The translations under genes were made by a program, and so were the position numbers. From Roseateles sp. (GTDB taxonomy: Bacteria; Pseudomonadota; Gammaproteobacteria; Burkholderiales; Burkholderiaceae_C), in NCBI GenBank assembly GCA_036401055.1, contig DASWWC010000109.1:1563-65562 (forward strand): DNA of 64,000 bases, written 5' to 3'. Position 1 is the first letter of the stretch. The number at the start of each line of letters is the position of its first letter. Below, piece after piece: positions 1-64,000 of the stretch. The notes under the pieces are model-generated. The model was not told where the DNA came from. It did not search any database and saw nothing but the letters and a program-made list of their open reading frames with translations.

Positions 1-771
1 CCGCAGCGCGGCGTTCTCGGCCTCCAGCTCGGCGACGCGCAGCAGCAGCGACGCGACCGTGTGCTGCGGCGCCTCGTCCTCGGCCGCCGCCTCCGAAACC
101 TCGGGGGCCGGCGCAGGGGCCCGGCGCTTGGATTCGCGCACGCGCTTGGCGGCCTGCTTCAACTCCTCGGCACCGGCTGCTGCGGCGGCGGCCTGCTCCT
201 GGGCCGGCAGCGTCGCGACGGCCGCGGCCGCGCTGATGGACACCGCGCCGGCCTTCACGGCCGCCACCAGCTCGGGCGCGCCCTGCTTCTGGATCTTCTC
301 GATCAGCACGACCTGGCTGCTGCTCAGGCGCGCGGCCTTGGCCAGCGCCTCGCGGGTGGCCAGGGCTTCCTCGTCGGACACCGGCGCCGGGGCTGCCACC
401 GCGGCGTGAGGCTCGGGCGCCTCCGCCACGGGCGTGCTGCGAGCGCGCCGGTCGGCGACGATCTCGCGCTTGCGCAGCGCGAGCACGCCGCGCTGGAAGT
501 CCGAGATGCTGCGCCGGCCCAGGTGCTGGTCGATCATCCACAGGTGCACGTCCTCCATGGACTGGAAGCGCGTGTTCTGCACTGTCTGGAAGGGCAGGCC
601 GTGCTTGCGGCAGATGCCGTAGCGGTTGTGGCCGTCCACCAGCACGTTGCCCCACAGCACCAGCGCGTCGCGGCAGCCTTCGGCCAGGATGCTTCGCTCC
701 AGCGCCTCGTGTTCCTCCGCCGTCAGCGGGTCGATGTAGGCCTTGAGTTCTTCGTTGACGACGATGTCCAT
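1..771 (-). CDS. ParB-like N-terminal domain protein ('plasmid replication/partition-related' family); 3' end outside the window
   Basis: Not in the ORF track; my translation from ATG 771 is MDIVVNEELKAYIDPLTAEEHEALERSILAEGCRDALVLWGNVLVDGHNRYGIC... with the ParB-type LVDGHNR motif; frame stays open to the window edge. Confidence 0.75.
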   Translation of the reverse strand, partial: MDIVVNEELKAYIDPLTAEEHEALERSILAEGCRDALVLWGNVLVDGHNRYGICRKHGLPFQTVQNTRFQSMEDVHLWMIDQHLGRRSISDFQRGVLALRKREIVADRRARSTPVAEAPEPHAAVAAPAPVSDEEALATREALAKAARLSSSQVVLIEKIQKQGAPELVAAVKAGAVSISAAAAVATLPAQEQAAAAAAGAEELKQAAKRVRESKRRAPAPAPEVSEAAAEDEAPQHTVASLLLRVAELEAENAALR

Positions 772-835
772 GGAGACCGTATGCAGGGCAGGGCAAAAGG
801 GGGCGGATTCTAGAGAGCCCGCGCCCCGTTGCCCG

Positions 836-2800
836 TCACGGGCGCTGCAGCCGCCGCGTGGTGACGCGCGGCGCCGGCGGCTCCTTCATGCCGGCGCCCA
901 GCTCGAAGCTGGGGTAGGGCGGCTGGTTGTAGGCCGTGTTCTGCCACGCGATGGCGACTCGGTACTGCGCGTCGTGCATCAGCGTGACCAGGCGGCGCTC
1001 GGTGGCGTAGGGCGTCGTGTAGATGTGCAGCGCCGTGTCGTCCGGCGTGCGCCACACGACCTCCTCGCGCCAGTCGCCGAACAGGTCGGCCGACACGATG
1101 GGCACGTTCTTCGTGCCATTGGTGCTGACCACGCCGGGTGCCTCCAGCAGCGTGCGCGAGGCGCCGGCCGTCCAGTCCCACTTGTTGATGCGATTCTTGT
1201 CGAACAGCTCGCGCAGTTCGTCGCCGTCCCACCAGACCACGAAGCTCATCTCGCGCGGGCGCTTGACGCCGGCTATGACCTGGCCCTGTGCGGTGTAGAG
1301 CGTGTCGCCGTTGCTGGCCCAGGCTTCGGAGCCGGCGTGGCGCGGGTCGATGTCGGCGGACGCGCCGCGGCCCGTGTCCTTGTCGGCCGGCGTGCTCCAA
1401 AGCACCTTGCCGGTCTTGGCATCCAGCATGGCCGAGCCGATGCCGCCGTTGCTGCGCACCACCTCGTGCGCGCCGAACTTTTCCAGCCCCGGGCGCGTGG
1501 GGTCCAGGTCGCCCACGGCCATCGCGTCGCCGTGCAGCAGGCCCGAGCTCCACAGGCCCCTGCCGTCGTCGTCCACGGCCATCGCGCCGTAGAGGATCTC
1601 GTCGCGGCCGTCGCCGTCCACGTCGGCCACGCTGAACTGGTGGTTGCCCTGGCCGCCGTAGGCCTGGTTGCCGGGCTCGGCGCTGTCGAAGGTCCAGCGC
1701 CGGGTCAGCTTGCCGTCGCGCCAGTCCCAGGCGGCCAGCGTCGTGCGGCCGTAGTAGCCACGCGCCATGACGATGCTGGGGCGCTCGCCGTCCAGGTAGG
1801 CCGTGCCGGCCAGGAAGCGGTCGGAGCGGTTGGCATAGCCGTCGCCCCAGACCTCGGCCATCTGCGCCTCGCTGGGCGCGTCGCCGCGCGGATCGCGCGC
1901 CGGCCAGTAGGGCTCGCTGGCCAGCGCCTTGCCGGTCAGGCCGTCGAACACGGTCAGGAACTCGGGGCCCTTGACGATGCGCCCCTGCATGGTGGCCACC
2001 ATGCTGCCGTCGGCCAGCACCTTGGCGCCGGTGCGGTCGCGCGTGGGGCGCTCGCCGCCGTGCTCGCGCCAGTCGGCCTTGGCGTTGCCCAGCACGCGGC
2101 CGGTGCCGTCCACCGTGCCGTCGCTGGTGCGCACGGCCAGCTCGGCGCGGCCGTCGCCGTCGTAGTCGAACACCTGGAACTGCGTGTAGTGAGCGCCGGC
2201 GCGGATGTTGTGGCCCAGGTTGATGCGCCACAGCCGCGTGCCGTCCAGCTTGTAGGCGTCCAGGTAGACATCGCCCGTGTAGCCGCCGAAGGCGTTGTCC
2301 TTGGCGTTGCTGGGGTCCCATTTCAGGATGAGCTCGTAGCGGCCGTCGCCGTCCAGGTCGGCCACGCTGGCCTCGCCGGCGGCGTAGGTGTAGGCCTCGC
2401 CCGCGGGCGTGACGCCGCCTTCCGGCTTCTGCAGCGGCAGGCGCAGGTAGCCGCCGGCCCACACCTTGGCGGGCTCGCTGGCGGCAACGTCCTGGCCGTT
2501 GACGCGGGTGCGCACCACGTAGGTGGACTGCGCGGTGCCAGCCTTGTCGACCAGGTTGGTGGCGCCGGCCAGGGGCTTGGCGTTGAGCTTGCTGCCATCG
2601 CGGTAGACGTCGAACTCGGTGCCCGGCGCGTCGCCGGCCAGCAGCCGCCAGCTCACCAGCACGCCGCCGTCGTGCGCGGGCACGGCGACGGCGCCGCGGT
2701 CCAGGAACTCCAGCCAGCGTGGGCCGGTCTGGGCGCCGAGGCCGGTGGCCAGCCCCAGCGCTGCGAGGCCGGTCATGAGTCGATGACCAAAAGGATTCAT
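836..2800 (-). CDS. Rhamnogalacturonan lyase, PL11 (YesW/YesX-like), secreted
   Basis: LDRGAVAV...LVSWRLL, DLDGDGRYE, NIRAGAHYTQF, MARGYY, GQGNH, D-x-D-G-D-G repeats, AWQNTAYNQPP; signal peptide; start moved to MNPFGH at 2800. Confidence 0.93.
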   Translation of the reverse strand: MNPFGHRLMTGLAALGLATGLGAQTGPRWLEFLDRGAVAVPAHDGGVLVSWRLLAGDAPGTEFDVYRDGSKLNAKPLAGATNLVDKAGTAQSTYVVRTRVNGQDVAASEPAKVWAGGYLRLPLQKPEGGVTPAGEAYTYAAGEASVADLDGDGRYELILKWDPSNAKDNAFGGYTGDVYLDAYKLDGTRLWRINLGHNIRAGAHYTQFQVFDYDGDGRAELAVRTSDGTVDGTGRVLGNAKADWREHGGERPTRDRTGAKVLADGSMVATMQGRIVKGPEFLTVFDGLTGKALASEPYWPARDPRGDAPSEAQMAEVWGDGYANRSDRFLAGTAYLDGERPSIVMARGYYGRTTLAAWDWRDGKLTRRWTFDSAEPGNQAYGGQGNHQFSVADVDGDGRDEILYGAMAVDDDGRGLWSSGLLHGDAMAVGDLDPTRPGLEKFGAHEVVRSNGGIGSAMLDAKTGKVLWSTPADKDTGRGASADIDPRHAGSEAWASNGDTLYTAQGQVIAGVKRPREMSFVVWWDGDELRELFDKNRINKWDWTAGASRTLLEAPGVVSTNGTKNVPIVSADLFGDWREEVVWRTPDDTALHIYTTPYATERRLVTLMHDAQYRVAIAWQNTAYNQPPYPSFELGAGMKEPPAPRVTTRRLQRP

Positions 2801-3020
2801 TGGGCTTGCGGTCCTGTGCGGTGGGCGTTTCGGACGATGGTAGGACCGGCCGTCGGGCGGCAACGGTCAACGCGCTGCGCGATTCGCAGCGGCGCCGGCC
2901 GGCGCCGGGAAATTGCAGTTCATCCGCGCCCGCCGGCTGTTCATCGCCTGCCGCTCGCGGCGCACGGGGCGGCTGACGACACTGCAATCACTGACACAGC
3001 CAACCCACCCGGAGCCCGCC

Positions 3021-3269
3021 ATGAACGCCATTGCCAACACCTTCGTCATCGCCCTGGCCTCGGTCGCCGCGGCCGCCGCCATCGGCGTCGGCCTGGCCAA
3101 CGGCACGGCGGAACCGGCCACCGGCGTGGTGCAGCTGGAGCGCGTGGTGGTGGTCGGCCAGCGCGCCGTCGAGGGGCAGGTGATCGCCAAGCTGCCGCGC
3201 GTCGTCGTCGAGCACCGTCGCGAGGTGGCGACGGTGGCGGTCCTGCGGCCGGTGGCACGCCCGGTCTGA
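3021..3269 (+). CDS. Small exported/membrane-anchored hypothetical protein (82 aa) with two TonB-box-like motifs
   Basis: SD GGAG before ATG 3021; hydrophobic N-terminus; VQLERVVVVGQR and AKLPRVVVEHRR; followed by a terminator. Confidence 0.7.
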   Translation: MNAIANTFVIALASVAAAAAIGVGLANGTAEPATGVVQLERVVVVGQRAVEGQVIAKLPRVVVEHRREVATVAVLRPVARPV

Positions 3270-3292
3270 GTCGCCAGCGCCTGTCAGCCCTC

Positions 3293-3320
3293 ACCCGCCG
3301 CTGGCGGGTTTCTTTTTTTC
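3293..3320 (+). terminator. Intrinsic terminator
   Basis: ACCCGCC-gct-GGCGGGT hairpin followed by TTCTTTTTTT just after the stop at 3269. Confidence 0.85.
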
Positions 3321-3407
3321 TGCCGGCTGTACCGGAGGCCAGCCAGCCCCATGGCAAAAGCCCGGGCCGCAGGGCGCCGGGCTGGGTGGAGGTGGCGTGA
3401 GCCGGGC

Positions 3408-3956
3408 TTACTGGAAGTAGCGGGCCTTGGCGCTGGCCTGGCAGCTGTCCTTGGCGTTGCCGGCCAGCGAGTCGCAGCGCTCGTTGGCGGCCTTGTAGTC
3501 GGCCTTCAGCTTGGCTTCCATCTGGTCGTTCTGCACTTCGGCGATCTTCTTGTTGGCCTTCAGGTCGGCCTTGGCCTTGTCGTGGGCGGCCTTGGCGTCG
3601 GCGTTGCAGACGTCCTTGTCATTGCCGGCCTTGGCATCGCAGACCTCCTTGGCCACCTGGTACTTGGCCTCGATGCGGGCCTCCAGGTAGTCGTTGCGGT
3701 CCTTGGTGGTGCCGGTGTGCTGGTACTCCAGATGGGCCAGCGCCACCTTCTCGTGGCCCTTGGCACGCTCCACGCAGACGTCCTTGGCATTGCCGGACAG
3801 CGTGTTGCAGCCATCGCGTTCGGTCTTGAACATCGCCTTCACCTCGTCCTTGGCGGTGGCGTAGACGGGCTGCGTGAGGTTGGCCGAGGCGGCGCCGGCC
3901 AGGCCGGCCAGCACCAGGGCGCAGAGCAGGCGGGGGGCTTGGGATCGTGTCGTCAT
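3408..3956 (-). CDS. Secreted Ala/Lys-rich protein with three C-x4-GN-x-KD-x-C repeats
   Basis: SD AAGGAG before ATG 3956; signal peptide; CNTLSGNAKDVC, CDAKAGNDKDVC, CDSLAGNAKDSC. Confidence 0.8.
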   Translation of the reverse strand: MTTRSQAPRLLCALVLAGLAGAASANLTQPVYATAKDEVKAMFKTERDGCNTLSGNAKDVCVERAKGHEKVALAHLEYQHTGTTKDRNDYLEARIEAKYQVAKEVCDAKAGNDKDVCNADAKAAHDKAKADLKANKKIAEVQNDQMEAKLKADYKAANERCDSLAGNAKDSCQASAKARYFQ

Positions 3957-4235
3957 GGGAGGCTCCTTGGGGTGGGGGGCGGTGGAGGTGGCGGGGCATC
4001 GGCGCCGCCGCCGTGGTGCATGCACCAGGCCTCCAATTTGCGCCCCGCGCTGCGTTTGCAGGGTCGGGAGGGGACCATTGCGGCTGTAGGCCTGGACCGA
4101 CGATGCCTCGACCGGGGTGGCCCGAACCCGGCGGGATCTCCCCACCACGCCTCCACGAGCGCTGCGTGTTGACCGGCACCGCAATGCCCAGCCCATGCCG
4201 GCCGCGCGCCCGAAGCGGCGCAGCCCGCTTGCGGA

Positions 4236-5342
4236 TCAATGCCGCGCCACGGCGCCCACGATGGCCTTCAGCAGCTCGGCGTCCAGCACCTTGCCCGTCG
4301 CGCGGTCGAAGATCGCGAAACCCTCGGGCTTGTTGAAGACGCCGTTGTCCCAGTAGACCGGCACCAGGCCGCGCTGGTGGGCCGAGCGGGTGATGTAGGC
4401 GTTCCAGTCGGCGCGATACCGTGCCGCCCCGGGCACGGCCGGCCGCGACACGGCGCCGTACTCGCCCAGGATGACCGGCACGCCGCGGTCGATGAAGCGG
4501 GTCTTCATCTTGTCGAACTGCTTGTCGGCGTGGGCCTCGCCGCCCCAGTTGGCGGTGACCTTGGGGTCCGTCGCGCCTCGGCCCCACTGCCAGACCTTGC
4601 CTTCGTTCTGCAGCGTGAACTCGTAGGGGTCGTAGTAGTGCACCTCCATCATCAGCCGGCCGGGCGTGGGGTCGGCGGGCAGCACGGCGAAGTCCACCGT
4701 GTGGTCGATGTTGGTGTTGAAGCCCTGCACGACGAGGTGGCGGCGCGGGTTGTGGCCGCCGGTGGCGCGCACCGTCGTCACGAAGGTCTGGTTGAAGCTG
4801 TTCTGCGCCTTGACGTACTCGGCGGTGGGCTTGCCGTAGTCGCCCTCCACCATGACCTCGTTGGTGCCGGCGAACAGCAGGCCTTCGTTGTGGTCCTTGA
4901 AGTGTTCGGCGATCTGCGTCCAGTACAGCGCGAGGCGCCGGTTGACCTCGTCCTGGTGCTTCGCCGTGGGCTGCATCCAGCCGCCGTCCCAGTGGATGTT
5001 GATCATCACGATGAGGCCGGCCTCGCGGGCCCAGCCGACGACCTCGGTGACGCGCGCCATCCATTCCGGCTTGATGCGGCCTTGCGCATCGGCGTACTGC
5101 TTCCAGGCCAGCGGGATGCGGATGGACTTGAAGCCCGCGGCCTTCACGGCCTGGATGAGCGGCTTGGTCGTGCGCGCATTGCCCCAGGCGGTCTCGCCGC
5201 CGATGGCCTCCAGCGAGTTGCCGAGGTTCCAGCCCGGCGCCATCTCACGGGCCAGCTCGGGGCCGCTGACCTCGCGCCAGGGTGCGGCGGTGGCGGAACC
5301 CAGTAGCGCGAGCGACAGCAGCAGGGCGAACAGTGATTTCAT
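4236..5342 (-). CDS. GH5 (subfamily 4-like) endoglucanase/xyloglucanase, Sec-secreted
   Basis: GWNLGNSLE, INIHWDGGW, GTNEV (acid/base), EVHYY, ILGEY (nucleophile), YWDNG. Confidence 0.92.
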   Translation of the reverse strand: MKSLFALLLSLALLGSATAAPWREVSGPELAREMAPGWNLGNSLEAIGGETAWGNARTTKPLIQAVKAAGFKSIRIPLAWKQYADAQGRIKPEWMARVTEVVGWAREAGLIVMINIHWDGGWMQPTAKHQDEVNRRLALYWTQIAEHFKDHNEGLLFAGTNEVMVEGDYGKPTAEYVKAQNSFNQTFVTTVRATGGHNPRRHLVVQGFNTNIDHTVDFAVLPADPTPGRLMMEVHYYDPYEFTLQNEGKVWQWGRGATDPKVTANWGGEAHADKQFDKMKTRFIDRGVPVILGEYGAVSRPAVPGAARYRADWNAYITRSAHQRGLVPVYWDNGVFNKPEGFAIFDRATGKVLDAELLKAIVGAVARH

Positions 5343-5373
5343 CGTTCTTGTCTCCGAGGGGCCGACGCCAGCG

Positions 5374-6642
5374 TCATCGTGCGCCGTCGACCAGCGCGGC
5401 CAGGATGGGGGCGTCCAGCACGCGGTTGCGGCTGCGGTCCAGCAGCGTGCCCGTGTCCCAGTAGAAGGGCACCAGCCCCGTCGCGCGGGCGCGTTGCGTC
5501 ACGGCCTTGCAGTAGGCGGCGCGGCTCTTCTGGTGCAGGGCCAGCGCGTCGCCGGTCAGCGTGTTGCTGCGGTCCTGCGTGCCGTACTCGCCGACGATGA
5601 CGGGGATGCCCTTGTCGATGAAGCGGGCCTTCATCAAGGCCATCATGGCGTCGAGGGTGGCCTCCTCGCCCCAGGTGGGGTTGTGCGCGGTGTCGGTGCT
5701 GGAGTGGTTGCCCTGGCCCCAGTAATAGAACTGGTTGCCCCAGCTCTCGTCCTTGGTCATGCCGGTGAAGTTCCACGGCGTGTAGTAGTGGATCTCGGCC
5801 ATCAGCCGGCCGTCCACGGTGTCGGTGGGCCAGCCGGTCATCAGCTGGTGGGTCAGCTCGACGTCGGTGGACGGGCCCTGCACGACCAGCGTGCGGTGGG
5901 CGTTGCGGCCACCGGTGGCGCGCACGGCGTCGATGAAGGTCTGGTGGTAGCTCATCAGCACGGTCATCTGCGCGGACGTCTTGACGTTGGGCTCGTTGGC
6001 GCTGGCGAACAGCAGCCGGCCGTCGAAGTCGCGCAGGGTCGTTGCGATCTGCTGCCAGAAGGCCTTCTGCCGGTGATTGACCGCCACCTGCTGCTCGGGC
6101 GTGACGTGCTCCTCCAGCCAGCCGCCGTCCCAGTGGATGTTGAGGACCACGTGCAGGTCGGCGTCGATGCAGTACTGCACCACCTCCTGCACGCGCGCCA
6201 TCCAGGCGGCCTCGATGCGGGCGGTGGCGGCGTCGGCGTACTGGTTCCACGAGGTGGGCAGCCGGATCGCATTGAAGCCCGAGGCCTTGGCGAACTGGAC
6301 GAACTCGCGCGTGATGCGCGGGTTGCCCCAATAGGCCTCGGACTTGCCGCCCATGGCCTCCAGAGTGTTGCCGATGTTCAGGCCGAGCCGCAGCTTCCGC
6401 GCGATCTGCGCGGCGGTGTCGCCCATGCCGGTGGCGTCGGCCGCGCGGGGGCTGGTGTTGTAGTCGGGGTAGGGCGAGGCGGCCACCGGTGGAGGAGGGG
6501 GCGGCGGTGGCGGTGGCGAAGGTGGTGGTGGTGGCGGTGTGATGCTCGCCGGCGGCGGAGCGGCAGCGCTGCTTCCACCACCACCGCCACCGCAGCCGGC
6601 CAGCCCGGCCAGCAGCGTCAACGCGGCGTCGCGGCGCTTCAT
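5374..6642 (-). CDS. GH5 (subfamily 4-like) endoglucanase/xyloglucanase, lipoprotein with poly-Gly/Pro linker
   Basis: Start MKRRDAALTLLAGLAG-C (lipobox) overlaps the GH39 stop (ATGA); LNIGNTLE, NIHWDGGW, ANEP, IHYY, VGEY. Confidence 0.9.
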   Translation of the reverse strand: MKRRDAALTLLAGLAGCGGGGGGSSAAAPPPASITPPPPPPSPPPPPPPPPPVAASPYPDYNTSPRAADATGMGDTAAQIARKLRLGLNIGNTLEAMGGKSEAYWGNPRITREFVQFAKASGFNAIRLPTSWNQYADAATARIEAAWMARVQEVVQYCIDADLHVVLNIHWDGGWLEEHVTPEQQVAVNHRQKAFWQQIATTLRDFDGRLLFASANEPNVKTSAQMTVLMSYHQTFIDAVRATGGRNAHRTLVVQGPSTDVELTHQLMTGWPTDTVDGRLMAEIHYYTPWNFTGMTKDESWGNQFYYWGQGNHSSTDTAHNPTWGEEATLDAMMALMKARFIDKGIPVIVGEYGTQDRSNTLTGDALALHQKSRAAYCKAVTQRARATGLVPFYWDTGTLLDRSRNRVLDAPILAALVDGAR

Positions 6643-8222
6643 GCGCTGACCCGCTTCAGGCCCAGCAGCACCACGTCGTGGCTGCGCAGCTTCAGCGTGA
6701 CGGTGGCCGTGCCGCCAGCTCCCACGCGGACTTCGCGCTGCGCCTCGGGCTTGTCGGTGGTCAGGCCCTGCAGCGTGGCGAGTTGGTTCGCATCGAGGTT
6801 CTTGGGCGAGCCCATCTTCAGATAGGCCGTGTGCGCGTCGTTGACCTCGTAGCCGGTGCGGTGCTGCGTCAGCTGGTAGCGGCCCGGCGGCAGGCCGCGC
6901 AGTTCGACGGTGGTCGTGCCCACGTCGCGGGACGGCTGCGGCTTGCCGAAGAAGCTGCGGTTGCTGGTCTTCTGGTCGGGTAGGCGCCAGTCCCACACCA
7001 GGGCCTGGACCTGCCCGTCGTTCGCCGCGGCCCAGCTGAACTCGTCGCTGCTGGGAACTTCCTTGCCGCCCAGCCGGGCCAGCGCGGCCAGGTACTTGTA
7101 AGCGAACCACACCGGCTTGCGCACGCCCTCGCGGGTCATCATGCCGAAGCCGCCGTGGAAGGGGGCGTCCGGCGGGCCGGGTTCCTCGAACAGGTCGCTG
7201 TAGACCCAGTAGCTCATGTGCTGGGCCAGGCCCTGCGTCTGTTTCAGCTTGGTCAGCACGTAGGGCGCGCTCATGTACGAGTCGTGCACCAGGTCGCGCG
7301 GGTTGTAGCTGCTGCTCCACTCGGTGAAGAACAGCGGCAGGCCGGGCAGGTGCGAGGCCTCGATCTCCTTGCGCACGCGCCGCACGTCGCCCACGATGGC
7401 GTCGGGCGACTTGGACAGCATGCGGTCTTCCTTGCCGAACTCGTCCAGGTAGCCCTCGTCCACGCCGTAGGTGTGCGTCGTGATGAAGTCCACCGGCGTG
7501 TTCGTGGCCTTGGCGTGCGCCAGGAACTCGGGCACCCAGGCCGCGCCGGCGGTGGACGGGCCGCCCACGCGCAGTGTGGCGTCGATGGCCTTGATGGTCT
7601 TGGCGGTGCGCGTGTAGAGGTCGAAGTAGGCCTGCTTGTCGGCCTTCTCCCAGAAGCCGTCGAGGTTGGGTTCGTTCCAGACCTCGAAGTACCAGCTGCG
7701 CACCTCCTGCTCGCCGTAGCGCTTCAGCAGGTGGCGCGTGAACGCGTCGATCAGCGCGACCCAGCCGGTGGGCTCGGGGTGGGAGGTGTTGCCGGCCCAG
7801 TAGAAGATCTTCAGGTCCGAGGTCTTCAGCGCCAGCGGCGTGAAGCCCAGCTCGATGAAGGGCTTGATGCGGCGGGCCAGCATCGCGTCGTAGAGCTTGT
7901 CGATGCCGGTGAAGTCGAACACCAGCTGGCCGGCAGCGTCGCGCGTCACCGTCTTGAACACGTCGTGGAAGATGGCGTGGAAGCGCAGGTAGCGAAAGCC
8001 CAGTTCGTCCACCGTGGTCTTCAGCTGCGCCAGTGCGTCCTCGCGGTAGGTGGTGCCGGGGTAGTCGGCGCCGACGCAGTGGTCGAAGAAGCGGTCCAGC
8101 GGCTGCCTGGCCTGCGTCACGTCCAGCACGATGCGGCGCGGCTTGCCGGGATCAGCAGAGGCGGCGTGGGCGACCAGGGGCATGGCGGCAGCGGCGGCGA
8201 GCAGTTGGCGGCGGGAGGTCAT
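6639..8222 (-). CDS. GH39 beta-xylosidase, Tat-exported
   Basis: SRRQLL twin-arginine signal; YLRFHAIF, EVWNEPN, VGGP, FTEW, DLFEE. Confidence 0.9.
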   Translation of the reverse strand: MTSRRQLLAAAAAMPLVAHAASADPGKPRRIVLDVTQARQPLDRFFDHCVGADYPGTTYREDALAQLKTTVDELGFRYLRFHAIFHDVFKTVTRDAAGQLVFDFTGIDKLYDAMLARRIKPFIELGFTPLALKTSDLKIFYWAGNTSHPEPTGWVALIDAFTRHLLKRYGEQEVRSWYFEVWNEPNLDGFWEKADKQAYFDLYTRTAKTIKAIDATLRVGGPSTAGAAWVPEFLAHAKATNTPVDFITTHTYGVDEGYLDEFGKEDRMLSKSPDAIVGDVRRVRKEIEASHLPGLPLFFTEWSSSYNPRDLVHDSYMSAPYVLTKLKQTQGLAQHMSYWVYSDLFEEPGPPDAPFHGGFGMMTREGVRKPVWFAYKYLAALARLGGKEVPSSDEFSWAAANDGQVQALVWDWRLPDQKTSNRSFFGKPQPSRDVGTTTVELRGLPPGRYQLTQHRTGYEVNDAHTAYLKMGSPKNLDANQLATLQGLTTDKPEAQREVRVGAGGTATVTLKLRSHDVVLLGLKRVSA

Positions 8223-9805
8223 GCGGGGAGTCCTTTGTAGACAAAGTTGCGAGCGCGGACCTCGCCTTTGCCGGCGCTGAACAGCGCGGGGCGCAGGCTG
8301 ACGAAGCCGCCGAACACGTTGTGATGCAGGCCGGAGACCTCCATCTGCCAGGAGTGCTGGGTCCAGGTCTTGCCGCCATCGTGGGAGTAGTGCCAGGTGA
8401 TGACGTTCTCGCGGTTGACGAGGCGGATGTGGACGCGCTTGGTCGCCATGCTGTGGCGCATCCAGCCGTGCTCCTGGCCGTAGCCGTAGGTCAGCATCTG
8501 CGTGGTGCTGAAGGCGATGCCGACGTGGCCGCGCTCCTCGTAGAACAGCGCCAGGCCGCCGTGGCCGTCACCCGTGATCTCCAGCTCGACCGAGACTTCG
8601 TAGCTGCGGTCGCCGCAGGCGCAGGTCAGCGGCGACGAGTCCGGCAGTGCCTTGCCCTTGCCGCGGATGACGAGGGCCTTGTCCTCGAAGCGCAGGCGCT
8701 GGGCCTCGTCCGGCCCCGGCGCATGAAAGGCCCATTGCAGGCCCAGCTTGCCGCTGGAGAAATCGTCCGACAGCGCAAAGCCCGCCTTGCTGGGCTTGCC
8801 ACCGCGCGGTTTGGGCAGGGGCTTGCTCAACGTGCCGCCCTTGGCGCGCAGCCAGCCGTCCTGGGTCCACTCCACCGGTTCCAGCAGCGCCTGCCGACCG
8901 AGGGTGCGGAACCCGTTCTCGTAGCCGTGATAGACCATCCACCAATCCCCGGCCGGTCCCTCGACGACGGTGGCGTGGCCGCGCGACCACCAGGGTTCGC
9001 TGGCGCTCGTCGTGCGCACGATGGGGTTGTTCGGCGCGTCCTCCCACGGCCCGTGCACGGAACGCGAGCGGGCCACGGTGACCATGTGGCTGGTGGGCGG
9101 CCCGGCCGTGCCGCCGACGGCACTGATCAGGTAGAACCACTCGCCGCGGCGGAACAGCTTGGGCCCCTCGGGCGCGAACATCTCGACGACCCAGTCCTTG
9201 GGGTATTGCCAGGGCTTCCAGGCGTTGTCCTCAAGCGGGCCGTCAGTGGCCAGGCCGTCGTCCTTCAGCCGCACGCGGCGGCCGCCGTTGACGAACAGGT
9301 AGCGCCGGCCGTCCTCGCCCACCACGTGGCCGGGGTCGATGCAGCCCGGCAGCTTCAGGTCGATGGGCGCGCTCCACGGGCCGCGGATGTCGTCGGCGTG
9401 GATGACGTAGGTGCCCGTGCCGTTGTCCTGCAGCACCGGGATGTAGAGGTAGAAGCGCCCCTGGTGCTTGATCAGATCCATGGCCCAGACGGTGCCGATG
9501 GGTTGATGAAGCGCGGCGGTGATGGGCGTCCAGTTCACCAGGTCCTGCGAGTGCCAGATGACGGCGCCCGGGTAGGACTGGAAGGACGAGAAGGTCATGT
9601 AGTAGTCGGCACCGTCCTTCAGGATCGTCGGATCGGCGTGGTCGCCCGCGACGATGGGGTTGATGTAGGTCCCGTTGCCCAGGTCGGCCTGGCGCTGGCC
9701 TTCGATGCCGGCGGCGAAGCGCGGCGCGGCGAGCGCCGATGTGGCTGCGGGCAGCGTCGCGCCGGCCAGGGTGGCCTGCATGGCCATGCGACGCGAGATG
9801 CTCAC
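8219..9805 (-). CDS. GH43 beta-xylosidase/alpha-L-arabinofuranosidase, probable Tat export
   Basis: GTG 9805 overlaps the transporter stop (GTGA); NPIVAGDHADPTI, WAMD, IDPGH, PEGPKL, GHATVV, C-terminal beta-sandwich. Confidence 0.88.
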   Translation of the reverse strand: MSISRRMAMQATLAGATLPAATSALAAPRFAAGIEGQRQADLGNGTYINPIVAGDHADPTILKDGADYYMTFSSFQSYPGAVIWHSQDLVNWTPITAALHQPIGTVWAMDLIKHQGRFYLYIPVLQDNGTGTYVIHADDIRGPWSAPIDLKLPGCIDPGHVVGEDGRRYLFVNGGRRVRLKDDGLATDGPLEDNAWKPWQYPKDWVVEMFAPEGPKLFRRGEWFYLISAVGGTAGPPTSHMVTVARSRSVHGPWEDAPNNPIVRTTSASEPWWSRGHATVVEGPAGDWWMVYHGYENGFRTLGRQALLEPVEWTQDGWLRAKGGTLSKPLPKPRGGKPSKAGFALSDDFSSGKLGLQWAFHAPGPDEAQRLRFEDKALVIRGKGKALPDSSPLTCACGDRSYEVSVELEITGDGHGGLALFYEERGHVGIAFSTTQMLTYGYGQEHGWMRHSMATKRVHIRLVNRENVITWHYSHDGGKTWTQHSWQMEVSGLHHNVFGGFVSLRPALFSAGKGEVRARNFVYKGLPA

Positions 9806-11244
9806 ACCGTGCCCCGCTTGGCTTCGAGCTGCTTGCGGATGTCCTGCATGCGTGCCTCGGTCAGCGGGAAGCGCAGGATGGCGGCCAGCGCGATGACCAG
9901 GCCGACGACCGGGATGCCGGACAGCAGGAAGCGGATCCAGAAGATGGCCTCGGGTGACTGCGCGCCTTCCTTGGCGGCGTCGAAGCCGGTGAACTGCAGG
10001 ATCCAGCCGGAGGCGCCCACGCCGAGCGCGATGCCGACCTTGGAGATCCACGACTGGCAGGCCGAGAACGAGCCTTCGCGGCGCTGGCCGGTCTGCAGTT
10101 CGTCGTAGTCCACCACGTCGCCGATGGTGGCGCCGTACAGCGTCCAGAAGCCGGCGCCGGTGAAGGCGACGAAGCCGCAGGCGAACAGTTGCAGATAAGG
10201 CAGCTCGGGGTCGTACAGCCACCAGTCGCCGATGAAGGCGGCGATGGCCATCAGCAGCACGACGACCAGCCCCGTGCGCTTGCCCCACTGGCGGGCGATC
10301 CACGTGAAGAACGGGATGCCGGCGAAGCCGAAGGCCATGCCCGCCAGGCCCATCGCGGTGTTCCATTGGGTGGCCAGCTTCACGTCGCCCTTGCAGACGT
10401 AGTAGACGGTCGCGTAGTAGCCGAGCGCGCCCACCATCGCGGTGCCCAGGCCGTAGGCCAGCGACAGCGCTAGCACGTTGCGGAAGGGCTTGCAGCGCAG
10501 CGTGCGCCAAAGCGTGTCCTTGAACGGGATGTGGGTCTGCGTGTGCGACACCAGCTTCTCGTAGTAGCGCTCGCGCACCAGCAGGAAGATGGCGATGGAC
10601 GCCGCCACCATGATGGCGCCGAGGATGGCGCAGTAGGTCTGCGCGCCGCGCAGGATGTCGGCCTTGCCGGTGACCGGGTCGTTGAAGATGGCCAGCGTCG
10701 TGAACTGCGCGGCGAAGAACATCGCCAGCTCCGGCCCCTTCTGGATGGCGTTGCGGATGGCCATCACGGTGGTGCGTTCGTGATAGTCCGGCGTCATCTC
10801 CGAGCCCAAGCTCACCCAGGGCATGTTGAAGCAGGCCATCACCGGCACGTAGATCAGCATGCTGACCAGCATGAAGATGAAGTACTGCGTCTGGGTCCAG
10901 TCCTTGCCGACGGCGAACATCAGCGGCAGGCCGATGCCGGCCAGGACGCCGCCGATGAGGATGAACGGCCGGCGGCGGCCGTAGCGCGTGCGCGTGTTGT
11001 CGGACAGCCAGCCGAAGATCGCGTCGCTCGCGGCGTCGATGAACACCTTCACCATCTGAACCGTGGAGATCAGCCCCGGCGCAACGCCCAGAAAGATGTT
11101 GAAGACGTGGAAGGCGAGCGCCGGGTAGAGCCAGTGCCCCCACATGTCCAGGATGGAACCGAGGCCGAAGCCGATCTTCTGCTTCATCGGCAGCCGGCCG
11201 GAGGACGGCACGGCCTGGGGCATGTGGAGGGTGCTGGCGTTCAC
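9802..11244 (-). CDS. GPH-family (glycoside-pentoside-hexuronide) MFS sugar:cation symporter
   Basis: SDNTRTRYGRRRPF, DVVDYDELQTGQRREG, about 12 hydrophobic segments; GTG 11244 overlaps the GH1 stop (start could also be ATG 11223). Confidence 0.88.
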   Translation of the reverse strand: MNASTLHMPQAVPSSGRLPMKQKIGFGLGSILDMWGHWLYPALAFHVFNIFLGVAPGLISTVQMVKVFIDAASDAIFGWLSDNTRTRYGRRRPFILIGGVLAGIGLPLMFAVGKDWTQTQYFIFMLVSMLIYVPVMACFNMPWVSLGSEMTPDYHERTTVMAIRNAIQKGPELAMFFAAQFTTLAIFNDPVTGKADILRGAQTYCAILGAIMVAASIAIFLLVRERYYEKLVSHTQTHIPFKDTLWRTLRCKPFRNVLALSLAYGLGTAMVGALGYYATVYYVCKGDVKLATQWNTAMGLAGMAFGFAGIPFFTWIARQWGKRTGLVVVLLMAIAAFIGDWWLYDPELPYLQLFACGFVAFTGAGFWTLYGATIGDVVDYDELQTGQRREGSFSACQSWISKVGIALGVGASGWILQFTGFDAAKEGAQSPEAIFWIRFLLSGIPVVGLVIALAAILRFPLTEARMQDIRKQLEAKRGTV

Positions 11245-12701
11245 AGGATTCTTCGCTCTTTGATGACGTCGGAGTAATAGCGGGCGGACAGCTTGGGCGT
11301 GCGCTTCTGCGTCTGGAAGTCGCAGTGCACGATGCCGAAGCGGCGCTGGTAGCCGTCTTCCCATTCGAAGTTGTCGATGAAGGACCACAGGAAGTAGCCC
11401 TTCAGCGGCACACCGTCGGCAATCGCCCGGTGCGCCTCGCGCAGATAGCTGCGCACGTAGTCGCGGCGGTGCAGGTCGAACACCTCGCCGTTGGCGACCG
11501 GCTCGTCGTCGTAGCCGCAGCCGTTCTCGGTGATGTGGATGGCCTGGTGGCCATAGACCTCGTGGCAGAAGCGCGGCCCCCAGTAGAGGGCCTGCGGCAC
11601 CAGGCGCAGCCAGGTGCTGTCCGCACGCGGGTAGTTGACCGGGTTGGTGACGGCCTCGTAGCCGCCGTTCTTGCCGGCGCGCACGAAGGTACCGCTGTAG
11701 ATGTTCAGGCCCAGGAAGTCAGTCGGCAGGCTGATGAGGTCGAAGTCGCCCGGCTTCACGTCGGGCGCGTCGGCGCCCACGCGCTTCAGGAAGTTCTCGG
11801 TGTATTTGCCGGCCTGGATGGCGCCCAGGATCTGCGCGTTGCGGTCGATGAACCAGGCCTTGGCGGCGGCGATGTCGGCGGGCTTCTCGGACACAGGCAC
11901 GGCCACGGCGCAGTTGTCGGTCAGTCCCACGACGGCGCCCTTGCCGCCGAACTGGCGCACCGCGCGCACGCCATGGCCATGGCACAGCAGCGCGTGGTGG
12001 TAGGTCTGGTTGACGACCTTGTTGCTTTCCTTGCGGCCCGGCGCCTTGGTGCCGGTGCCATAGCCCAGCAGCGTGAAGCAGACGATCTCGTTCAGCGTGA
12101 TCCAGTGCTTCACGTCCTTGGCGAAGGCCTTCACCACCGTGTCGGCGTACTGCGCAAAGGCATCCACCGTCACGCGCGAGGTCCAGCCGCCGCGGTCTTC
12201 CAGAGCCTGGGGCATGTCCCAGTGGAAGAGCGTGACCCAGGGCTCGATGCCGTGCTTCTTCATGCTCGCGAAGACGCGGTGATAGAAGTCCAGTCCTTTC
12301 TGGTTCAGCTCGCCGTCGCCCTTGGGGTAGATGCGCGGCCAGGCGATGGACAGGCGGTAGGTCTTGATGCCCAGCGAGGCCATCAACGCGAAGTCTTCGT
12401 CGAAGCGGTGGTAGTGGTCGCAGGCCACATCCAGCGTGTCGCCGCCGTGCACCTTGCCGGGGATGCGCGCGAAGCGGTCCCAGACGGACTCGCCCTTGCC
12501 GTCCTCGAAGGCCGCCCCCTCGATCTGCGCGGAGGCCGCAGCGACGCCGAACACGAAATCGGCGGGGAACTGGCTGGCGTATGTCAGCGTTGTCGTCCCT
12601 GGCGCAGCAAGGTGCTGCGGGGTGGCGGCAAGCGACGCCGTGGGGGCCAGGGCGGCGGCGGCAAACAGTTGGCGGCGGCGCGGGGAGCGGAGCGAAGTCA
12701 T
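11241..12701 (-). CDS. GH1 beta-glucosidase, Tat-exported paralog
   Basis: SD GAGG then MTSLRSPRRRQLFAAAAL; FPADFVFGVAAASAQIEG, TLNE, ITENG, DNFEW. Confidence 0.92.
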   Translation of the reverse strand: MTSLRSPRRRQLFAAAALAPTASLAATPQHLAAPGTTTLTYASQFPADFVFGVAAASAQIEGAAFEDGKGESVWDRFARIPGKVHGGDTLDVACDHYHRFDEDFALMASLGIKTYRLSIAWPRIYPKGDGELNQKGLDFYHRVFASMKKHGIEPWVTLFHWDMPQALEDRGGWTSRVTVDAFAQYADTVVKAFAKDVKHWITLNEIVCFTLLGYGTGTKAPGRKESNKVVNQTYHHALLCHGHGVRAVRQFGGKGAVVGLTDNCAVAVPVSEKPADIAAAKAWFIDRNAQILGAIQAGKYTENFLKRVGADAPDVKPGDFDLISLPTDFLGLNIYSGTFVRAGKNGGYEAVTNPVNYPRADSTWLRLVPQALYWGPRFCHEVYGHQAIHITENGCGYDDEPVANGEVFDLHRRDYVRSYLREAHRAIADGVPLKGYFLWSFIDNFEWEDGYQRRFGIVHCDFQTQKRTPKLSARYYSDVIKERRIL

Positions 12702-12782
12702 CGGGTGTTCCTCGTTGGACCGCATGGCGGGCGACAGGCCCGTGGCGGCGCGAGGAATATAGGGCGACCACATGCTCCAGTG

Positions 12783-12921
12783 CGGGCCGAGCGCCGGGCC
12801 GCTCCCAAGCCGGCCCGCGTAGGGCAATGCTTGCTGGTTAATCCGGCAAGCATCGCCGTCCCCGCGGGGGACCGGCTAGGTGTGCCCGCGTTCAGCGCGG
12901 CAGAACTGGACGAGGGGCTCA
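12783..12921 (-). repeat. Structured intergenic repeat, copy A
   Basis: TGA-GCCCCTCG...GCCGGTCCCC...GGCGATGCTTGCCGG...GGGCCGGCTTGGGAGCGGCCCGGCGCTCGGCCCG; shared with copies at 20038, 47175 and 59618. Confidence 0.92.
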
Positions 12922-14274
12922 CAGGATCTTGCGAGCCTTGATGACCTGCGCGTAGTAGCGCGCCGACAGCTTGGGCGTGCGCGCCAGCGTCTCGTAGTCG
13001 CAGTGCACGATGCCGAAGCGGCGCTGGTAGCCGTCTTCCCACTCGTAGTTGTCGATGAAGCTCCACAGAAAGTAGCCTTTCAGCGGTACGCCGTCGCTGA
13101 TGGCGCGATGGGCTTCGCGCAGGTGGTTGCGCAGGAAGTCGCGGCGGTGCAGGTCCAGCACCTCGCCGTTCACCACCGGCTCGTCGTTGTAGCCGCAGCC
13201 GTTCTCGGTGATGTAGAGGGCCTGGTGGCCGTAGCACTCGGCCGCGAAGCGCGTGGCCCAGTAGATGCACTGCGGCGCGATGTGCAGCCAGGGGCTGTCG
13301 GCCTTCGGGTAGTTGGCGGGCAGGGCGACGATTTCCCACGCACCATCCTTGCCGGCGCGCACATAGGTGCCGGTGTAGATGTTCAGACCGAGGTGGTCGG
13401 TGGGCAGGCTGATGAGGTCGAAGTCGCCGGGCTCGACCGGGGGCGCGTCGGCGCCGACGCGGGCCAGGTAGTCGGCCGGGTACTGGCCGGCATGCATCGC
13501 GCCCAGCACGTGGGCGTTCTTCTCCAGGAACCAGGCCTTGGCGGCCGCGATGTCCTCGGGCGTCTCGGTGACGGGGATGCAGACGTCCAGGTTGTCGGTC
13601 AGACCGACGACCGCGCCGGCGCCGCCGAACTCGCGCACCGCGCGCACGCCGTGGCCATGGCACAGCAGCGCGTGGTGGAAGGTCTGGTTGACGACGGCTG
13701 CGCTCTCCTTGCGGCCCGGCGCCTTGGTGCCGTAGCCATAGGCCAGCAGCGTGAAGCAGCGGATCTCGTTCATCGTGATCCAGTGCTTCACCTCGCCGGC
13801 GAAGGCCTTGACGATGGTGTCGGCATAGCGGGCGAAGGCGTCCACCGTCACGCGCGAGGTCCAGCCGCCGCGGTCTTCCAGGCTCTGCGGCAGATCCCAG
13901 TGGAACATCGTCACCCAGGGCTCGATGCCGTGCTTCTTCATGCTGGCAAACAGCCGGTGATAGAAGTCCAGGCCGGCCTGGTTCAGCTCGCCGTCGCCGT
14001 TGGGGAAGATGCGCGGCCAGGCGATGGACAGGCGGTAGTGCTTGTAGCCGAGGGACGCCATCAGCGCGAAGTCCTCGTCGAAGCGGTGGTAGTGGTCGCA
14101 GGCCACGTCCAGCGTGTCGCCGTCGTGCACCTTGCCGGGCGTGCGGGAGAACCGGTCCCAGATGGATTCGCCCTTGCCGTCCACGAAGGCCGCGCCCTCG
14201 ATCTGGGCGGACGCGGCGGCAACGCCGAACAGGAAGTCGGCGGGGAAGGGGCTGGAGTAGGTCAGTGCGGTCAT
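12919..14274 (-). CDS. GH1 beta-glucosidase, cytoplasmic paralog
   Basis: No signal peptide; FPADFLFGVAAASAQIEG, TMNE, ITENG, DNYEW; highly similar to the adjacent GH1. Confidence 0.93.
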   Translation of the reverse strand: MTALTYSSPFPADFLFGVAAASAQIEGAAFVDGKGESIWDRFSRTPGKVHDGDTLDVACDHYHRFDEDFALMASLGYKHYRLSIAWPRIFPNGDGELNQAGLDFYHRLFASMKKHGIEPWVTMFHWDLPQSLEDRGGWTSRVTVDAFARYADTIVKAFAGEVKHWITMNEIRCFTLLAYGYGTKAPGRKESAAVVNQTFHHALLCHGHGVRAVREFGGAGAVVGLTDNLDVCIPVTETPEDIAAAKAWFLEKNAHVLGAMHAGQYPADYLARVGADAPPVEPGDFDLISLPTDHLGLNIYTGTYVRAGKDGAWEIVALPANYPKADSPWLHIAPQCIYWATRFAAECYGHQALYITENGCGYNDEPVVNGEVLDLHRRDFLRNHLREAHRAISDGVPLKGYFLWSFIDNYEWEDGYQRRFGIVHCDYETLARTPKLSARYYAQVIKARKIL

Positions 14275-14295
14275 GGGGTCAGGTCACCAGCGCCG

Positions 14296-15570
14296 TCAGG
14301 GCGCCATCAGAGAGGTCAAGGTGGCTTCCAGGCTGCGGGCCCAGATGTCGTAGCCCTGCGGGCTGAGGTGAAGGAAGTCGGGCAGGATGTCTTTGGACAG
14401 CGTGCCGTCCGGGTTCATCAGCTTCGGGCCGATGTCGAGGAAGACGACGCGCTTGCCATCGGCGAGGGCGGGCAGCAGCGCGTTGATCCTGGCGTTGTGC
14501 CGGCGCAGCAAGTCGTCGGGTTTCTCGCCGCGCGGGAACAGCGCCAGCAGCAACACCTTGGCCTGCGGCTGGCGCTTGCGGATCTCGGCGAGGTTGGCCC
14601 GGATGCCCGCGACGGTGAGTGCCGGGTCTTCGAGCCGCTCGCCCGTGTTGTTGGTGCCGATCATCATGACGATCACCTTGGGCGCCATGCCGTCCAGCTC
14701 GCCATGCTGCAGGCGCCACAGCAGGTTCTCGCTGCGGTCGCCGCCAAAGCCCAGCGCGACGGCGTTGTGCTGGGCAAAGTGCTGGCCCCAAGCGGCCTTG
14801 CCCTCGTTCTCCCAGCCCTGCGTGATGGAGTCGCCGAGGAAGACGAGGTCCACGCGCCGGCCGGCGTCGCGGTGGGCGCGGATCTCGGCCAGCTTGACCT
14901 CGTGGCGCGGCAGCCACCAGTCGACAGCCCACGACTCCTGCAGCCGCTGCGGCGTGACGGATTGCGTGCGGTAGTCGGGGCAGGCGGTCGTCGCCTTGCC
15001 ACGCTTGTTGATGCGGAGGTTCGCGACCCGGATTTCGCCGCTGCCCGTGCCTTCCAGCGTGAAGGGCACGTCCACGGCACTGAAGTCGTCGCCGTCGCGC
15101 CAGAAACACTTCAGCGCGAAGCTCATGCGCTGGCGCCCCTTGCCGACCAACTCGCGGCCGGCGAACAGGAACGGGATCTTGCGCGCGCAGTCCTTGCCGC
15201 AGCCGAGCTTGAACTTCATGCCGCCGCGCGCGAGGTCGATGACGTCCAGATCGAACTCCACGGTGCCGTGCGGCAGGTAGCTGCGCAGGTCCAGCGCCTG
15301 GCCGCCCTGCCAGCGGGCCTGCGCGATCCACGAGTTGCTGAACTGCAGCGTCACGGCACCGTCGTCACCACGGCGTGCCGCCACACGGCTGTTGGGCACG
15401 CGCGGGTTGGCCGGCTTGGGCACGGTGACGCGGTCGCCTGTCAGCCGGGCCTCGCCCTCGAAATCGGTCACGGCGATGTGCCAGCCGGGCGCAGGCTTGC
15501 CGTCGTCCAGCGTCATTGACTGCGTTGTCAGCGGCAGTGCGGCCAGCAGCGCGAGCAGGAAGCGGTTCAT
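14296..15570 (-). CDS. Secreted SGNH/GDSL esterase with an N-terminal galactose-binding-like domain (candidate polysaccharide O-acetylesterase)
   Basis: Signal peptide; LVFLGDSITQGW, GFGGD, IGTNN, DFLH blocks; beta-rich ~190 aa N-terminal domain. Confidence 0.8.
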   Translation of the reverse strand: MNRFLLALLAALPLTTQSMTLDDGKPAPGWHIAVTDFEGEARLTGDRVTVPKPANPRVPNSRVAARRGDDGAVTLQFSNSWIAQARWQGGQALDLRSYLPHGTVEFDLDVIDLARGGMKFKLGCGKDCARKIPFLFAGRELVGKGRQRMSFALKCFWRDGDDFSAVDVPFTLEGTGSGEIRVANLRINKRGKATTACPDYRTQSVTPQRLQESWAVDWWLPRHEVKLAEIRAHRDAGRRVDLVFLGDSITQGWENEGKAAWGQHFAQHNAVALGFGGDRSENLLWRLQHGELDGMAPKVIVMMIGTNNTGERLEDPALTVAGIRANLAEIRKRQPQAKVLLLALFPRGEKPDDLLRRHNARINALLPALADGKRVVFLDIGPKLMNPDGTLSKDILPDFLHLSPQGYDIWARSLEATLTSLMAP

Positions 15571-15571
15571 G

Positions 15572-17857
15572 TCAGTGCAGGTCCTTGGCGCTCAGCGTGC
15601 GCGACTGGCCGGGCTGGAGCTTCAGCTCGACGATGCGCCCGCCCACGCGGACGCGGCCACCGCCCGCGCCGGCGGCGGAGCGTACCGTGGCGCGCGTCAG
15701 CTGGCCGTCGGCCCAGGCCATGTCCACCTCGAAGCCGCCGCGCGCGCGCAGGCCCTTCACCGCGCCGTCGCGCCAGGCGGCGGGCAGCGCGGGCAGCAGC
15801 GTGAGGGCGTCGTCGTGCGACTGCAGCAGCATCTCGGCGATGGCGGCGGTGGCGCCGAAGTTGCCGTCGATCTGGAACGGCGGGTGGGTGTCCAGCAGGT
15901 TGGGGTAGGTGCCGCCCTGGTGCACCTCGCCGCCCTCGCGGGCCTTGCGCGCGCCGGGCTGGGCCAGCAGGCCGCGCAGCAGCTGATGGGCGTGGTCGCC
16001 GTCCCGCAGCCGCGCCCAGAACGCGATCTTCCAGGCCATCGACCAGCCGGTGCTGACGTCGCCGCGCGCCTGCAGCGTCTTGCGCGCCGCGGCGGCCAGC
16101 TCGGGCGTGCGTGCGGGCGAGATCTGCCGGCCGGGATACAGCGCATACAGGTGCGACACGTGGCGGTGCGTGTCCTTCGGCGTGTCCAGCACCGGGTCGG
16201 TCAGCTCGTCCAGCCATTCCAGCAGCTGGCCCCAGCTGCCGATGCGCGGGCCGGCCAGGCGGTCGCGGATGGCCGCCGCACGCGCCTGCGCGGCCTGGTC
16301 ACCCAGCACCGCCGCGGCCTGCGCCATGTTGTCGAAGTGGTCCCACAGGATCTGCTGGTCGTAGGCCACGCCGTCCTGGATGGGGCCGTGCTCGGGCGAC
16401 CAGCCGTTGGGCGCCACCAAGCGGCCATCGGGCAAGGCCTTCAGCCGGTCTGCCCAGAACTGGCCCACCTCCTTCAGCACCGGCCAGGCTACGTCGCGCA
16501 GGAAGGCCTTGTCCTGCGTGAACGCGTAGTGCTCCCAGAAGTGGCGCGCGTACCAGGCGTTGCCGGTCATGTTCCACAGGTAGCCCTGGTGGCCGAACGG
16601 GTTGGTCTCGGTGCGCAGCGCCCAGCCGCGCACGGGCTTGCCGCTCGCGGTCAAAAAGGTCTCCTGCGGCGGCTGCACGGAGTGGTCCCAGGGCGGCGTC
16701 TCGGGCGGCAACGCGGTCGGGTCCTTCAGCGCCAGCGCGGCGCGTTCGGACACGGCCTTGCGCCATTCGGGCACCAGCCGCTGCACGAAGCGGTGGAAGG
16801 GCCGCGCGGCCTCGGCGAGGTTCGTCACCTCGGCCGGCCAGTAGTTCATCTGCAGGTTGATGTTGGAGTGGTAGTCGCTGTTCCACGGCGGCTGCAGGTG
16901 GTCGTTCCACAGGCCTTGCAGGTTGGCGGGCAACGAATCGCGCGAGCTGCTGACCAGCAGGTAGCGGCCGTAGTGGAAGTAGAGCGCCTCCAGTTCGGGG
17001 TCGTCGCCGTACTGTGTGTAGGCGGCCAGTCGCGCATCGGTCGTCAGCGCACGGCGCGCGGCCGGGCTGGTGCCGAGGTCCAGGCTGACGCGGCCCAGCA
17101 GCGCGTCGACGTCGGCGTGGTGCTCGGCGCGCAGCTGCTGCCAGGGCTTGGCCGCCGCGGCGGCCACCTGCGCCTGCACGCGCGGCAGCGGCGGCTGGCC
17201 ATCGGCAAAGCTGGTGCCGGCGCCGAGGATCAGCGTCAATGAAGTGCAGCCGCTGAAGCGCAGCGTGTTGCCTTCGACGGCGACGCTGCCGCCCTCATGC
17301 AGCACGCGCAGCTGGCTGGCGTAGGCCAGGCCGTTGGGCAGCGCGCCGACCGCGCTCAGCGTGGTGTTGGCCGCGCTGAGCGCCGCACCGTGCCGGTCGG
17401 TCAGCGCGATGCGGCCGTGGTAGCGGCCCGGCGCGCTGGCGTGCAGGTGCCAGACCAGCACCTGCGCCGGGTGGCTGGCGAAGGTCTCGCGCGCAAAGCG
17501 CACGCCGTCCTGCGTGTAGCCCAGGCGGTGCTCGGCGCGGGCGATGTCCAGCTCGCGGCGGTAGGCGCTGGCCGGTGTGTCGGCGCCGTCCAGCGTCAGC
17601 ACCACGTCGCCGAAGGGCTGGTAGGCGCCCATGGTCTTCGTGTCGCCGGTCCACAGCGTGATGTCGTTGAACTGCAGCCGGTCGCGCGCGACCTGGCCGA
17701 ACAGCATCGCGCCCAGGCGGCCGTTGCCGATGGGCAGCGCCTGCTGCTCCCAGCCCTGGGGCGTGTCGGGCGCGGGCCGGTCGTAGTGCAGCACCAGCTC
17801 GCGCGCCTGCAAGGGCAGCGCGACGGCCAGGCACAGGGTGACGAGCAGACGCTTCAT
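15572..17857 (-). CDS. GH95 alpha-1,2-L-fucosidase (or alpha-L-galactosidase)
   Basis: Start MKRLLV overlaps the GH74 stop; [47 protein letters not shown]. Confidence 0.93.
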
Positions 17858-20025
17858 GCGCGGGGCTTGCCGATGACGACGCCTCGCCCCTCGGGCGCAA
17901 GGTAGACGACGCCGAACTCCAGCGGGTCGGCGGCCAGTGCGCCCAGGCGGCCGTAGCGATGGGCGTCGTCGTTGATGCGCTGGAAGCTGGCGCCGGCGTC
18001 GATGGAGCGGTACAGGCCCTCGACGGGGTCGGCGCTGCCGGTGGCCACCTTGCCCCACACGTAGATGGCGTGATAGCTCGCGCCCGGCGCTGCCTTGCCG
18101 ATGGCCACGCGCCAGGGCTCGGCCACGCCGCGCAGGGTGCGGGGCCGGGCATCCATGCCGGGCAGATGCAGCAGGCCTTCGGGCGTGGCCAGCCACAGGT
18201 CACGCGGCTTGCCCGGCGCGCAGACCAACTGGGCGCTCTGCCAGTTCTGCAGCCGCGGCAGGCCGGTGATGCCGGGCTGGAAGCTGGCGCCGCCGTCCAC
18301 GCTGACGAGGATGCGGCCGTTGGCGGGGTCCAGCACGTAGAACACGCCTTCCAGGGCACGGTCGGCCACGGGCGTCAGCGTCACGTCGCGGGCTTCGGGC
18401 CAGCCTTGGGCGGTGGCCCAGGTCTTGCCACGGTCGCGCGAGAACAGCGCGGCCTGCTTGTCGGGCGCCCACAGGAAGAAGCCGCCCTTGGCCGACACGG
18501 CGATGCGGCCGCTGGAGGCGGTCCAGCCTTCCGGCGTCTTGGCGTTGCGCGTGCTGGGGCCGAAGGGGCGCCAGCTGGCGCCGCCGTCGGGCGACCAGTA
18601 GCCGCCGTTGGCCGCACCGTCGGACGTGCGCGCGACGATGCCGGGGTTGAGTTCGGCGACCGCGATGGAGCGATTGGTCTCGCCCGCGGGCAGGAAGAGG
18701 CCGTTCTTCGGGCCTTGCGCGAGGTCGTCCCACGCGGCGCCGGACACGTCGCCCATCGCCGCCAGCAGCGAGGCGCCGCCCGAGGGGCTCTCCAGACCCA
18801 GCACGGCGGTCTCTTCGAGGTTGTCCACCGTGAAGGCCCAGTCCACCGGGTCTGCGCCGAGGTTGGCGGTCATCCACAGGCCGTAGCCGGTGCCGTAGAC
18901 GGCGTGCTTGCCGTCGTGCGGATCGATCTTGAAGTCGGCCATCCAGTGGCCGGCCTTGTCGTGGCGCTTGGCCTGGTAGGCCTGCAGCCAGGGGTGGGTG
19001 CTGGCGTCGAAGCGGGAGCGCGGGCTCAGCGGCGTCCAGGTCTTGCCGAAGTCGTCGGAGAGGTAGATCTCGTCGCCGCCGTTCCAGCGCTCGATGGTGG
19101 TCACGACGACGCGGCCGGGGCGCTGCGCATCGGTGTCGAGGCCGGAGTAGCCGAAGGTCTGGTTGGCGCTCGGCCTGGACGGCGTGATGTCGAGCCACTG
19201 GCCCTCGGGCGTGCGGCGCCAGACGCTGCCGGTCCTGGCGTTGCTGGGGTTCACCACCTGGCCGGCGTCGCCCGCGGCGAAGCTGACGTAGAGCGAGCCG
19301 TCGGGCCCGAGCGCGGCGCGCTGCGGCACCTGCGCCGGCAGCTCGGCGATGCGCTTGAAGCTGGCGCCGTCGTCGGTGGAAGCGTACAGGCCGGGCTGGT
19401 CGTGGCTGCCGGCGTAGAGGGCCTTGGCCTTGGGGTCGAACAGCACCAGGGACACATGCTTGCCGGGAAAACCGCCGACGCGGCTGAAGCTTGTGCCGCG
19501 GTTGCTGCTCTGCTGCAGGCCGTCCTGCGTGGTGCCCAGCAGCAGTCGCTCTGGGCGGTTCGGGTCCACCTGCAGGCGCTCGCCGCTGCCGCGGCCGGGG
19601 CCGTTGCCGGCCAGCCGCAGGCCCAGCTCATGCGTCTGCCAGGTGGCGCCGCGGTCGCTGGACGACAGCAGCGCAGCCTTGCGCGCCCACTCGCCGGTGT
19701 AGAGGCCGCAGGCGGCGTAGACGCGGTTGGCGTCGGTCGGGTCGACGGCGATGCTGAGCACGCCCATCAGATCGCCGTCGTCCTTGCCGAGGTGGTCTAG
19801 CAGCGGTTGCCAGCATCGGCCCTTGGGGTCGAAGCGGTAGGCGCCGCCGATGTCGGTGCGGGCGTAGAGCAGGCCCGGCTCGCGCGGGTGGAAGACGAAG
19901 CCGTCGATGAAGCCGCCGGCGCCATAGGTCAGACTGCGCCACTCGTAGGCGGGCGAGCCTTCGGCGGCCCAGGCGGGCAGCGTGAGCAGGCCGGCGGCCT
20001 GCAGCAATTGGCGGCGTTGCATCAT
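17854..20025 (-). CDS. GH74 xyloglucanase, Tat-exported
   Basis: QRRQLL signal; [27 protein letters not shown], multiple SxDxGxTW Asp-boxes, AMGDV. Confidence 0.92.
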
Positions 20026-20037
20026 GCTTTGCTTTCG

Positions 20038-20161
20038 CGGGCCGAGCGCCGGGCCGCTCCCAAGCCGGCCCGCCTGAGGCGATGCGCTTGCCGGTCAATC
20101 CGGCAAGCATCGCCGTCCCCGCGGGGGACCGGCCAAGGTACGCCTTGGACGAGGGGCTTCA
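20038..20161 (-). repeat. Structured intergenic repeat, copy B
   Basis: TGA-AGCCCCTCG-TCCAAGGCGTACCTTGG-CCGGTCCCCCGCGGGGACGGCGATGCTTGCCGG...GGGCCGGCTTGGGAGCGGCCCGGCGCTCGGCCCG. Confidence 0.92.
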
Positions 20162-21793
20162 TGGCGCCGGACGGCCCATCTTGATCTTGAGCATCACCGG
20201 CTCGGCGGGCAGGTTCAGGCCGTAGTCCACCTGGTCGCCGTTCCACACGCGCTCCATGACCCAGTGGCCTTGCGCGTCGAAGCGGCCCTGCTCGGCGCGC
20301 AGCATCATGCCGCTCGTGCCTTCGGCCGGTTCCATGCGCACGCGCACGCGCTGGCCGATGAGCAGGAACTCGTCGGCGCCAAGCTGCACCATGGCCGCGC
20401 CGCCTTCGGGCTCCTCGGTGCCGGCGGCCGGCTTGGCAAACTCGCCGCCCCAGGCGGACTCACCGAAGCGGCCCATGCGGTAGGTCAGCTTGGCCGACCA
20501 GCCGGGGAAGTCCAGCTGCTGCGGCTTGCGGTCGTCGCCCTCGCCGATGCCGCGCACCTTGCCGTCGAAGGACCACTGCGCCCACTGGCGCTGGATGGGC
20601 GCGAACATGCGGTAGACGCGTTCGAAGGGCTCGACCAGTTTCTTGTCCGTGGCCAGCGTGCCCAGCGGGTAGTTGGTGTAGTCGAAGTAGTCGGTGCCGA
20701 ACGGCGAGATGCCGATGGCGCCGCGGCCCAGCATGGCGTAGATGAAGCGCGCATAGGCGGGCTTGGTGCCGAACTCGGGCACCCACAGCGCGTTGTCCGG
20801 GCGCTGGAACAGCTTCAGGTTGGCGTTGACCTGGTCGGACTCCGGCCGGTAGATGTCGGGGCCCACGATGTCGATGGCGGGGGCGGCCGCTTTGTAGATG
20901 TCGATGACGTCCCAGGTCGGGCCGCCGCTGGCGAAGTTCTTGTTCCAGGGCTTGGGCGGCTGCTCCAGCGGGTCGCGCAGCGCGTTGTTGACGTACATCG
21001 GCAGGTCGTACACCGCACGGCCGGCGGCGGCGATCTCGCCGATGTAGCGGGCCACGGCCCAGGCGTGGAAGTACTCGTCGGCGTAGTCGCCGTAGACCTG
21101 GCGCCAGGTGCCGCTCGCGGCGGCCTTGGGCTTCTGCCGCGCCAGCACGGCGGCGGGCACGGGCTGCTCGAAGGCGGCCTGCGCGGCCTTGCCGAAGTCG
21201 CGCACCAGGCCGTAAGTGCCGACCTCGTTCTGCACCTGCACCATCAGCACGGTGCGCTCGGTGGCGTCGATCTTCTTCAGGTGCGACATGAACGCGACGA
21301 AGGCGCGCTTGTCTGCTTTCAACGTCTCGGCGCCGAAGGGGCTGAGGCTGTAGTTGGGCTTGCCTTCCTGGTCGAGATTGGGCGGGAAGCGCTTCGGGTT
21401 CAGCTTGACCCACTCGGGCGTGTACTGCGCGCTGGTGTTCTTCCAGGTCGCGAACCACAGGATCACGAGGCGCTTCTTCTGCTGGCGGGCTTCCTTGACC
21501 AGCGTGTCCACGAAGCTGAAGTCGAACTTGCCTTCGACGGGCTCGACCTGCTCCCAGGCCACCGGCATCAGCACGGTGTTGGCGTGCAGGTCGTTGGCGG
21601 CGTCCCAGACGGGCTTGAGCGCGCCCGGGTAGTTGCTGGAGTTGTGCGCCTGAGCACCGAGGATGAGGAAGGGCTTGCCGTCCACCAGCAGCGCGTGGCG
21701 GCCGTCCTTGGCGACGAGGCGGGGCAGCTCGGCGGCGCCGGCGGCGTTGAGCAGGCAGGCCAGGGCCGCTGCGAGGAGGAGCTTCTTCGTCAT
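20159..21793 (-). CDS. GH35 beta-galactosidase (DUF5597-type C-terminus), secreted
   Basis: LLVDGKPFLILG, AWEQVEPVEGKFDF, WFATWKN, VQVQNE, PDIY, RVWNGDQ. Confidence 0.85.
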   Translation of the reverse strand: MTKKLLLAAALACLLNAAGAAELPRLVAKDGRHALLVDGKPFLILGAQAHNSSNYPGALKPVWDAANDLHANTVLMPVAWEQVEPVEGKFDFSFVDTLVKEARQQKKRLVILWFATWKNTSAQYTPEWVKLNPKRFPPNLDQEGKPNYSLSPFGAETLKADKRAFVAFMSHLKKIDATERTVLMVQVQNEVGTYGLVRDFGKAAQAAFEQPVPAAVLARQKPKAAASGTWRQVYGDYADEYFHAWAVARYIGEIAAAGRAVYDLPMYVNNALRDPLEQPPKPWNKNFASGGPTWDVIDIYKAAAPAIDIVGPDIYRPESDQVNANLKLFQRPDNALWVPEFGTKPAYARFIYAMLGRGAIGISPFGTDYFDYTNYPLGTLATDKKLVEPFERVYRMFAPIQRQWAQWSFDGKVRGIGEGDDRKPQQLDFPGWSAKLTYRMGRFGESAWGGEFAKPAAGTEEPEGGAAMVQLGADEFLLIGQRVRVRMEPAEGTSGMMLRAEQGRFDAQGHWVMERVWNGDQVDYGLNLPAEPVMLKIKMGRPAP

Positions 21794-21814
21794 CGGGGAT
21801 TCGGGTGTAAGTGG

Positions 21815-21849
21815 AAAAAGCCGGCGGCCTCGCGCAGGGAGGCCGCCGG
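21815..21849 (-). terminator. Intra-cluster intrinsic terminator/stabilising hairpin after the TBDT
   Basis: 11-bp perfect stem CCGGCGGCCTC/GAGGCCGCCGG followed on the minus strand by CTTTTT. Confidence 0.75.
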
Positions 21850-21861
21850 AATTGCCGGAGA

Positions 21862-24800
21862 TTAGAACGAGTAGCTGGCCTGCACCGAGTAGCGGCGGCC
21901 GGTGTAGTTGACCGCGCGCGTCATCAGGCCGATGTTCTGCTGCATCAGCTGACGGGCCAGCGCGTTGTTCAGGTTCTGCGCTTCCAGGCTGACGCTGAAC
22001 TTGTCGGTGATGCGGTAGTTGACGCCGGCATCGACCTGGCCGTAGTCGTCGCTCCAGGTCGGCAGCGCGTAGGCCACGCCGGTGGCGTTGGCGAGGCGGC
22101 CGTCACCCCCGCGGGTGCCGTTGACGTTGACGCCCTGCAGGTACTTGGAACGCCAGCTGTAGGCCACGCGCGCCGAGAACGGGCCCCAGTCATACAGCAG
22201 CGCCAGGTTGTAGGCGTTCTTGGAAAGGTTGGTCAGCGGCAGGTTGCCGAAGGTGCGGCCGTCGGTGTCGCAACCGTTGATGTTCAGGTTGAGGTTGTCG
22301 GCGTTCGTGCTGGTGCCGGCGCAGAACGGCGTCGTGACCGGGTTGTACGGTGTGGTCTTGCTGTCCACGTAGGTGTAGTTGGCCTGCACGCCGATGCCCG
22401 ACATCCAGCCCGGCAGCATGTCGAGGTAGCGCTGGAAGGCGATCTCGAAGCCGCGGGCGTGGCCCTTGGCGCCGTTGACCGGCGACGTGACGGTGAAGTT
22501 CAGCGGGTTGCCGGCAGCGTCGCGCAGCACGGTGGTGGCCGACTGCTTGACGATGATGTCGTCCAGCTGCTTGTTGAACACCGCCAGCGTCAGCGAGCCG
22601 TTCTTGGCGAAGTACCACTCGGCGGTCAGGTCCAGCTGGGTGGACTTGACCGGCTTGAGCAGCGGGTTGCCGTTGGCCGTGCCGCTGAGGTTGACGGCGT
22701 CGATGACCAGCACGGAGTCGTTGTTCTCCGTGTGCTTGGTCGTCGTCAGCTCCATCGACGTGTAGGCCTGCATGTCCGAGAAGTCGGGACGCGAGACGCC
22801 CTTGGCGACGGCGGCACGGAACTGCAGCTTGTCGCTGGCCTTGAAGCGCAGGTTCAGGCTGGGCAGCACGTTGATGTAGCTCTGCTCGGCGCTGATCGGT
22901 GCCGCAAAGCTGGCGATGACTGGCACCGGCACGCCGGTCACCGATTGGCCCGGCGTCGGACTGATGCCCGCGTTGTTGTTGAAGACCGTGTAGCCGGAGG
23001 CCTTCATCTCGGTGCGCACGGCGCGCAGGCCGACGTTGCCGTCCACCGGCGCGCCGGAGTCGGTGAAGTCGAAGCGCAGCTGGGCGTAGGCGGCCTGGGT
23101 GCGCTCGTGCTGCTCGTTGTCGCCGGCCGGGCTGGTGCCGAAGCTGGCCGGCTGCCACGGCGCGCAGCCGCTGCCCCAGCCGTTGGCCGCCGTGAACTCC
23201 TGGCAGCGGATGTCGTGGTACTTGTGCAGCGCCGCGTAGCTGGTCGGGTAGTCCTTGGCCAGGGACACGTGGGGCACGTAGATGGCGGGCACGTTCTGGC
23301 CGCCGAAGAAGTTCTTGAACGTGTGCAGCGTGACCGGCGCATTGAAGCGCGGATCGCTCAGGTAGGCCACGTCGCTGATGTCCCAGCCGCGCTGCCAGGT
23401 CTGCGTGATGGCGGACCAGTTGTAGTCGGGCACCGTCTTGGTGGTGGTGGCGTCGCGGTCGGTCAGGCGCACGCCGAAGGACAGGTCCTGCAGCACGGCG
23501 TGGTCGAAGTTGAACTTGGCGTCCGCGCGCCAGGCCTTCTGCTCGGCCTTGCTGCGGTCCAGGTGCTCCATCGTGAAGGCCCAGTAGTAGTTGGCCTTGT
23601 TCTGCAGCGCGGCCAGGTCGGCGGCGTCGAAGACGACGCGCGGCGTGGAGCCGGTCAGGTCCAGCGTCTCCTTGGGCATCAGCAGGCCGGTGGCGACGGT
23701 GGAGTCGAAGGCGTTGGTGTTGGAGCGCACCAGCTGCAGGTCGGTGCTGAAGCTCCAGCGGTCGCTGGCCTTCCAGGCCAGGTTCCAACCCAGGTCGCGG
23801 GTCTTGGAGTTGCGCGTCATGTAGCGCGTGTCGGCGCCGAAGTTGACGCCGCCGTCGGCCGGCTGGGTCAGCGTGCCGCTGACGAAGACGTTGTTGCTGT
23901 TGTACTTGGCGTCGCTGCCGATGACGATGTTCCAGGGGTTGGTCTGCGCGAACAGCGCGTTCTCGTCCCACTGCATGCGGTACTTGGACTGGAAGTAGGT
24001 CAGCGAGCTGCTGAGGTTGTCCTTCTTCCACTGCAGTGCGCCGTACAGGCCGTTGCGGTCACGCTCGAAGTTGGAGTCGCGCCACTGCGCACCCTTGGGC
24101 ACCCAGTGCGTGCCGTCGATCTTGTAGTAGGGCTCGACCTGCCAGAGGTCGGTGCGGGTGGTGCTCTTGCTGTTGGCCAGGCTCAGCAGCATGCCAACCT
24201 TGCCGATGTCGGTCTGCCAGCTGTTGGCCAGCAGGCCGGAGGCCGAGGGGCTGAACTTGCCCTGCAGCTCGTTGTACTTGCCGACGGCCGTGATGTGGCC
24301 CTTGAAGCCGGCGTAGTCGAAGGGCATGGCGGTGCGCAGGTTCACCAGGCCGCCGATGGAGCCTTCGATCTGCGAGGCCGACGGGTTCTTGAACACGTCC
24401 ACCGCGGCCAGCAGTTCGGGCGGCACGTCCTCGAAGTTCAGCGCGCGGCCGCCGTTGGCGGAGAAGGTGTCGCGGCCGTTCACTTCGGAGCGGACATACG
24501 AGAGGCCGCGGATGTTGACGCTGGAGCCCTCCACTGAGTAGTGCTCGGGGTCGCCCTTGGCCATGGTGCGGTCGATGGTCACGCCGACGACGCGCTGCAG
24601 CACCTCGGTGACGGACTGGTCGGGCAGCTTGCCGATGTCGTCGGCGACGATGGAGTCGACGATCTCGTCGGAGTTCTGCTTGATGCGCTGCGCCGACTCC
24701 AGCGCCGCGCGGCGGCCGCTGACGACGACGGTCTCGACCTTCTGGACGGGGGCCGACGCGGCGGCTGCCGGCGCGGGCGGGGTCTGCGCCATCGCCAGGC

Positions 24801-24864
24801 CGCTGCTGAGCAGCGCGGCCTGGGCGGCGGCGAGGGAAATGATGGTTCTCTGGTGTTGTTTCAC
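21862..24864 (-). CDS. TonB-dependent transporter (probable xyloglucan-oligosaccharide uptake)
   Basis: GTG start with SD GAGGAG; TonB box ETVVVSG; plug DSIVADDIGKLPD; GNPLLKP; C-terminal YSF. Confidence 0.95.
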   Translation of the reverse strand: MKQHQRTIISLAAAQAALLSSGLAMAQTPPAPAAAASAPVQKVETVVVSGRRAALESAQRIKQNSDEIVDSIVADDIGKLPDQSVTEVLQRVVGVTIDRTMAKGDPEHYSVEGSSVNIRGLSYVRSEVNGRDTFSANGGRALNFEDVPPELLAAVDVFKNPSASQIEGSIGGLVNLRTAMPFDYAGFKGHITAVGKYNELQGKFSPSASGLLANSWQTDIGKVGMLLSLANSKSTTRTDLWQVEPYYKIDGTHWVPKGAQWRDSNFERDRNGLYGALQWKKDNLSSSLTYFQSKYRMQWDENALFAQTNPWNIVIGSDAKYNSNNVFVSGTLTQPADGGVNFGADTRYMTRNSKTRDLGWNLAWKASDRWSFSTDLQLVRSNTNAFDSTVATGLLMPKETLDLTGSTPRVVFDAADLAALQNKANYYWAFTMEHLDRSKAEQKAWRADAKFNFDHAVLQDLSFGVRLTDRDATTTKTVPDYNWSAITQTWQRGWDISDVAYLSDPRFNAPVTLHTFKNFFGGQNVPAIYVPHVSLAKDYPTSYAALHKYHDIRCQEFTAANGWGSGCAPWQPASFGTSPAGDNEQHERTQAAYAQLRFDFTDSGAPVDGNVGLRAVRTEMKASGYTVFNNNAGISPTPGQSVTGVPVPVIASFAAPISAEQSYINVLPSLNLRFKASDKLQFRAAVAKGVSRPDFSDMQAYTSMELTTTKHTENNDSVLVIDAVNLSGTANGNPLLKPVKSTQLDLTAEWYFAKNGSLTLAVFNKQLDDIIVKQSATTVLRDAAGNPLNFTVTSPVNGAKGHARGFEIAFQRYLDMLPGWMSGIGVQANYTYVDSKTTPYNPVTTPFCAGTSTNADNLNLNINGCDTDGRTFGNLPLTNLSKNAYNLALLYDWGPFSARVAYSWRSKYLQGVNVNGTRGGDGRLANATGVAYALPTWSDDYGQVDAGVNYRITDKFSVSLEAQNLNNALARQLMQQNIGLMTRAVNYTGRRYSVQASYSF

Positions 24865-25010
24865 GATGTCTCCTCTACTGGGTTTCGGGGGCTCTGGGCC
24901 GTTGTCGTGGTGCTGGTTCGGCGGGAATGCGCTGGGATCAACATCGCCCGTGCCGGCGGGCGATGTGGTGGAAAGGGGCGAGGGACGTCATGCCGATGGC
25001 GCGGACGGCG

Positions 25011-26324
25011 TCAGGCGCAGAAGCGGTTGACGAGGTTCTCCAGCACCTCCTGGCGGCCGGAGACGGGGGCGACGTCGACGTTCCTCGCGAGCACCTCGTC
25101 GGCCAGCTCGGCCAGCGTGCGGCGGCCTTGCAGGATGTCCTGGCCGGCGGCGCTGTCCCAACCCGCATAACGCGCGTCCTGCGCGGCCTGCAGACGGCCG
25201 TCGACGATCATCTTTTCGGCGATCAGCAGCGCCTGCGCGCAGACGTCCATGCCGCCGATGTGGCCGTGGAACAGATCGGCCGCGTCGATGCTCTGGCGGC
25301 GCACCTTGGCGTCGAAGTTCAGGCCGCCCGAGCCCAGGCCGCCGGCCTTGAGCACGTGGTACAGCGCGATGGCCGTCTCGGGCACGTTGTTGGGGAACTG
25401 GTCGGTGTCCCAGCCCAGCTGTGGGTCGCCGCGGTTCATGTCCAGGCTGCCGAGGATGCCCAGGGCGCCGGCCGTGGCGATCTCGTGCTCGAAGCTGTGG
25501 CCCGACAGCGTCGCGTGGTTGGCCTCGATGTTGACCCTGACCTCGTTCTCCAGGCCGTAGCGCTTCAGGAAGCCGTAGACGGTGGCGGTGTCGAAGTCGT
25601 ACTGGTGCTTGGACGGCTCGCGCGGCTTGGGCTCGATGAGGATGGCGCCCTTGAAACCGATCTTGTGCTTGTAGTCCACCACCATGGTCAGGAAGCGGCC
25701 CAGCTGGTCCAACTCCTGGCCCAGGCGGGTGTTCAGCAGCGTTTCGTAGCCCTCGCGGCCGCCCCACAGCACGTAGTTCTCGCCGCCGAGGCTGAGCGTG
25801 GCGTCCATGGCGTCGCGCACCTGCAGCGCGGCCATCTTGAAGATCTCGGGGTCGGGGTTGCTCGCGGCGCCCGACATGAAGCGGCGGTGGCTGAACAGGT
25901 TGGCTGTGCCCCACAGCAGCTTGAGGCCGGTGGCCTGTTGCTTGGCCGCCAGCACCTCGACGATGCGCTTGAAGTTGTCCTGGCTTTCGCGCGGCGTGGC
26001 GCCCTCGGGGGCCACGTCACGGTCGTGGAAGCAGTAGTAGGGGATGCCGAGCTTGCTGAAGAACTCGAAGGCGGCATCGGCCTTCAGCTTCGCCAGCTCC
26101 ATCGGCGAGCCGCCCTGGAACCAGGGGCGCTCGAAGGTGGCGCCGCCGAAGGGGTCCAGGCCGGTCCAGACGAAGTTGTGCCAGTAGCAGGCGGCGAAGC
26201 GCAGATGGTCTTCCATGCGCTTGCCCAGGACGATGCGGTCCTTGTCGTAGTGCTTGAAGGCCAGGTCATTGGGGCTGTCGGCGCCCTCAAAGCGGATGGG
26301 CTGGATGTGTTCGAAGTAGCTCAT
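25011..26324 (-). CDS. xylA: Xylose isomerase (class II)
   Basis: [48 protein letters not shown]. Confidence 0.98.
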
Positions 26325-27778
26325 GTCTCGGATCGGAGTCGGCGGTAAAGGTCACGGAAGCGCGCCAGGCGCGGGGCCAGGCGGGCATGTCGTTCTGTGC
26401 TCGGCGCAAAGCGCGCCGAGATGTCGGGGCGGGTGCAGACGGCGGCGACGTCGCCGCCCGCGGCCAGCCAGCCGAGGCGGGCGGCGCCCAGGGCACCGCC
26501 GGCTTCGCTGCCGCTGTGGACGACGATCTCCACGTCCAGCGCGTCGGCGATCAGCTGCGCCCAGTAGGGGCTGCGCGAGCCGCCGCCCACCAGCGACAGC
26601 GTGCGCACCTCGGTGCCGGCGGCGCGCAGGGCGGCCAGGCCATCGGCCAGGCCGAAAGCCACGCCTTCGAGCACGGCATAGGTGCAGTCGGCGCGCGTGG
26701 TGGCGGCCTTCAGGCCGTGGAACACGCCGGGCGCGAAGGGGTCGTTGTGCGGCGTGCGCTCGCCGGCCAGGTAGGGCAGGAAGGTGGGAGCCCGCTCCGT
26801 GACTGCGCTGTCATTGGACGTTAGCTCGGCCAGCAGGGCTGCCTCGTGCTGGCCCACGAGATTGCAGAACCAGCGCAGGCAGCTGGCGGCCGACAGCATG
26901 ACGCTCATCTGGTGCCAGCGCTGGGGCAGCGCATGACAGAAGGCGTGCACGGCTGAGGCCGGGTTGGGCCGGTAGCGGTCGTTGACGACGAAGAGCACGC
27001 CCGAGGTGCCCAGAGAGATGAAGCCGTCGCCCGGCTGCGTGGCGCCGATGCCGATGGCGCTGGCGGCGTTGTCGCCCGCGCCGCCGGCCACGACGACCTC
27101 GGGGCCCAGGCCCCAGGCGGCGGCCAGCTCGGGCCTCAGCACGCCGCTGGACTGGCTGGCTTCCACCAGGCGGGGCATGTGGGCGCGGCTCAGGCCTGTG
27201 GCGGCCAGCAGCTCGTCGGACCAGTCGCGGCGCGCCACGTCCAGCCACAGCGTGCCGGCGGCGTCGGAGGGGTCGGACACTTTGTCGCCGGTCAGCTGCA
27301 GGCGCAGCCAGTCCTTGGGCAGCAGCACGCTGGCCACACGGGCGAAGACCTCGGGCTCGTGCTTGCGCACCCACAGCAGCTTGGGTGCGGTGAAGCCGGG
27401 CATGGCGAGATTGCCGGCGATGTCGTGCAGCGCGGGTGCGGCAGCTTCCAGCTCGGTGCACTCGGCATGGCAGCGGCCGTCGTTCCACAGGATCGCGGGG
27501 CGCAGCACGGCGTCGGCCGCGTCGAGCAGCGCCGCGCCGTGCATCTGGCCCGACAGGCCGATGGCGCGCACGGCGGCGAACTCGGTCGGGTGCGTCGTGC
27601 GCAGCACGGCCACGGCGGTCTGCGTGGCCTGCCACCAGGCAGTGGGGTCCTGCTCGGACCACAACGGCTGCGGGCTCTGCAGCGTCAGCGCGCTGCCGGC
27701 GGTGCCGATAATGCGGCCCGTGCCGTCGAGCAGCAGCAGCTTGACTTCCGAGGTGCCAAGATCAATGCCGAGATACAT
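26321..27778 (-). CDS. xylB: Xylulokinase
   Basis: [47 protein letters not shown]; adjacent to xylA. Confidence 0.96.
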
Positions 27779-29004
27779 CAGGCGGTTTCTTCTGCAAGGG
27801 TGACGCCCGTGTCGGCCAGCGGCAGCGCGGGGCGGGTGAGTCGGTAGCGGGCCAGCGCGGCGGCGCCTATGGCCACGGCGTTGGCGCCGAAGCGCGAGAC
27901 GCGCACGGCCGGCGGCGGCAGGCTGGCCGCGGCGGCGTAGTCCAGCAGCGTGTCCAGCGCAGGCTTCAGGAAGGGCTCGCCCAGCTCCACCACCGCGCCG
28001 CCCAGCACGATGCCGGCGGGGTCGTAGGCGGTGGCCAGGTTTTGCAGCAGCACGCCGAGGTGGCGGCCGGCGGAGTTGACGGCCTTCAGCGTCAGCGGGT
28101 CTTCGTCCACCAGATGGGCGCGCACCTCGGCCAGCGAGCGCAGCGCGGTCGGGTCCTCGCGGTCGCCCAGCATGGCGCGCGTCGCGATCAGTGCCTCGGC
28201 GCAGCCGCGGCGCCCGCAGGAGCAGCGCGGGCCGCCCAACTGCAGCACCATGTGACCCACCTCGCCGGCAAAGCCGCGGCTGCCGGTCAGCAGGCGGTCG
28301 CCGACGATGACGCCGGCGCCCAGACCCTGGTTGATGGACACGTAGAGCAGCGGGTCCGACGCCGGCGTGGGGTTGAACTCCAGCTCGCCCAGGGCAGCGA
28401 CGTCGGCCTCGTTCTGGATGAACAGCGGCACGCCGGCCAGCGCGCTGTCCTGCAGCTTCTCGCCCAGCAGCGCACCGAAGGCCACGTCGCGCCAGCCCAG
28501 GTTGGGGGCGAAGTGCAGCACGCCGCGCGCCTCGTTGACGCCGCCCGGCAGGCCCACGCCGATGCCCAGCACCTGCTGGCCGGCGTCCAGTTGCTTGCGC
28601 AGCTTCAAGAGCGCGGTGGCCAGGCTGTTGATGCAGGCCTTGGCGCTGCGGCTGGCGCCGTAGTTGGCGACGGTGCAGGCCCGCATCTCGCCGGTCAGCG
28701 AGGTCGCGACGACGCGCACGGACTCGATGCCCACCTCGGCGCCCAGCAGCAGCAGGCGGTTGGGGTCGATGAACAGCGGCGTGGGGCGGCGGCCCAGGTC
28801 ACCGGTGGCGACGACCTCGCGCTCGACCAGCCAGCCCTCGTTGATCAGCTCGCGCACCAGCAGGCTGACGGTGGACTTGGTCAGGCCCACGGCGCCGGCC
28901 AGGTCGGCACGCGACAGCCCCGGGTTGGCACAAAGGTGCCTCACCAGTGCCATGCGATTGATGACCTTGAGCAGCTGCTGGCTGCCGGCGGCTTCGACCT
29001 GCAA
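27778..29004 (-). CDS. xylR: ROK-family xylose repressor
   Basis: HTH LSRADLAGAVGLTKSTVS, GRRP, NEADVAALGE, GEVGH, CSCGRRGC; TTG start with SD AGGAG; heads xylB-xylA. Confidence 0.88.
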   Translation of the reverse strand: MQVEAAGSQQLLKVINRMALVRHLCANPGLSRADLAGAVGLTKSTVSLLVRELINEGWLVEREVVATGDLGRRPTPLFIDPNRLLLLGAEVGIESVRVVATSLTGEMRACTVANYGASRSAKACINSLATALLKLRKQLDAGQQVLGIGVGLPGGVNEARGVLHFAPNLGWRDVAFGALLGEKLQDSALAGVPLFIQNEADVAALGELEFNPTPASDPLLYVSINQGLGAGVIVGDRLLTGSRGFAGEVGHMVLQLGGPRCSCGRRGCAEALIATRAMLGDREDPTALRSLAEVRAHLVDEDPLTLKAVNSAGRHLGVLLQNLATAYDPAGIVLGGAVVELGEPFLKPALDTLLDYAAAASLPPPAVRVSRFGANAVAIGAAALARYRLTRPALPLADTGVTLAEETA

Positions 29005-29056
29005 GCGTTGTCTCCTAGTACTTGGTAGGGCCTGTCAGGGCAGGCTTTGGAGCATA

Positions 29057-29081
29057 TTAGTTCGGCCGTCGCACGAAGTAA
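29057..29081. promoter_or_regulatory. Probable ROK-XylR operator
   Basis: TTAGTTCG-N9-CGAAGTAA (7/8 inverted repeat) in the divergent intergenic region; same 8-9-8 architecture as the Bacillus xyl operator as I recall it (TTAGTTTG-N9-CAAACTAA). Confidence 0.75.
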
Positions 29082-29187
29082 ATTGGGTGAAAGCCCCTAG
29101 CGCGTTTGGCGCCGACGCAACGAAGATCGCGCCGCTCGCCGCTGTGGACCCTGCCGGTCCGGCGTGCGCAGCGCTCGCGAGATCCCG

Positions 29188-30714
29188 ATGTCCGACCCGT
29201 CTCTTCGCAAGATCGTCATCGTTGGCGGTGGCACCGCCGGCTGGATGGCGGCCGCCCCGCTGGCGCAGCTGTTCGCCCGCGCCGGCGAGGCGCGCCCGGA
29301 GCTGGTGCTGGTGGAGTCGCCCGACATCGGCACCATCGGCGTGGGCGAGGCCACGCTGCCGCCCATCCGCGCCTACAACCGCGCGCTGGGTCTGGACGGC
29401 GCCGACTTCGTCAGGAGGACGCAGGGCAGCTTCAAGCTGGGCATCGAGTTCCGCGACTGGGGCCGCGTGGGGCACCGCTTCTTCCACGGCTTCGGCGACT
29501 TCGGCCCGCCCATCGAGAACCGCTCGCCCTGGCAGCACTGGCTGAGGCTCGCCCGCGTGGTGCAGGACATGCCGCACTACGAGGATTGGTCGACGTCCAC
29601 GGTGATGTCGCGGCGCAACCGCTTCACGCCGCCGGAGGGCGACACGCCGTCCGCTGCCAACGCGTTCTCGTTCGCGTATCACTTCGACGCCGGCCTGTAC
29701 GCGGCCTACCTGCGCGACTACGCCGTGCAGCGTGGCACGCAGCGCATTGAGGGCTTGATCGTCGATGTGGAGCTGCGGCCCGAGGACGGCTTCGTCGCGG
29801 CGGTGAAGCTGGCCGACGGCCGCCGCATCGAGGGCGATCTGTTCGTCGACTGCTCGGGCTTTCGCGCACTGCTCATCGGCGGCGCGATGCAGTCGCCCTT
29901 CGAGGACTGGAGCGCGCTGCTGCCCTGCAACAGCGCGCTGGCCGTGCCCAGTGAGCGCGTCGCACCGCTGACGCCGTACACGACGTCCACCGCCAAGGCG
30001 GCCGGCTGGCAGTGGCGCATCCCGCTGCAGCACCGCACGGGCAACGGCCACGTCTACTGCAGCAGCTTCATCAGCGACGACGAGGCCGCGAGCACGCTGC
30101 TGGCGGGCCTGGACAGCAAGGCGCTGGACACGCCGCGCCAGTTGCGCTTCACCACCGGCCGGCGCCGGCAGGGGTGGGTGAAAAACGTCGTCGCGATCGG
30201 CCTGTCCGGCGGCTTCCTGGAGCCGCTCGAATCGACCAGCATCCAGCTCATCATGGACGGCGTCGGGCGGTTGATCCAGTTCCTGCCGGACCGGCGCTGC
30301 CAGCCGCACCTGGCGGCCGAGTTCAACCGGCTGATGGGCCAGCAGTACGAGTCCACGCGCGACTTCATCGCGCTGCACTACAAGCTGACCGAGCGGCGCG
30401 ACAGCGAGCTGTGGCGCTACTGCGCGGCCATGCCCATCCCCGACAACCTGGCCCACCAGATCGAGCTGTTCCGCACGACGGGCCGCGTCGCCATCTTCGA
30501 CCGGGACAGCTTTGCCGAGCCGTCCTGGGTGTCCCTCTTCCTGGGCCTGGGGCTCAAGCCCGAGGCCTACGACCCCTTCGTCGATCTCGTCGACGAAGCC
30601 GCCCTGGTGCAGCACTTCGCACGGCTGCGCCAGGCCATCGCCCAGACCGTGGCGGGCATGCCCGACCACGCCGACTACATCTCACGTCACGTGAAGGCGC
30701 CTGCACCAGCCTGA
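29188..30714 (+). CDS. Flavin-dependent (tryptophan-halogenase family) halogenase
   Basis: IVIVGGGTAGW, IGVGEAT, SFKLGI (catalytic Lys position), GWQWRIP (WxWxIP), FLEPLESTSI. Confidence 0.92.
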   Translation: MSDPSLRKIVIVGGGTAGWMAAAPLAQLFARAGEARPELVLVESPDIGTIGVGEATLPPIRAYNRALGLDGADFVRRTQGSFKLGIEFRDWGRVGHRFFHGFGDFGPPIENRSPWQHWLRLARVVQDMPHYEDWSTSTVMSRRNRFTPPEGDTPSAANAFSFAYHFDAGLYAAYLRDYAVQRGTQRIEGLIVDVELRPEDGFVAAVKLADGRRIEGDLFVDCSGFRALLIGGAMQSPFEDWSALLPCNSALAVPSERVAPLTPYTTSTAKAAGWQWRIPLQHRTGNGHVYCSSFISDDEAASTLLAGLDSKALDTPRQLRFTTGRRRQGWVKNVVAIGLSGGFLEPLESTSIQLIMDGVGRLIQFLPDRRCQPHLAAEFNRLMGQQYESTRDFIALHYKLTERRDSELWRYCAAMPIPDNLAHQIELFRTTGRVAIFDRDSFAEPSWVSLFLGLGLKPEAYDPFVDLVDEAALVQHFARLRQAIAQTVAGMPDHADYISRHVKAPAPA

Positions 30715-30795
30715 GGAGAAGGCAAGCACACCACAACAAGCAAGACGGGGCCGGCATCCCAGCCGGCCGAACGGAGACAACCAGGAAACCACCCC

Positions 30796-33066
30796 ATGAA
30801 GTTCACTGACGGACAGTGGATGCTTCAGCCGGGCGTCGCCGCGCACTACGCGGCCGAGGCCTATGCCGTTGAAGTCCACGCAGACCGCCTGGTCGTGCTT
30901 GCCACGACCCGCCCCATCAAGCACCGCGGCGACACGCTGCAAGGCCCTACGCTGACCGTGACGCTGACCTCGCCCGCGAGCGGCGTCGTGCGCGTCAGCG
31001 TGGAGCACTACAGCGCGTCGCAAGCGCCGCGCCTGCACGTGCCCATGCCGGGCGCCGACCATCCGGCCGTGCAGACGGCCCAGACCGACACGCACGCCAC
31101 GCTGACCTCCGGCCCCCTCACGGTCGAGGTGAAGAAGGGCGAGGGCTGGAGCCTGGTGTTCCGCGAGGGCGGCCGCGTGCTGACCAAGAGCGACTGGCGC
31201 AGCCTGGGCTACATCCAATGGGGCGCCAAGGGCAACCATGTGCACGAGCAGCTGACGCTGGCCGTCGGCGAGAACGTCTACGGCCTGGGCGAGCGCTTCA
31301 CGCCGTGGGTCAAGAACGGCCAGATCGTCGAGAACAGCAACCGCGACGGCGGCACGGCCTGCGAGCAGGCCTACAAGAGCGTGCCCTTCTACATGACCAG
31401 CAAGGGCTACGGCGTGCTGGTCAACGAGGCCGGACCGGTGTCCTTCGAGGTCGGCTCGGAGAAGGTCGCGCGCGTGCAGTTCAGCCGCGAGGGCGAGAGC
31501 CTGGACTACTGCATCGTTGCCGGCCCCACGCCCAAGGACGTCGTGCGCCGCCTGACAGCGTTGACAGGCCGCTCGCCGCTGCCGCCGGCCTGGAGCTTCG
31601 GCCTGTGGCTGACCACCTCGTTCACGACCCAGTACGACGAGGCCACGGCCACCCACTTCATCGACGAGATGGCGCGCCGCGAGCTGCCGCTGTCGGTGTT
31701 CCACTTCGACTGCTTCTGGATGCGAGAGTTCCAGTGGTGCGACTTCGAGTGGGACCGCCGCGGCTTCCCCGAGCCCGAGGCCATGCTGAAGCGCCTGCAC
31801 GCCAAGGGTCTGAAGATCAGTTTGTGGATCAACCCCTACGTCGCGCAGCGCTCACCGCTGTTCGCCGAAGGCGTGAAGCACGGCTACTTCATCAAGAGGA
31901 CCAACGGTCTGACCTTCCAGACCGACCAGTGGCAGCCCGGCATGGCCATCGTGGACTTCACGAACCCGGCCGCCAAGGCCTGGTACCAGGGCCACCTGCG
32001 CCGCCTGCTGGCCATGGGCGCGGACTGCTTCAAGACCGACTTCGGCGAGCGCATCCCCAGCGAGGGCGTGAGCTACTTTGACGGCTCCGATCCCGTGGAG
32101 ATGCACAACCTCTACGCGCTGCAATACAACCAGGCCGTGTTCGAGCTGCTGCAGGAGGCGCAGGGCGACGACGCCATCGTGTTCGCGCGCTCGACCTATG
32201 CGTCGGGCCAGCGCTTCCCGGTGCACTGGGGCGGCGACTGCTGGAGCAACTTCGAGTCCATGGCCGAGAGCCTGCGCGGTGGTCTGTCGCTGACGAGCTG
32301 CGGCTTTGCGTTCTGGAGCCACGACATCGGCGGCTTCGAGGGCAACCCGCCGCCGGCCGTCTACAAGCGCTGGATCCAGTTCGGCCTGATGTCCTCGCAC
32401 AGCCGCCTGCACGGCAGCAGCTTCTACCGCGTGCCCTGGCTGGTGGACGAGGAGAGCTGCGACGTGCTGCGCGTCTTCACGCGACTCAAGCACCAGCTCA
32501 TGCCCTACCTCTATGCCAAGGCCGTGGAGGCGACCGCAACGGGCGTGCCGCTGATGCGCTCCATGCTGATGGAGCATCCGCAGGACCCGGCCTGCGCGCC
32601 GCTGGACCGGCAATACCAGCTGGGTGAGTCGCTGCTGGTCGCGCCGGTGTTCACCGAGGACGGCGAGGTGGACTTCTATTTGCCTGAAGGCACGTGGACC
32701 CACCTGCTGAACGGCGAGAAGAAGCAGGGTGGCCGCTGGCACCGTGAGCGGCATGGCTTCCTGTCCATGCCGCTGTACGCGGCGCCGGGCAGCGTCATCG
32801 CCTGGGGCGCTGAGACCGAGCGGCCGGACTACGACTACGCCCGCGGCACCGTGCTGCGCGTGTTCGAACTGGCCGACGGTGCGAGCGCGGCCTTCGAGGT
32901 CGCCGCGCCCAGCGGCGGCTTCGCGGCCCGCGGTCGCGTCGAGCGGCAGGGCTCGGCCTATGTCGCCACCGTCACCGACGGCGCGCTGCGCGACTGGTGC
33001 CTGGAGGTCGACGGCCGGCGCAGCCCGGCCCAGGCCGAAGGGCCGGAGCTGCGCTGGAGCGCCTGA
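30796..33066 (+). CDS. yicI: GH31 alpha-xylosidase, cytoplasmic
   Basis: MKFTDGQW, YGLGERF, WSFGLWLTTSF, FHFDCFWM, FKTDFGERIP, HWGGDC, SHDIGGF. Confidence 0.95.
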   Translation: MKFTDGQWMLQPGVAAHYAAEAYAVEVHADRLVVLATTRPIKHRGDTLQGPTLTVTLTSPASGVVRVSVEHYSASQAPRLHVPMPGADHPAVQTAQTDTHATLTSGPLTVEVKKGEGWSLVFREGGRVLTKSDWRSLGYIQWGAKGNHVHEQLTLAVGENVYGLGERFTPWVKNGQIVENSNRDGGTACEQAYKSVPFYMTSKGYGVLVNEAGPVSFEVGSEKVARVQFSREGESLDYCIVAGPTPKDVVRRLTALTGRSPLPPAWSFGLWLTTSFTTQYDEATATHFIDEMARRELPLSVFHFDCFWMREFQWCDFEWDRRGFPEPEAMLKRLHAKGLKISLWINPYVAQRSPLFAEGVKHGYFIKRTNGLTFQTDQWQPGMAIVDFTNPAAKAWYQGHLRRLLAMGADCFKTDFGERIPSEGVSYFDGSDPVEMHNLYALQYNQAVFELLQEAQGDDAIVFARSTYASGQRFPVHWGGDCWSNFESMAESLRGGLSLTSCGFAFWSHDIGGFEGNPPPAVYKRWIQFGLMSSHSRLHGSSFYRVPWLVDEESCDVLRVFTRLKHQLMPYLYAKAVEATATGVPLMRSMLMEHPQDPACAPLDRQYQLGESLLVAPVFTEDGEVDFYLPEGTWTHLLNGEKKQGGRWHRERHGFLSMPLYAAPGSVIAWGAETERPDYDYARGTVLRVFELADGASAAFEVAAPSGGFAARGRVERQGSAYVATVTDGALRDWCLEVDGRRSPAQAEGPELRWSA

Positions 33067-33146
33067 AGCCGCCAGGCCGCCGCAGCCCTCCCCGGGAGGG
33101 CGGCGGCGGCCCCATCGACTGAGCAACGACCCCAATGTCGGGCCGT

Positions 33147-33164
33147 TGACAACGTTGTCATAAT
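33147..33164 (+). promoter_or_regulatory. Perfect LacI-type palindrome overlapping a -10-like hexamer
   Basis: TGACAACGTTGTCA (33147-33160, central CG) overlapping CATAAT (33159-33164), just upstream of the GH9 ATG. Confidence 0.75.
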
Positions 33165-33173
33165 CCCGCCGCC

Positions 33174-34925
33174 ATGAACACCACCCCCTCGCCGCGCCGT
33201 GCGGCCTCCCGTCTCTCCGTGCTGCTGTCGGCAGGCCTGCTGGCCATGGCCGCGGGCGGTGCGGCCCAGGCACAGGACGTCGCCGTCAACCAGGTCGGCT
33301 TCCTGCCCGGGGCCGCCAAATGGGCGGCGCTGCCCGGTGCGGCCGGCGACGAGTTCCGCGTCGTGCGCGCGGGCAGCAACGAGGTCGTGCTGCGTGGCCG
33401 TCTGGGCGCAACCCGTACCTGGGCGCCCGCCGGCCAGGCCGTGCGGCTGGCCGACTTCTCGGCGCTGAAGGAGCCGGGCGACTACGAGCTGCGTGCCGAC
33501 GGCGTCGCCGCGTCGCCGCGCATCCGCGTGGCCGTCGACGCCAACGCGGCACTGACGGCCGCCAGCCTCAAGGCCTTCTACTTCAACCGCGCCGGCACCG
33601 CGCTGGAGGCCCGCCACGCCGGCCCCTGGGCGCGGCCGGCCGGCCACCCCGACACCGAGGTGCGCATCCACGCCTCGGCCGCCAGCGACAAGCGGCCCGA
33701 AGGCTCGCGCATCTCGTCGCCCAAGGGCTGGTACGACGCGGGCGACTACAACAAGTACATCGTCAACTCCGGCATCACCGTCTACACGTTGCTGGCCGCC
33801 TACGAGCAGTTTCCGGCGCTGTTCAAGGCGCAGACGCTGAACATCCCCGAGAGCGGCAACGACCTGCCCGACGTGCTGGACGAGGTGCTGTGGAACCTCG
33901 AATGGATGCTGACCATGCAGGACCCCGCCGACGGCGGCGTCTATCACAAGCTCACCAACAAGGGCTTCGACGGCAACGTCATGCCGCATGAGGCCAAGGG
34001 CGAGCGCTACGTCGTCGCCAAGGGCACGGCGGCCACGCTGGATTTCGCCGCCGTGATGGCCCATGCCAGCCGCGTCTTCAAGCCCTTCGAGGCGCAGCGG
34101 CCGGGGCTGTCGGCCCGCCTGCGTGACGCTGCCGTCGCCGCCTGGCGTTGGTCCCGCGCGAACCCGCAAGTCACCTACAAAAACCCGCCCGACGTGCGCA
34201 CCGGCGAATATGGCGACACCCGGCTGGACGACGAGTTCGCCTGGGCCGCCGCCGAGCTGTACCTGACCACCGGCGAGATGGCCTACCGCGACGCGCTGGC
34301 GCTGGACCGGCACACGGTGCGCGTGCCCGGCTGGGGCGACGTGATGGGCCTGGCGTGGGTGAGCCTGGCGCAGAACCGCGACAAGCTCACCCAGGCCGAA
34401 GCCGAGCTGGTGACCCGGCGCGTGCGCGCCTTCGGCGACGAGCTGGCGACGCTGTGGCGCGACTCCGCCTACCGGCTGACGATGGAGTCCGCCAACGACT
34501 ACGTCTGGGGCAGCAACGCTCACGCGCTGAACCAGGCGCTGATGCTGATCCAGGCCTACCGCGTCGGCAGCGACCGCGCGCAGCTGGACGCCGCGCAGTC
34601 CGTGCTGGACTACGTGCTGGGCCGCAACCCACTGGGCATCAGCTACGTGACCGGCTTTGGCCAGCGCTCGCCGCTGCACCCGCACCACCGCCCGTCCGAG
34701 GCCGACGGCGTTGAGGCGCCGGTGCCCGGCTTCATCGTCGGCGGCCCCAACCCAGGCCAGCAGGACCAGAAGAACTGCCCGGTGCGCTACCCATCCGCGC
34801 TGCCGGCGCTGTCCTATATCGACCATGGCTGCAGCTACGCTGCCAACGAGGTCGCCATCAACTGGAATGCGCCGCTGGTCTACGTGGCCGCGGCACTGCA
34901 GGCCCTCACGCCTTCCGCTCGCTGA
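33174..34925 (+). CDS. GH9 endoglucanase with N-terminal Ig-like domain, secreted
   Basis: VNQVGF, GWYDAGDYNKY, LGRNP, HPHHRPS, NEVAINWNAPL. Confidence 0.95.
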   Translation: MNTTPSPRRAASRLSVLLSAGLLAMAAGGAAQAQDVAVNQVGFLPGAAKWAALPGAAGDEFRVVRAGSNEVVLRGRLGATRTWAPAGQAVRLADFSALKEPGDYELRADGVAASPRIRVAVDANAALTAASLKAFYFNRAGTALEARHAGPWARPAGHPDTEVRIHASAASDKRPEGSRISSPKGWYDAGDYNKYIVNSGITVYTLLAAYEQFPALFKAQTLNIPESGNDLPDVLDEVLWNLEWMLTMQDPADGGVYHKLTNKGFDGNVMPHEAKGERYVVAKGTAATLDFAAVMAHASRVFKPFEAQRPGLSARLRDAAVAAWRWSRANPQVTYKNPPDVRTGEYGDTRLDDEFAWAAAELYLTTGEMAYRDALALDRHTVRVPGWGDVMGLAWVSLAQNRDKLTQAEAELVTRRVRAFGDELATLWRDSAYRLTMESANDYVWGSNAHALNQALMLIQAYRVGSDRAQLDAAQSVLDYVLGRNPLGISYVTGFGQRSPLHPHHRPSEADGVEAPVPGFIVGGPNPGQQDQKNCPVRYPSALPALSYIDHGCSYAANEVAINWNAPLVYVAAALQALTPSAR

Positions 34926-34951
34926 TCGTCATAAAACAAAACGGAGACTGC

Positions 34952-36253
34952 ATGTCCTCGACGACTCGCCACCCGCTGGTCTGGGTGCCTTCGCTGTACC
35001 TGGCCATGGGCCTGCCCAACGTGATGGTGGGCGTGGTCGCCGCCATCATCTACAAGAACCTGGGCGTGCCCAACGAGGACATCGCGCTGTACACCTCGCA
35101 GATGTACTTGCCCTGGGTGCTGAAGCCGCTGTGGGCGCCGCTGCTGGAGACCTACCGCAGCAAGCGCTTCTGGGTCATCAGCATGGAGTTCACGATGGCC
35201 GCGGCGCTGGCGCTGGTGGCGCTGGTGCTGCCGCTGGAGGGCTTCTTCAAGCTGTCGCTGGCGTTCTTCTGGCTCGTGGGCTTCGCGTCCGCCACGCAGG
35301 ACACCTGCGCCGACGGCGTCTTCATGACCACCGTCAGCAAGACCGACCAGGCGCGCTACGCCGGCCTGCAGGGCATGTGCTGGAACCTCGGCGCCGTCGT
35401 GGCCTCGGGCCTGTTCGTGTCGCTGACCGGCTACCTGCACAACCACCATGGCATGAGCTGGGTGCAGTGCTGGATGGTGGTCGTGTCGCTGGCGGCGGCG
35501 GCGATGGCCGTGTTCGGCGTCTACCACCTGCGCGTGCTGCCGCCGGGCTCGCCGTCGCACCTGCACGGCCAGGGCTTTGCGGGCGGCATGAAGTCCACCG
35601 CCGAGGCCTGGGTTACCTTCTTCCAGAAGCCGCAGATCTGGATGATGCTGGCCGTCATCTTCTTCTACCGCTTCGGCGAGGGCTTCATCGAGAAGTTCGG
35701 CCCGCTGTTCCTGCTGGATGCACGCGAGGTCGGCGGCCTGGGCCTGGACAACGAAGCGCTGGGCCACATCAACGGCACGGTCGGCACGCTGACCTTCATC
35801 GCCGGCGCCTTCCTGGGTGGCTTCCTGGTGGCGCGTCGTACCTTGCCGCGCAGCTTCTTCACGCTGGCACTGATCCTGAACGTGCCGCACCTGACCTACT
35901 TCTACCTGGCCGAGACGATGCCGACCGACACGGTCACCATCGCCGTCATCGTCGCCATTGAGAAGTTCGGCTTCGGCATGGGCTCGGTGGGCCACATGCT
36001 GTACATGATGCAGCAGATCGCCCCCGGGCCCTTCCGCATGGCCCACTACGCGATGGCCACCGGCGTCATGGCGCTGACCAAGTGGGGCACCGGCAGCGTC
36101 AGCGGCCTGCTGTGGAACTACGTGAGCCACGACTACCTGCACTTCTTTGGCTGGGTGCTGGTGTTCTCGGTGCCGCCGGTCATCCTGGCCTGGCTGGCGC
36201 CGTTCCCGCACGACAGTAAGGACGAGCCCGCAGAAGCCGTGACGGGCCACTGA
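34952..36253 (+). CDS. AmpG-like MFS transporter
   Basis: SLYLAMGLP, PWVLKPLWAP, ASATQD..ADG motifs of the AmpG family; about 12 TM segments. Confidence 0.82.
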   Translation: MSSTTRHPLVWVPSLYLAMGLPNVMVGVVAAIIYKNLGVPNEDIALYTSQMYLPWVLKPLWAPLLETYRSKRFWVISMEFTMAAALALVALVLPLEGFFKLSLAFFWLVGFASATQDTCADGVFMTTVSKTDQARYAGLQGMCWNLGAVVASGLFVSLTGYLHNHHGMSWVQCWMVVVSLAAAAMAVFGVYHLRVLPPGSPSHLHGQGFAGGMKSTAEAWVTFFQKPQIWMMLAVIFFYRFGEGFIEKFGPLFLLDAREVGGLGLDNEALGHINGTVGTLTFIAGAFLGGFLVARRTLPRSFFTLALILNVPHLTYFYLAETMPTDTVTIAVIVAIEKFGFGMGSVGHMLYMMQQIAPGPFRMAHYAMATGVMALTKWGTGSVSGLLWNYVSHDYLHFFGWVLVFSVPPVILAWLAPFPHDSKDEPAEAVTGH

Positions 36254-36280
36254 CAACACCAAAGACCGGAGACAAGCACC

Positions 36281-37501
36281 ATGAAGACGACGCTGTGGCG
36301 CCTGGGCGCCCTGATGCTGATGCCCATGCTGGCCGCGCTGCCCGCACAGGCACAGCAGCAACACGAATCGCTGAAGCTGGACGCGCCCAAGCCGGTGCTG
36401 CTGCCCACGCCGCCCATGGGCTGGAACTCCTGGAACAAGTTCAAGTGCGACGTCAGCGAGAAGCTGATCCGCGAGCAGGCCGACGCCATGGTCGCCAGCG
36501 GCATGCGCGACGCCGGCTACAAGTACATCGTCATCGACGACTGCTGGCAGAAGAGCCGCGACGCCGACGGCAACATCCAGGCCGACCCCGAGCGCTTCCC
36601 CAGCGGCATCAAGGCGCTGGCCGACTACGTGCACAGCAAGGGTCTGAAGTTCGGCCTCTACTCCGACGCCGGCGCGCTGACCTGCGGCGGCCGCCCCGGC
36701 AGCGCCGGCCACGAGTTCCAGGACGCGCGCCAGTACGCCAAGTGGGGCGTGGACTGGCTGAAGTACGACTGGTGCTACACCGGCCCGCGCAACGCCGAGG
36801 CCGCCTACACCATCATGGCCAAGGCGCTGCGCGAGTCGGGCCGTGACATCGTGCTGTCCATCTGCGAGTGGGGCACGCACCAGCCGCAGCGCTGGGGTCC
36901 CGACGTGGGCCACCTGTGGCGCACCACCGGCGACATCTTCGACGCCTGGGAGGGCAAGAAGGACTGGTCCATCGGCATGACCAACATCCTGGATCTGAAC
37001 GTCGACAACTGGCGCTACGCAGGCCCCAACCGCTGGCCCGACCCCGACATGCTGGAAGTCGGCAACGGCGGAATGAGCGTGACCGAGTACGAAAGCCACT
37101 TCTCGCTGTGGGCCATGCTGGCCGCGCCGCTCGTGGCCGGCAACGACATGTCCAAGATGGACGCCGACACGCGCCGCATCCTGACCAACAAGGACGTCAT
37201 TGACGTGGACCAGGACCCGCTGGGCCAGGCCGCGCGCCGCGTGCGCAAGGACGGCGACCTGGAGGTCTGGGCCCGCCCGCTGCAGGGTGGCGACACGGCG
37301 GTCGTGCTGTTCAACCGCAGCGCCAAGGCCGTCGAGATGTCCGCCGACTGGGCGCTGCTGAACCTGCCCGCTGGCGCGCGCGTGCAGACGCGCAACCTGT
37401 GGACCGGCGAGGTCAGGAAGGGCGTCAAGGACCGCGTGGCCGGCACCGTCGCCTCGCACGGCGTGCTGATGCTGCGCATCACGCCGGAGCTGGCGCGGTG
37501 A
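36281..37501 (+). CDS. GH27 alpha-galactosidase, secreted
   Basis: PTPPMGWNSWN, IDDCW, GLKFGLYS, WLKYDWC, WRTTGDI, DPDMLEVGN. Confidence 0.94.
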   Translation: MKTTLWRLGALMLMPMLAALPAQAQQQHESLKLDAPKPVLLPTPPMGWNSWNKFKCDVSEKLIREQADAMVASGMRDAGYKYIVIDDCWQKSRDADGNIQADPERFPSGIKALADYVHSKGLKFGLYSDAGALTCGGRPGSAGHEFQDARQYAKWGVDWLKYDWCYTGPRNAEAAYTIMAKALRESGRDIVLSICEWGTHQPQRWGPDVGHLWRTTGDIFDAWEGKKDWSIGMTNILDLNVDNWRYAGPNRWPDPDMLEVGNGGMSVTEYESHFSLWAMLAAPLVAGNDMSKMDADTRRILTNKDVIDVDQDPLGQAARRVRKDGDLEVWARPLQGGDTAVVLFNRSAKAVEMSADWALLNLPAGARVQTRNLWTGEVRKGVKDRVAGTVASHGVLMLRITPELAR

Positions 37502-38214
37502 AGGCGCTTGCCGTGGCGGCCCTGTGCATGGCCGGGGTTGCGCAGGCTGCCTGCGGCCTCGACGCTCTGGGCACCTCGCGCACGCTGACGCTCAAGCGCG
37601 AGGCTGCCGCCTGGGGCACGGCCCAGCATGCCGCGCTGCCCGGGCTGGCGCCCGGTGAGGTGGTGCTGACCTTCGACGACGGCCCGCGGCCCGAGTCCAC
37701 GCCTCTCGTGCTGAAGGCGCTGGCGGACCAGTGCGTGAAGGCCAGCTTCTTCATGAACGGCGAGCCGCTGCGCCAGCACGCCGCGCTGGCCCGCCAGGTG
37801 CGCGATGCCGGTCACACGGTGGGCATGCACGGGTTTAGGCACGAGCACTTCTCGCAGCTGTGGTCGGCCGCGCAGATCGCCGACCTGGACGCGATGACCG
37901 CCGCCTACCGCGAGGTGCTGGGCATCGAACCGGCGTCGTGGCGCTTCCCTTTCCTGGAAGAGACGCCCGCGATGATGGCGGCGCTGCGCGAGCGCGGCGT
38001 GACGGTCATGTCCATCGACGCCGGCGCCGAGGACTGGCTGCCCGACCAGACGCCGCAGATGCTGGCGGACAAGCTGTTAGGTCAGCTGGCCAAGAGCGGC
38101 GGCGGCATCGTGCTGCTGCACGATGCGCAGGATCAGACGGCGAGGGCGATGCCCTTTCTGCTGCAGACGCTGAAGGCGAAGGGCTATCGGGTGGTGCACC
38201 TGCGCTGGGACTGA
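37498..38214 (+). CDS. CE4 polysaccharide deacetylase, secreted
   Basis: GTG overlaps the GH27 stop; LTFDDGP, HGFRH, RFPF, DW, LLHD motifs. Confidence 0.88.
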   Translation: MKALAVAALCMAGVAQAACGLDALGTSRTLTLKREAAAWGTAQHAALPGLAPGEVVLTFDDGPRPESTPLVLKALADQCVKASFFMNGEPLRQHAALARQVRDAGHTVGMHGFRHEHFSQLWSAAQIADLDAMTAAYREVLGIEPASWRFPFLEETPAMMAALRERGVTVMSIDAGAEDWLPDQTPQMLADKLLGQLAKSGGGIVLLHDAQDQTARAMPFLLQTLKAKGYRVVHLRWD

Positions 38215-38258
38215 TTCATGTCGACCGAGCCCCCGCGCAACGTGGCGGGCTAGGGCAG

Positions 38259-38657
38259 TCAAGGCTCCTGGCTTGCGACAGGTTGACTCACCATCTGACT
38301 CACCATCGGAGCGCAGCCCTTGAACTTGATGACCCGACGTGTGACACGGCGACCTTCACCGCCCAACCCCACCGACATCGCTTCACCGTCTGTTGAGAGT
38401 CCTGCGGTCCCCTTGCCTGACGTGTCGTAGAACTCCTCAATCTCGACTTCTTCTGCGCTGTCGATCCGCCTGGAGATGGCTAGCTCCTGCTCCACCTTGG
38501 CCTGTGACATCAACGCTTTGGCCTTGATTTCAGCGCGAACGGATTCTTCCTTGAGCTTCGTAATTGGCGTTGAACTGTCGGACTCGGAGATGCCCTCGAC
38601 AACCTTCTTGATACCAGCGCCAATCAATAGCCCAACCGGGCTTACCAGACCAAGCAT
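38259..38657 (-). CDS. Hypothetical protein (132 aa) in a lower-GC islet
   Basis: SD GGAGGAGG before ATG 38657; many A/T-ending codons unlike its neighbours; amphipathic N-terminus and coiled-coil-like middle. Confidence 0.65.
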   Translation of the reverse strand: MLGLVSPVGLLIGAGIKKVVEGISESDSSTPITKLKEESVRAEIKAKALMSQAKVEQELAISRRIDSAEEVEIEEFYDTSGKGTAGLSTDGEAMSVGLGGEGRRVTRRVIKFKGCAPMVSQMVSQPVASQEP

Positions 38658-38802
38658 TGGCCTCCTCCGTACAAGGTGTTTAGGGTGTGCGGAGCCTAGT
38701 CTGCCGGGCAAGGATGTCATTGAATGTCTGTGCGCCGAACCAGAAACCTTTCACGCTTGAGAAGCGTTTGTCGATCGCCGCACCCGTTCCGCCTACTGCC
38801 CG

Positions 38803-39609
38803 TTAGGCCAACACCACCTCAATCCCCCGCCCCCGCAGCTGATCCACGATGGCCTGATCCGCGCCGCTGTCGGTGATCAGCACATCCAGCTGCTCCACCG
38901 GCGCGATGACCGACAGGTTGCGCTTCATCAGCTTGGACGCGTCCGCCACGGCCACCACCTGCCGCGAGATCTTCATCATCTGGGCGTTGAGCTGCGCCTC
39001 CAGCAGGTGGGGCGTCATCAGGCCAATGTCGGGGTCCAGGCTGTCGACGCCCAGGAACAGGCGGTCCGCATACAAGCCCTGCAAGGCAGCCACGGCCTGC
39101 GGGCCGGACAGCGAGTAGGAGTTCGGCCGCAGCTGGCCGCCCGGCATGATGAGGTTGACGTGCGGCACGGTCGCCAGCAGCGCGGCGATGTTCAGCGCGT
39201 TGGTGATGACGTTCAGCGACGTCAGCTTCAGGCCGCGGATCTGCTTGGCGATTTCCTCGGTCGTGGAGCCGGAGTCGAGCAGGATGGTCTCGCCGTCGCG
39301 GATCATCTTGGCGGCTTCGGCGGCAATGCGGGCCTTCTGCTCGTGGCGCAGCTTCTGCTTCACGCCGATGGGCACTTCCTCGGTGTCGCGCTGGGCCAGC
39401 GCGCCGCCGTGGGTGCGCAGCACGGCGCCGGTGGACGCCAGCGCGTTGAGGTCGCTGCGGATGGTGACGACCGAGGTGTGGAAGCGCTCGGCCAGTTCAT
39501 CCACCGTGACGCGGCCCTGCGTCTGCACCAGTTCGCGGATCAGCCTGCGCCGCTCGTCGATGAGCAGCGGGCTTTCGGTTTTCGCGGAAGGTGTGGCAGA
39601 GGCGGGCAT
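38803..39609 (-). CDS. agaR: DeoR-family regulator, AgaR-like
   Basis: ERRRLI..., SVVTIRSDL, RTHGGA, LDSGSTT, TNALNIA, ADASK; linked to agaS/agaZ and CTTTC-type sites. Confidence 0.85.
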   Translation of the reverse strand: MPASATPSAKTESPLLIDERRRLIRELVQTQGRVTVDELAERFHTSVVTIRSDLNALASTGAVLRTHGGALAQRDTEEVPIGVKQKLRHEQKARIAAEAAKMIRDGETILLDSGSTTEEIAKQIRGLKLTSLNVITNALNIAALLATVPHVNLIMPGGQLRPNSYSLSGPQAVAALQGLYADRLFLGVDSLDPDIGLMTPHLLEAQLNAQMMKISRQVVAVADASKLMKRNLSVIAPVEQLDVLITDSGADQAIVDQLRGRGIEVVLA

Positions 39610-39657
39610 GCAGGATCAAAAGGGCGGGAGGCCGACTTTCGAATGATATCGACGGGC

Positions 39658-40611
39658 TTACGAAAGCAGGCTTAGCGCTTGTGCCGACAAGGGCTGGCCG
39701 GCCAGCCGTGCGGCGTACAGCGCGGCGCCCACCTCAGGCCCGAAGCGCGGGCGCTTCAGCACGGCACCGGGCAGGCGGCGGGCCAGCGCCGCCTGCAGCG
39801 GGCCCAGCACCAGCTCGCCCGCGGCGAACACGCCGCCGGAGTAGGACACGTCCACCGGCGTGCCAGCCGGAACGCCGAGGTTGCGTGCGGTGCCGGCGGC
39901 CAGCAGCGCCAGTTCGTCGCCCGCGCGCACCAGCAGCTGGCGGGCTTGTGCGTCGCCAGCGCTCGCGGCGGTGGTGGTCAGGCGGGCGAGCTGGGCCAGC
40001 TCGCTGCGCTGGGCGCTGCCGTTGACCTCGCCGCACAGATCCAGGTCTGCCTTCAGCTCGAAGTGCTCGCGCACCAGGCCCAGCAGCGGGCCGGGCTCGG
40101 CGCGGCCGTCGGCCATGCGGGAGAACAGCGCCAGTGCCTCGCGGGCCAGCCAGTGGGCGGAGCCTTCGTCGCCGAATACCTCGCCCCAGCCGCCGCAGCG
40201 GGCGCTGCGGCCTCGCCATTCGCCATACGCGATGGAGCCGGTGCCGGCGACGAGGCTGATGCCGTCGGCGCCCGCCAGCGAGCCGGCCCAGCTGCAGACC
40301 ATGTCGTTGCCCATCGTGCTGCGCGGCACGATGCCGTCCAGCAGCGTGTCGAAGGCGGCGAGCAAGCCGCTGTCTTCGCCGTGAGCGGGCAGGCCGGCGA
40401 AGGTGTGGGCCACGTCGGCGGCATGCACGCCGGCCTGGCGCAGCACCGCCCGCACGCCGTCATGCAGCAGCGTGCGCAACGCATCGAAGCCGATTTCGAG
40501 GTAGTAGCTGGTCGTGCCGTCGTGGCGCGCGAGCTGGCGGCCGCCGGCGTCGAGGAGGACGAAGGCGGTCTTGGTGCCGCCGCCGTCGATGCCGAGGAAC
40601 ATGGTGCTCAT
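39658..40611 (-). CDS. BadF/BadG-type sugar (N-acetylhexosamine/hexose) kinase
   Basis: FLGIDGGGTKT, VAGTGSI, GGWGEVFGDEGS, SGGVF; ATGA overlap with the agaS stop. Confidence 0.85.
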   Translation of the reverse strand: MSTMFLGIDGGGTKTAFVLLDAGGRQLARHDGTTSYYLEIGFDALRTLLHDGVRAVLRQAGVHAADVAHTFAGLPAHGEDSGLLAAFDTLLDGIVPRSTMGNDMVCSWAGSLAGADGISLVAGTGSIAYGEWRGRSARCGGWGEVFGDEGSAHWLAREALALFSRMADGRAEPGPLLGLVREHFELKADLDLCGEVNGSAQRSELAQLARLTTTAASAGDAQARQLLVRAGDELALLAAGTARNLGVPAGTPVDVSYSGGVFAAGELVLGPLQAALARRLPGAVLKRPRFGPEVGAALYAARLAGQPLSAQALSLLS

Positions 40612-41771
40612 CCTTGGGTTAGAGGATGGATGGTGACACCTTGGACGACGCGGTTCACGGTGCCGGAGGCGCTGGGGGTGTCGGGCCTGATGCCGCGCTG
40701 CAGCGACCCGAGCAGCGCCAGGCATTGGGCGAACACCAGCGCCACGGGCGCCAGCGCCAGATCGGGTGCGCTGGCGGGCAGGGCCAGCGGCACGTCGTCG
40801 GCGTGAGCGGTGTCGGCGCTGCCGAATGTGCCGAGCGCCAGCACGCGGGCGCGGCCTTCGCGGCGCAGTTCGTGCAGCAGGTCCAGGTCGTACTGGCGCG
40901 TGTACGGGTCGTTGGACAGGAAGAGGACCACCAGCGTGTGGTCGTTCAGGAAGGTCTTGGGGCCGTGGCGGAAGCCCAGCGGCGAGTCGGCCAGCGCGAC
41001 CAGCTGGCCGTCGGTCAGCTCCAGCAGTTTCAGCGCGGCCTCGCGGGCCAGGCCTTGCAGCGCGTTGCTGCCGAGGTAGACGACGCGGTCGAAGCGCCGC
41101 TCGGCCAGCGCGTGCAGGCGGGCGCCTTCGTCGGCCATCAGCGCCGCGGCCGCCTGAGCCAGCGCTGTCACGGGCGGTGTGGTCAGGCCGAAGGCCCAGG
41201 CCGCGGCCAGCAGCATGCCGGTGAAGCTGGACGTCATCGCGAACGCGCGGTCGTGCGTCTCGTCGGGCAGCAGCAGCACATGGGCGTGCGGCTGGCCGGC
41301 CAGGCGGCGGTTCAGCGCGCCCTCGGCCGCGCAGGTCACGACGAGGTGGTGGCTGCGCTTGACGAGGCGGTCCGCCAGCTCCACGGCGGCCAGGCTCTCG
41401 GGGCTGTTGCCGCTGCGCGCGAAGGACACCAGCAGCGTGGGCACTTCGGACTGCAGGCATTGCGCGGGGCTGGAGACGATGTCGGTCGTCGCCACGGCCT
41501 CGACGCGGATGCCGGGGCGCTGGCCCAGCAGTTTCAGCAGCGCGGGCGCCAGCGTCTGGCCGATGAAGGCGGAGCTGCCGGCGCCGGTCAGCACGATGCG
41601 CAGGTCGGGCAGCGCCAGCAGGGGGGCCAGGAAGGCATCCAGCGCGGGTCGCTCGGCCTGCACTTGTTGGTGAATGGCTTGCCAGACGTCGGGTTGGTGG
41701 GCGATCTCGCGGGCGGTGTGGGCGCCGCCGCGGTGCGCGAGGTCGGCGGGGTCGAGGTGCAGAAGAGTCAT
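40608..41771 (-). CDS. agaS: Double-SIS-domain AgaS-type galactosamine-6-P deaminase/isomerase
   Basis: TAREIAHQP, LTGAGSSAF, SFARSGNSPES, FAMTSSF, LKLLELT, GFRHGPK, GTVNRVVQGV. Confidence 0.92.
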   Translation of the reverse strand: MTLLHLDPADLAHRGGAHTAREIAHQPDVWQAIHQQVQAERPALDAFLAPLLALPDLRIVLTGAGSSAFIGQTLAPALLKLLGQRPGIRVEAVATTDIVSSPAQCLQSEVPTLLVSFARSGNSPESLAAVELADRLVKRSHHLVVTCAAEGALNRRLAGQPHAHVLLLPDETHDRAFAMTSSFTGMLLAAAWAFGLTTPPVTALAQAAAALMADEGARLHALAERRFDRVVYLGSNALQGLAREAALKLLELTDGQLVALADSPLGFRHGPKTFLNDHTLVVLFLSNDPYTRQYDLDLLHELRREGRARVLALGTFGSADTAHADDVPLALPASAPDLALAPVALVFAQCLALLGSLQRGIRPDTPSASGTVNRVVQGVTIHPLTQG

Positions 41772-41773
41772 GT

Positions 41774-43057
41774 TCAGGCGGCGCAGGCGGTCAGATAGGG
41801 GCGCAGGGCTTGGACGGTGCCGTCACGGAGCAGTGCATCGGTGTGTGTGGTGATGCGGCCTTCGCGCACGGCCTCGTACTGGCGCGGCAGGTACTGGCTC
41901 AGCAGCGTCAGCGGCGGCGGCGAGGCGTCCAGCCGGGCCAGCATGGTGTTGCAGGCCCGGCGCACGGCGGGGTGGGCCCAGTAGTAGCGGATGCGGTCGC
42001 TCAAGCTGTAGGCCAGGTCCACGTCCAGTCGGGCAGGGTCCTGGTAGTAGCCGCGCCAGTGCTCGGGCTCCTGTCGCATGACGCCCAGCACGGTGTCCAC
42101 CAGGCCTTCGCCCTTGCCGACCCATTCGCGCTCGACGGCGGCCAGCGCCCACAGCGTCTCGCGCAGCGCGAAGGTCACGCCGGGGCCCACCTTCAGGATG
42201 GCGAAGTGGTCCCGCGCCAGCTGGGCCAGGCGCTCGGGGGTCTGGTAGTCCGTCGAGTGGGCCTCGAACACGAGGCCGGGCTGGCGCTCGATGAAGGCAC
42301 TCAGCGCTTTCGCCTTCTCGGGCCGGTAGTCGATGACCTTGTGGTGGTCGAACTCCACGCCGGGCTGCACGACCATCGCGATGACGCGCTCCCAGGCGAG
42401 CTCCAGGCCGGCGCGTGCGAAGGCGTGGCGGTGCAGTTCCAGCGTGGACGACGCGGCCTCGGGCGACGTGACCGCCAGGTCGGTCAGGTCTTCGTGCGCG
42501 CCGCCGGGCACGGGCACTTCGGTGCCGATGACGTAGACGGGCGGCTCGCCGCGGTCGGGGGCGTCGCGCCAGGCCTGTTCGGCAGCGAGGCACAGGCGCA
42601 CCGCGCGGGCGGCGATCTCGAGCTCGGGCAGCGGCACCGGGTCGTCGGCGCAGCTCATGGAGCAGTCGAGGTGGATCTTGCGGAAGCCCGCGGCCACGTA
42701 CTGCGCCACCATCACCTCGGCCTTCGCCATCGCGGCCGCCGCGGGCTGCTTGCGCCAGGCGTTGGGGCCGAGGTGGTCGCCGCCCAGGATCAGCAGCTCA
42801 GGATCCAGGCCTTCGGCGGCGGCCATGTCGAGCACGTAGCGGCGGAAGTCCAGCGGCGTCATGCCGGTGTAGCCGCCGTCCTGGTTGACCTGGTTGGACG
42901 TGGCCTCGATGAGCGCCGGCCGGCCCTGCGCGGCGCATTCGCGCAGCGTGGCGGCGATGACGACGGGGTGGGCCGAGCAGACGGACGGGATGCCGATGGC
43001 GGTGGCGCCCGCGGCGGTTTGCTTGTGGCGGCGCACGAGGTCGAGCATGAGCTTCAT
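41774..43057 (-). CDS. agaZ: AgaZ/KbaZ/GatZ family protein (probable tagatose-6-P 4-epimerase)
   Basis: SVCSAHP, IEATSNQVNQDGGYTG, GGDHLGPN, KIHLDCS, IGTEVPVPGG, VVQPGVEF, EAHSTDYQ, SDRIRYYW. Confidence 0.92.
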   Translation of the reverse strand: MKLMLDLVRRHKQTAAGATAIGIPSVCSAHPVVIAATLRECAAQGRPALIEATSNQVNQDGGYTGMTPLDFRRYVLDMAAAEGLDPELLILGGDHLGPNAWRKQPAAAAMAKAEVMVAQYVAAGFRKIHLDCSMSCADDPVPLPELEIAARAVRLCLAAEQAWRDAPDRGEPPVYVIGTEVPVPGGAHEDLTDLAVTSPEAASSTLELHRHAFARAGLELAWERVIAMVVQPGVEFDHHKVIDYRPEKAKALSAFIERQPGLVFEAHSTDYQTPERLAQLARDHFAILKVGPGVTFALRETLWALAAVEREWVGKGEGLVDTVLGVMRQEPEHWRGYYQDPARLDVDLAYSLSDRIRYYWAHPAVRRACNTMLARLDASPPPLTLLSQYLPRQYEAVREGRITTHTDALLRDGTVQALRPYLTACAA

Positions 43058-43959
43058 GCGGCGTCTCCTTGAACGGGTTGGGAAGAGGAAGGGGTCTCCG
43101 GCTGCAGCGCCAGCAGCAGCGCGGCCAGCAGCGCCAGCGCCACGCCCAGCAACTTGGTGCCGGCGGGCATGGCGCCGCTGAGGGCCATGGACAGCACGGC
43201 CGTCAGCAGCGGTGCGCCGGCATTGACCAGCGGCGACACCACCAGCGCCTTGCCGTAGCGGAAGGCGTAGACCAGCATCAGCGCGCCCACGGCGTTCAGC
43301 ACCTGGATGACGGCCGCCAGGCCCGGGCCGTTCCAGCCCCAGTGGATGGGCTGGGAGAAATCCGTCAGCCACAGTGCGGCCGGCACGCAGGCCAGGCCGC
43401 CCACCGTCATGTAGAAGAAGATGCTCTCGGCGCTGGTGCCCACGTTGGCCAGCTTGATGAAGTAGGCCTGCAGGCCCCACGCCGCCATGACGATGAGCGC
43501 CAGCACGAACCACAGGCCCAGGCCTTGGCCACCCTGGCCCAGCTGCAGGTCGAACAGCGGCAGTGCGAGCAGCGCGAGCACGATGCCGGCCACGCCCAGC
43601 TTGCCGGTGCGCTCGCCCAGCAGGCCGAAGGACAGCGCGATGGTGATGGCCGGCGACAGCGACACGATGGGGAAGATCAGGTAGGCCGGGCCCAGCTGCA
43701 CCGCGCGGAACAGCAGCATCTGGCCGCCCGCGCCCAGCAGGCCCACGGTCAGGCCCAGCACGACGGAGCGACGGTCGCGATCAATGCGCCAGCCGCTGCG
43801 GGCCAGCACGACGATGGCGGGCGGGATCATCGTCATCGCCCACACGACGTAGATCAGCGTGTCGGGAAAGCCGTGCTGCGAGGGCAGGCCGGTGAAGGCG
43901 CCCCACACGCCCCACAGCAGGGTCGTGATCAAGGCGTAGGTGAGCCAGTGGCTGCGCAT
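43054..43959 (-). CDS. DMT/EamA-family transporter (candidate sugar importer)
   Basis: Two 5-TM repeats (LWGVWG.../AWGLQAY...); first gene of the aga operon. Confidence 0.85.
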   Translation of the reverse strand: MRSHWLTYALITTLLWGVWGAFTGLPSQHGFPDTLIYVVWAMTMIPPAIVVLARSGWRIDRDRRSVVLGLTVGLLGAGGQMLLFRAVQLGPAYLIFPIVSLSPAITIALSFGLLGERTGKLGVAGIVLALLALPLFDLQLGQGGQGLGLWFVLALIVMAAWGLQAYFIKLANVGTSAESIFFYMTVGGLACVPAALWLTDFSQPIHWGWNGPGLAAVIQVLNAVGALMLVYAFRYGKALVVSPLVNAGAPLLTAVLSMALSGAMPAGTKLLGVALALLAALLLALQPETPSSSQPVQGDAA

Positions 43960-43967
43960 GGAGAGGT

Positions 43968-44200
43968 CTTTTCGTGAGGTCTTGAAGCGTCGGCGACGGC
44001 TTTCGAGCGAAAGAATAAACGAACGAAAACGAAAACGCAACGCCCGCGGAGCTTTCGTATGCCAAATTCAGGGGTGGCGGTGTAAATTGCCATATAGCTC
44101 GGGGAATCTCCGCTATGTCAGTCATGTGGAAGCCTTTCGTGGCATGATTTATCGAAAGCATTCGGCATCCGTGAAAACCATATACGAAATTAAACGAAAG
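43968..44200. promoter_or_regulatory. Cluster of AgaR-type operator half-sites in a divergent promoter region
   Basis: CTTTCG-AG-CGAAAG (44000-44013), (CGAAAA)n array (about 44020-44037), CTTTCG 44052, CTTTC-N15-GAAAG (44134-44158), GAAAT-N5-GAAAG (44186-44200); another CTTTC...GAAAG pair at 39636-39666 before agaR. Confidence 0.8.
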
Positions 44201-44336
44201 AATTCGTAGACTTGCGGCAAGCCGGCTCGGGGCGCTTCCGGGGCTGGCAAACCGCCCCGGGGGAGAGCTGCCCCGGCACTACGCAGATCGCTTCGTGCTG
44301 CCCTGACGGCAGCCATGACACAGAAAAAGGAACCGT

Positions 44337-47177
44337 TTGATGAGTCCTCGCCTCCAACCCACCTTTGCGCTGCACCCCTTGGCGCTGGCCGGTCTGCTGG
44401 CCGTGGCCGCCCTCGGTGCAGCGCCATCAGCCTTGGCTCAGCAGGCCAGCCCTGAGTCCGCCAAGTCCGACGCCGAGACGCTGGACCGCGTGGAAGTGAC
44501 CGGTACCCGCGCCAGCCTGCAGAAGTCGCTGTCGCTCAAGCGCAATGCTGCCGGTGTGCAGGACAGCATCAGCGCGACCGAGCTGGGCCGCTTCCCCGAC
44601 AACAACGTGGCCGACTCGCTGAGCCACATCACCGGCGTGTCCATCTCCCGCACGGCAGGCGGCGAAGGCCAGAAGGTCAGCATCCGCGGCCTGGGCCCCG
44701 AGTACACGATCACGACCTTCAACGACCGGCTGCTGGGCACCGACAGCGCCGGCCGCTACTTCGCCTACGACGTGCTGCCGGCCGACGTCATCAGCGGCGC
44801 CGACGTCATCAAGTCCACGCAGGCCTCCATCATGGAAGGCGCCATCGGCGGCCTGGTGAACCTGCGCTCCGCCAGCCCCTTCGACCAGAAGGGCCAGCGA
44901 GGCCTGCTGCGCCTGGAGGCCGACCGCAACCAGATGAGCGCCCTCAACGGCCAGAAGCTGTCGGGCACCTACAGCAACACCTTCGGCAACCAGTGGGGCG
45001 TGCTGCTTGGCCTGGTCTATGCCAAGCGCGATGTGCGCACCGACACGGCAGGCAACGACGGCGGCTGGAGTCGCAACCCCATCCCCAGTGACCCCAGCCA
45101 GTTCTGGGAATGGGGCAACACCTGGGGTGGCGCCATCGACCCCAACGGCAACGGCCAGCTCGACGCGAACGAGGAAGGTCTGATCGGCCCCGGCCAGTTC
45201 CGCTTCGGCTCCATCATGGAGAACAAGAAGCGCCTGGCGCTGTCGGGCAAGGTCGAGTGGCGGCCCAGCGGCGACCTGAAGGTCGTCGTGGACGGCTTCA
45301 AGACGCGCCTGGATTCACCGCAGGTCGGCTACCAGCTGTCCTTCTACCCGCTGTACGCGCCGGGCCGCTGGTCCAACATGAAGATCACCAACGGTGTAGT
45401 GACCGACCTGACGCTGGCCAGCACCGACCCCGAGATGCGGCTCAACCCCGAGCTGCTGAACAAGACCGAGTACCGCGTCGTCGACACCGCCCTGTACGGC
45501 GTCAACGCCGAGTGGAAGCTGTCGCCGTCGCTCAAGCTCAAGGGCGACCTCTACGAGTCCACCTCCAGGCGCCATTCCGGCGGCAACGACAGCTACGTCG
45601 TGCTGCGCATGAACCAGCCCAACGTCACGCGCATCCAGCTCAACGGCGGCGCTGTGCCTGATGTGAAGACCACCTTCGCCGACGGCCGAGACCTGCAGAC
45701 CGGCCTGGCGCAAGGCCTGTTCAAGGCCAGCGACTTCAACACCCACTACTACAGCCGCGCCGGCGACAACATCGACGACAAGATCAACGGTGCCAAGGTC
45801 GACGCCGAGTGGTCGCTGGACCGCTTCTACATCGACAAGCTGAAGTTCGGCCTGAACCAGACCAACCGCAAGAAGTCGCGCGACCTGATCAACAACGCGC
45901 TCAACTCCGGCGCCGACCACTACTCGGGCCAGAACGCGATCAACGTCGGCGCGTTGGGCGGCAACGTCATCAACCAGTCGTTCAGTCCCAAGGGCTTCCT
46001 GGACGATGTCGGCGGCAACTTCCCGCGCAGCTTCCTGGGCTTCGATGTCGCCAACTACGCCGAGGCGCTGAAGGCCTGGGACGGCAAGCCCCGCCCGGGC
46101 GGCGGCGTCTACAGCTCCACGATCTCGGCGCCGCAGTGGAACCCGCTGCAAAGCTACCGCGTGACCGAGAAGACGACGACCGCCTTCGTGCAGGCCGACT
46201 TGTCGGGCGAGAGCTGGAACGCGGACGTCGGCGTGCGCTTCGTGCGCACCAAGACCACGGCCCAGGCCTGGGACGCGAAGATCCTGGACATCATCACGAA
46301 CGGTCCGTGGAACTACCAGGCCGTCTACGCGCCGCCGTCCACGGTGCAGCAGGAGTCCACGTACAACTTCGCGCTGCCGGCCGTCAACTTCACCTACCTG
46401 CTGACCGATGACCTGCAGCTGCGCCTGGGCGCCGCTAAGACCATGGCGCGGCCAGCGGTGGACAAGCTCGCGCCGACGAACACGACCGAGGGCATCTCCT
46501 GGGGCGACTTCACGCAGGTCTACGGCGGCAATGCCGAGCTGAAGCCCTACAGCGCCCGCCAGGTCGATGCGTCTCTGGAGTGGTACTACGCCAAGGACTC
46601 GGCGCTGACCTTCGCCGTCTACCAGAAGAACATCAAGAACCAGATCACCAACCTCTGGCTGTCGGGTCAGGACATCGGCGCGCCGGGCGGCCGGCTGTTC
46701 AATGTGCAGCGACCCGTCAACGGTGACAAGGCGACCGCACGCGGTTTCGAGGTCGGCTTCCAGCACCTGTTCGACAACGGTTTCGGCGTGCGGGCGCAAT
46801 ACACCCGCAACAAGTCGCGGGCCTGGGTGGGTGGCGTGGAGCGGGCGCTGGAAGGCATTGCGCCGGCCACCGCGTCGTTCGGCGTGCTGTACGAGCGCGG
46901 CCCGTGGAGCATGAGTGCCACGGCCGACCGCACCGATGCCTTCGTGACCGCCACCAACGTGATCGGCGCCAACTTCAACGAGACCGCCAATGCCGTGACC
47001 TGGGCGAGTGCGCAGGTGGCCTACGAGGTCAACCAGTGGCTGCGCATCAGCCTCGAAGGCAACAACCTGACCGATGCCGTGCAGGCGCCCAAGCTGGGCA
47101 ACGGCAATGTCAGCCTGCCCAATGGGTACTACCGCTACGGTCGCGCCTTCACCTTGGGCGCCAGCATCAAGTTTTGA
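44337..47177 (+). CDS. TonB-dependent transporter (AgaR locus)
   Basis: Signal peptide, TonB box DRVEVTG, DSISATELGRFPD, GNAELKP, C-terminal F; start may be ATG 44340. Confidence 0.95.
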   Translation: MMSPRLQPTFALHPLALAGLLAVAALGAAPSALAQQASPESAKSDAETLDRVEVTGTRASLQKSLSLKRNAAGVQDSISATELGRFPDNNVADSLSHITGVSISRTAGGEGQKVSIRGLGPEYTITTFNDRLLGTDSAGRYFAYDVLPADVISGADVIKSTQASIMEGAIGGLVNLRSASPFDQKGQRGLLRLEADRNQMSALNGQKLSGTYSNTFGNQWGVLLGLVYAKRDVRTDTAGNDGGWSRNPIPSDPSQFWEWGNTWGGAIDPNGNGQLDANEEGLIGPGQFRFGSIMENKKRLALSGKVEWRPSGDLKVVVDGFKTRLDSPQVGYQLSFYPLYAPGRWSNMKITNGVVTDLTLASTDPEMRLNPELLNKTEYRVVDTALYGVNAEWKLSPSLKLKGDLYESTSRRHSGGNDSYVVLRMNQPNVTRIQLNGGAVPDVKTTFADGRDLQTGLAQGLFKASDFNTHYYSRAGDNIDDKINGAKVDAEWSLDRFYIDKLKFGLNQTNRKKSRDLINNALNSGADHYSGQNAINVGALGGNVINQSFSPKGFLDDVGGNFPRSFLGFDVANYAEALKAWDGKPRPGGGVYSSTISAPQWNPLQSYRVTEKTTTAFVQADLSGESWNADVGVRFVRTKTTAQAWDAKILDIITNGPWNYQAVYAPPSTVQQESTYNFALPAVNFTYLLTDDLQLRLGAAKTMARPAVDKLAPTNTTEGISWGDFTQVYGGNAELKPYSARQVDASLEWYYAKDSALTFAVYQKNIKNQITNLWLSGQDIGAPGGRLFNVQRPVNGDKATARGFEVGFQHLFDNGFGVRAQYTRNKSRAWVGGVERALEGIAPATASFGVLYERGPWSMSATADRTDAFVTATNVIGANFNETANAVTWASAQVAYEVNQWLRISLEGNNLTDAVQAPKLGNGNVSLPNGYYRYGRAFTLGASIKF

Positions 47178-47313
47178 AGCCCCTCGTCTGGTCTCGCCTG
47201 CTGAACGCGGGCGAGTCCAGCCGGTCCCCCGGGGGGCGGCGATGCTCGCGGCATTGAGCCGCTCGCACATCGCCATGGCGGGCCGGCTTGGGAGCGGCCC
47301 GGCGCTCGGCCCG
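47175..47313 (+). repeat. Structured intergenic repeat, copy C
   Basis: TGA-AGCCCCTCG...GCCGGTCCCCC...GGCGATG...CATCGCC...GGGCCGGCTTGGGAGCGGCCCGGCGCTCGGCCCG. Confidence 0.9.
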
Positions 47314-47321
47314 AATACCTT

Positions 47322-48458
47322 ATGAACGCACGACGACCTCCGACAGTACGAACTGGATCTCTGATGCGACTTGTTGTCTCCTCCGTTGCCGCCCTGCTTG
47401 CCGGGGCGGCTTTTTTCTCCGCGCAGGCGGCCGAGTCCAGCTACACGATGGCGGACTACACCCGCGTCGAGAAGATCGACGTCCACCTGCACCTGCACAA
47501 CGCCGCACCGGCCTTCATGCAGGCCGCGCAGCGCCAGAAGTTCAAGGTGCTGACGATCAACGTCGACTACCCCGACTTCCCGCCGCTGGCCGACCAGCAG
47601 CGCGTCGCCATCGCGCTGCGCCAGCAGTTCCCCAAGGATGTGGCCTGGGCCGCCAGCTTCTCGGTGGACGGCTCCGACCAGCCCGCCTGGCTGCCGGCCA
47701 CGCGCCAGCGCATCGCCGCAGCGATGCAGGCCGGCGCCGTCGGCATGAAGGTGTGGAAGAACATCGGCATGAGCCTGAAGGGCAAGAACGACAAGCTCGT
47801 CATGATCGACGACGCCCGTTTCGCACCGCTGTTCGACGACTTCGCGAAGCAGGGCATCCCGCTGCTGGGCCATCAGGGCGAGCCGCACAACTGCTGGCTG
47901 CCGCTGGACAAGATGACGGTCAACAATGACCGCGAGTACTTCAAGGCGCACCCGCAGTACCACATGCACCTGCACCCCGAGATGCCCAGCTGGGAAGCGC
48001 AGATGGCCGCGCGCGACCGCATGGTGGCGGCGCATCCGACGCTGAAGTTCATCGGCGTGCACCTCGCGTCGCTGGAGCGCGACGTGGGCGAGCTGGGCGC
48101 CTTCCTCGACAGGTTCCCTACCGCCGTGGTCGACGTGGCTGCGCGCATCGGCCAGCTGCAGCACCAGAGCCAGAAGGACCGCGAGCGCGTGCGCCGCTTC
48201 TTCATCAAGTACCAGGACCGCGTGATGTACGGCAGCGACATGGCCCAGGCGCCCGACCAGGACGGCGCCGCGCTGGGCAAGGAAGCCGAGGGCGTGTGGC
48301 GCATGCACTGGCGCTACTTCAACACCGCGGAGAGCTTCAAGGTGAGCGACCTCGACAAGCCGGTGCAAGGCCTGGCGCTGCCCAAGGCCGTGGTGGACAA
48401 GCTCTACCGCACGAATGCCGAACGCGCCTTCCCCGGCGCCTGGGGAGCCCAGCGATGA
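47322..48458 (+). CDS. Secreted amidohydrolase-superfamily metallohydrolase
   Basis: Signal peptide; IDVHLH, GMKVWK, GHQGEP, VHLAS, YGSD metal-ligand pattern; alternative start at 47364. Confidence 0.85.
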   Translation: MNARRPPTVRTGSLMRLVVSSVAALLAGAAFFSAQAAESSYTMADYTRVEKIDVHLHLHNAAPAFMQAAQRQKFKVLTINVDYPDFPPLADQQRVAIALRQQFPKDVAWAASFSVDGSDQPAWLPATRQRIAAAMQAGAVGMKVWKNIGMSLKGKNDKLVMIDDARFAPLFDDFAKQGIPLLGHQGEPHNCWLPLDKMTVNNDREYFKAHPQYHMHLHPEMPSWEAQMAARDRMVAAHPTLKFIGVHLASLERDVGELGAFLDRFPTAVVDVAARIGQLQHQSQKDRERVRRFFIKYQDRVMYGSDMAQAPDQDGAALGKEAEGVWRMHWRYFNTAESFKVSDLDKPVQGLALPKAVVDKLYRTNAERAFPGAWGAQR

Positions 48459-51142
48459 CGGCCCGCCGCGCATTCCTCCAGTGGCTGGGCGCCGCGCCGC
48501 TGGCCACGCAGATCCCGCTGACCGCTCATGCGGCTGAAGGCAAGGGCCATGTGCGCGTGCAGGACGCCGCCGTGTCGCTGCAGTTCGACGAGCAGATGCG
48601 CTGCCGCGTCGTCAGCCTGCTGGCCAAGCAGCCCGTCACGCTGACCGGCTTCGACGCCAGCGAACACCTGGTCGTGGGCGGCAAGCCGCTGACGCGCTTC
48701 ACGCTGCAGAAGGCCGAGCCGGCGAAGACGAGCACGCCGTTCGGTGCGGGCCAGACGCTGCGGCTCGTGGGCCGCTCGGCGGACGGCATCGAGAAGCGCG
48801 TCACCGTGACGCTGCTGGACGAACACCCCGGCGTGGCTCTGCTGGACGTCAGCTACACGAACACCGGTAGCAAGCCCGTCGCCGTGGATGCCTGGGTCAA
48901 CGCGGCCCACCGCCTCGCCGCCGCACCACGCCATGCGGGTGGAAGGAACGGCTATTGGACCTACTCCGGCGCCAGCCATGCCGACCGCCGCGACTGGGTG
49001 CAGCCCGTCAGGCGTGGCTATGAGCAGCGCAACTTCATGGGCATGAACGCGTCGGACTACGGCGGCGGCACGCCCGTCGTGGACGTCTGGCGCCGGGATG
49101 TCGGCCTGGCCGTCGGCCACCTGTCCCTTCAACCGCAGCTCGTCGCGCTGCCCGTGAAGGCCAGCGGCGACCAGGTCGAAATCTCGCTGCGTGGCGACAC
49201 GCCGCAGACTTTTGAGCCCGGCGCCACTATGACGACGCCGCCCAGCTTCATCGCCGTGCACCGCGGTGACTTCTACGTGCCGTTGGACCGCTACCGCCGC
49301 CTGATGGCCGCGCAGGGCCTGGTCGCGCCCGAGCCGCCTTCGAGCGCCTACGAGGCGCAGTGGTGCGCCTGGGGCTACGAGCGCGACTTCTCGCTGGACT
49401 ATGTGCGCGCCACGCTGCCCAAGGTGCAGGAGCTGGGCTTCAAGTGGGCGGTGCTGGACGACGGCTGGCAGGTGAAGACCGGCGACTGGACGCCCGATTC
49501 GACTAAGTTCCCGCGCGGCGCCGACGACATGAAGGCGCTGGTGGCCGACATCCACGCCCGCGGCATGAAGGCCCGGCTGTGGATCGCGCCGCTGGCCGTC
49601 GCGCCCGGCAGCGACGAGCTGCACGACCACACCGACCTGCTGCTGCTGGACAAGGACGGCGCGGTGCAGGACGTGACCTGGTGGAACAGCTTCTACCTGT
49701 GCCCGGCCTATTCCAAGACGCAGGAGCGCCTGGCCGCGACCATCAAGATGATCATTGGCGACTGGGGGTTCGACGGGCTCAAGGTCGACGGCCAGCACCT
49801 GAACGGCGTCGCGCCGTGCTTCAACCCCAAGCACAAGCATGCGCGGCCGGAGGAGTCCGTCGAGGCGGTCTCGACCTTCTACAAGGTCATGCACGAGGTG
49901 GCCCACGCGGCCAACCCGGAAGCGGTCGTCGAGGTGTGCCCCTGCGGCACCAGCTACGCCTTCCACAACATGCCGTTCATGGACCAGGCGCCGTCGTCCG
50001 ACCCGCTGTCCAGCTGGCAGATCCGCCACAAGGGCAAGACGCTGAAGGCGCTGATGGGCCCGTGGTCCGCTTACGCGGGCGACCACGTGGAGCTGAGCAC
50101 CGGCGGGCAGGACTTCGCATCCAGCGTCGGCATCGGCGCCGTCGTGGCGACGAAGTTCACGTGGCCGGTGGACCCCAAGCCCAAGGACAGCTTCCTGCTG
50201 ACGCCCGAGCGCGAGGCGCACTGGCGCCAGTGGGTGGACCTGTACAACAAGCAGCGCCTCGCCGAAGGTCGCTACCGCGGCGAGCTGTACGACCTGGGTT
50301 TCGACAAGCCCGAGACCCATGTCGTCGAGCGCAGCGGTGCGCTGCACTACGCCTTCTACGCCGAGCGCTGGGAGGGCCTGGTCACGCTGCGCGGCCTGGG
50401 CGCGGGGCGCTGGACGGTGCGCGACTCGCTGACCGGCAAGGAACTCGGCACCGTGACGGCCGACAAGCCCACGCTGCCCGTGCGCTTCACGCACAGCCTG
50501 CTGATCGAGGCGCGGCCCGAGGCGGCCGACGCGCTGCCCGTCGCCTTCGCCGGCCAGGTCGCGCAGGTCGGCGCCGATGGCTTTCCACTCGCGTCGCAAT
50601 GGGCCGATGCGCCGACGACCTTCTTCCGCCACGACTGGCAGGGCAGGGCGCTGGCCGGGCCGCAGTCCACCCGCGTGCAGCTGCTGCGGGGGCCAGGCCA
50701 GCTCTACCTGCGCTTCATCTGCAAGTACGAGACGCTGAGCACCTACGAGCGCGCGGCTTCCGCGACCGACATCTGGCCGCTGTGGGAGCGCGACGTCGTC
50801 GAGATCTTCCTGCAGGCGCCGGACCGCGCGGGCCTGAAGAGCTATCGCGAGGTGGAGGTGTCGCCCAACGGCCTGCTGCTGGACATCGCGGTCGAGGCCT
50901 CGGGCAAGAAGCGCATCGTTGGCGAGAGCCGCGCCAAGGCGCAAGTCGACGCGAAGAACAAGGTCTGGACCGCCGAGCTGGCCGTGCCCATGCGAGGTGC
51001 GGAAGACGGCTGGCGCCTGAACCTGTTCCGTGTGGAGGGCCAAGGCAAGGACCGCGTGTATTCCGCCTGGAGCCCGACAAAGACCGCCGCTCCCGATTTC
51101 CACGTTCCCGCCGCCTTTGGCCGATTGCTGACCGCCGCATGA
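48455..51142 (+). CDS. GH36-type alpha-galactosidase fused to a C-terminal CBM9/DOMON-like domain, Tat-exported
   Basis: MTARRAFL signal overlapping the previous stop; WCAWGY, VLDDGWQ, KFPRG, LWIAP, GLKVDG; C-terminal WERDVVEIFL..YREVEVSPNG..WTAELAVP..WRLNLFR..DFH. Confidence 0.82.
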   Translation: MTARRAFLQWLGAAPLATQIPLTAHAAEGKGHVRVQDAAVSLQFDEQMRCRVVSLLAKQPVTLTGFDASEHLVVGGKPLTRFTLQKAEPAKTSTPFGAGQTLRLVGRSADGIEKRVTVTLLDEHPGVALLDVSYTNTGSKPVAVDAWVNAAHRLAAAPRHAGGRNGYWTYSGASHADRRDWVQPVRRGYEQRNFMGMNASDYGGGTPVVDVWRRDVGLAVGHLSLQPQLVALPVKASGDQVEISLRGDTPQTFEPGATMTTPPSFIAVHRGDFYVPLDRYRRLMAAQGLVAPEPPSSAYEAQWCAWGYERDFSLDYVRATLPKVQELGFKWAVLDDGWQVKTGDWTPDSTKFPRGADDMKALVADIHARGMKARLWIAPLAVAPGSDELHDHTDLLLLDKDGAVQDVTWWNSFYLCPAYSKTQERLAATIKMIIGDWGFDGLKVDGQHLNGVAPCFNPKHKHARPEESVEAVSTFYKVMHEVAHAANPEAVVEVCPCGTSYAFHNMPFMDQAPSSDPLSSWQIRHKGKTLKALMGPWSAYAGDHVELSTGGQDFASSVGIGAVVATKFTWPVDPKPKDSFLLTPEREAHWRQWVDLYNKQRLAEGRYRGELYDLGFDKPETHVVERSGALHYAFYAERWEGLVTLRGLGAGRWTVRDSLTGKELGTVTADKPTLPVRFTHSLLIEARPEAADALPVAFAGQVAQVGADGFPLASQWADAPTTFFRHDWQGRALAGPQSTRVQLLRGPGQLYLRFICKYETLSTYERAASATDIWPLWERDVVEIFLQAPDRAGLKSYREVEVSPNGLLLDIAVEASGKKRIVGESRAKAQVDAKNKVWTAELAVPMRGAEDGWRLNLFRVEGQGKDRVYSAWSPTKTAAPDFHVPAAFGRLLTAA

Positions 51143-53025
51143 AACTGCTCGCCCTCTCCCTGCTCGTCGCGTTCTCCGCGCAAGCCCAGCAGACGCTCAG
51201 CGCCACCGGTCGCTGGCAGCATCAGCCCGTCGGCACGTCGCCCACGCCGCCCATGGGCTGGTCCAGCTGGAACGCGTTCCGTGTCGACATCACCGAGCAG
51301 AAGGTGCTGGACTCGGCCCAGGTCATCGTCGACTCGGGGCTGGCCAAGGCCGGCTACCGCAACATCAACGTCGACGACGGCTGGTGGCTGAAGCGCCGCA
51401 CCAGCGACGGCCGCCTGCTGGTGCGCACGGGGCTGTTCCCCAGCGCCAACGTCGGCGCGGGCAAGGACTCGTCGCTGCGGCCCTTCACCGACCGCATCCA
51501 CGCGATGGGCCTGAAGGCGGGCCTGTACACCGACATCGGCCGCAATGCCTGCTCGCAGGCCTACGACGCCGACAGCCCTAACCTGCCCGAGGGCACGCAT
51601 GCCGAGCGCGAAGTGGGGCTGATGGGCCACATGCGCCAGGACGTCGAACTGTTCTTCAAGGAGTGGAACTTCGACTACCTGAAGGTGGACGGCTGCGGGC
51701 TGTCGTCATACGGCCGCGACCGGCCGCATGTCGCCTCGGGCCAGTACCGCGAGTACACACCCACCATCGTCGAAGGCAGCATCAACCAGTCCGACATCGA
51801 GGGCACGAAGAAGCTCTACGGCGAGCTGAAGCAGGCGCTGAACGAGGTGCGCCCGCGCGGCGACTACATGCTGTCGGTGTGCCTGTGGGGCACGGTCAAC
51901 GTGCGCTCCTGGGGGCAGGACTACGGCACGCTGTGGCGCAGCAGCCGCGATATCTGGAAGGGCTTCGCCCAGATGGTGCACAACTTCGACACCGTCGCCA
52001 CGCGCGAGTTCTACGCCGGCCCCGGCCGCTGGAACGACCCCGACATGCTGGAGATCGGCAACGGCGACTTCGGCGACGGCCACCTGCTGGAGGCGCGCAC
52101 GCACATGGGCCTGTGGGCCATCATGGCCGCGCCGCTGATGATAGGCACCGACCTGTCCAAGGCCTCGCCCGCCATCATCGACATCCTGAAGGCGCCCGAG
52201 GTCGTGGCCATCAACCAGGACCCGGCCGGCCACCAGGGCGTGCTGGCCTACGCCGACAGCGACCGGCAGATCGTCGTGAAGACCTTGGCCGACGGTCGCA
52301 AGGCCGTGCTGCTGTTCAACCGCACCGGTGCCAACGCCAAGTTCACGCTGACTGCCGATCACCTGAAGATGGACGCCACGTCGCCCATCGTCTTGCGTGA
52401 CGCCTGGGCGCGCGCCGACGCCGGCGCGTTCACGGCCAAGCGTGAGTTCGAGCTGAAGCCCCGCGAGGCGCTGCTGTTCACCGCCACCGGCAAGCATGTG
52501 CTGCCGCGCGGCTACTTCGTGTCCGAGCGGCCCGGCAGCGTCTACGTGGCGCGCGACGGCATCCGCGCGCTGGAGCAGGACCCCATCGTCTACCGCGCGC
52601 TGGCGTCGTGGTCCACCACCGACAACGGCGGCACCCGCCCGGCCTATGCCGGCTGGGGCGGCCCGCGCGCTGACTCGACGCCCTACGACCAGGCCCTCAG
52701 CGTGCAGCGCCAGGTGTTCCGCCACGGCGTGGGCGTTCTGGCCGACTCGCGCCTGCAGGTGAAGGTCGCGCCCGGCTCGCAGCGCTTCACGGCGCGCGTG
52801 GGCGTGGACGACTCGACGCGCGGCAAGACCGCCGGCGTCAGCTTCGAGGTCTGGGGCGACGGCCGCAAGCTCGCGAACACCGCACCGATGAAGTTCAAGC
52901 AGCCGGCGCTTGAACTCAGCGCCGACCTGCGCGGCGTGAAGCTGATCGAGCTGATCGCGCGCCAGCATGGGGCCGACACCGCAGGCCCCGTCGTCGTGAC
53001 CTGGGGCGAGGCGCGCATCGAGTAG
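51139..53025 (+). CDS. GH27 alpha-galactosidase/alpha-N-acetylgalactosaminidase with C-terminal NPCBM domain
   Basis: MKLLAL start (ATGA overlap); PTPPMGWSSWN, VDDGWW, YLKVDGC, WNDPDMLEIG; C-terminal FTARVGVDD..SFEVWGDG..ADLRGVK. Confidence 0.88.
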   Translation: MKLLALSLLVAFSAQAQQTLSATGRWQHQPVGTSPTPPMGWSSWNAFRVDITEQKVLDSAQVIVDSGLAKAGYRNINVDDGWWLKRRTSDGRLLVRTGLFPSANVGAGKDSSLRPFTDRIHAMGLKAGLYTDIGRNACSQAYDADSPNLPEGTHAEREVGLMGHMRQDVELFFKEWNFDYLKVDGCGLSSYGRDRPHVASGQYREYTPTIVEGSINQSDIEGTKKLYGELKQALNEVRPRGDYMLSVCLWGTVNVRSWGQDYGTLWRSSRDIWKGFAQMVHNFDTVATREFYAGPGRWNDPDMLEIGNGDFGDGHLLEARTHMGLWAIMAAPLMIGTDLSKASPAIIDILKAPEVVAINQDPAGHQGVLAYADSDRQIVVKTLADGRKAVLLFNRTGANAKFTLTADHLKMDATSPIVLRDAWARADAGAFTAKREFELKPREALLFTATGKHVLPRGYFVSERPGSVYVARDGIRALEQDPIVYRALASWSTTDNGGTRPAYAGWGGPRADSTPYDQALSVQRQVFRHGVGVLADSRLQVKVAPGSQRFTARVGVDDSTRGKTAGVSFEVWGDGRKLANTAPMKFKQPALELSADLRGVKLIELIARQHGADTAGPVVVTWGEARIE

Positions 53026-53181
53026 CCGCGCCCCAGCCCACGCGTCTCTTTTCTCCCTGTCATGGCACCGGTCGCGCCGGTGCCCCGGCCGCGCTCGCGC
53101 TGACGCGGCCGGGTTCACCTGTCCAACGCGCTGTGCTCATCCACCTTCGGGCCTGACGCCCGACCTCACGAGGAGACCCCG

Positions 53182-55020
53182 ATGCCCTACATGCGTCCCT
53201 GCCCTTTGCCCCGCACCCTTGCGGGCGCCTTCGGTTCGGTGTTGCTTGCCGCGCTGCCCACCATCGCGACCGCCGTGCCGCTGGTGTCCAACCCGTCCGG
53301 CGCCTGCCTGGAGGCCAAGGTGGACACCTGGGACATCCGCCTGGCGACCTGCAACGCCGGCGCGCTGCAGGACTTCACGCTGACGCCGGTCGGCACGGGC
53401 AGCAACATCGTGACCCTCAGGAACGCGCAGGCCAACCTGTGCGTCGCCGCGACGGGCACCAGCGGCGGCTCCTTCGTGGAGCTGGGCAGCTGCCAGTCCA
53501 CGCAGACGGGCCAGCGCTTCCAGGCCGTGGCGCTGGCCGGCGGCGCCACGTCTCAGCTGAAGCTCGCCGCCAACAACCTGTGCCTGACGGCGCCGGCGAC
53601 GGTCGGCCAGGTCGGCCTCTCGGTCGCGACCTGCAACACCGCCAACGCCAACCAGGCGTGGCGCCTCGGCGGTACCACGCCACCGCCGCCGCCCGCGCCG
53701 GGCACGGTCGAGACCAGCTTCACCGTCAGCACCGCCGAGATCGCCAACCCCGAGCGCGGCATGTACGTCTGGGCGGCCGACAACCTGCTGCAGTGGACGC
53801 AGGCCAACGCCGATGCCCAGTTCCAGGAAGGCTATCGCGTCGTCTATGCGCCGGTGCGGCTGGACGCCTACGCCGCCACCACGCTCCCCGCCAGCCTGCT
53901 GACGCAGCTGTCGGAGCGCTTCGCGATGGCGCGCCGCGCCGGCCTGAAGCTGGTGCCGCGATTCCTCTACAACTACCCCGAGAACGAGACCGAGTACCGC
54001 AACGTCAAGGACGCGCCGCTGGCCCGCGTGCTGGGCCACATCGACCAGCTCAAGCCCGTGCTGGCGGCCAACGCCGACGTCATCGCCTACCTGCAGGCCG
54101 GCTTCATCGGCGCCTGGGGCGAGTGGCACACCTCGTCCAACAACCTCACCGACAGCGGGCCTCGCACGCAGATCCGCGATGCGCTGCTGAGCGCGCTGCC
54201 GGCCGACCGCTTCCTGCAGCTGCGCTACCCGGCCTATCTGATGGCCTGGGCGTCGCAGGTGCCCAGCTGGCGCGACGGCTCCGCGGCCTCGCGCATCGGC
54301 GCGCACAACGACTGCTTCCTGGCCTCGGCCACCGACGTGGGCACCTACAGCGAGAACGCCAGCCAGCGCACGAACGAGCGCAACTACATCGCGGCGCTGT
54401 CTCGCGTGGCGCCGTTTGGCGGCGAGACCTGCAACCCCGCGGACGAGCAGAACCCGACGCCGCGCACCAACTGCACCGACATCCTCAACGAGGGCCGGCA
54501 GTTCAACCTGACCTACCTGAACAACAGCTACTACCGCGAGCTGTTCCACACGCGCTGGGAGCAGCAGAGCTGCATGGCCGAGGTCAAGCGCAGCATCGGC
54601 TACCGCTTCGAGTTCTCGACGCTGCGCCACAGCGATGCGGTGACGGCGGGGCAGTCCGGCACGCTGATGCTCACGGTGAAGAACAGCGGCTGGGCACGTG
54701 CCTTCAACCCGCGTGCGGTGCAGTTGCTGCTGAAGCACAAGAGCAGCGGCGCCGTCGTGCGCATCGCACTGCCGACGGTGGACCCGCGGACCTGGCTGCC
54801 CACCACGACCACCACCGTGTCGGCCGGCTTCACCGTGCCGGCGGGTACGCCCACCGGCGCCTACGACGTGCTGATCGCGCTGCCCGACGGCGCCGCCTCA
54901 CTGGCCGGCGAAGTGCGCTACAGCGTGCGCCCCGCCAACGCGGACAACGCAGCCAAGGCCCAGGCCTGGGATGCGGCGCTGGGCGCCTTCCGCGCCGGCA
55001 CGACGCTGACGGTGCGCTGA
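53182..55020 (+). CDS. Secreted ricin-B-lectin + DUF4874/DUF4832-like protein (candidate glycoside hydrolase)
   Basis: Cys/QxW/QxF ricin repeats, Pro linker, ANPERG, KLVPRFLY, GFIGAWGEWH, HNDCFLAS, GGET, IGYRF. Confidence 0.75.
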   Translation: MPYMRPCPLPRTLAGAFGSVLLAALPTIATAVPLVSNPSGACLEAKVDTWDIRLATCNAGALQDFTLTPVGTGSNIVTLRNAQANLCVAATGTSGGSFVELGSCQSTQTGQRFQAVALAGGATSQLKLAANNLCLTAPATVGQVGLSVATCNTANANQAWRLGGTTPPPPPAPGTVETSFTVSTAEIANPERGMYVWAADNLLQWTQANADAQFQEGYRVVYAPVRLDAYAATTLPASLLTQLSERFAMARRAGLKLVPRFLYNYPENETEYRNVKDAPLARVLGHIDQLKPVLAANADVIAYLQAGFIGAWGEWHTSSNNLTDSGPRTQIRDALLSALPADRFLQLRYPAYLMAWASQVPSWRDGSAASRIGAHNDCFLASATDVGTYSENASQRTNERNYIAALSRVAPFGGETCNPADEQNPTPRTNCTDILNEGRQFNLTYLNNSYYRELFHTRWEQQSCMAEVKRSIGYRFEFSTLRHSDAVTAGQSGTLMLTVKNSGWARAFNPRAVQLLLKHKSSGAVVRIALPTVDPRTWLPTTTTTVSAGFTVPAGTPTGAYDVLIALPDGAASLAGEVRYSVRPANADNAAKAQAWDAALGAFRAGTTLTVR

Positions 55021-55045
55021 ATAGGCGAGGCGCCGGCGGACGCAT

Positions 55046-55077
55046 CGAGCGCGCCTTGCAGCCGCAAGGCGCGCTCG
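55046..55077. terminator. 14-bp perfect hairpin between convergent genes
   Basis: CGAGCGCGCCTTGC-agcc-GCAAGGCGCGCTCG; no U-tract on either side. Confidence 0.55.
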
Positions 55078-55088
55078 GGCGGTATCGG

Positions 55089-56036
55089 TCAGATCGGGTT
55101 GGGGATCAGCACCTTGTCGATCACGTGGATGACGCCGTTGCTGGCGCGCACGTCGGTGGCTGTGATGCGGGCGCTAACCTGGGTCGAGTCCCGGATGGTC
55201 GGCGGCGTGCCGGTGTTGATGGTGATCTGTTGGCCCTGCACCGTCGCCACGGGGGTGCCGAACGGGATGCCGGCCGCCAGCACCTGGCCGGCCACGACGT
55301 GATAGGTCAGCACGCTGGCCAGCTGTGCATTGCCCAGCGTGGCCGTGACCGAGGCCACCGCGGTGAACGCGTCACGGGTGGGCGCGAACACGGTGAACGG
55401 GCCGGCGCCGCTGAGCGTGCCCTGCAGGTTGGCCTTGACCACCGCAGCCACCAGCGGCTCGAACTGCGTGTTGACCTGCGCCATCTGCACGATGTTCAGC
55501 ACGCCGGGCGGTACCAGCACCTTGTCGATGACGTGCACGACGCCGTTGCGGGCCTGCACGTCCGCGGTGGTGACGCGTGCGCTGGTCAGCGCCGCGTCCT
55601 GCAGGGACACGCCGCCGCTGGTCGCCACCGTCAGCGAGGCCGCGGCATTGCCGAAGGTGTAGAGCGTGGCCTGCGTGCCGGCCGACAGGTCGGCGGCCAT
55701 CTTCTTGGAGCCCAGCACGTGGTAGCGCAGGATGCTGGCCAGCGCATCGGCGGGCAGCGCGTTGACCATGGCATCGGCGCTGGCAAAGCCCAGCTGCGTG
55801 GCCAGCGTGCCGAACGCGGCGTTGCTGGGCGCGAACACGGTGAGCTGGCCCGACGGGTCGGCCAGCGTCGTGGACAGGCCGGCCTTGGTGGAGGCCGCCA
55901 GCAGCGCGGTGAAGCCCTGTTGCTGGGCCACTTCGGCGATGGTGGGCTGCGGCGGGTCGTCGCTACCGCCGCCACAGGCGGTCAGGAACAGCGACAGCGT
56001 GGTGGCTCCAACGAGCCAATTGATCAGGCGAATCAT
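55089..56036 (-). CDS. Fasciclin (2x FAS1) lipoprotein
   Basis: SD GGAG; lipobox LTA-C; TVFAPSNAAF/TVFAPTRDAF, LRYHV/LTYHV, NGVVHVIDKVL and NGVIHVIDKVL. Confidence 0.92.
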   Translation of the reverse strand: MIRLINWLVGATTLSLFLTACGGGSDDPPQPTIAEVAQQQGFTALLAASTKAGLSTTLADPSGQLTVFAPSNAAFGTLATQLGFASADAMVNALPADALASILRYHVLGSKKMAADLSAGTQATLYTFGNAAASLTVATSGGVSLQDAALTSARVTTADVQARNGVVHVIDKVLVPPGVLNIVQMAQVNTQFEPLVAAVVKANLQGTLSGAGPFTVFAPTRDAFTAVASVTATLGNAQLASVLTYHVVAGQVLAAGIPFGTPVATVQGQQITINTGTPPTIRDSTQVSARITATDVRASNGVIHVIDKVLIPNPI

Positions 56037-56143
56037 CTGTGTCTCCAAAGCGATGTGGGTGGGACCACCGGCGCATCTGCCAAGGGCGGGCGCGACAGGC
56101 AGTGCGGCTCTTACGCGCCGTTCATGGCGCTGGATCAGCGGCA

Positions 56144-56773
56144 TCACACGGCGTTACAGGCAGCACGGCGACGCCGCTCCAGATGACGCGCGGCCTCGGT
56201 CAACGCGGGCGTCATGACGCCCCAGCCGACGGCGAGCACGAGCAGCGCGCGCGTGTCATCCGGGAAGGCGCCGGCGCCCAGCCGCACGGCCGCGAGGTAG
56301 GACAGCGGTCCGCCCACGGCACCCAGCACCGCGGCCAGCAGCGGTCTGCCCTGCAGCCACGCCAGCGGCCCGCGCAGCAGCGTCGCGAACAGCGCCCACA
56401 GCGCCAGGATCCACGGTGGCGCCAGTGACGGCAGCGGACCGGGCGATGCGTAGGCCAGCAGCCCCAGCTGCAGCAGCGCCGTGTCCCAGACGAGGCCCAT
56501 CAGCAGCGCCAGCGCGGTCAGCCGCAGCTCGTCGCCGCGGGCGTTGCTGGCGGCCCAGGTCAGCGCGACGAGGGCCGCCACGGCCAGCATGCCCCAGCCG
56601 CTGCGCCCGTGCGCCGCGCCCAGCACGCAGGCGAACCATGCGGCCTGGAACAGCGCGAACCAGGCCAGGCCGCGAAGCAGCGGGCTGGCCTTGGATGAAG
56701 GCAAGAGCAGGGGCACGGCAGACGGCTCGGTGGCAATGCCTGCATGTACGCAGCGCGCGTGGGCGTGGACCAC
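56144..56773 (-). CDS. DUF2878-like integral membrane protein (start uncertain, possibly GTG 56716)
   Basis: FQAAWFACVLG, PPWILALWALFA, GAVGGPLSYLAAVRLGA. Confidence 0.75.
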   Translation of the reverse strand: MVHAHARCVHAGIATEPSAVPLLLPSSKASPLLRGLAWFALFQAAWFACVLGAAHGRSGWGMLAVAALVALTWAASNARGDELRLTALALLMGLVWDTALLQLGLLAYASPGPLPSLAPPWILALWALFATLLRGPLAWLQGRPLLAAVLGAVGGPLSYLAAVRLGAGAFPDDTRALLVLAVGWGVMTPALTEAARHLERRRRAACNAV

Positions 56774-57004
56774 TCATTCGCTCGCGCTCTCCATGGAAAC
56801 CCGCAGCCCGCTGACGCCGAGCTATGAAATCCGGCGCTCGATCTATCGCGAACCCGGATGCCTTGTTGCTCTGATGTAACCCATATGAAATCTCGATAAG
56901 ACAACGCTGACAACGCATATCTCCGGCAAGCCGGCCGTCCCTAGCATCGCGGCCGCTCTGGCCCTCGACGGTCAGGGTTCAAACCAACAAACCCGGAGAT
57001 AAAC

Positions 57005-59620
57005 ATGCGGAAGAACCGTCTGAGCGTGCTCATCAGCGCGCTGTTCGTGCTGCCCGGCGTGGCCGTTGCGCAGCAGGCCACCCCCGACACCAAGGCCGAG
57101 TCCAAGAACGAACTGGAGACCGTCACGGTCGTCGGCATCCGGGCCGCGGTGCGCAATGCGCTGCAGGCCAAGGAGCTGAGCAACAGCATCATCGAGAGCA
57201 TCGCGTCCGAGGACATCGGCAAGCTGCCCGACACCACCATCGCCGAGTCGCTGGCCCGCCTGCCCGGCCTGGCCGCTGGCATCGACCGCGGCAACGCCAG
57301 CCAGATCGTCGCGCGCGGCCTGGGCCCGCGCTTCATCGGGGCGACGCTGAACGGCCGCGAGTTCGCGTCGTCCGAGCCCGACCGCGCGGTGCGCTTCGAG
57401 ATGTTCCCGTCCGAGTCGGTCTCGGGCGCCACCATCCACAAGACACAGTCGGCCGAGATCGTCGAAGGCGGCATTGCCACCAGCATCGACCTGCAGACCG
57501 TGTCCCCGCTGGCGCTGCGCGAGCGCTCGCTGTCGCTGAAGGCCGATGCACTGTACTACCAGCTGGGCAAGGACATCGATGGCGCCAAGAAGTACGCGCC
57601 GCGCCTGGGCGGCATCTACGTTGACCAGTTCGGCAACCGCACGCTGGGCGTGGCGCTGGCCTTCAGCTACTACGACCAGCCCTCGCTGGAGGACCGTGTC
57701 GACCACTGGGGCTTCAACACGACGAACTTCGCGCCGGCCGTGGGCATCGAGCCCTGGGGCTTCCAGCACAAGGTCAAGCGCGGCACCAACAAGCGTTCCA
57801 GCGTGCTGGGCAAGGTGGAGTTCAAACCCGATGCCAACTTCCAGCTGACCGCCGACGTCTACGCCGCGCGCTCGCGCATCCATGAGCCCGAGCTGTACCA
57901 CACGGTGGACATTGGCAACTGGGACGGCTGGCGTTCCGGGGCCTACAGCAAGATCACCAAGGACGGCAACTACGTCACCGGCGCCACCGTCGCCGACGTG
58001 GACCTGAAGACCATCAACTCGCTGTGGAAGCAGAACATGTCCAACTTCGCGACCGGCGTGAACGCGAAGTGGAAGGCCGGCGAATGGCAGTTGGAGGCCG
58101 ACGCCGCCTACTCCAAGGCCGACCGCGACACCTTCTGGTCCGCCATCGGCCTGGACATGCTGAACAAGGGCACGGTCACCTGGAACTTCCCGCGCGATCA
58201 GTGGATGACCTATGGCTTTAGCGCCGACACGGGCAACCCCGCCGCTTACGGCAACTGGAGCTACGAGACCTGGGGCCCCAGCTACGCCGGCACGTTGCAT
58301 GACCGCCTGGACTCGCAGCAGCTGACCGCCAGCCGCCGCCTGGCCTGGGGTGATGTCAACAAGATCAAGATGGGCCTGCGCGCCACGCAGCGCGGCAAGT
58401 CCTACGAGCAGGTGTCGTGGAACTACGGCAGCAACGCCACCATCGCCACCAGTGACCTGCAGCGCGTGACCGTCGCTGGCCGCCCCGACTTCGTCGCACT
58501 GGGCAGCGGCTTCGAGGAGGCCGTCACCAAGTACTTCGGCGCCGCCGCGTTGAGCGCCGCCGGCCGCACGCCGACGAACTGGGACAAGGTCGGCAACAAC
58601 TGGAGCGCCAGCGAGGACGGCGTCGCGGCCTTCGTGCAGGCCGACCTGGCCGGCACGCTGGGTGGCCTGAACTACCGCGGCAACGCGGGCCTGCGCGTGG
58701 CGCACAGCAGCCAGACCGGCTATGGCTACGAGCAGGTCAACGGCGGCACGCTGAAGGCCGTGTCCGATGGCACGAGCTACACCAAGGTGCTGCCCAGCCT
58801 CAACCTCGTGCTGAGCCTGGACAGCGAGGACGAGCACCAGCTGCGCGTCGGCGTCGCCCGCGCGCTGTCGCGCGCGCCGCTGGACGTGATGAACGCGGCT
58901 CACACCGTCAACATCGACCCCAACGGCGTGCAGCCCACCACCATCTCGGGCGGCAACCCGCGCCTGAAGCCCATGATGGCCGACCAGCTGGACATCAGCT
59001 ACCAGTACTACTTCGGCAAGGGCGGCCTGGTGTCGGCGGGCGCGTTCTACAAGAAGGTGACCGACTACATCGGCATCGCGTCGGTGGCCGGCACCTACGA
59101 AGGCAAGCCGGCGTTCTACAGCAGCCAAGTCAACCGTGACGGTGGCACGGTGAAGGGCCTGGAGCTGGTCTACCAGCAGGCGTTCACGTCGCTGCCCGCG
59201 CCGTGGAACGGCCTGGGCGTGTCGACGAACTACACCTACACGACCAGCGACATCAAGGAGAACGGCGACCGCAGCGGCGCGACCTGGGTGCCCATCTCGG
59301 CCAACGGCCTGATGAAGCACAACAGCGGCCTGACGCTCTGGTACGAGCGCAACGGCTTCGAGGCACGCCTGGCCGCGAACCGCCACTCGGCCTACCACCG
59401 CGCGCCGACCTGGGACTCCACCGCCTTCCAGAAGAACGGCGACGAGACCTGGGTGTCCATCAACCTCGCCCAGCAGATCACGCCGCAGCTGCAGGCGCGT
59501 TTCGGCATCGAGAACGCGACCAACCAGCGTGTGACCTACAGCGACCCGCAGTACGCGCTGCGCCAGGTGAACTTCCAGTTCGGACGCCGCTTCAACATCG
59601 GTGTGAGCTACAAGTTGTGA
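57005..59620 (+). CDS. TonB-dependent transporter
   Basis: SD GGAG; TonB box ETVTVVG; ESIASEDIGKLPDTTIAESLARLPG; GNPRLKP; C-terminal YKL. Confidence 0.95.
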   Translation: MRKNRLSVLISALFVLPGVAVAQQATPDTKAESKNELETVTVVGIRAAVRNALQAKELSNSIIESIASEDIGKLPDTTIAESLARLPGLAAGIDRGNASQIVARGLGPRFIGATLNGREFASSEPDRAVRFEMFPSESVSGATIHKTQSAEIVEGGIATSIDLQTVSPLALRERSLSLKADALYYQLGKDIDGAKKYAPRLGGIYVDQFGNRTLGVALAFSYYDQPSLEDRVDHWGFNTTNFAPAVGIEPWGFQHKVKRGTNKRSSVLGKVEFKPDANFQLTADVYAARSRIHEPELYHTVDIGNWDGWRSGAYSKITKDGNYVTGATVADVDLKTINSLWKQNMSNFATGVNAKWKAGEWQLEADAAYSKADRDTFWSAIGLDMLNKGTVTWNFPRDQWMTYGFSADTGNPAAYGNWSYETWGPSYAGTLHDRLDSQQLTASRRLAWGDVNKIKMGLRATQRGKSYEQVSWNYGSNATIATSDLQRVTVAGRPDFVALGSGFEEAVTKYFGAAALSAAGRTPTNWDKVGNNWSASEDGVAAFVQADLAGTLGGLNYRGNAGLRVAHSSQTGYGYEQVNGGTLKAVSDGTSYTKVLPSLNLVLSLDSEDEHQLRVGVARALSRAPLDVMNAAHTVNIDPNGVQPTTISGGNPRLKPMMADQLDISYQYYFGKGGLVSAGAFYKKVTDYIGIASVAGTYEGKPAFYSSQVNRDGGTVKGLELVYQQAFTSLPAPWNGLGVSTNYTYTTSDIKENGDRSGATWVPISANGLMKHNSGLTLWYERNGFEARLAANRHSAYHRAPTWDSTAFQKNGDETWVSINLAQQITPQLQARFGIENATNQRVTYSDPQYALRQVNFQFGRRFNIGVSYKL

Positions 59621-59709
59621 GCCCCTCGCCCAGTCTCGCCCGGCTGAACGCCGGCGAGTCTGGTCGGTCCCTCTGGGGGCCGGCTTGGGGCGGCCCGGCG
59701 CTCGGCCCG
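59618..59709 (+). repeat. Structured intergenic repeat, copy D (internally shortened)
   Basis: TGA-GCCCCTCG...GTCGGTCCCTCTGGGGGCCGGCTTGGGGCGGCCCGGCGCTCGGCCCG; lacks the central GGCGATG hairpin. Confidence 0.88.
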
Positions 59710-59741
59710 AAGACCCCACGCTTGCGCAAAATGGCGCGTTC

Positions 59742-60662
59742 ATGAAGAACCGTTTTCTGCTCGTGCTGCCGCTGGCCTGCGGGCTGGGCCTGCTGGCCTG
59801 GGCCTGGTGGTCCGATCCGGCGCCGCCGTCCGTGCCGGACGAGGCGCCGCCAAGCTTGAGGCCGCCCGCGCTGCTGGCGCTGGGCGCCACACCCACCGAC
59901 GTTGCTGCGGTGGCCGCGCCGCCGGGTCAAGGCAAGGACTGTGCACCCGTCGTGCCGCTGCCGCCGCATGAAGAAGTGCTCGCCACGCAGCGAGCCCTGG
60001 CCTCGCTCACCAGCGCATCGGGCGGCGACGCCGTGCTGGCGCTGCTGCTGCACAAGCCCGCGGCCGACGATCAAGCCGCGCAGGCACGGTGGGCCGCCCA
60101 GGTGCGTGAGGCTGCGTTGCGCTCCGGTGATGTGGTCGCGCTGCGCTGGGCCGCCGGCGCCTGCCGTGAGTTGCCGCAGGCCACCGCCTGCCGCCGCGAG
60201 CTGCTGCAGCAGCGCCTGCGGCTGGAGCCGGACAACGGCCTGCACTGGCTGGAGTGGCTGCATGAAGACCCCGGCGCGGCCGACGAGGCCTGGGCCGGTC
60301 TGGCCGCGTCACGTCACTGGCGGGAGCGCCCCGCGGCCTGGCGCGAGCGGCTGGATCGTGCGCTGCCCCCGGGCTTGCCGGCCGCGCAGCGCCAGGTCTT
60401 GCTGGCGCGCCTGGTGCAGCGCGAGGTCGACTGGTCGCCTGCGCCGCCGACCGATCTCGCGCAGGTCTGCGGCCATTGGGGGCCGGGTCATGCCCTGGGC
60501 GCGGCGTGTCACCACGCGAGCACGCTGATGCTGACCCAGGCCGACTCGCCCCGCGCCCGCGCGCAGGGCGAGCAGCTGGCGCAGCTGACCGGGCAGGACG
60601 TGCCACCCGCCATCCCGGCGGCGGCGCCCGAGCCTGCGGGCTGCGTGCAATCAAGCCGGTGA
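59742..60662 (+). CDS. Hypothetical N-terminally anchored helical protein with several Cys
   Basis: N-terminal TM, Pro-rich linker, TPR-like LRLEPDNGLHWL segment; no SD seen. Confidence 0.6.
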   Translation: MKNRFLLVLPLACGLGLLAWAWWSDPAPPSVPDEAPPSLRPPALLALGATPTDVAAVAAPPGQGKDCAPVVPLPPHEEVLATQRALASLTSASGGDAVLALLLHKPAADDQAAQARWAAQVREAALRSGDVVALRWAAGACRELPQATACRRELLQQRLRLEPDNGLHWLEWLHEDPGAADEAWAGLAASRHWRERPAAWRERLDRALPPGLPAAQRQVLLARLVQREVDWSPAPPTDLAQVCGHWGPGHALGAACHHASTLMLTQADSPRARAQGEQLAQLTGQDVPPAIPAAAPEPAGCVQSSR

Positions 60663-60805
60663 GAGATTGGCCTGCCTAGGTAGCGCGCCTGAGGGCGCCG
60701 CGCAGGCCGGTTCCTAGACTGGCCTTCGACCGCACCGAGCAGCACAGGCGCGGCAGCGCGGCGCGCAAGAGTTCGCCCGCGCATCCCAACGACCGGAGAC
60801 AACCC

Positions 60806-62410
60806 ATGTTCACTTCCCGTTCTTGCGGGCGCGTCGGCGCGCTCCGCCTGGCTGCGGCCGCCTGCCTTTCCCTCAGCTCGTCGGCCTGGGCCGCCTGGGG
60901 CATCACCGACGCCAGCGGCGTGCTGACCGTCGACACCGGCGCCGGCCTGGTGTTCAAGGTCAACAAGAGCAGCGGCGACATCACGTCCATCAAGCTCAAC
61001 GGCGGCGCCGAGCTGCAGGGCCAGACCAAGTTCTCCCACATCAGCTCGGGCCTGGGCGCGCCGGCCACCTACGCGTTCTCGCCGTCGGGCACCACGGCCG
61101 TCATCACCATCACGGCATCGACGCTGAAGCACTACCTGGTCGTGCGCCGCAACGAGAACACCATCTACATGGCCACGCACATCACGGCCGAGCCGGCCGT
61201 GGGCGAGCTGCGCTGGATCACGCGCCTGAACGGCAGCGTGTTCACCGGCGTGCCGACCGAGTCCAACCTGCGCGGCACCACCGGTGCCATCGAGAGCAGC
61301 GACGTGTTCGGCAACAGCGACGGCACGACGCGTTCCAAGTACTACGGCAACCAGCGCGCCAAGGACATGACCGTGCGCGGCGTGACCGGCTCCGGCGTGG
61401 GCGTGTTCATGGTCTACGGCAACCGTGAGAGCGCGTCGGGCGGGCCGTTCTTCCGCGACATCCAGAACCAGAGCGGCACGGACACCGAGCTCTACAACTA
61501 CATGAACTCGGGCCACAACCAGACCGAGGCCTTCCGCATGGGCCTGCACGGCCCCTATGCGCTGGTGTTCACGACCGGTGGCACGCCGTCGGCCCCGGAC
61601 ATGAGTTGGATGTCGGGCCTGAACCTGCAGGGCTGGGTCAGCGGCCGCGGCAAGGTGGTGCTGAACGGCCTGTCGGGCATGGACACGGCCTACGCGTACA
61701 CGGTGGGCTTCGCGAACTCGACGGCGCAGTACTGGGGCACCACCTCCGGCAGCGGCGCCGTGACGGTGGCCAACATGAAGCCCGGTACCTATGTGATGAC
61801 GGTCTACAAGGGCGAGCTGGGCGTCTACACCGAACAGGTGTCGGTCAGCAGCGGTGGCACCACCACGCTGAACACGCGCGCCATCACGGCCGACCCCGCC
61901 GCGCAGCCCGTGCTGTGGCGCGTGGGCCAGTGGGACGGCACGCCGCTGGAGTTCCTGAACGGCCAGACGATCAACGTGCGCCACCCGCAGGACACGCGCA
62001 ACCCGTCCTGGGGGCCGGTCACTTACGCGGTCGGCAGCGCGACGAACAAGTTCCCCGGCGCGATCTGGAAGGACAAGAACAGCGGCACGCAGATCACCTT
62101 CAACCTCACCAGCGCCCAGCTGGCCGCGCGCACGGTCCGCATCGGCATCTCGGCGGCCTACGCCAACGCCCGCCCGCAGATCAGCGTGAACGGCTGGACA
62201 TCGGCCGTGCCCACGGCATCCAGCCAGCCCAGCTCCCGCTCGCTGACCATCGGCACCTACCGCGGCAACAACGCGACCTTCACCTATAGCGTGCCGGCCA
62301 GCGCCTTCGTGGCGGGCACCAACACGGTGACCATCCATGCGGCGTCGGGCAGCGGCAGCACGGGCTTCCTCAGCGCGGGCTTTGCGGTGGACTGCGTGGA
62401 CATGTACTGA
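60806..62410 (+). CDS. Rhamnogalacturonan lyase, PL4 (RhgB-like), secreted
   Basis: VDTGAGLVFKV, SHISSGLG, GELRWITRL, TRSKYY, GGPFFRDI, YMNSGH, GLHGPYAL, GTYRGNN. Confidence 0.9.
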   Translation: MFTSRSCGRVGALRLAAAACLSLSSSAWAAWGITDASGVLTVDTGAGLVFKVNKSSGDITSIKLNGGAELQGQTKFSHISSGLGAPATYAFSPSGTTAVITITASTLKHYLVVRRNENTIYMATHITAEPAVGELRWITRLNGSVFTGVPTESNLRGTTGAIESSDVFGNSDGTTRSKYYGNQRAKDMTVRGVTGSGVGVFMVYGNRESASGGPFFRDIQNQSGTDTELYNYMNSGHNQTEAFRMGLHGPYALVFTTGGTPSAPDMSWMSGLNLQGWVSGRGKVVLNGLSGMDTAYAYTVGFANSTAQYWGTTSGSGAVTVANMKPGTYVMTVYKGELGVYTEQVSVSSGGTTTLNTRAITADPAAQPVLWRVGQWDGTPLEFLNGQTINVRHPQDTRNPSWGPVTYAVGSATNKFPGAIWKDKNSGTQITFNLTSAQLAARTVRIGISAAYANARPQISVNGWTSAVPTASSQPSSRSLTIGTYRGNNATFTYSVPASAFVAGTNTVTIHAASGSGSTGFLSAGFAVDCVDMY

Positions 62411-62453
62411 TGCCGCCGGGGCGAGGCGTGCCGTCGGGCGCTTCGCCCCGCCA

Positions 62454-63455
62454 TCAATCGGACCAGGGCGCACCGCACAGCGGGCAGCCGGTCGGCTTGT
62501 CGCCCAGCCGCAGGCGCATGGTCACGTCGCCCTCGCAGCTGTCGCACAGCCCGCTGTCGGGCACGTGGCCCAGCAGCGCATCGCGCCGCAGGATGCGGGC
62601 CCGCTGCGCGGCGGCACGGCGGACGGGGGACTTGGCCTCGTCCTCCAGCAGCTTCTGCGCGGCGCGCTTCAGCGACTTGAGTTCGCGCAGCGGCTCTTGC
62701 TCCTGCTCGGGGGCGCCGAGAAAGAGCTGCCCGCGCGAGGGGGCGGCGACCTCGATCACCAGCTGCCCGTGGCGCGGGTCGTCCTGGACGTCCATGCGGT
62801 AGAGGCCGCGGCAGGTCAGCGCCGCCTCGCGGTCCTCGGTGAGGCTGCGTGGCTTGGTGGCCAGGTCGTTGAAGAAGCGCTCCAGGTCGCGCCGGGCCAG
62901 CTGGATCTTGCCGGCGCAGCCCTGCCGTCCGTTGGTGCGGATCGCCAGGATGCCGGCCTCCAGCGTCAGGCTGAAGTACTTGCCGACCACGGCGCCGGGC
63001 GCCGGCACGCCGGCGGCCTCGAAGAGGTCGGCATAGATGCCGGCCGGCCAGCGGGCCGCGGCCCGCGCTTGTGCGCCGCCGACGTCCTGGTCGGTGGCTA
63101 CATAGGCGTCCAGCAGCTGGCTGAGGAAATCGTCGTTGTCGTGCAGCTGGCGGGCCAGTCCGTCGCTCTCCTTCAGCAGGCCCGGCGCCTGGCGGCGTAT
63201 CAGCTCGGCCAGCTCGCGCGTGTCGGCCAGATGCTTGCCCACGCCGCCGAGATGCCCGCGCAGCAGTTGCTCGTAGGTGGCGACGCGCTGCGCCTGCTGC
63301 GCGATCTGGGCCTTGGCCTGGGCCAGGCCATGCTCATGCCCCAGCCGCCAGGAACGCGCGCTGGCGCTGGCCTTGGCCTGGCGCTGCAACACCAGCAGCA
63401 GCAACAGCACGCAGCACAGCACCAGCAGGGCGATGTAGCCGGCTAGGGCAAGCAT
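62454..63455 (-). CDS. Hypothetical membrane-anchored protein with C-terminal Zn-ribbon
   Basis: N-terminal hydrophobic helix, coiled-coil segments, CDSC-x14-CPLC at the C-terminus; start uncertain. Confidence 0.65.
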   Translation of the reverse strand: MLALAGYIALLVLCCVLLLLLVLQRQAKASASARSWRLGHEHGLAQAKAQIAQQAQRVATYEQLLRGHLGGVGKHLADTRELAELIRRQAPGLLKESDGLARQLHDNDDFLSQLLDAYVATDQDVGGAQARAAARWPAGIYADLFEAAGVPAPGAVVGKYFSLTLEAGILAIRTNGRQGCAGKIQLARRDLERFFNDLATKPRSLTEDREAALTCRGLYRMDVQDDPRHGQLVIEVAAPSRGQLFLGAPEQEQEPLRELKSLKRAAQKLLEDEAKSPVRRAAAQRARILRRDALLGHVPDSGLCDSCEGDVTMRLRLGDKPTGCPLCGAPWSD

Positions 63456-63579
63456 TCGCCGTCCGGCAAGCGGAGAGGGATCTTCATGGGGACGGATTCT
63501 GGGCTCATGTCGCGGCGGGCCGGATTCCAGTGGCCATGCTCGAGTGAACGATGCCACGTTGCAAGCCTTTGCGGGTGCC

Positions 63580-63612
63580 GCCGCCCGGCAAGCCCATGGC
63601 TTGCCGGGCGGC
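63580..63612. terminator. 15-bp perfect hairpin downstream of the EF-G paralog
   Basis: GCCGCCCGGCAAGCC-cat-GGCTTGCCGGGCGGC; no U-tract. Confidence 0.5.
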
Positions 63613-63624
63613 ACGGGGCCGCGT

Positions 63625-64000
63625 TCAGGCGGCCCGCGCGGCGCGAGCCGGCGCCGGCGCGTAGTGGTCCAGCTGCATCGTGAACTGCGCGCGGCCCGAG
63701 CTGAGCGCGCGCAGCTGGCCGATGTAGCCGAACATGCGCTCCAGCGGCACGTGTGCGCTCAAAACGACTGCGTTGCCGCGCGTGTCCTGGCCCTGCACCT
63801 GGCCGCGCCGGCGCAGCAGGTCGCCGATGACGTCGCCCACATGCTCCGCCGGCGTGATGACTTCGACGGCCATCATGGGTTCCAGCACCACGGGTGAGGC
63901 CTTCAGCACGGCCTCGCGCAGCGCGGTCGCCGCGGCCAGCTCGAAGGCCAGCGCGGACGAGTCGCGCACGTGGGCGCTGCCGTCCACCAGCACGGCCTCG
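63625..64000 (-). CDS. fusA: Elongation factor G paralog, C-terminal part (5' end outside the window)
   Basis: [52 protein letters not shown]; not followed by tuf. Confidence 0.88.

Follow-up and report, generated by a model that had tools for sequence, protein, structure and literature searches.

Mycobacterial interspersed repetitive units (MIRUs) were described by Supply et al. in 1997 (Mol Microbiol 26:991; via PMC12548453 and PMC3184786). As summarized in these two accounts, the ends of the internal open reading frame (ORF) of a MIRU overlap the neighboring genes, which was proposed to make insertion harmless to translational coupling; the idea that a mobile repeat survives in operons by means of a coupling ORF rests, in the same accounts, on the 1997 description. 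Structure just past an upstream stop codon is reported to lower coupling (PMC12548453, section 7), and it is there that the hairpins of the element described here begin, a point against the coupling proposed below.

We analyzed such an element in a 64,000-nt stretch of Roseateles sp. (contig DASWWC010000109.1, assembly GCA_036401055.1; hereafter, the window) and in related genomes. As judged by sequence comparison, this MIRU-like, likely mobile repeat often bridges co-directional genes and probably keeps them translationally coupled after insertion.

Results

Copies of the repeat in the window

The initial annotation had reported mini-ORFs that lead from the upstream stop to the downstream start in all four copies in the window (A to D), in two steps in copy C, and the sequence confirms these frames (Table 1). 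The downstream starts that it had assigned to A and B are those of the orthologs, and the start of D (59742) matches the N terminus of one ortholog (L521). Orthologs of the gene behind copy C begin at the position matching 47364 and not at ATG 47322, an in-frame alternative 14 codons upstream that occurs only in this genome, so that the relay in copy C ends on a nonconserved start; TGA 47362-47364 overlaps the start at 47364 and forms the TGATG junction of relatives. Judged against these orthologs, copy C is a degenerate bridge. SD sequences were, as had been noted, weak for B, C, and D (duplex energies of 0.1, −1.7/−3.1, and −1.5 kcal/mol, respectively, versus −5.9 kcal/mol for A). Pfam gave no confirmation of the name GH74 for the gene downstream of B.

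Table 1. Repeat copies, mini-ORFs, and flanking genes (window coordinates)
Feature	Position	Strand	Remarks
Repeat copy A, conserved core, 136 nt, hairpin modules	12783..12918	-	Fold z −3.3
Bridge mini-ORF A, 74 aa, GTG 12922 to TGA 12698	12698..12922	-	GTGA overlap with upstream GH1 stop; ATGA overlap with GH1 start 12701
Gene upstream of A, glycoside hydrolase family 1	12919..14274	-	Pfam PF00232
Gene downstream of A, glycoside hydrolase family 1	11241..12701	-	Pfam PF00232; orthologs agree on start
Repeat copy B, core, 120 nt, first hairpin short	20038..20157	-	Fold z −3.1
Bridge mini-ORF B, 46 aa, from ATG 20162	20022..20162	-	Both ends ATGA
Gene upstream of B, beta-galactosidase-like	20159..21793	-	Weak GH42/GH35 hits and DUF5597
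Gene downstream of B, BNR/Asp-box repeat protein	17854..20025	-	Start 20025 agrees with orthologs
Repeat copy C, core, 135 nt	47179..47313	+	Fold z −3.3
C mini-ORF 1, 27 aa	47174..47257	+	TTG overlaps TonB-dependent receptor stop; ends in loop of second hairpin
C mini-ORF 2, 23 aa, from TTG 47254	47254..47325	+	Ends on ATG 47322
Gene upstream of C, TonB-dependent receptor	44340..47177	+	Pfam PF00593, PF07715
Gene downstream of C, amidohydrolase, conserved start 47364	47364..48458	+	Pfam PF04909
Repeat copy D, core, 89 nt, without second hairpin	59621..59709	+	Fold z −1.7
Bridge mini-ORF D, 42 aa	59617..59745	+	GTGA to ATGA
Gene upstream of D, TonB-dependent receptor	57005..59620	+	Pfam PF07715, PF14905
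Gene downstream of D, 306-aa protein	59742..60662	+	Without Pfam match

At junction A, two filled orthologs with gaps of 181 and 223 nt (217 nt here) are also closed −4/−4. Junction B is a direct overlap (−4/−1) in 9 of 10 empty orthologs, its empty form is also present in one contig of run X7, and filled orthologs with gaps of 67 and 130 nt (133 nt here) are closed too. Junction C is a −1 overlap in 10 empty orthologs; a one-step bridge is present in 5 of 8 filled orthologs and lost in 3, despite the −1 overlap at the empty site. The single syntenic relative for junction D (L520) has an element-free gap of 119 nt and no bridge.

The repeat family

The repeat is modular and hairpin rich and measures 90 to 220 nt, with cores mostly of 115 to 136 nt (up to about 215 nt) and a consensus of 133 nt. 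Compensatory pairs back hairpins 1 and 2 of the alifold consensus structure, and its long-range pairs are invariant, without compensatory support. The Roseateles genome of the window holds 88 BLAST places and 90 nhmmer hits for the repeat. It was found in 18/18 genomes of the same genus, the carriers bearing the names Pelomonas and Roseateles, and had no match in 12 genomes from other families of the same order. A 36-nt 3′ module of the repeat is shared by 62 genera, in which it goes with different 5′ modules. A literature search with most subscription journals outside its scope found nothing on this repeat or on such bridges in Burkholderiales.

The repeat lies no more than 16 nt past a stop codon in 252 of 272 copies; the element lands behind stops generally, and the suggestion that it inserts only at stop/start overlaps is not upheld. 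Its 5′ spacers commonly read ATG-NN-GC. One subfamily has a common 3′ tail, in which a TGGA motif is followed by a TGA stop at the end, and in many linkers the TGGA motif stands 7 to 9 nt 5′ of the downstream start.

Bridging rates and junction context

Closure was scored by a strict rule (NTGA to NTGA) and by a broad rule that adds junctions of the TGA-N-ATG type, which was chosen after the data had been seen and was then replicated in two held-out sets. Gene starts were taken from our own gene model, which contains errors (A was set by hand, and the start of C differs), and the counts include kin and ortholog pairs that partly depend on each other. In the count for this genome, 11 of 53 copies were excluded (anchor missing or gap outside 100 to 320 nt), leaving 42. 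One-step strict closure was found in 8 of these 42 copies (5/38 without the window) and in 15/120 copies of relatives, so that strict NTGA/TGATG closure does not hold for all copies; the 4/4 of the window was a lucky draw.

Strict closure was found in 22 of 187 other copies, compared with 11.6 to 15.5 in shuffles (an excess of only about 1.4- to 2-fold). By the broad rule, 72 of 187 other copies were closed, compared with 34 to 45 in shuffles and with 26 of 420 element-free gaps of 100 to 320 nt; closure exceeds that of element-free gaps without being universal, and the six such gaps named in the initial annotation are all unbridged under strict, lenient, and broad rules. In the discovery set, 71 of 162 copies were bridged, versus means of 33 to 44 when the left junction, the core, or the right linker was shuffled between copies. 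The rule, settled before the held-out genomes were scored, gave 13 of 29 copies bridged in held-out set 1 (versus 7.2, 8.3, and 10.6; P = 0.0015, 0.0075, and 0.079, the left-junction shuffle not being significant) and 6 of 16 in held-out set 2, which was not deduplicated (versus 2.0 to 2.7; P = 0.001 to 0.014). Altogether, 84 of 191 co-directional copies (approximately 44%) are bridged by the broad rule and 107 are unbridged.

An ATG at −4 to +9 of the upstream stop was present in 93/162 copies and in 71/420 element-free gaps, and a stop one base 5′ of the downstream start (TGA-N-ATG) was present in 42/162 copies (26%) and 5/420 gaps (1%). The spacing at the 3′ junction was +1 in 33 and −4 in 41 of the 84 bridges. 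Apart from NTGA, the most frequent junction is TGA-N-ATG, which was outside the scheme of the initial annotation. In relatives, 19/44 of the NTGA/NTGA copies were in phase (P = 0.11). SD strength was no different in bridged copies than in unbridged ones (P = 0.25); the fractions with an SD at or below −4.5 kcal/mol were 0.25 and 0.33, respectively, versus 0.43 to 0.46 for element-free genes. A weaker SD specific to bridged genes was not found, bridged and unbridged genes alike being somewhat weaker than element-free genes.

Bridging varied with the junction found at the empty site. In this genome, 31 of 47 copies were bridged when the gap in the empty ortholog was 6 nt or less, 11 of 22 when it was 7 to 30 nt, and 2 of 19 when it exceeded 30 nt (P = 7.5 × 10⁻⁵). 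Tight junctions were only modestly enriched among empty sites (47/88, versus 1,100/2,669 in the genome). With one copy taken per ortholog cluster, read-through of the element was found in 147/190 co-directional versus 11/45 convergent copies, and an ATG near the upstream stop in 112/190 versus 9/45. Antisense copies were bridged in 9 of 16 cases (shuffles, 2.4, 3.3, and 6.9). Among orthologous filled pairs, both copies were bridged in 21 (20 with unequal gap lengths), both unbridged in 22, and discordant in 5, and the phase of the bridge was kept through length changes of 3 to 66 nt. On the shuffles, held-out genomes, empty sites, convergent controls, and antisense copies, the earlier proposal that only coupling-preserving variants survive is well supported at coupled junctions; it holds for the approximately 44% of co-directional copies that are bridged.

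Coupling and read-through

In the explanation that we prefer, the repeat lies behind stop codons and, between co-directional genes, often starts a frame where the upstream gene stops, keeps it open across its hairpins, and closes it where the downstream gene starts, which likely preserves coupling after insertion. The sequences show the position and orientation of the repeat, its open frames, closure above that of shuffles, and the concentration of closure at junctions that are tight in relatives without the element. Ribosomes leaving gene 1 would reinitiate on the mini-ORF, open the hairpins, and terminate next to the start codon of gene 2, and gene 2 would then be restarted or become accessible. 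Copies that break the bridge would be purged at coupled junctions, and behind convergent or independently started genes the frame would be left to decay. Part of the bridging hardware is carried by the element itself, as ATG-NN-GC spacers and, in one subfamily, as the tail with TGGA and TGA. The traversal by ribosomes and their hand-over to the next gene, also put forward in the initial annotation, are what we infer from the sequences.

A less probable explanation, though the strongest of the alternatives, is that read-through suffices: ribosomes would be kept on the structured insert against Rho polarity, decay, or RBS occlusion, gene 2 would start afresh, and the placement of the stop would be secondary. 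Read-through at 46 of the 47 tight empty sites, compared with exact bridging at 31, fits this explanation, as do the strong depletion of fused and overrunning frames, the frames whose stop lies in the linker, over 6 nt short of the start (40/191), and the TGGA motif ahead of many starts. In the discovery set, however, such early stops were no more frequent than in shuffles (32 versus 27 to 32), and in held-out set 1 they were only slightly more frequent (8 versus 5 to 6). Frames that stop at the start, by contrast, were about twice as frequent as in shuffles (71 versus 33 to 44), and TGA-N-ATG reached 26% versus 1%.

Mobility and element ends

The 316 copies represent 264 ortholog clusters, in which filled and empty alleles were seen, and the repeat is likely to be mobile. 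Close relatives yielded single suggestive cases of target duplication only. The ends of the consensus core, of which the 3′ end is approximate, are not mutually complementary and thus give no terminal inverted repeats. A link to RAYT was not found in this genome (assembly 84% complete), whose single Y1_Tnp gene (PF01797) has no copy of the repeat within 1.5 kb.

Closure could also be a by-product of insertion, without selection or function, if the ends of the element supplied the start and the stop and if a TGA-containing target were duplicated. The common tail recurs in 33 of 246 nonorthologous linkers, convergent copies included; a junction word stands on both sides at B (CATGA) and in C orthologs (TGATG); and convergent copies have an ATG near the stop somewhat more often than ordinary convergent stops (15/64 versus 57/646). 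A general target duplication was, however, not found (296 matches versus 299.7 in shuffles between the left and right junctions of 84 bridges, although relatives may be too diverged), start and read-through are mostly missing in convergent copies, antisense copies still close with their ends swapped, and phase survives changes in length. This explanation is already weakened, and we regard it as improbable.

Reading frames and encoded peptide

The bridges use the three phases unequally: among 85 frames, one phase accounts for 59, another for 21, and the last for 5. This third phase is rare because no more than 56 of the 191 cores have it open (versus 167/191 and 161/191 for the other two). The statement of the initial annotation that frames differ and the peptide is not conserved is only partly right; three phases are indeed used, without selection on the peptide, and one of them prevails. 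The synonymous fractions of used and unused frames did not differ significantly (0.26 versus 0.24 and 0.22 versus 0.19). The peptide had no Pfam hit, and peptide B resembled three distant small proteins, which are weak homologs. The lack of synonymous excess, the lack of a Pfam hit, and the weakness of the homologs speak against a functional peptide; the peptide is likely a by-product of the bridge.

That coupling instead serves the expression of a functional small peptide or an attenuator-like regulatory leader is very unlikely. The dominance of one frame, the proteins resembling peptide B, and the compensatory changes in the hairpins speak for it; against it stand the synonymous fractions, the use of three frames and both strands with indels that shift the frame midway, the lack of Pfam matches and of Rfam matches (none at the gathering score within the window), and the functionally unrelated genes that flank the copies. 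Closure by chance, given the scarcity of stops in GC-rich DNA and starts chosen by eye, for which two usually open core frames and a window rate above that of the genome might be cited, is refuted by the shuffle, held-out, empty-site, and convergent tests and has a negligible probability.

Discussion

The idea put forward for MIRUs passes internal controls here, bridges being found where the ancestral junction is tight and fading at convergent or distant genes, and they persist in either orientation and through changes in length. These patterns are evidence, at the scale of populations, for selection on coupling and for the tolerance of a meaningless peptide as its price. The family offers matched alleles (empty, bridged, and broken) at one junction, with which re-initiation can be set against RNA unfolding and the role of the +1 spacing addressed. 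The mini-ORFs should not be given functional annotation and are a source of start-site miscalls.

More tentatively, and with the odds against it, the repeat may be a self-coupling cassette, a translational counterpart of the self-splicing intron, that with its own 5′ start and, in one subfamily, a 3′ SD-like motif and stop invades operon junctions without breaking coupling. Its hairpins might adjust how much downstream protein is made relative to upstream protein, and hundreds of independent insertions across Burkholderiaceae would form a natural screen in which TGA-N-ATG (+1) supports coupling about as well as ATGA.

In short upstream ORFs and bicistronic designs, as covered in PMC12548453, the only role of the ORF is likewise to end beside a start codon, but in the present case coupling also starts the ORF, which is part of a repeat and is found at hundreds of independent sites. 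MITEs such as ERIC/RU share with the repeat a nonautonomous nature, a length of <400 nt, stem-loops, and open frames with occasional in-frame gene fusion (Delihas 2011, PMC3184786, as far as described there); of their terminal inverted repeats and target duplication, the former are absent from the consensus here and the latter is not demonstrable, and gene fusions are depleted rather than typical. REP/BIME/REPIN sequences with RAYT resemble the repeat as abundant, genus-specific palindromes near or overlapping stops, with modular hairpins and compensatory changes (Di Nocera et al. 2013, PMC3733652). In that account, however, they measure 20 to 40 bp, far less than the 133-nt consensus here, and carry a terminal GTAG/CGTC tag that is not fixed here (either CGTC or CGCC serves as the 5′ motif); RAYT is flanked by REP, whereas the only Y1_Tnp gene here is without a flanking repeat, and a bridging ORF is not among the features that it describes.

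MIRUs, in the accounts cited above, are closest. Like the repeat, they are short, dispersed, intergenic elements that contain GC-rich inverted repeats, with tens of copies per genome and with filled and empty alleles, and their internal ORF overlaps or abuts both genes, as it does here in a large minority of copies (84/191 by the broad rule, 22/187 strictly −4/−4). MIRUs belong to another phylum (mycobacteria), measure about 40 to 100 nt as against 90 to 220 nt and modular here, and have tetranucleotide direct repeats; such repeats are present here at B and at C orthologs, and the left and right junctions of the 84 bridges showed no excess identity, relatives being perhaps too diverged. Unlike in MIRUs, the 3′ junction has +1 spacing about as often as −4, only 44% of copies are bridged depending on the ancestral junction, both orientations work, and no tandem VNTR arrays of the repeat were seen in this genome. 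Compared with MIRUs by description, the repeat is of a known, MIRU-like kind, in a new family and a new lineage.

Copies of the element in the window and its distribution

The four copies of the hairpin-rich repeat and the five mini-ORFs within them described in the initial annotation were present in the sequence, and the six element-free gaps that it had named all lacked a bridge, i.e., a mini-ORF leading from the upstream stop to the downstream start. Of the downstream starts assigned by eye, those of copies A and B were confirmed by orthologs, whereas the orthologs at copy C begin at the position of 47364; ATG 47322, previously taken as its start, is by ortholog comparison an in-frame alternative private to this genome. 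Two pairs of tandem paralogs lie in the window: the GH1 genes around copy A (84% identical over 300 nt) and the genes at 4236-5342 and 5374-6486 (71-73% identity over about 100 nt).

Genes flanking the four copies of the element
Copy	Flanking genes	Window positions	Basis
A	Two GH1 genes	11241-14274	Pfam search
B	GH42/35-like gene and BNR-repeat protein		Pfam search
C	TonB-dependent receptor and amidohydrolase		Pfam search
D	TonB-dependent receptor and protein without family assignment		Pfam search

BLAST with the four copies as queries located 88 merged places, partial copies included, in the 4.8-Mb, 70% GC assembly, and nhmmer gave 90 element hits (44 full-length) in the same assembly; the element is the commonest intergenic repeat of this genome. 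Intergenic 18-mers revealed a second repeated stretch with approximately 11 identical copies and a third with approximately 9, possibly insertion-sequence ends or an intron-like element. The conserved core was mostly 115-117 or 131-136 nt long, and forms with an extra module reached about 215 nt. Copies A to C folded better than shuffled sequences (z about -3; copy D, z -1.7), compensatory pairs in 70 sampled cores supported two hairpins, and no Rfam family matched the element.

The element was found in 18 of 18 genomes of the same genus and in 0 of 12 genomes from other families. The records listed by an exact-pattern scan (80 of 117 matches) carried the names Pelomonas or Roseateles or were bins of Comamonadaceae/Burkholderiales without a name, and because of these names the host probably belongs to a Pelomonas/Roseateles-type group. 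Within the family, matches occurred in 77 of 251 genomes (62 of 201 genera), most via the near-invariant 36-nt 3' module only, which is a candidate recognition site of a mobilising enzyme. The 36 nt that close the repeat (window 47277-47313) were 94-100% identical in many of these 62 genera, joined there to different upstream sequence.

Frequency of closure

Under a strict rule (one-step NTGA/TGATG closure), 7 of 53 sense copies in this genome were closed versus 9 of 407 element-free gaps. After 11 copies were dropped, 42 with both anchors remained, of which 8 were closed, compared with 2.2-3.5 after shuffling, in which the left junction, core, or right linker was exchanged between copies; with the window left out, these values were 5 of 38 and 1.5-2.5. 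Eight relatives contributed 240 loci, of which 228 were anchored, 145 qualified, and 120 were independent; strict closure was found in 15 of these 120 versus 8.1-11.4 shuffled, and the NTGA/NTGA copies gave a phase count of 19 of 44 (P = 0.11). At such frequencies, the four-of-four closure reported for the window is not typical of the element, but an excess over shuffles exists.

Because printed flanks showed many TGA-N-ATG junctions, the rule was widened to accept a start from -4 to +9 of the upstream stop together with a stop from -4 to +6 of the downstream start. Under this broad rule, set after seeing the data, 71 of 162 copies were bridged versus 33-44 in shuffles. Frames with a stop in the core (12 versus 24), fused frames (10 versus 20-29), and overrunning frames (11 versus 20-31) were depleted relative to shuffles. 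An ATG lay near the upstream stop in 93 of 162 copies and in 71 of 420 element-free gaps; the corresponding figures for a stop one base ahead of the downstream start were 42 of 162 and 5 of 420. With the rule fixed beforehand, 13 of 29 independent copies from three new genomes (74 of 90 loci anchored, 45 of them qualifying) were bridged versus 7.2, 8.3, and 10.6 shuffled (P = 0.0015, 0.0075, and 0.079). Another three genomes gave 30 loci and, without deduplication, 16 qualifying copies, of which 6 were bridged versus 2.0-2.7. In the pooled set, with the copies of the window excluded, 22 of 187 were closed at -4 junctions (NTGA overlap) only, versus 11.6-15.5 shuffled, and 72 of 187 at -4, -1, +1 (TGA-N-ATG), and +2 junctions, versus 33.6-45.4.

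Broad-rule bridges were present in 26 of 420 element-free gaps. Some bridged element-free gaps on contigs C160, C70 (minus strand), C213, and C21 of this genome contain other or shorter hairpin repeats, and in one of them the 3' module is present in antisense orientation. Other repeat families of this genome may therefore carry bridges as well.

Closure follows need

With empty alleles for the relatives' copies taken from this genome, bridges were found at 31 of 47 sites with an empty-allele gap of ≤6 nt, 11 of 22 with a gap of 7-30 nt, and 2 of 19 with a longer gap (P = 7.5e-5), and the frame was open through the core in 46 of the 47 tight sites. Tight junctions were only modestly enriched (47 of 88 empty sites versus 1100 of 2669 genome-wide). 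Convergent copies have no downstream gene to couple to; 9 of 45 of these had an ATG close to the stop versus 112 of 190 co-directional copies, and the core was read through in 11 of 45 versus 147 of 190. Antisense copies, in which the ends are swapped and a different peptide is encoded, were bridged in 9 of 16 cases (not deduplicated) versus 2.4, 3.3, and 6.9 shuffled. Among 48 orthologous filled pairs, which share clusters, 21 were both bridged, 22 both unbridged, and 5 discordant; gap lengths differed in 20 of the 21 both-bridged pairs. The feature is real, statistically solid, and need-dependent; closure as a universal property was an overstatement.

At junction B, 10 of 13 syntenic relatives were empty, 2 were filled, and 1 had an unrelated insert lacking a bridge. 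Nine of the 10 empties had a direct overlap (two of these judged by eye), the empty ATGA form also being present in a contig of sequencing run X7, and both filled orthologs (gaps of 130 and 67 nt) were closed like the 133-nt copy here. In the relative's locus L461, an unrelated palindromic insert of 115 nt sits in the same ATGA site, and its frame ends 38 nt before the downstream start.

Junction A was filled in 2 of 17 relatives, both closed (181 and 223 nt versus 217 here); the 15 empties comprised 1 direct overlap, 6 element-free 25-29-codon bridges, and 8 without any (two false element flags corrected by eye). The six repeat-free frames (L474, L476, L477, L479, L480, and L483, orthologs of 12698-12922) begin just past the stop of the upstream GH1 gene and end at the ATGA of the next gene; several of them open like the repeat's 5' spacer and may be remnants of a copy since lost.

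Among 20 relatives at junction C, 10 were empty with a TGATG overlap, 1 had a 14-nt gap, 1 had a different upstream gene, and 8 were filled, 5 of them with a one-step bridge. In copy C here, the shortened central module shifts the first frame so that it runs into a stop within a loop, and because of this shift the two-step relay of the initial annotation is best read as a degenerate bridge. The sole syntenic relative at junction D has a 119-nt gap without a bridge, a misfit to the tight-junction pattern.

Frame versus peptide

The 85 bridge frames were distributed over three phases (59, 21, and 5), the rare phase being open in only 56 of 191 cores. A phase was open more often when used for two phases (P = 0.005 and 0.019; P = 0.8 for the third). 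The synonymous fraction did not differ between used and untranslated frames, and the bridge peptides gave no Pfam match and three weak small-protein matches. What is retained is the frame, not the peptide.

Placement and origin

Genes were called with a model trained on this genome, for which stops are reliable and starts are less dependable. The 12 genomes yielded 375 anchored copies, reduced to 297 when a single copy was kept per ortholog cluster: 218 co-directional sense, 54 convergent, 16 antisense, 5 divergent, and 4 at the ends of contigs. In 252 of 272 copies, the 5' anchor lay ≤16 nt from a sense stop. Sites mostly differed between species (316 copies formed 264 ortholog clusters), which, as judged from these positions, implies recent mobility. 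In a few copies (L033, L050, and L176 in relatives; C255:14322 and C31:11231 in this genome), the upstream gene runs into the repeat and is terminated by the TGA of the first hairpin loop, which adds a short tail to the C-terminus of its product.

General target duplication was not found when left and right junctions were compared (296 matches versus 299.7 for shuffled pairs). The junction word does occur on either side of the element at B and C, and a few cases in close relatives are suggestive of target duplication. Linkers between core and downstream start yielded 67 similar pairs versus 0 shuffled, and 33 of 246 non-orthologous linkers clustered with a common tail (TGGA, three bases, CTGA), which indicates that at least one subfamily carries its own stop. 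No copy of the repeat flanked the single Y1 transposase gene of this genome. A RAYT-like Y1 transposase gene in a relative (L534:1459-2169) had no flanking repeats of this family; we take its neighbours to encode a dGTPase-like protein and glutamate synthase.

Proposed mechanism and relation to known systems

The element most likely inserts just after a stop codon, oriented with transcription. Between two formerly coupled genes, 130 nt of strong structure would break coupling; rescue would come from a ribosome that restarts, traverses the hairpins, and halts beside the next start, and variants doing so would persist. We infer this ribosome traffic from the observed sequence statistics, which fit both re-initiation and unfolding. 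Since structure right behind the upstream stop reduces coupling, according to PMC12548453 (section 7), bridges may pass on only part of the ribosomes.

The element did not fit the descriptions of REP/REPIN sequences in passages of PMC3733652 or of MITEs in passages of PMC3184786. The passages of PMC5082802 yielded no precedent for such bridging, and a literature search for repeats like this in Roseateles/Pelomonas found no description of the element family. In its working, the element resembles mycobacterial MIRUs as summarised in parts of PMC12548453 and PMC3184786, but it differs from them in lineage and length as given in excerpted review descriptions and is therefore not classed as a MIRU. 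Set apart by these descriptions, it would be a new family, unrelated to MIRUs but behaving alike, with +1 junctions and bridging in both orientations as its distinctive traits.
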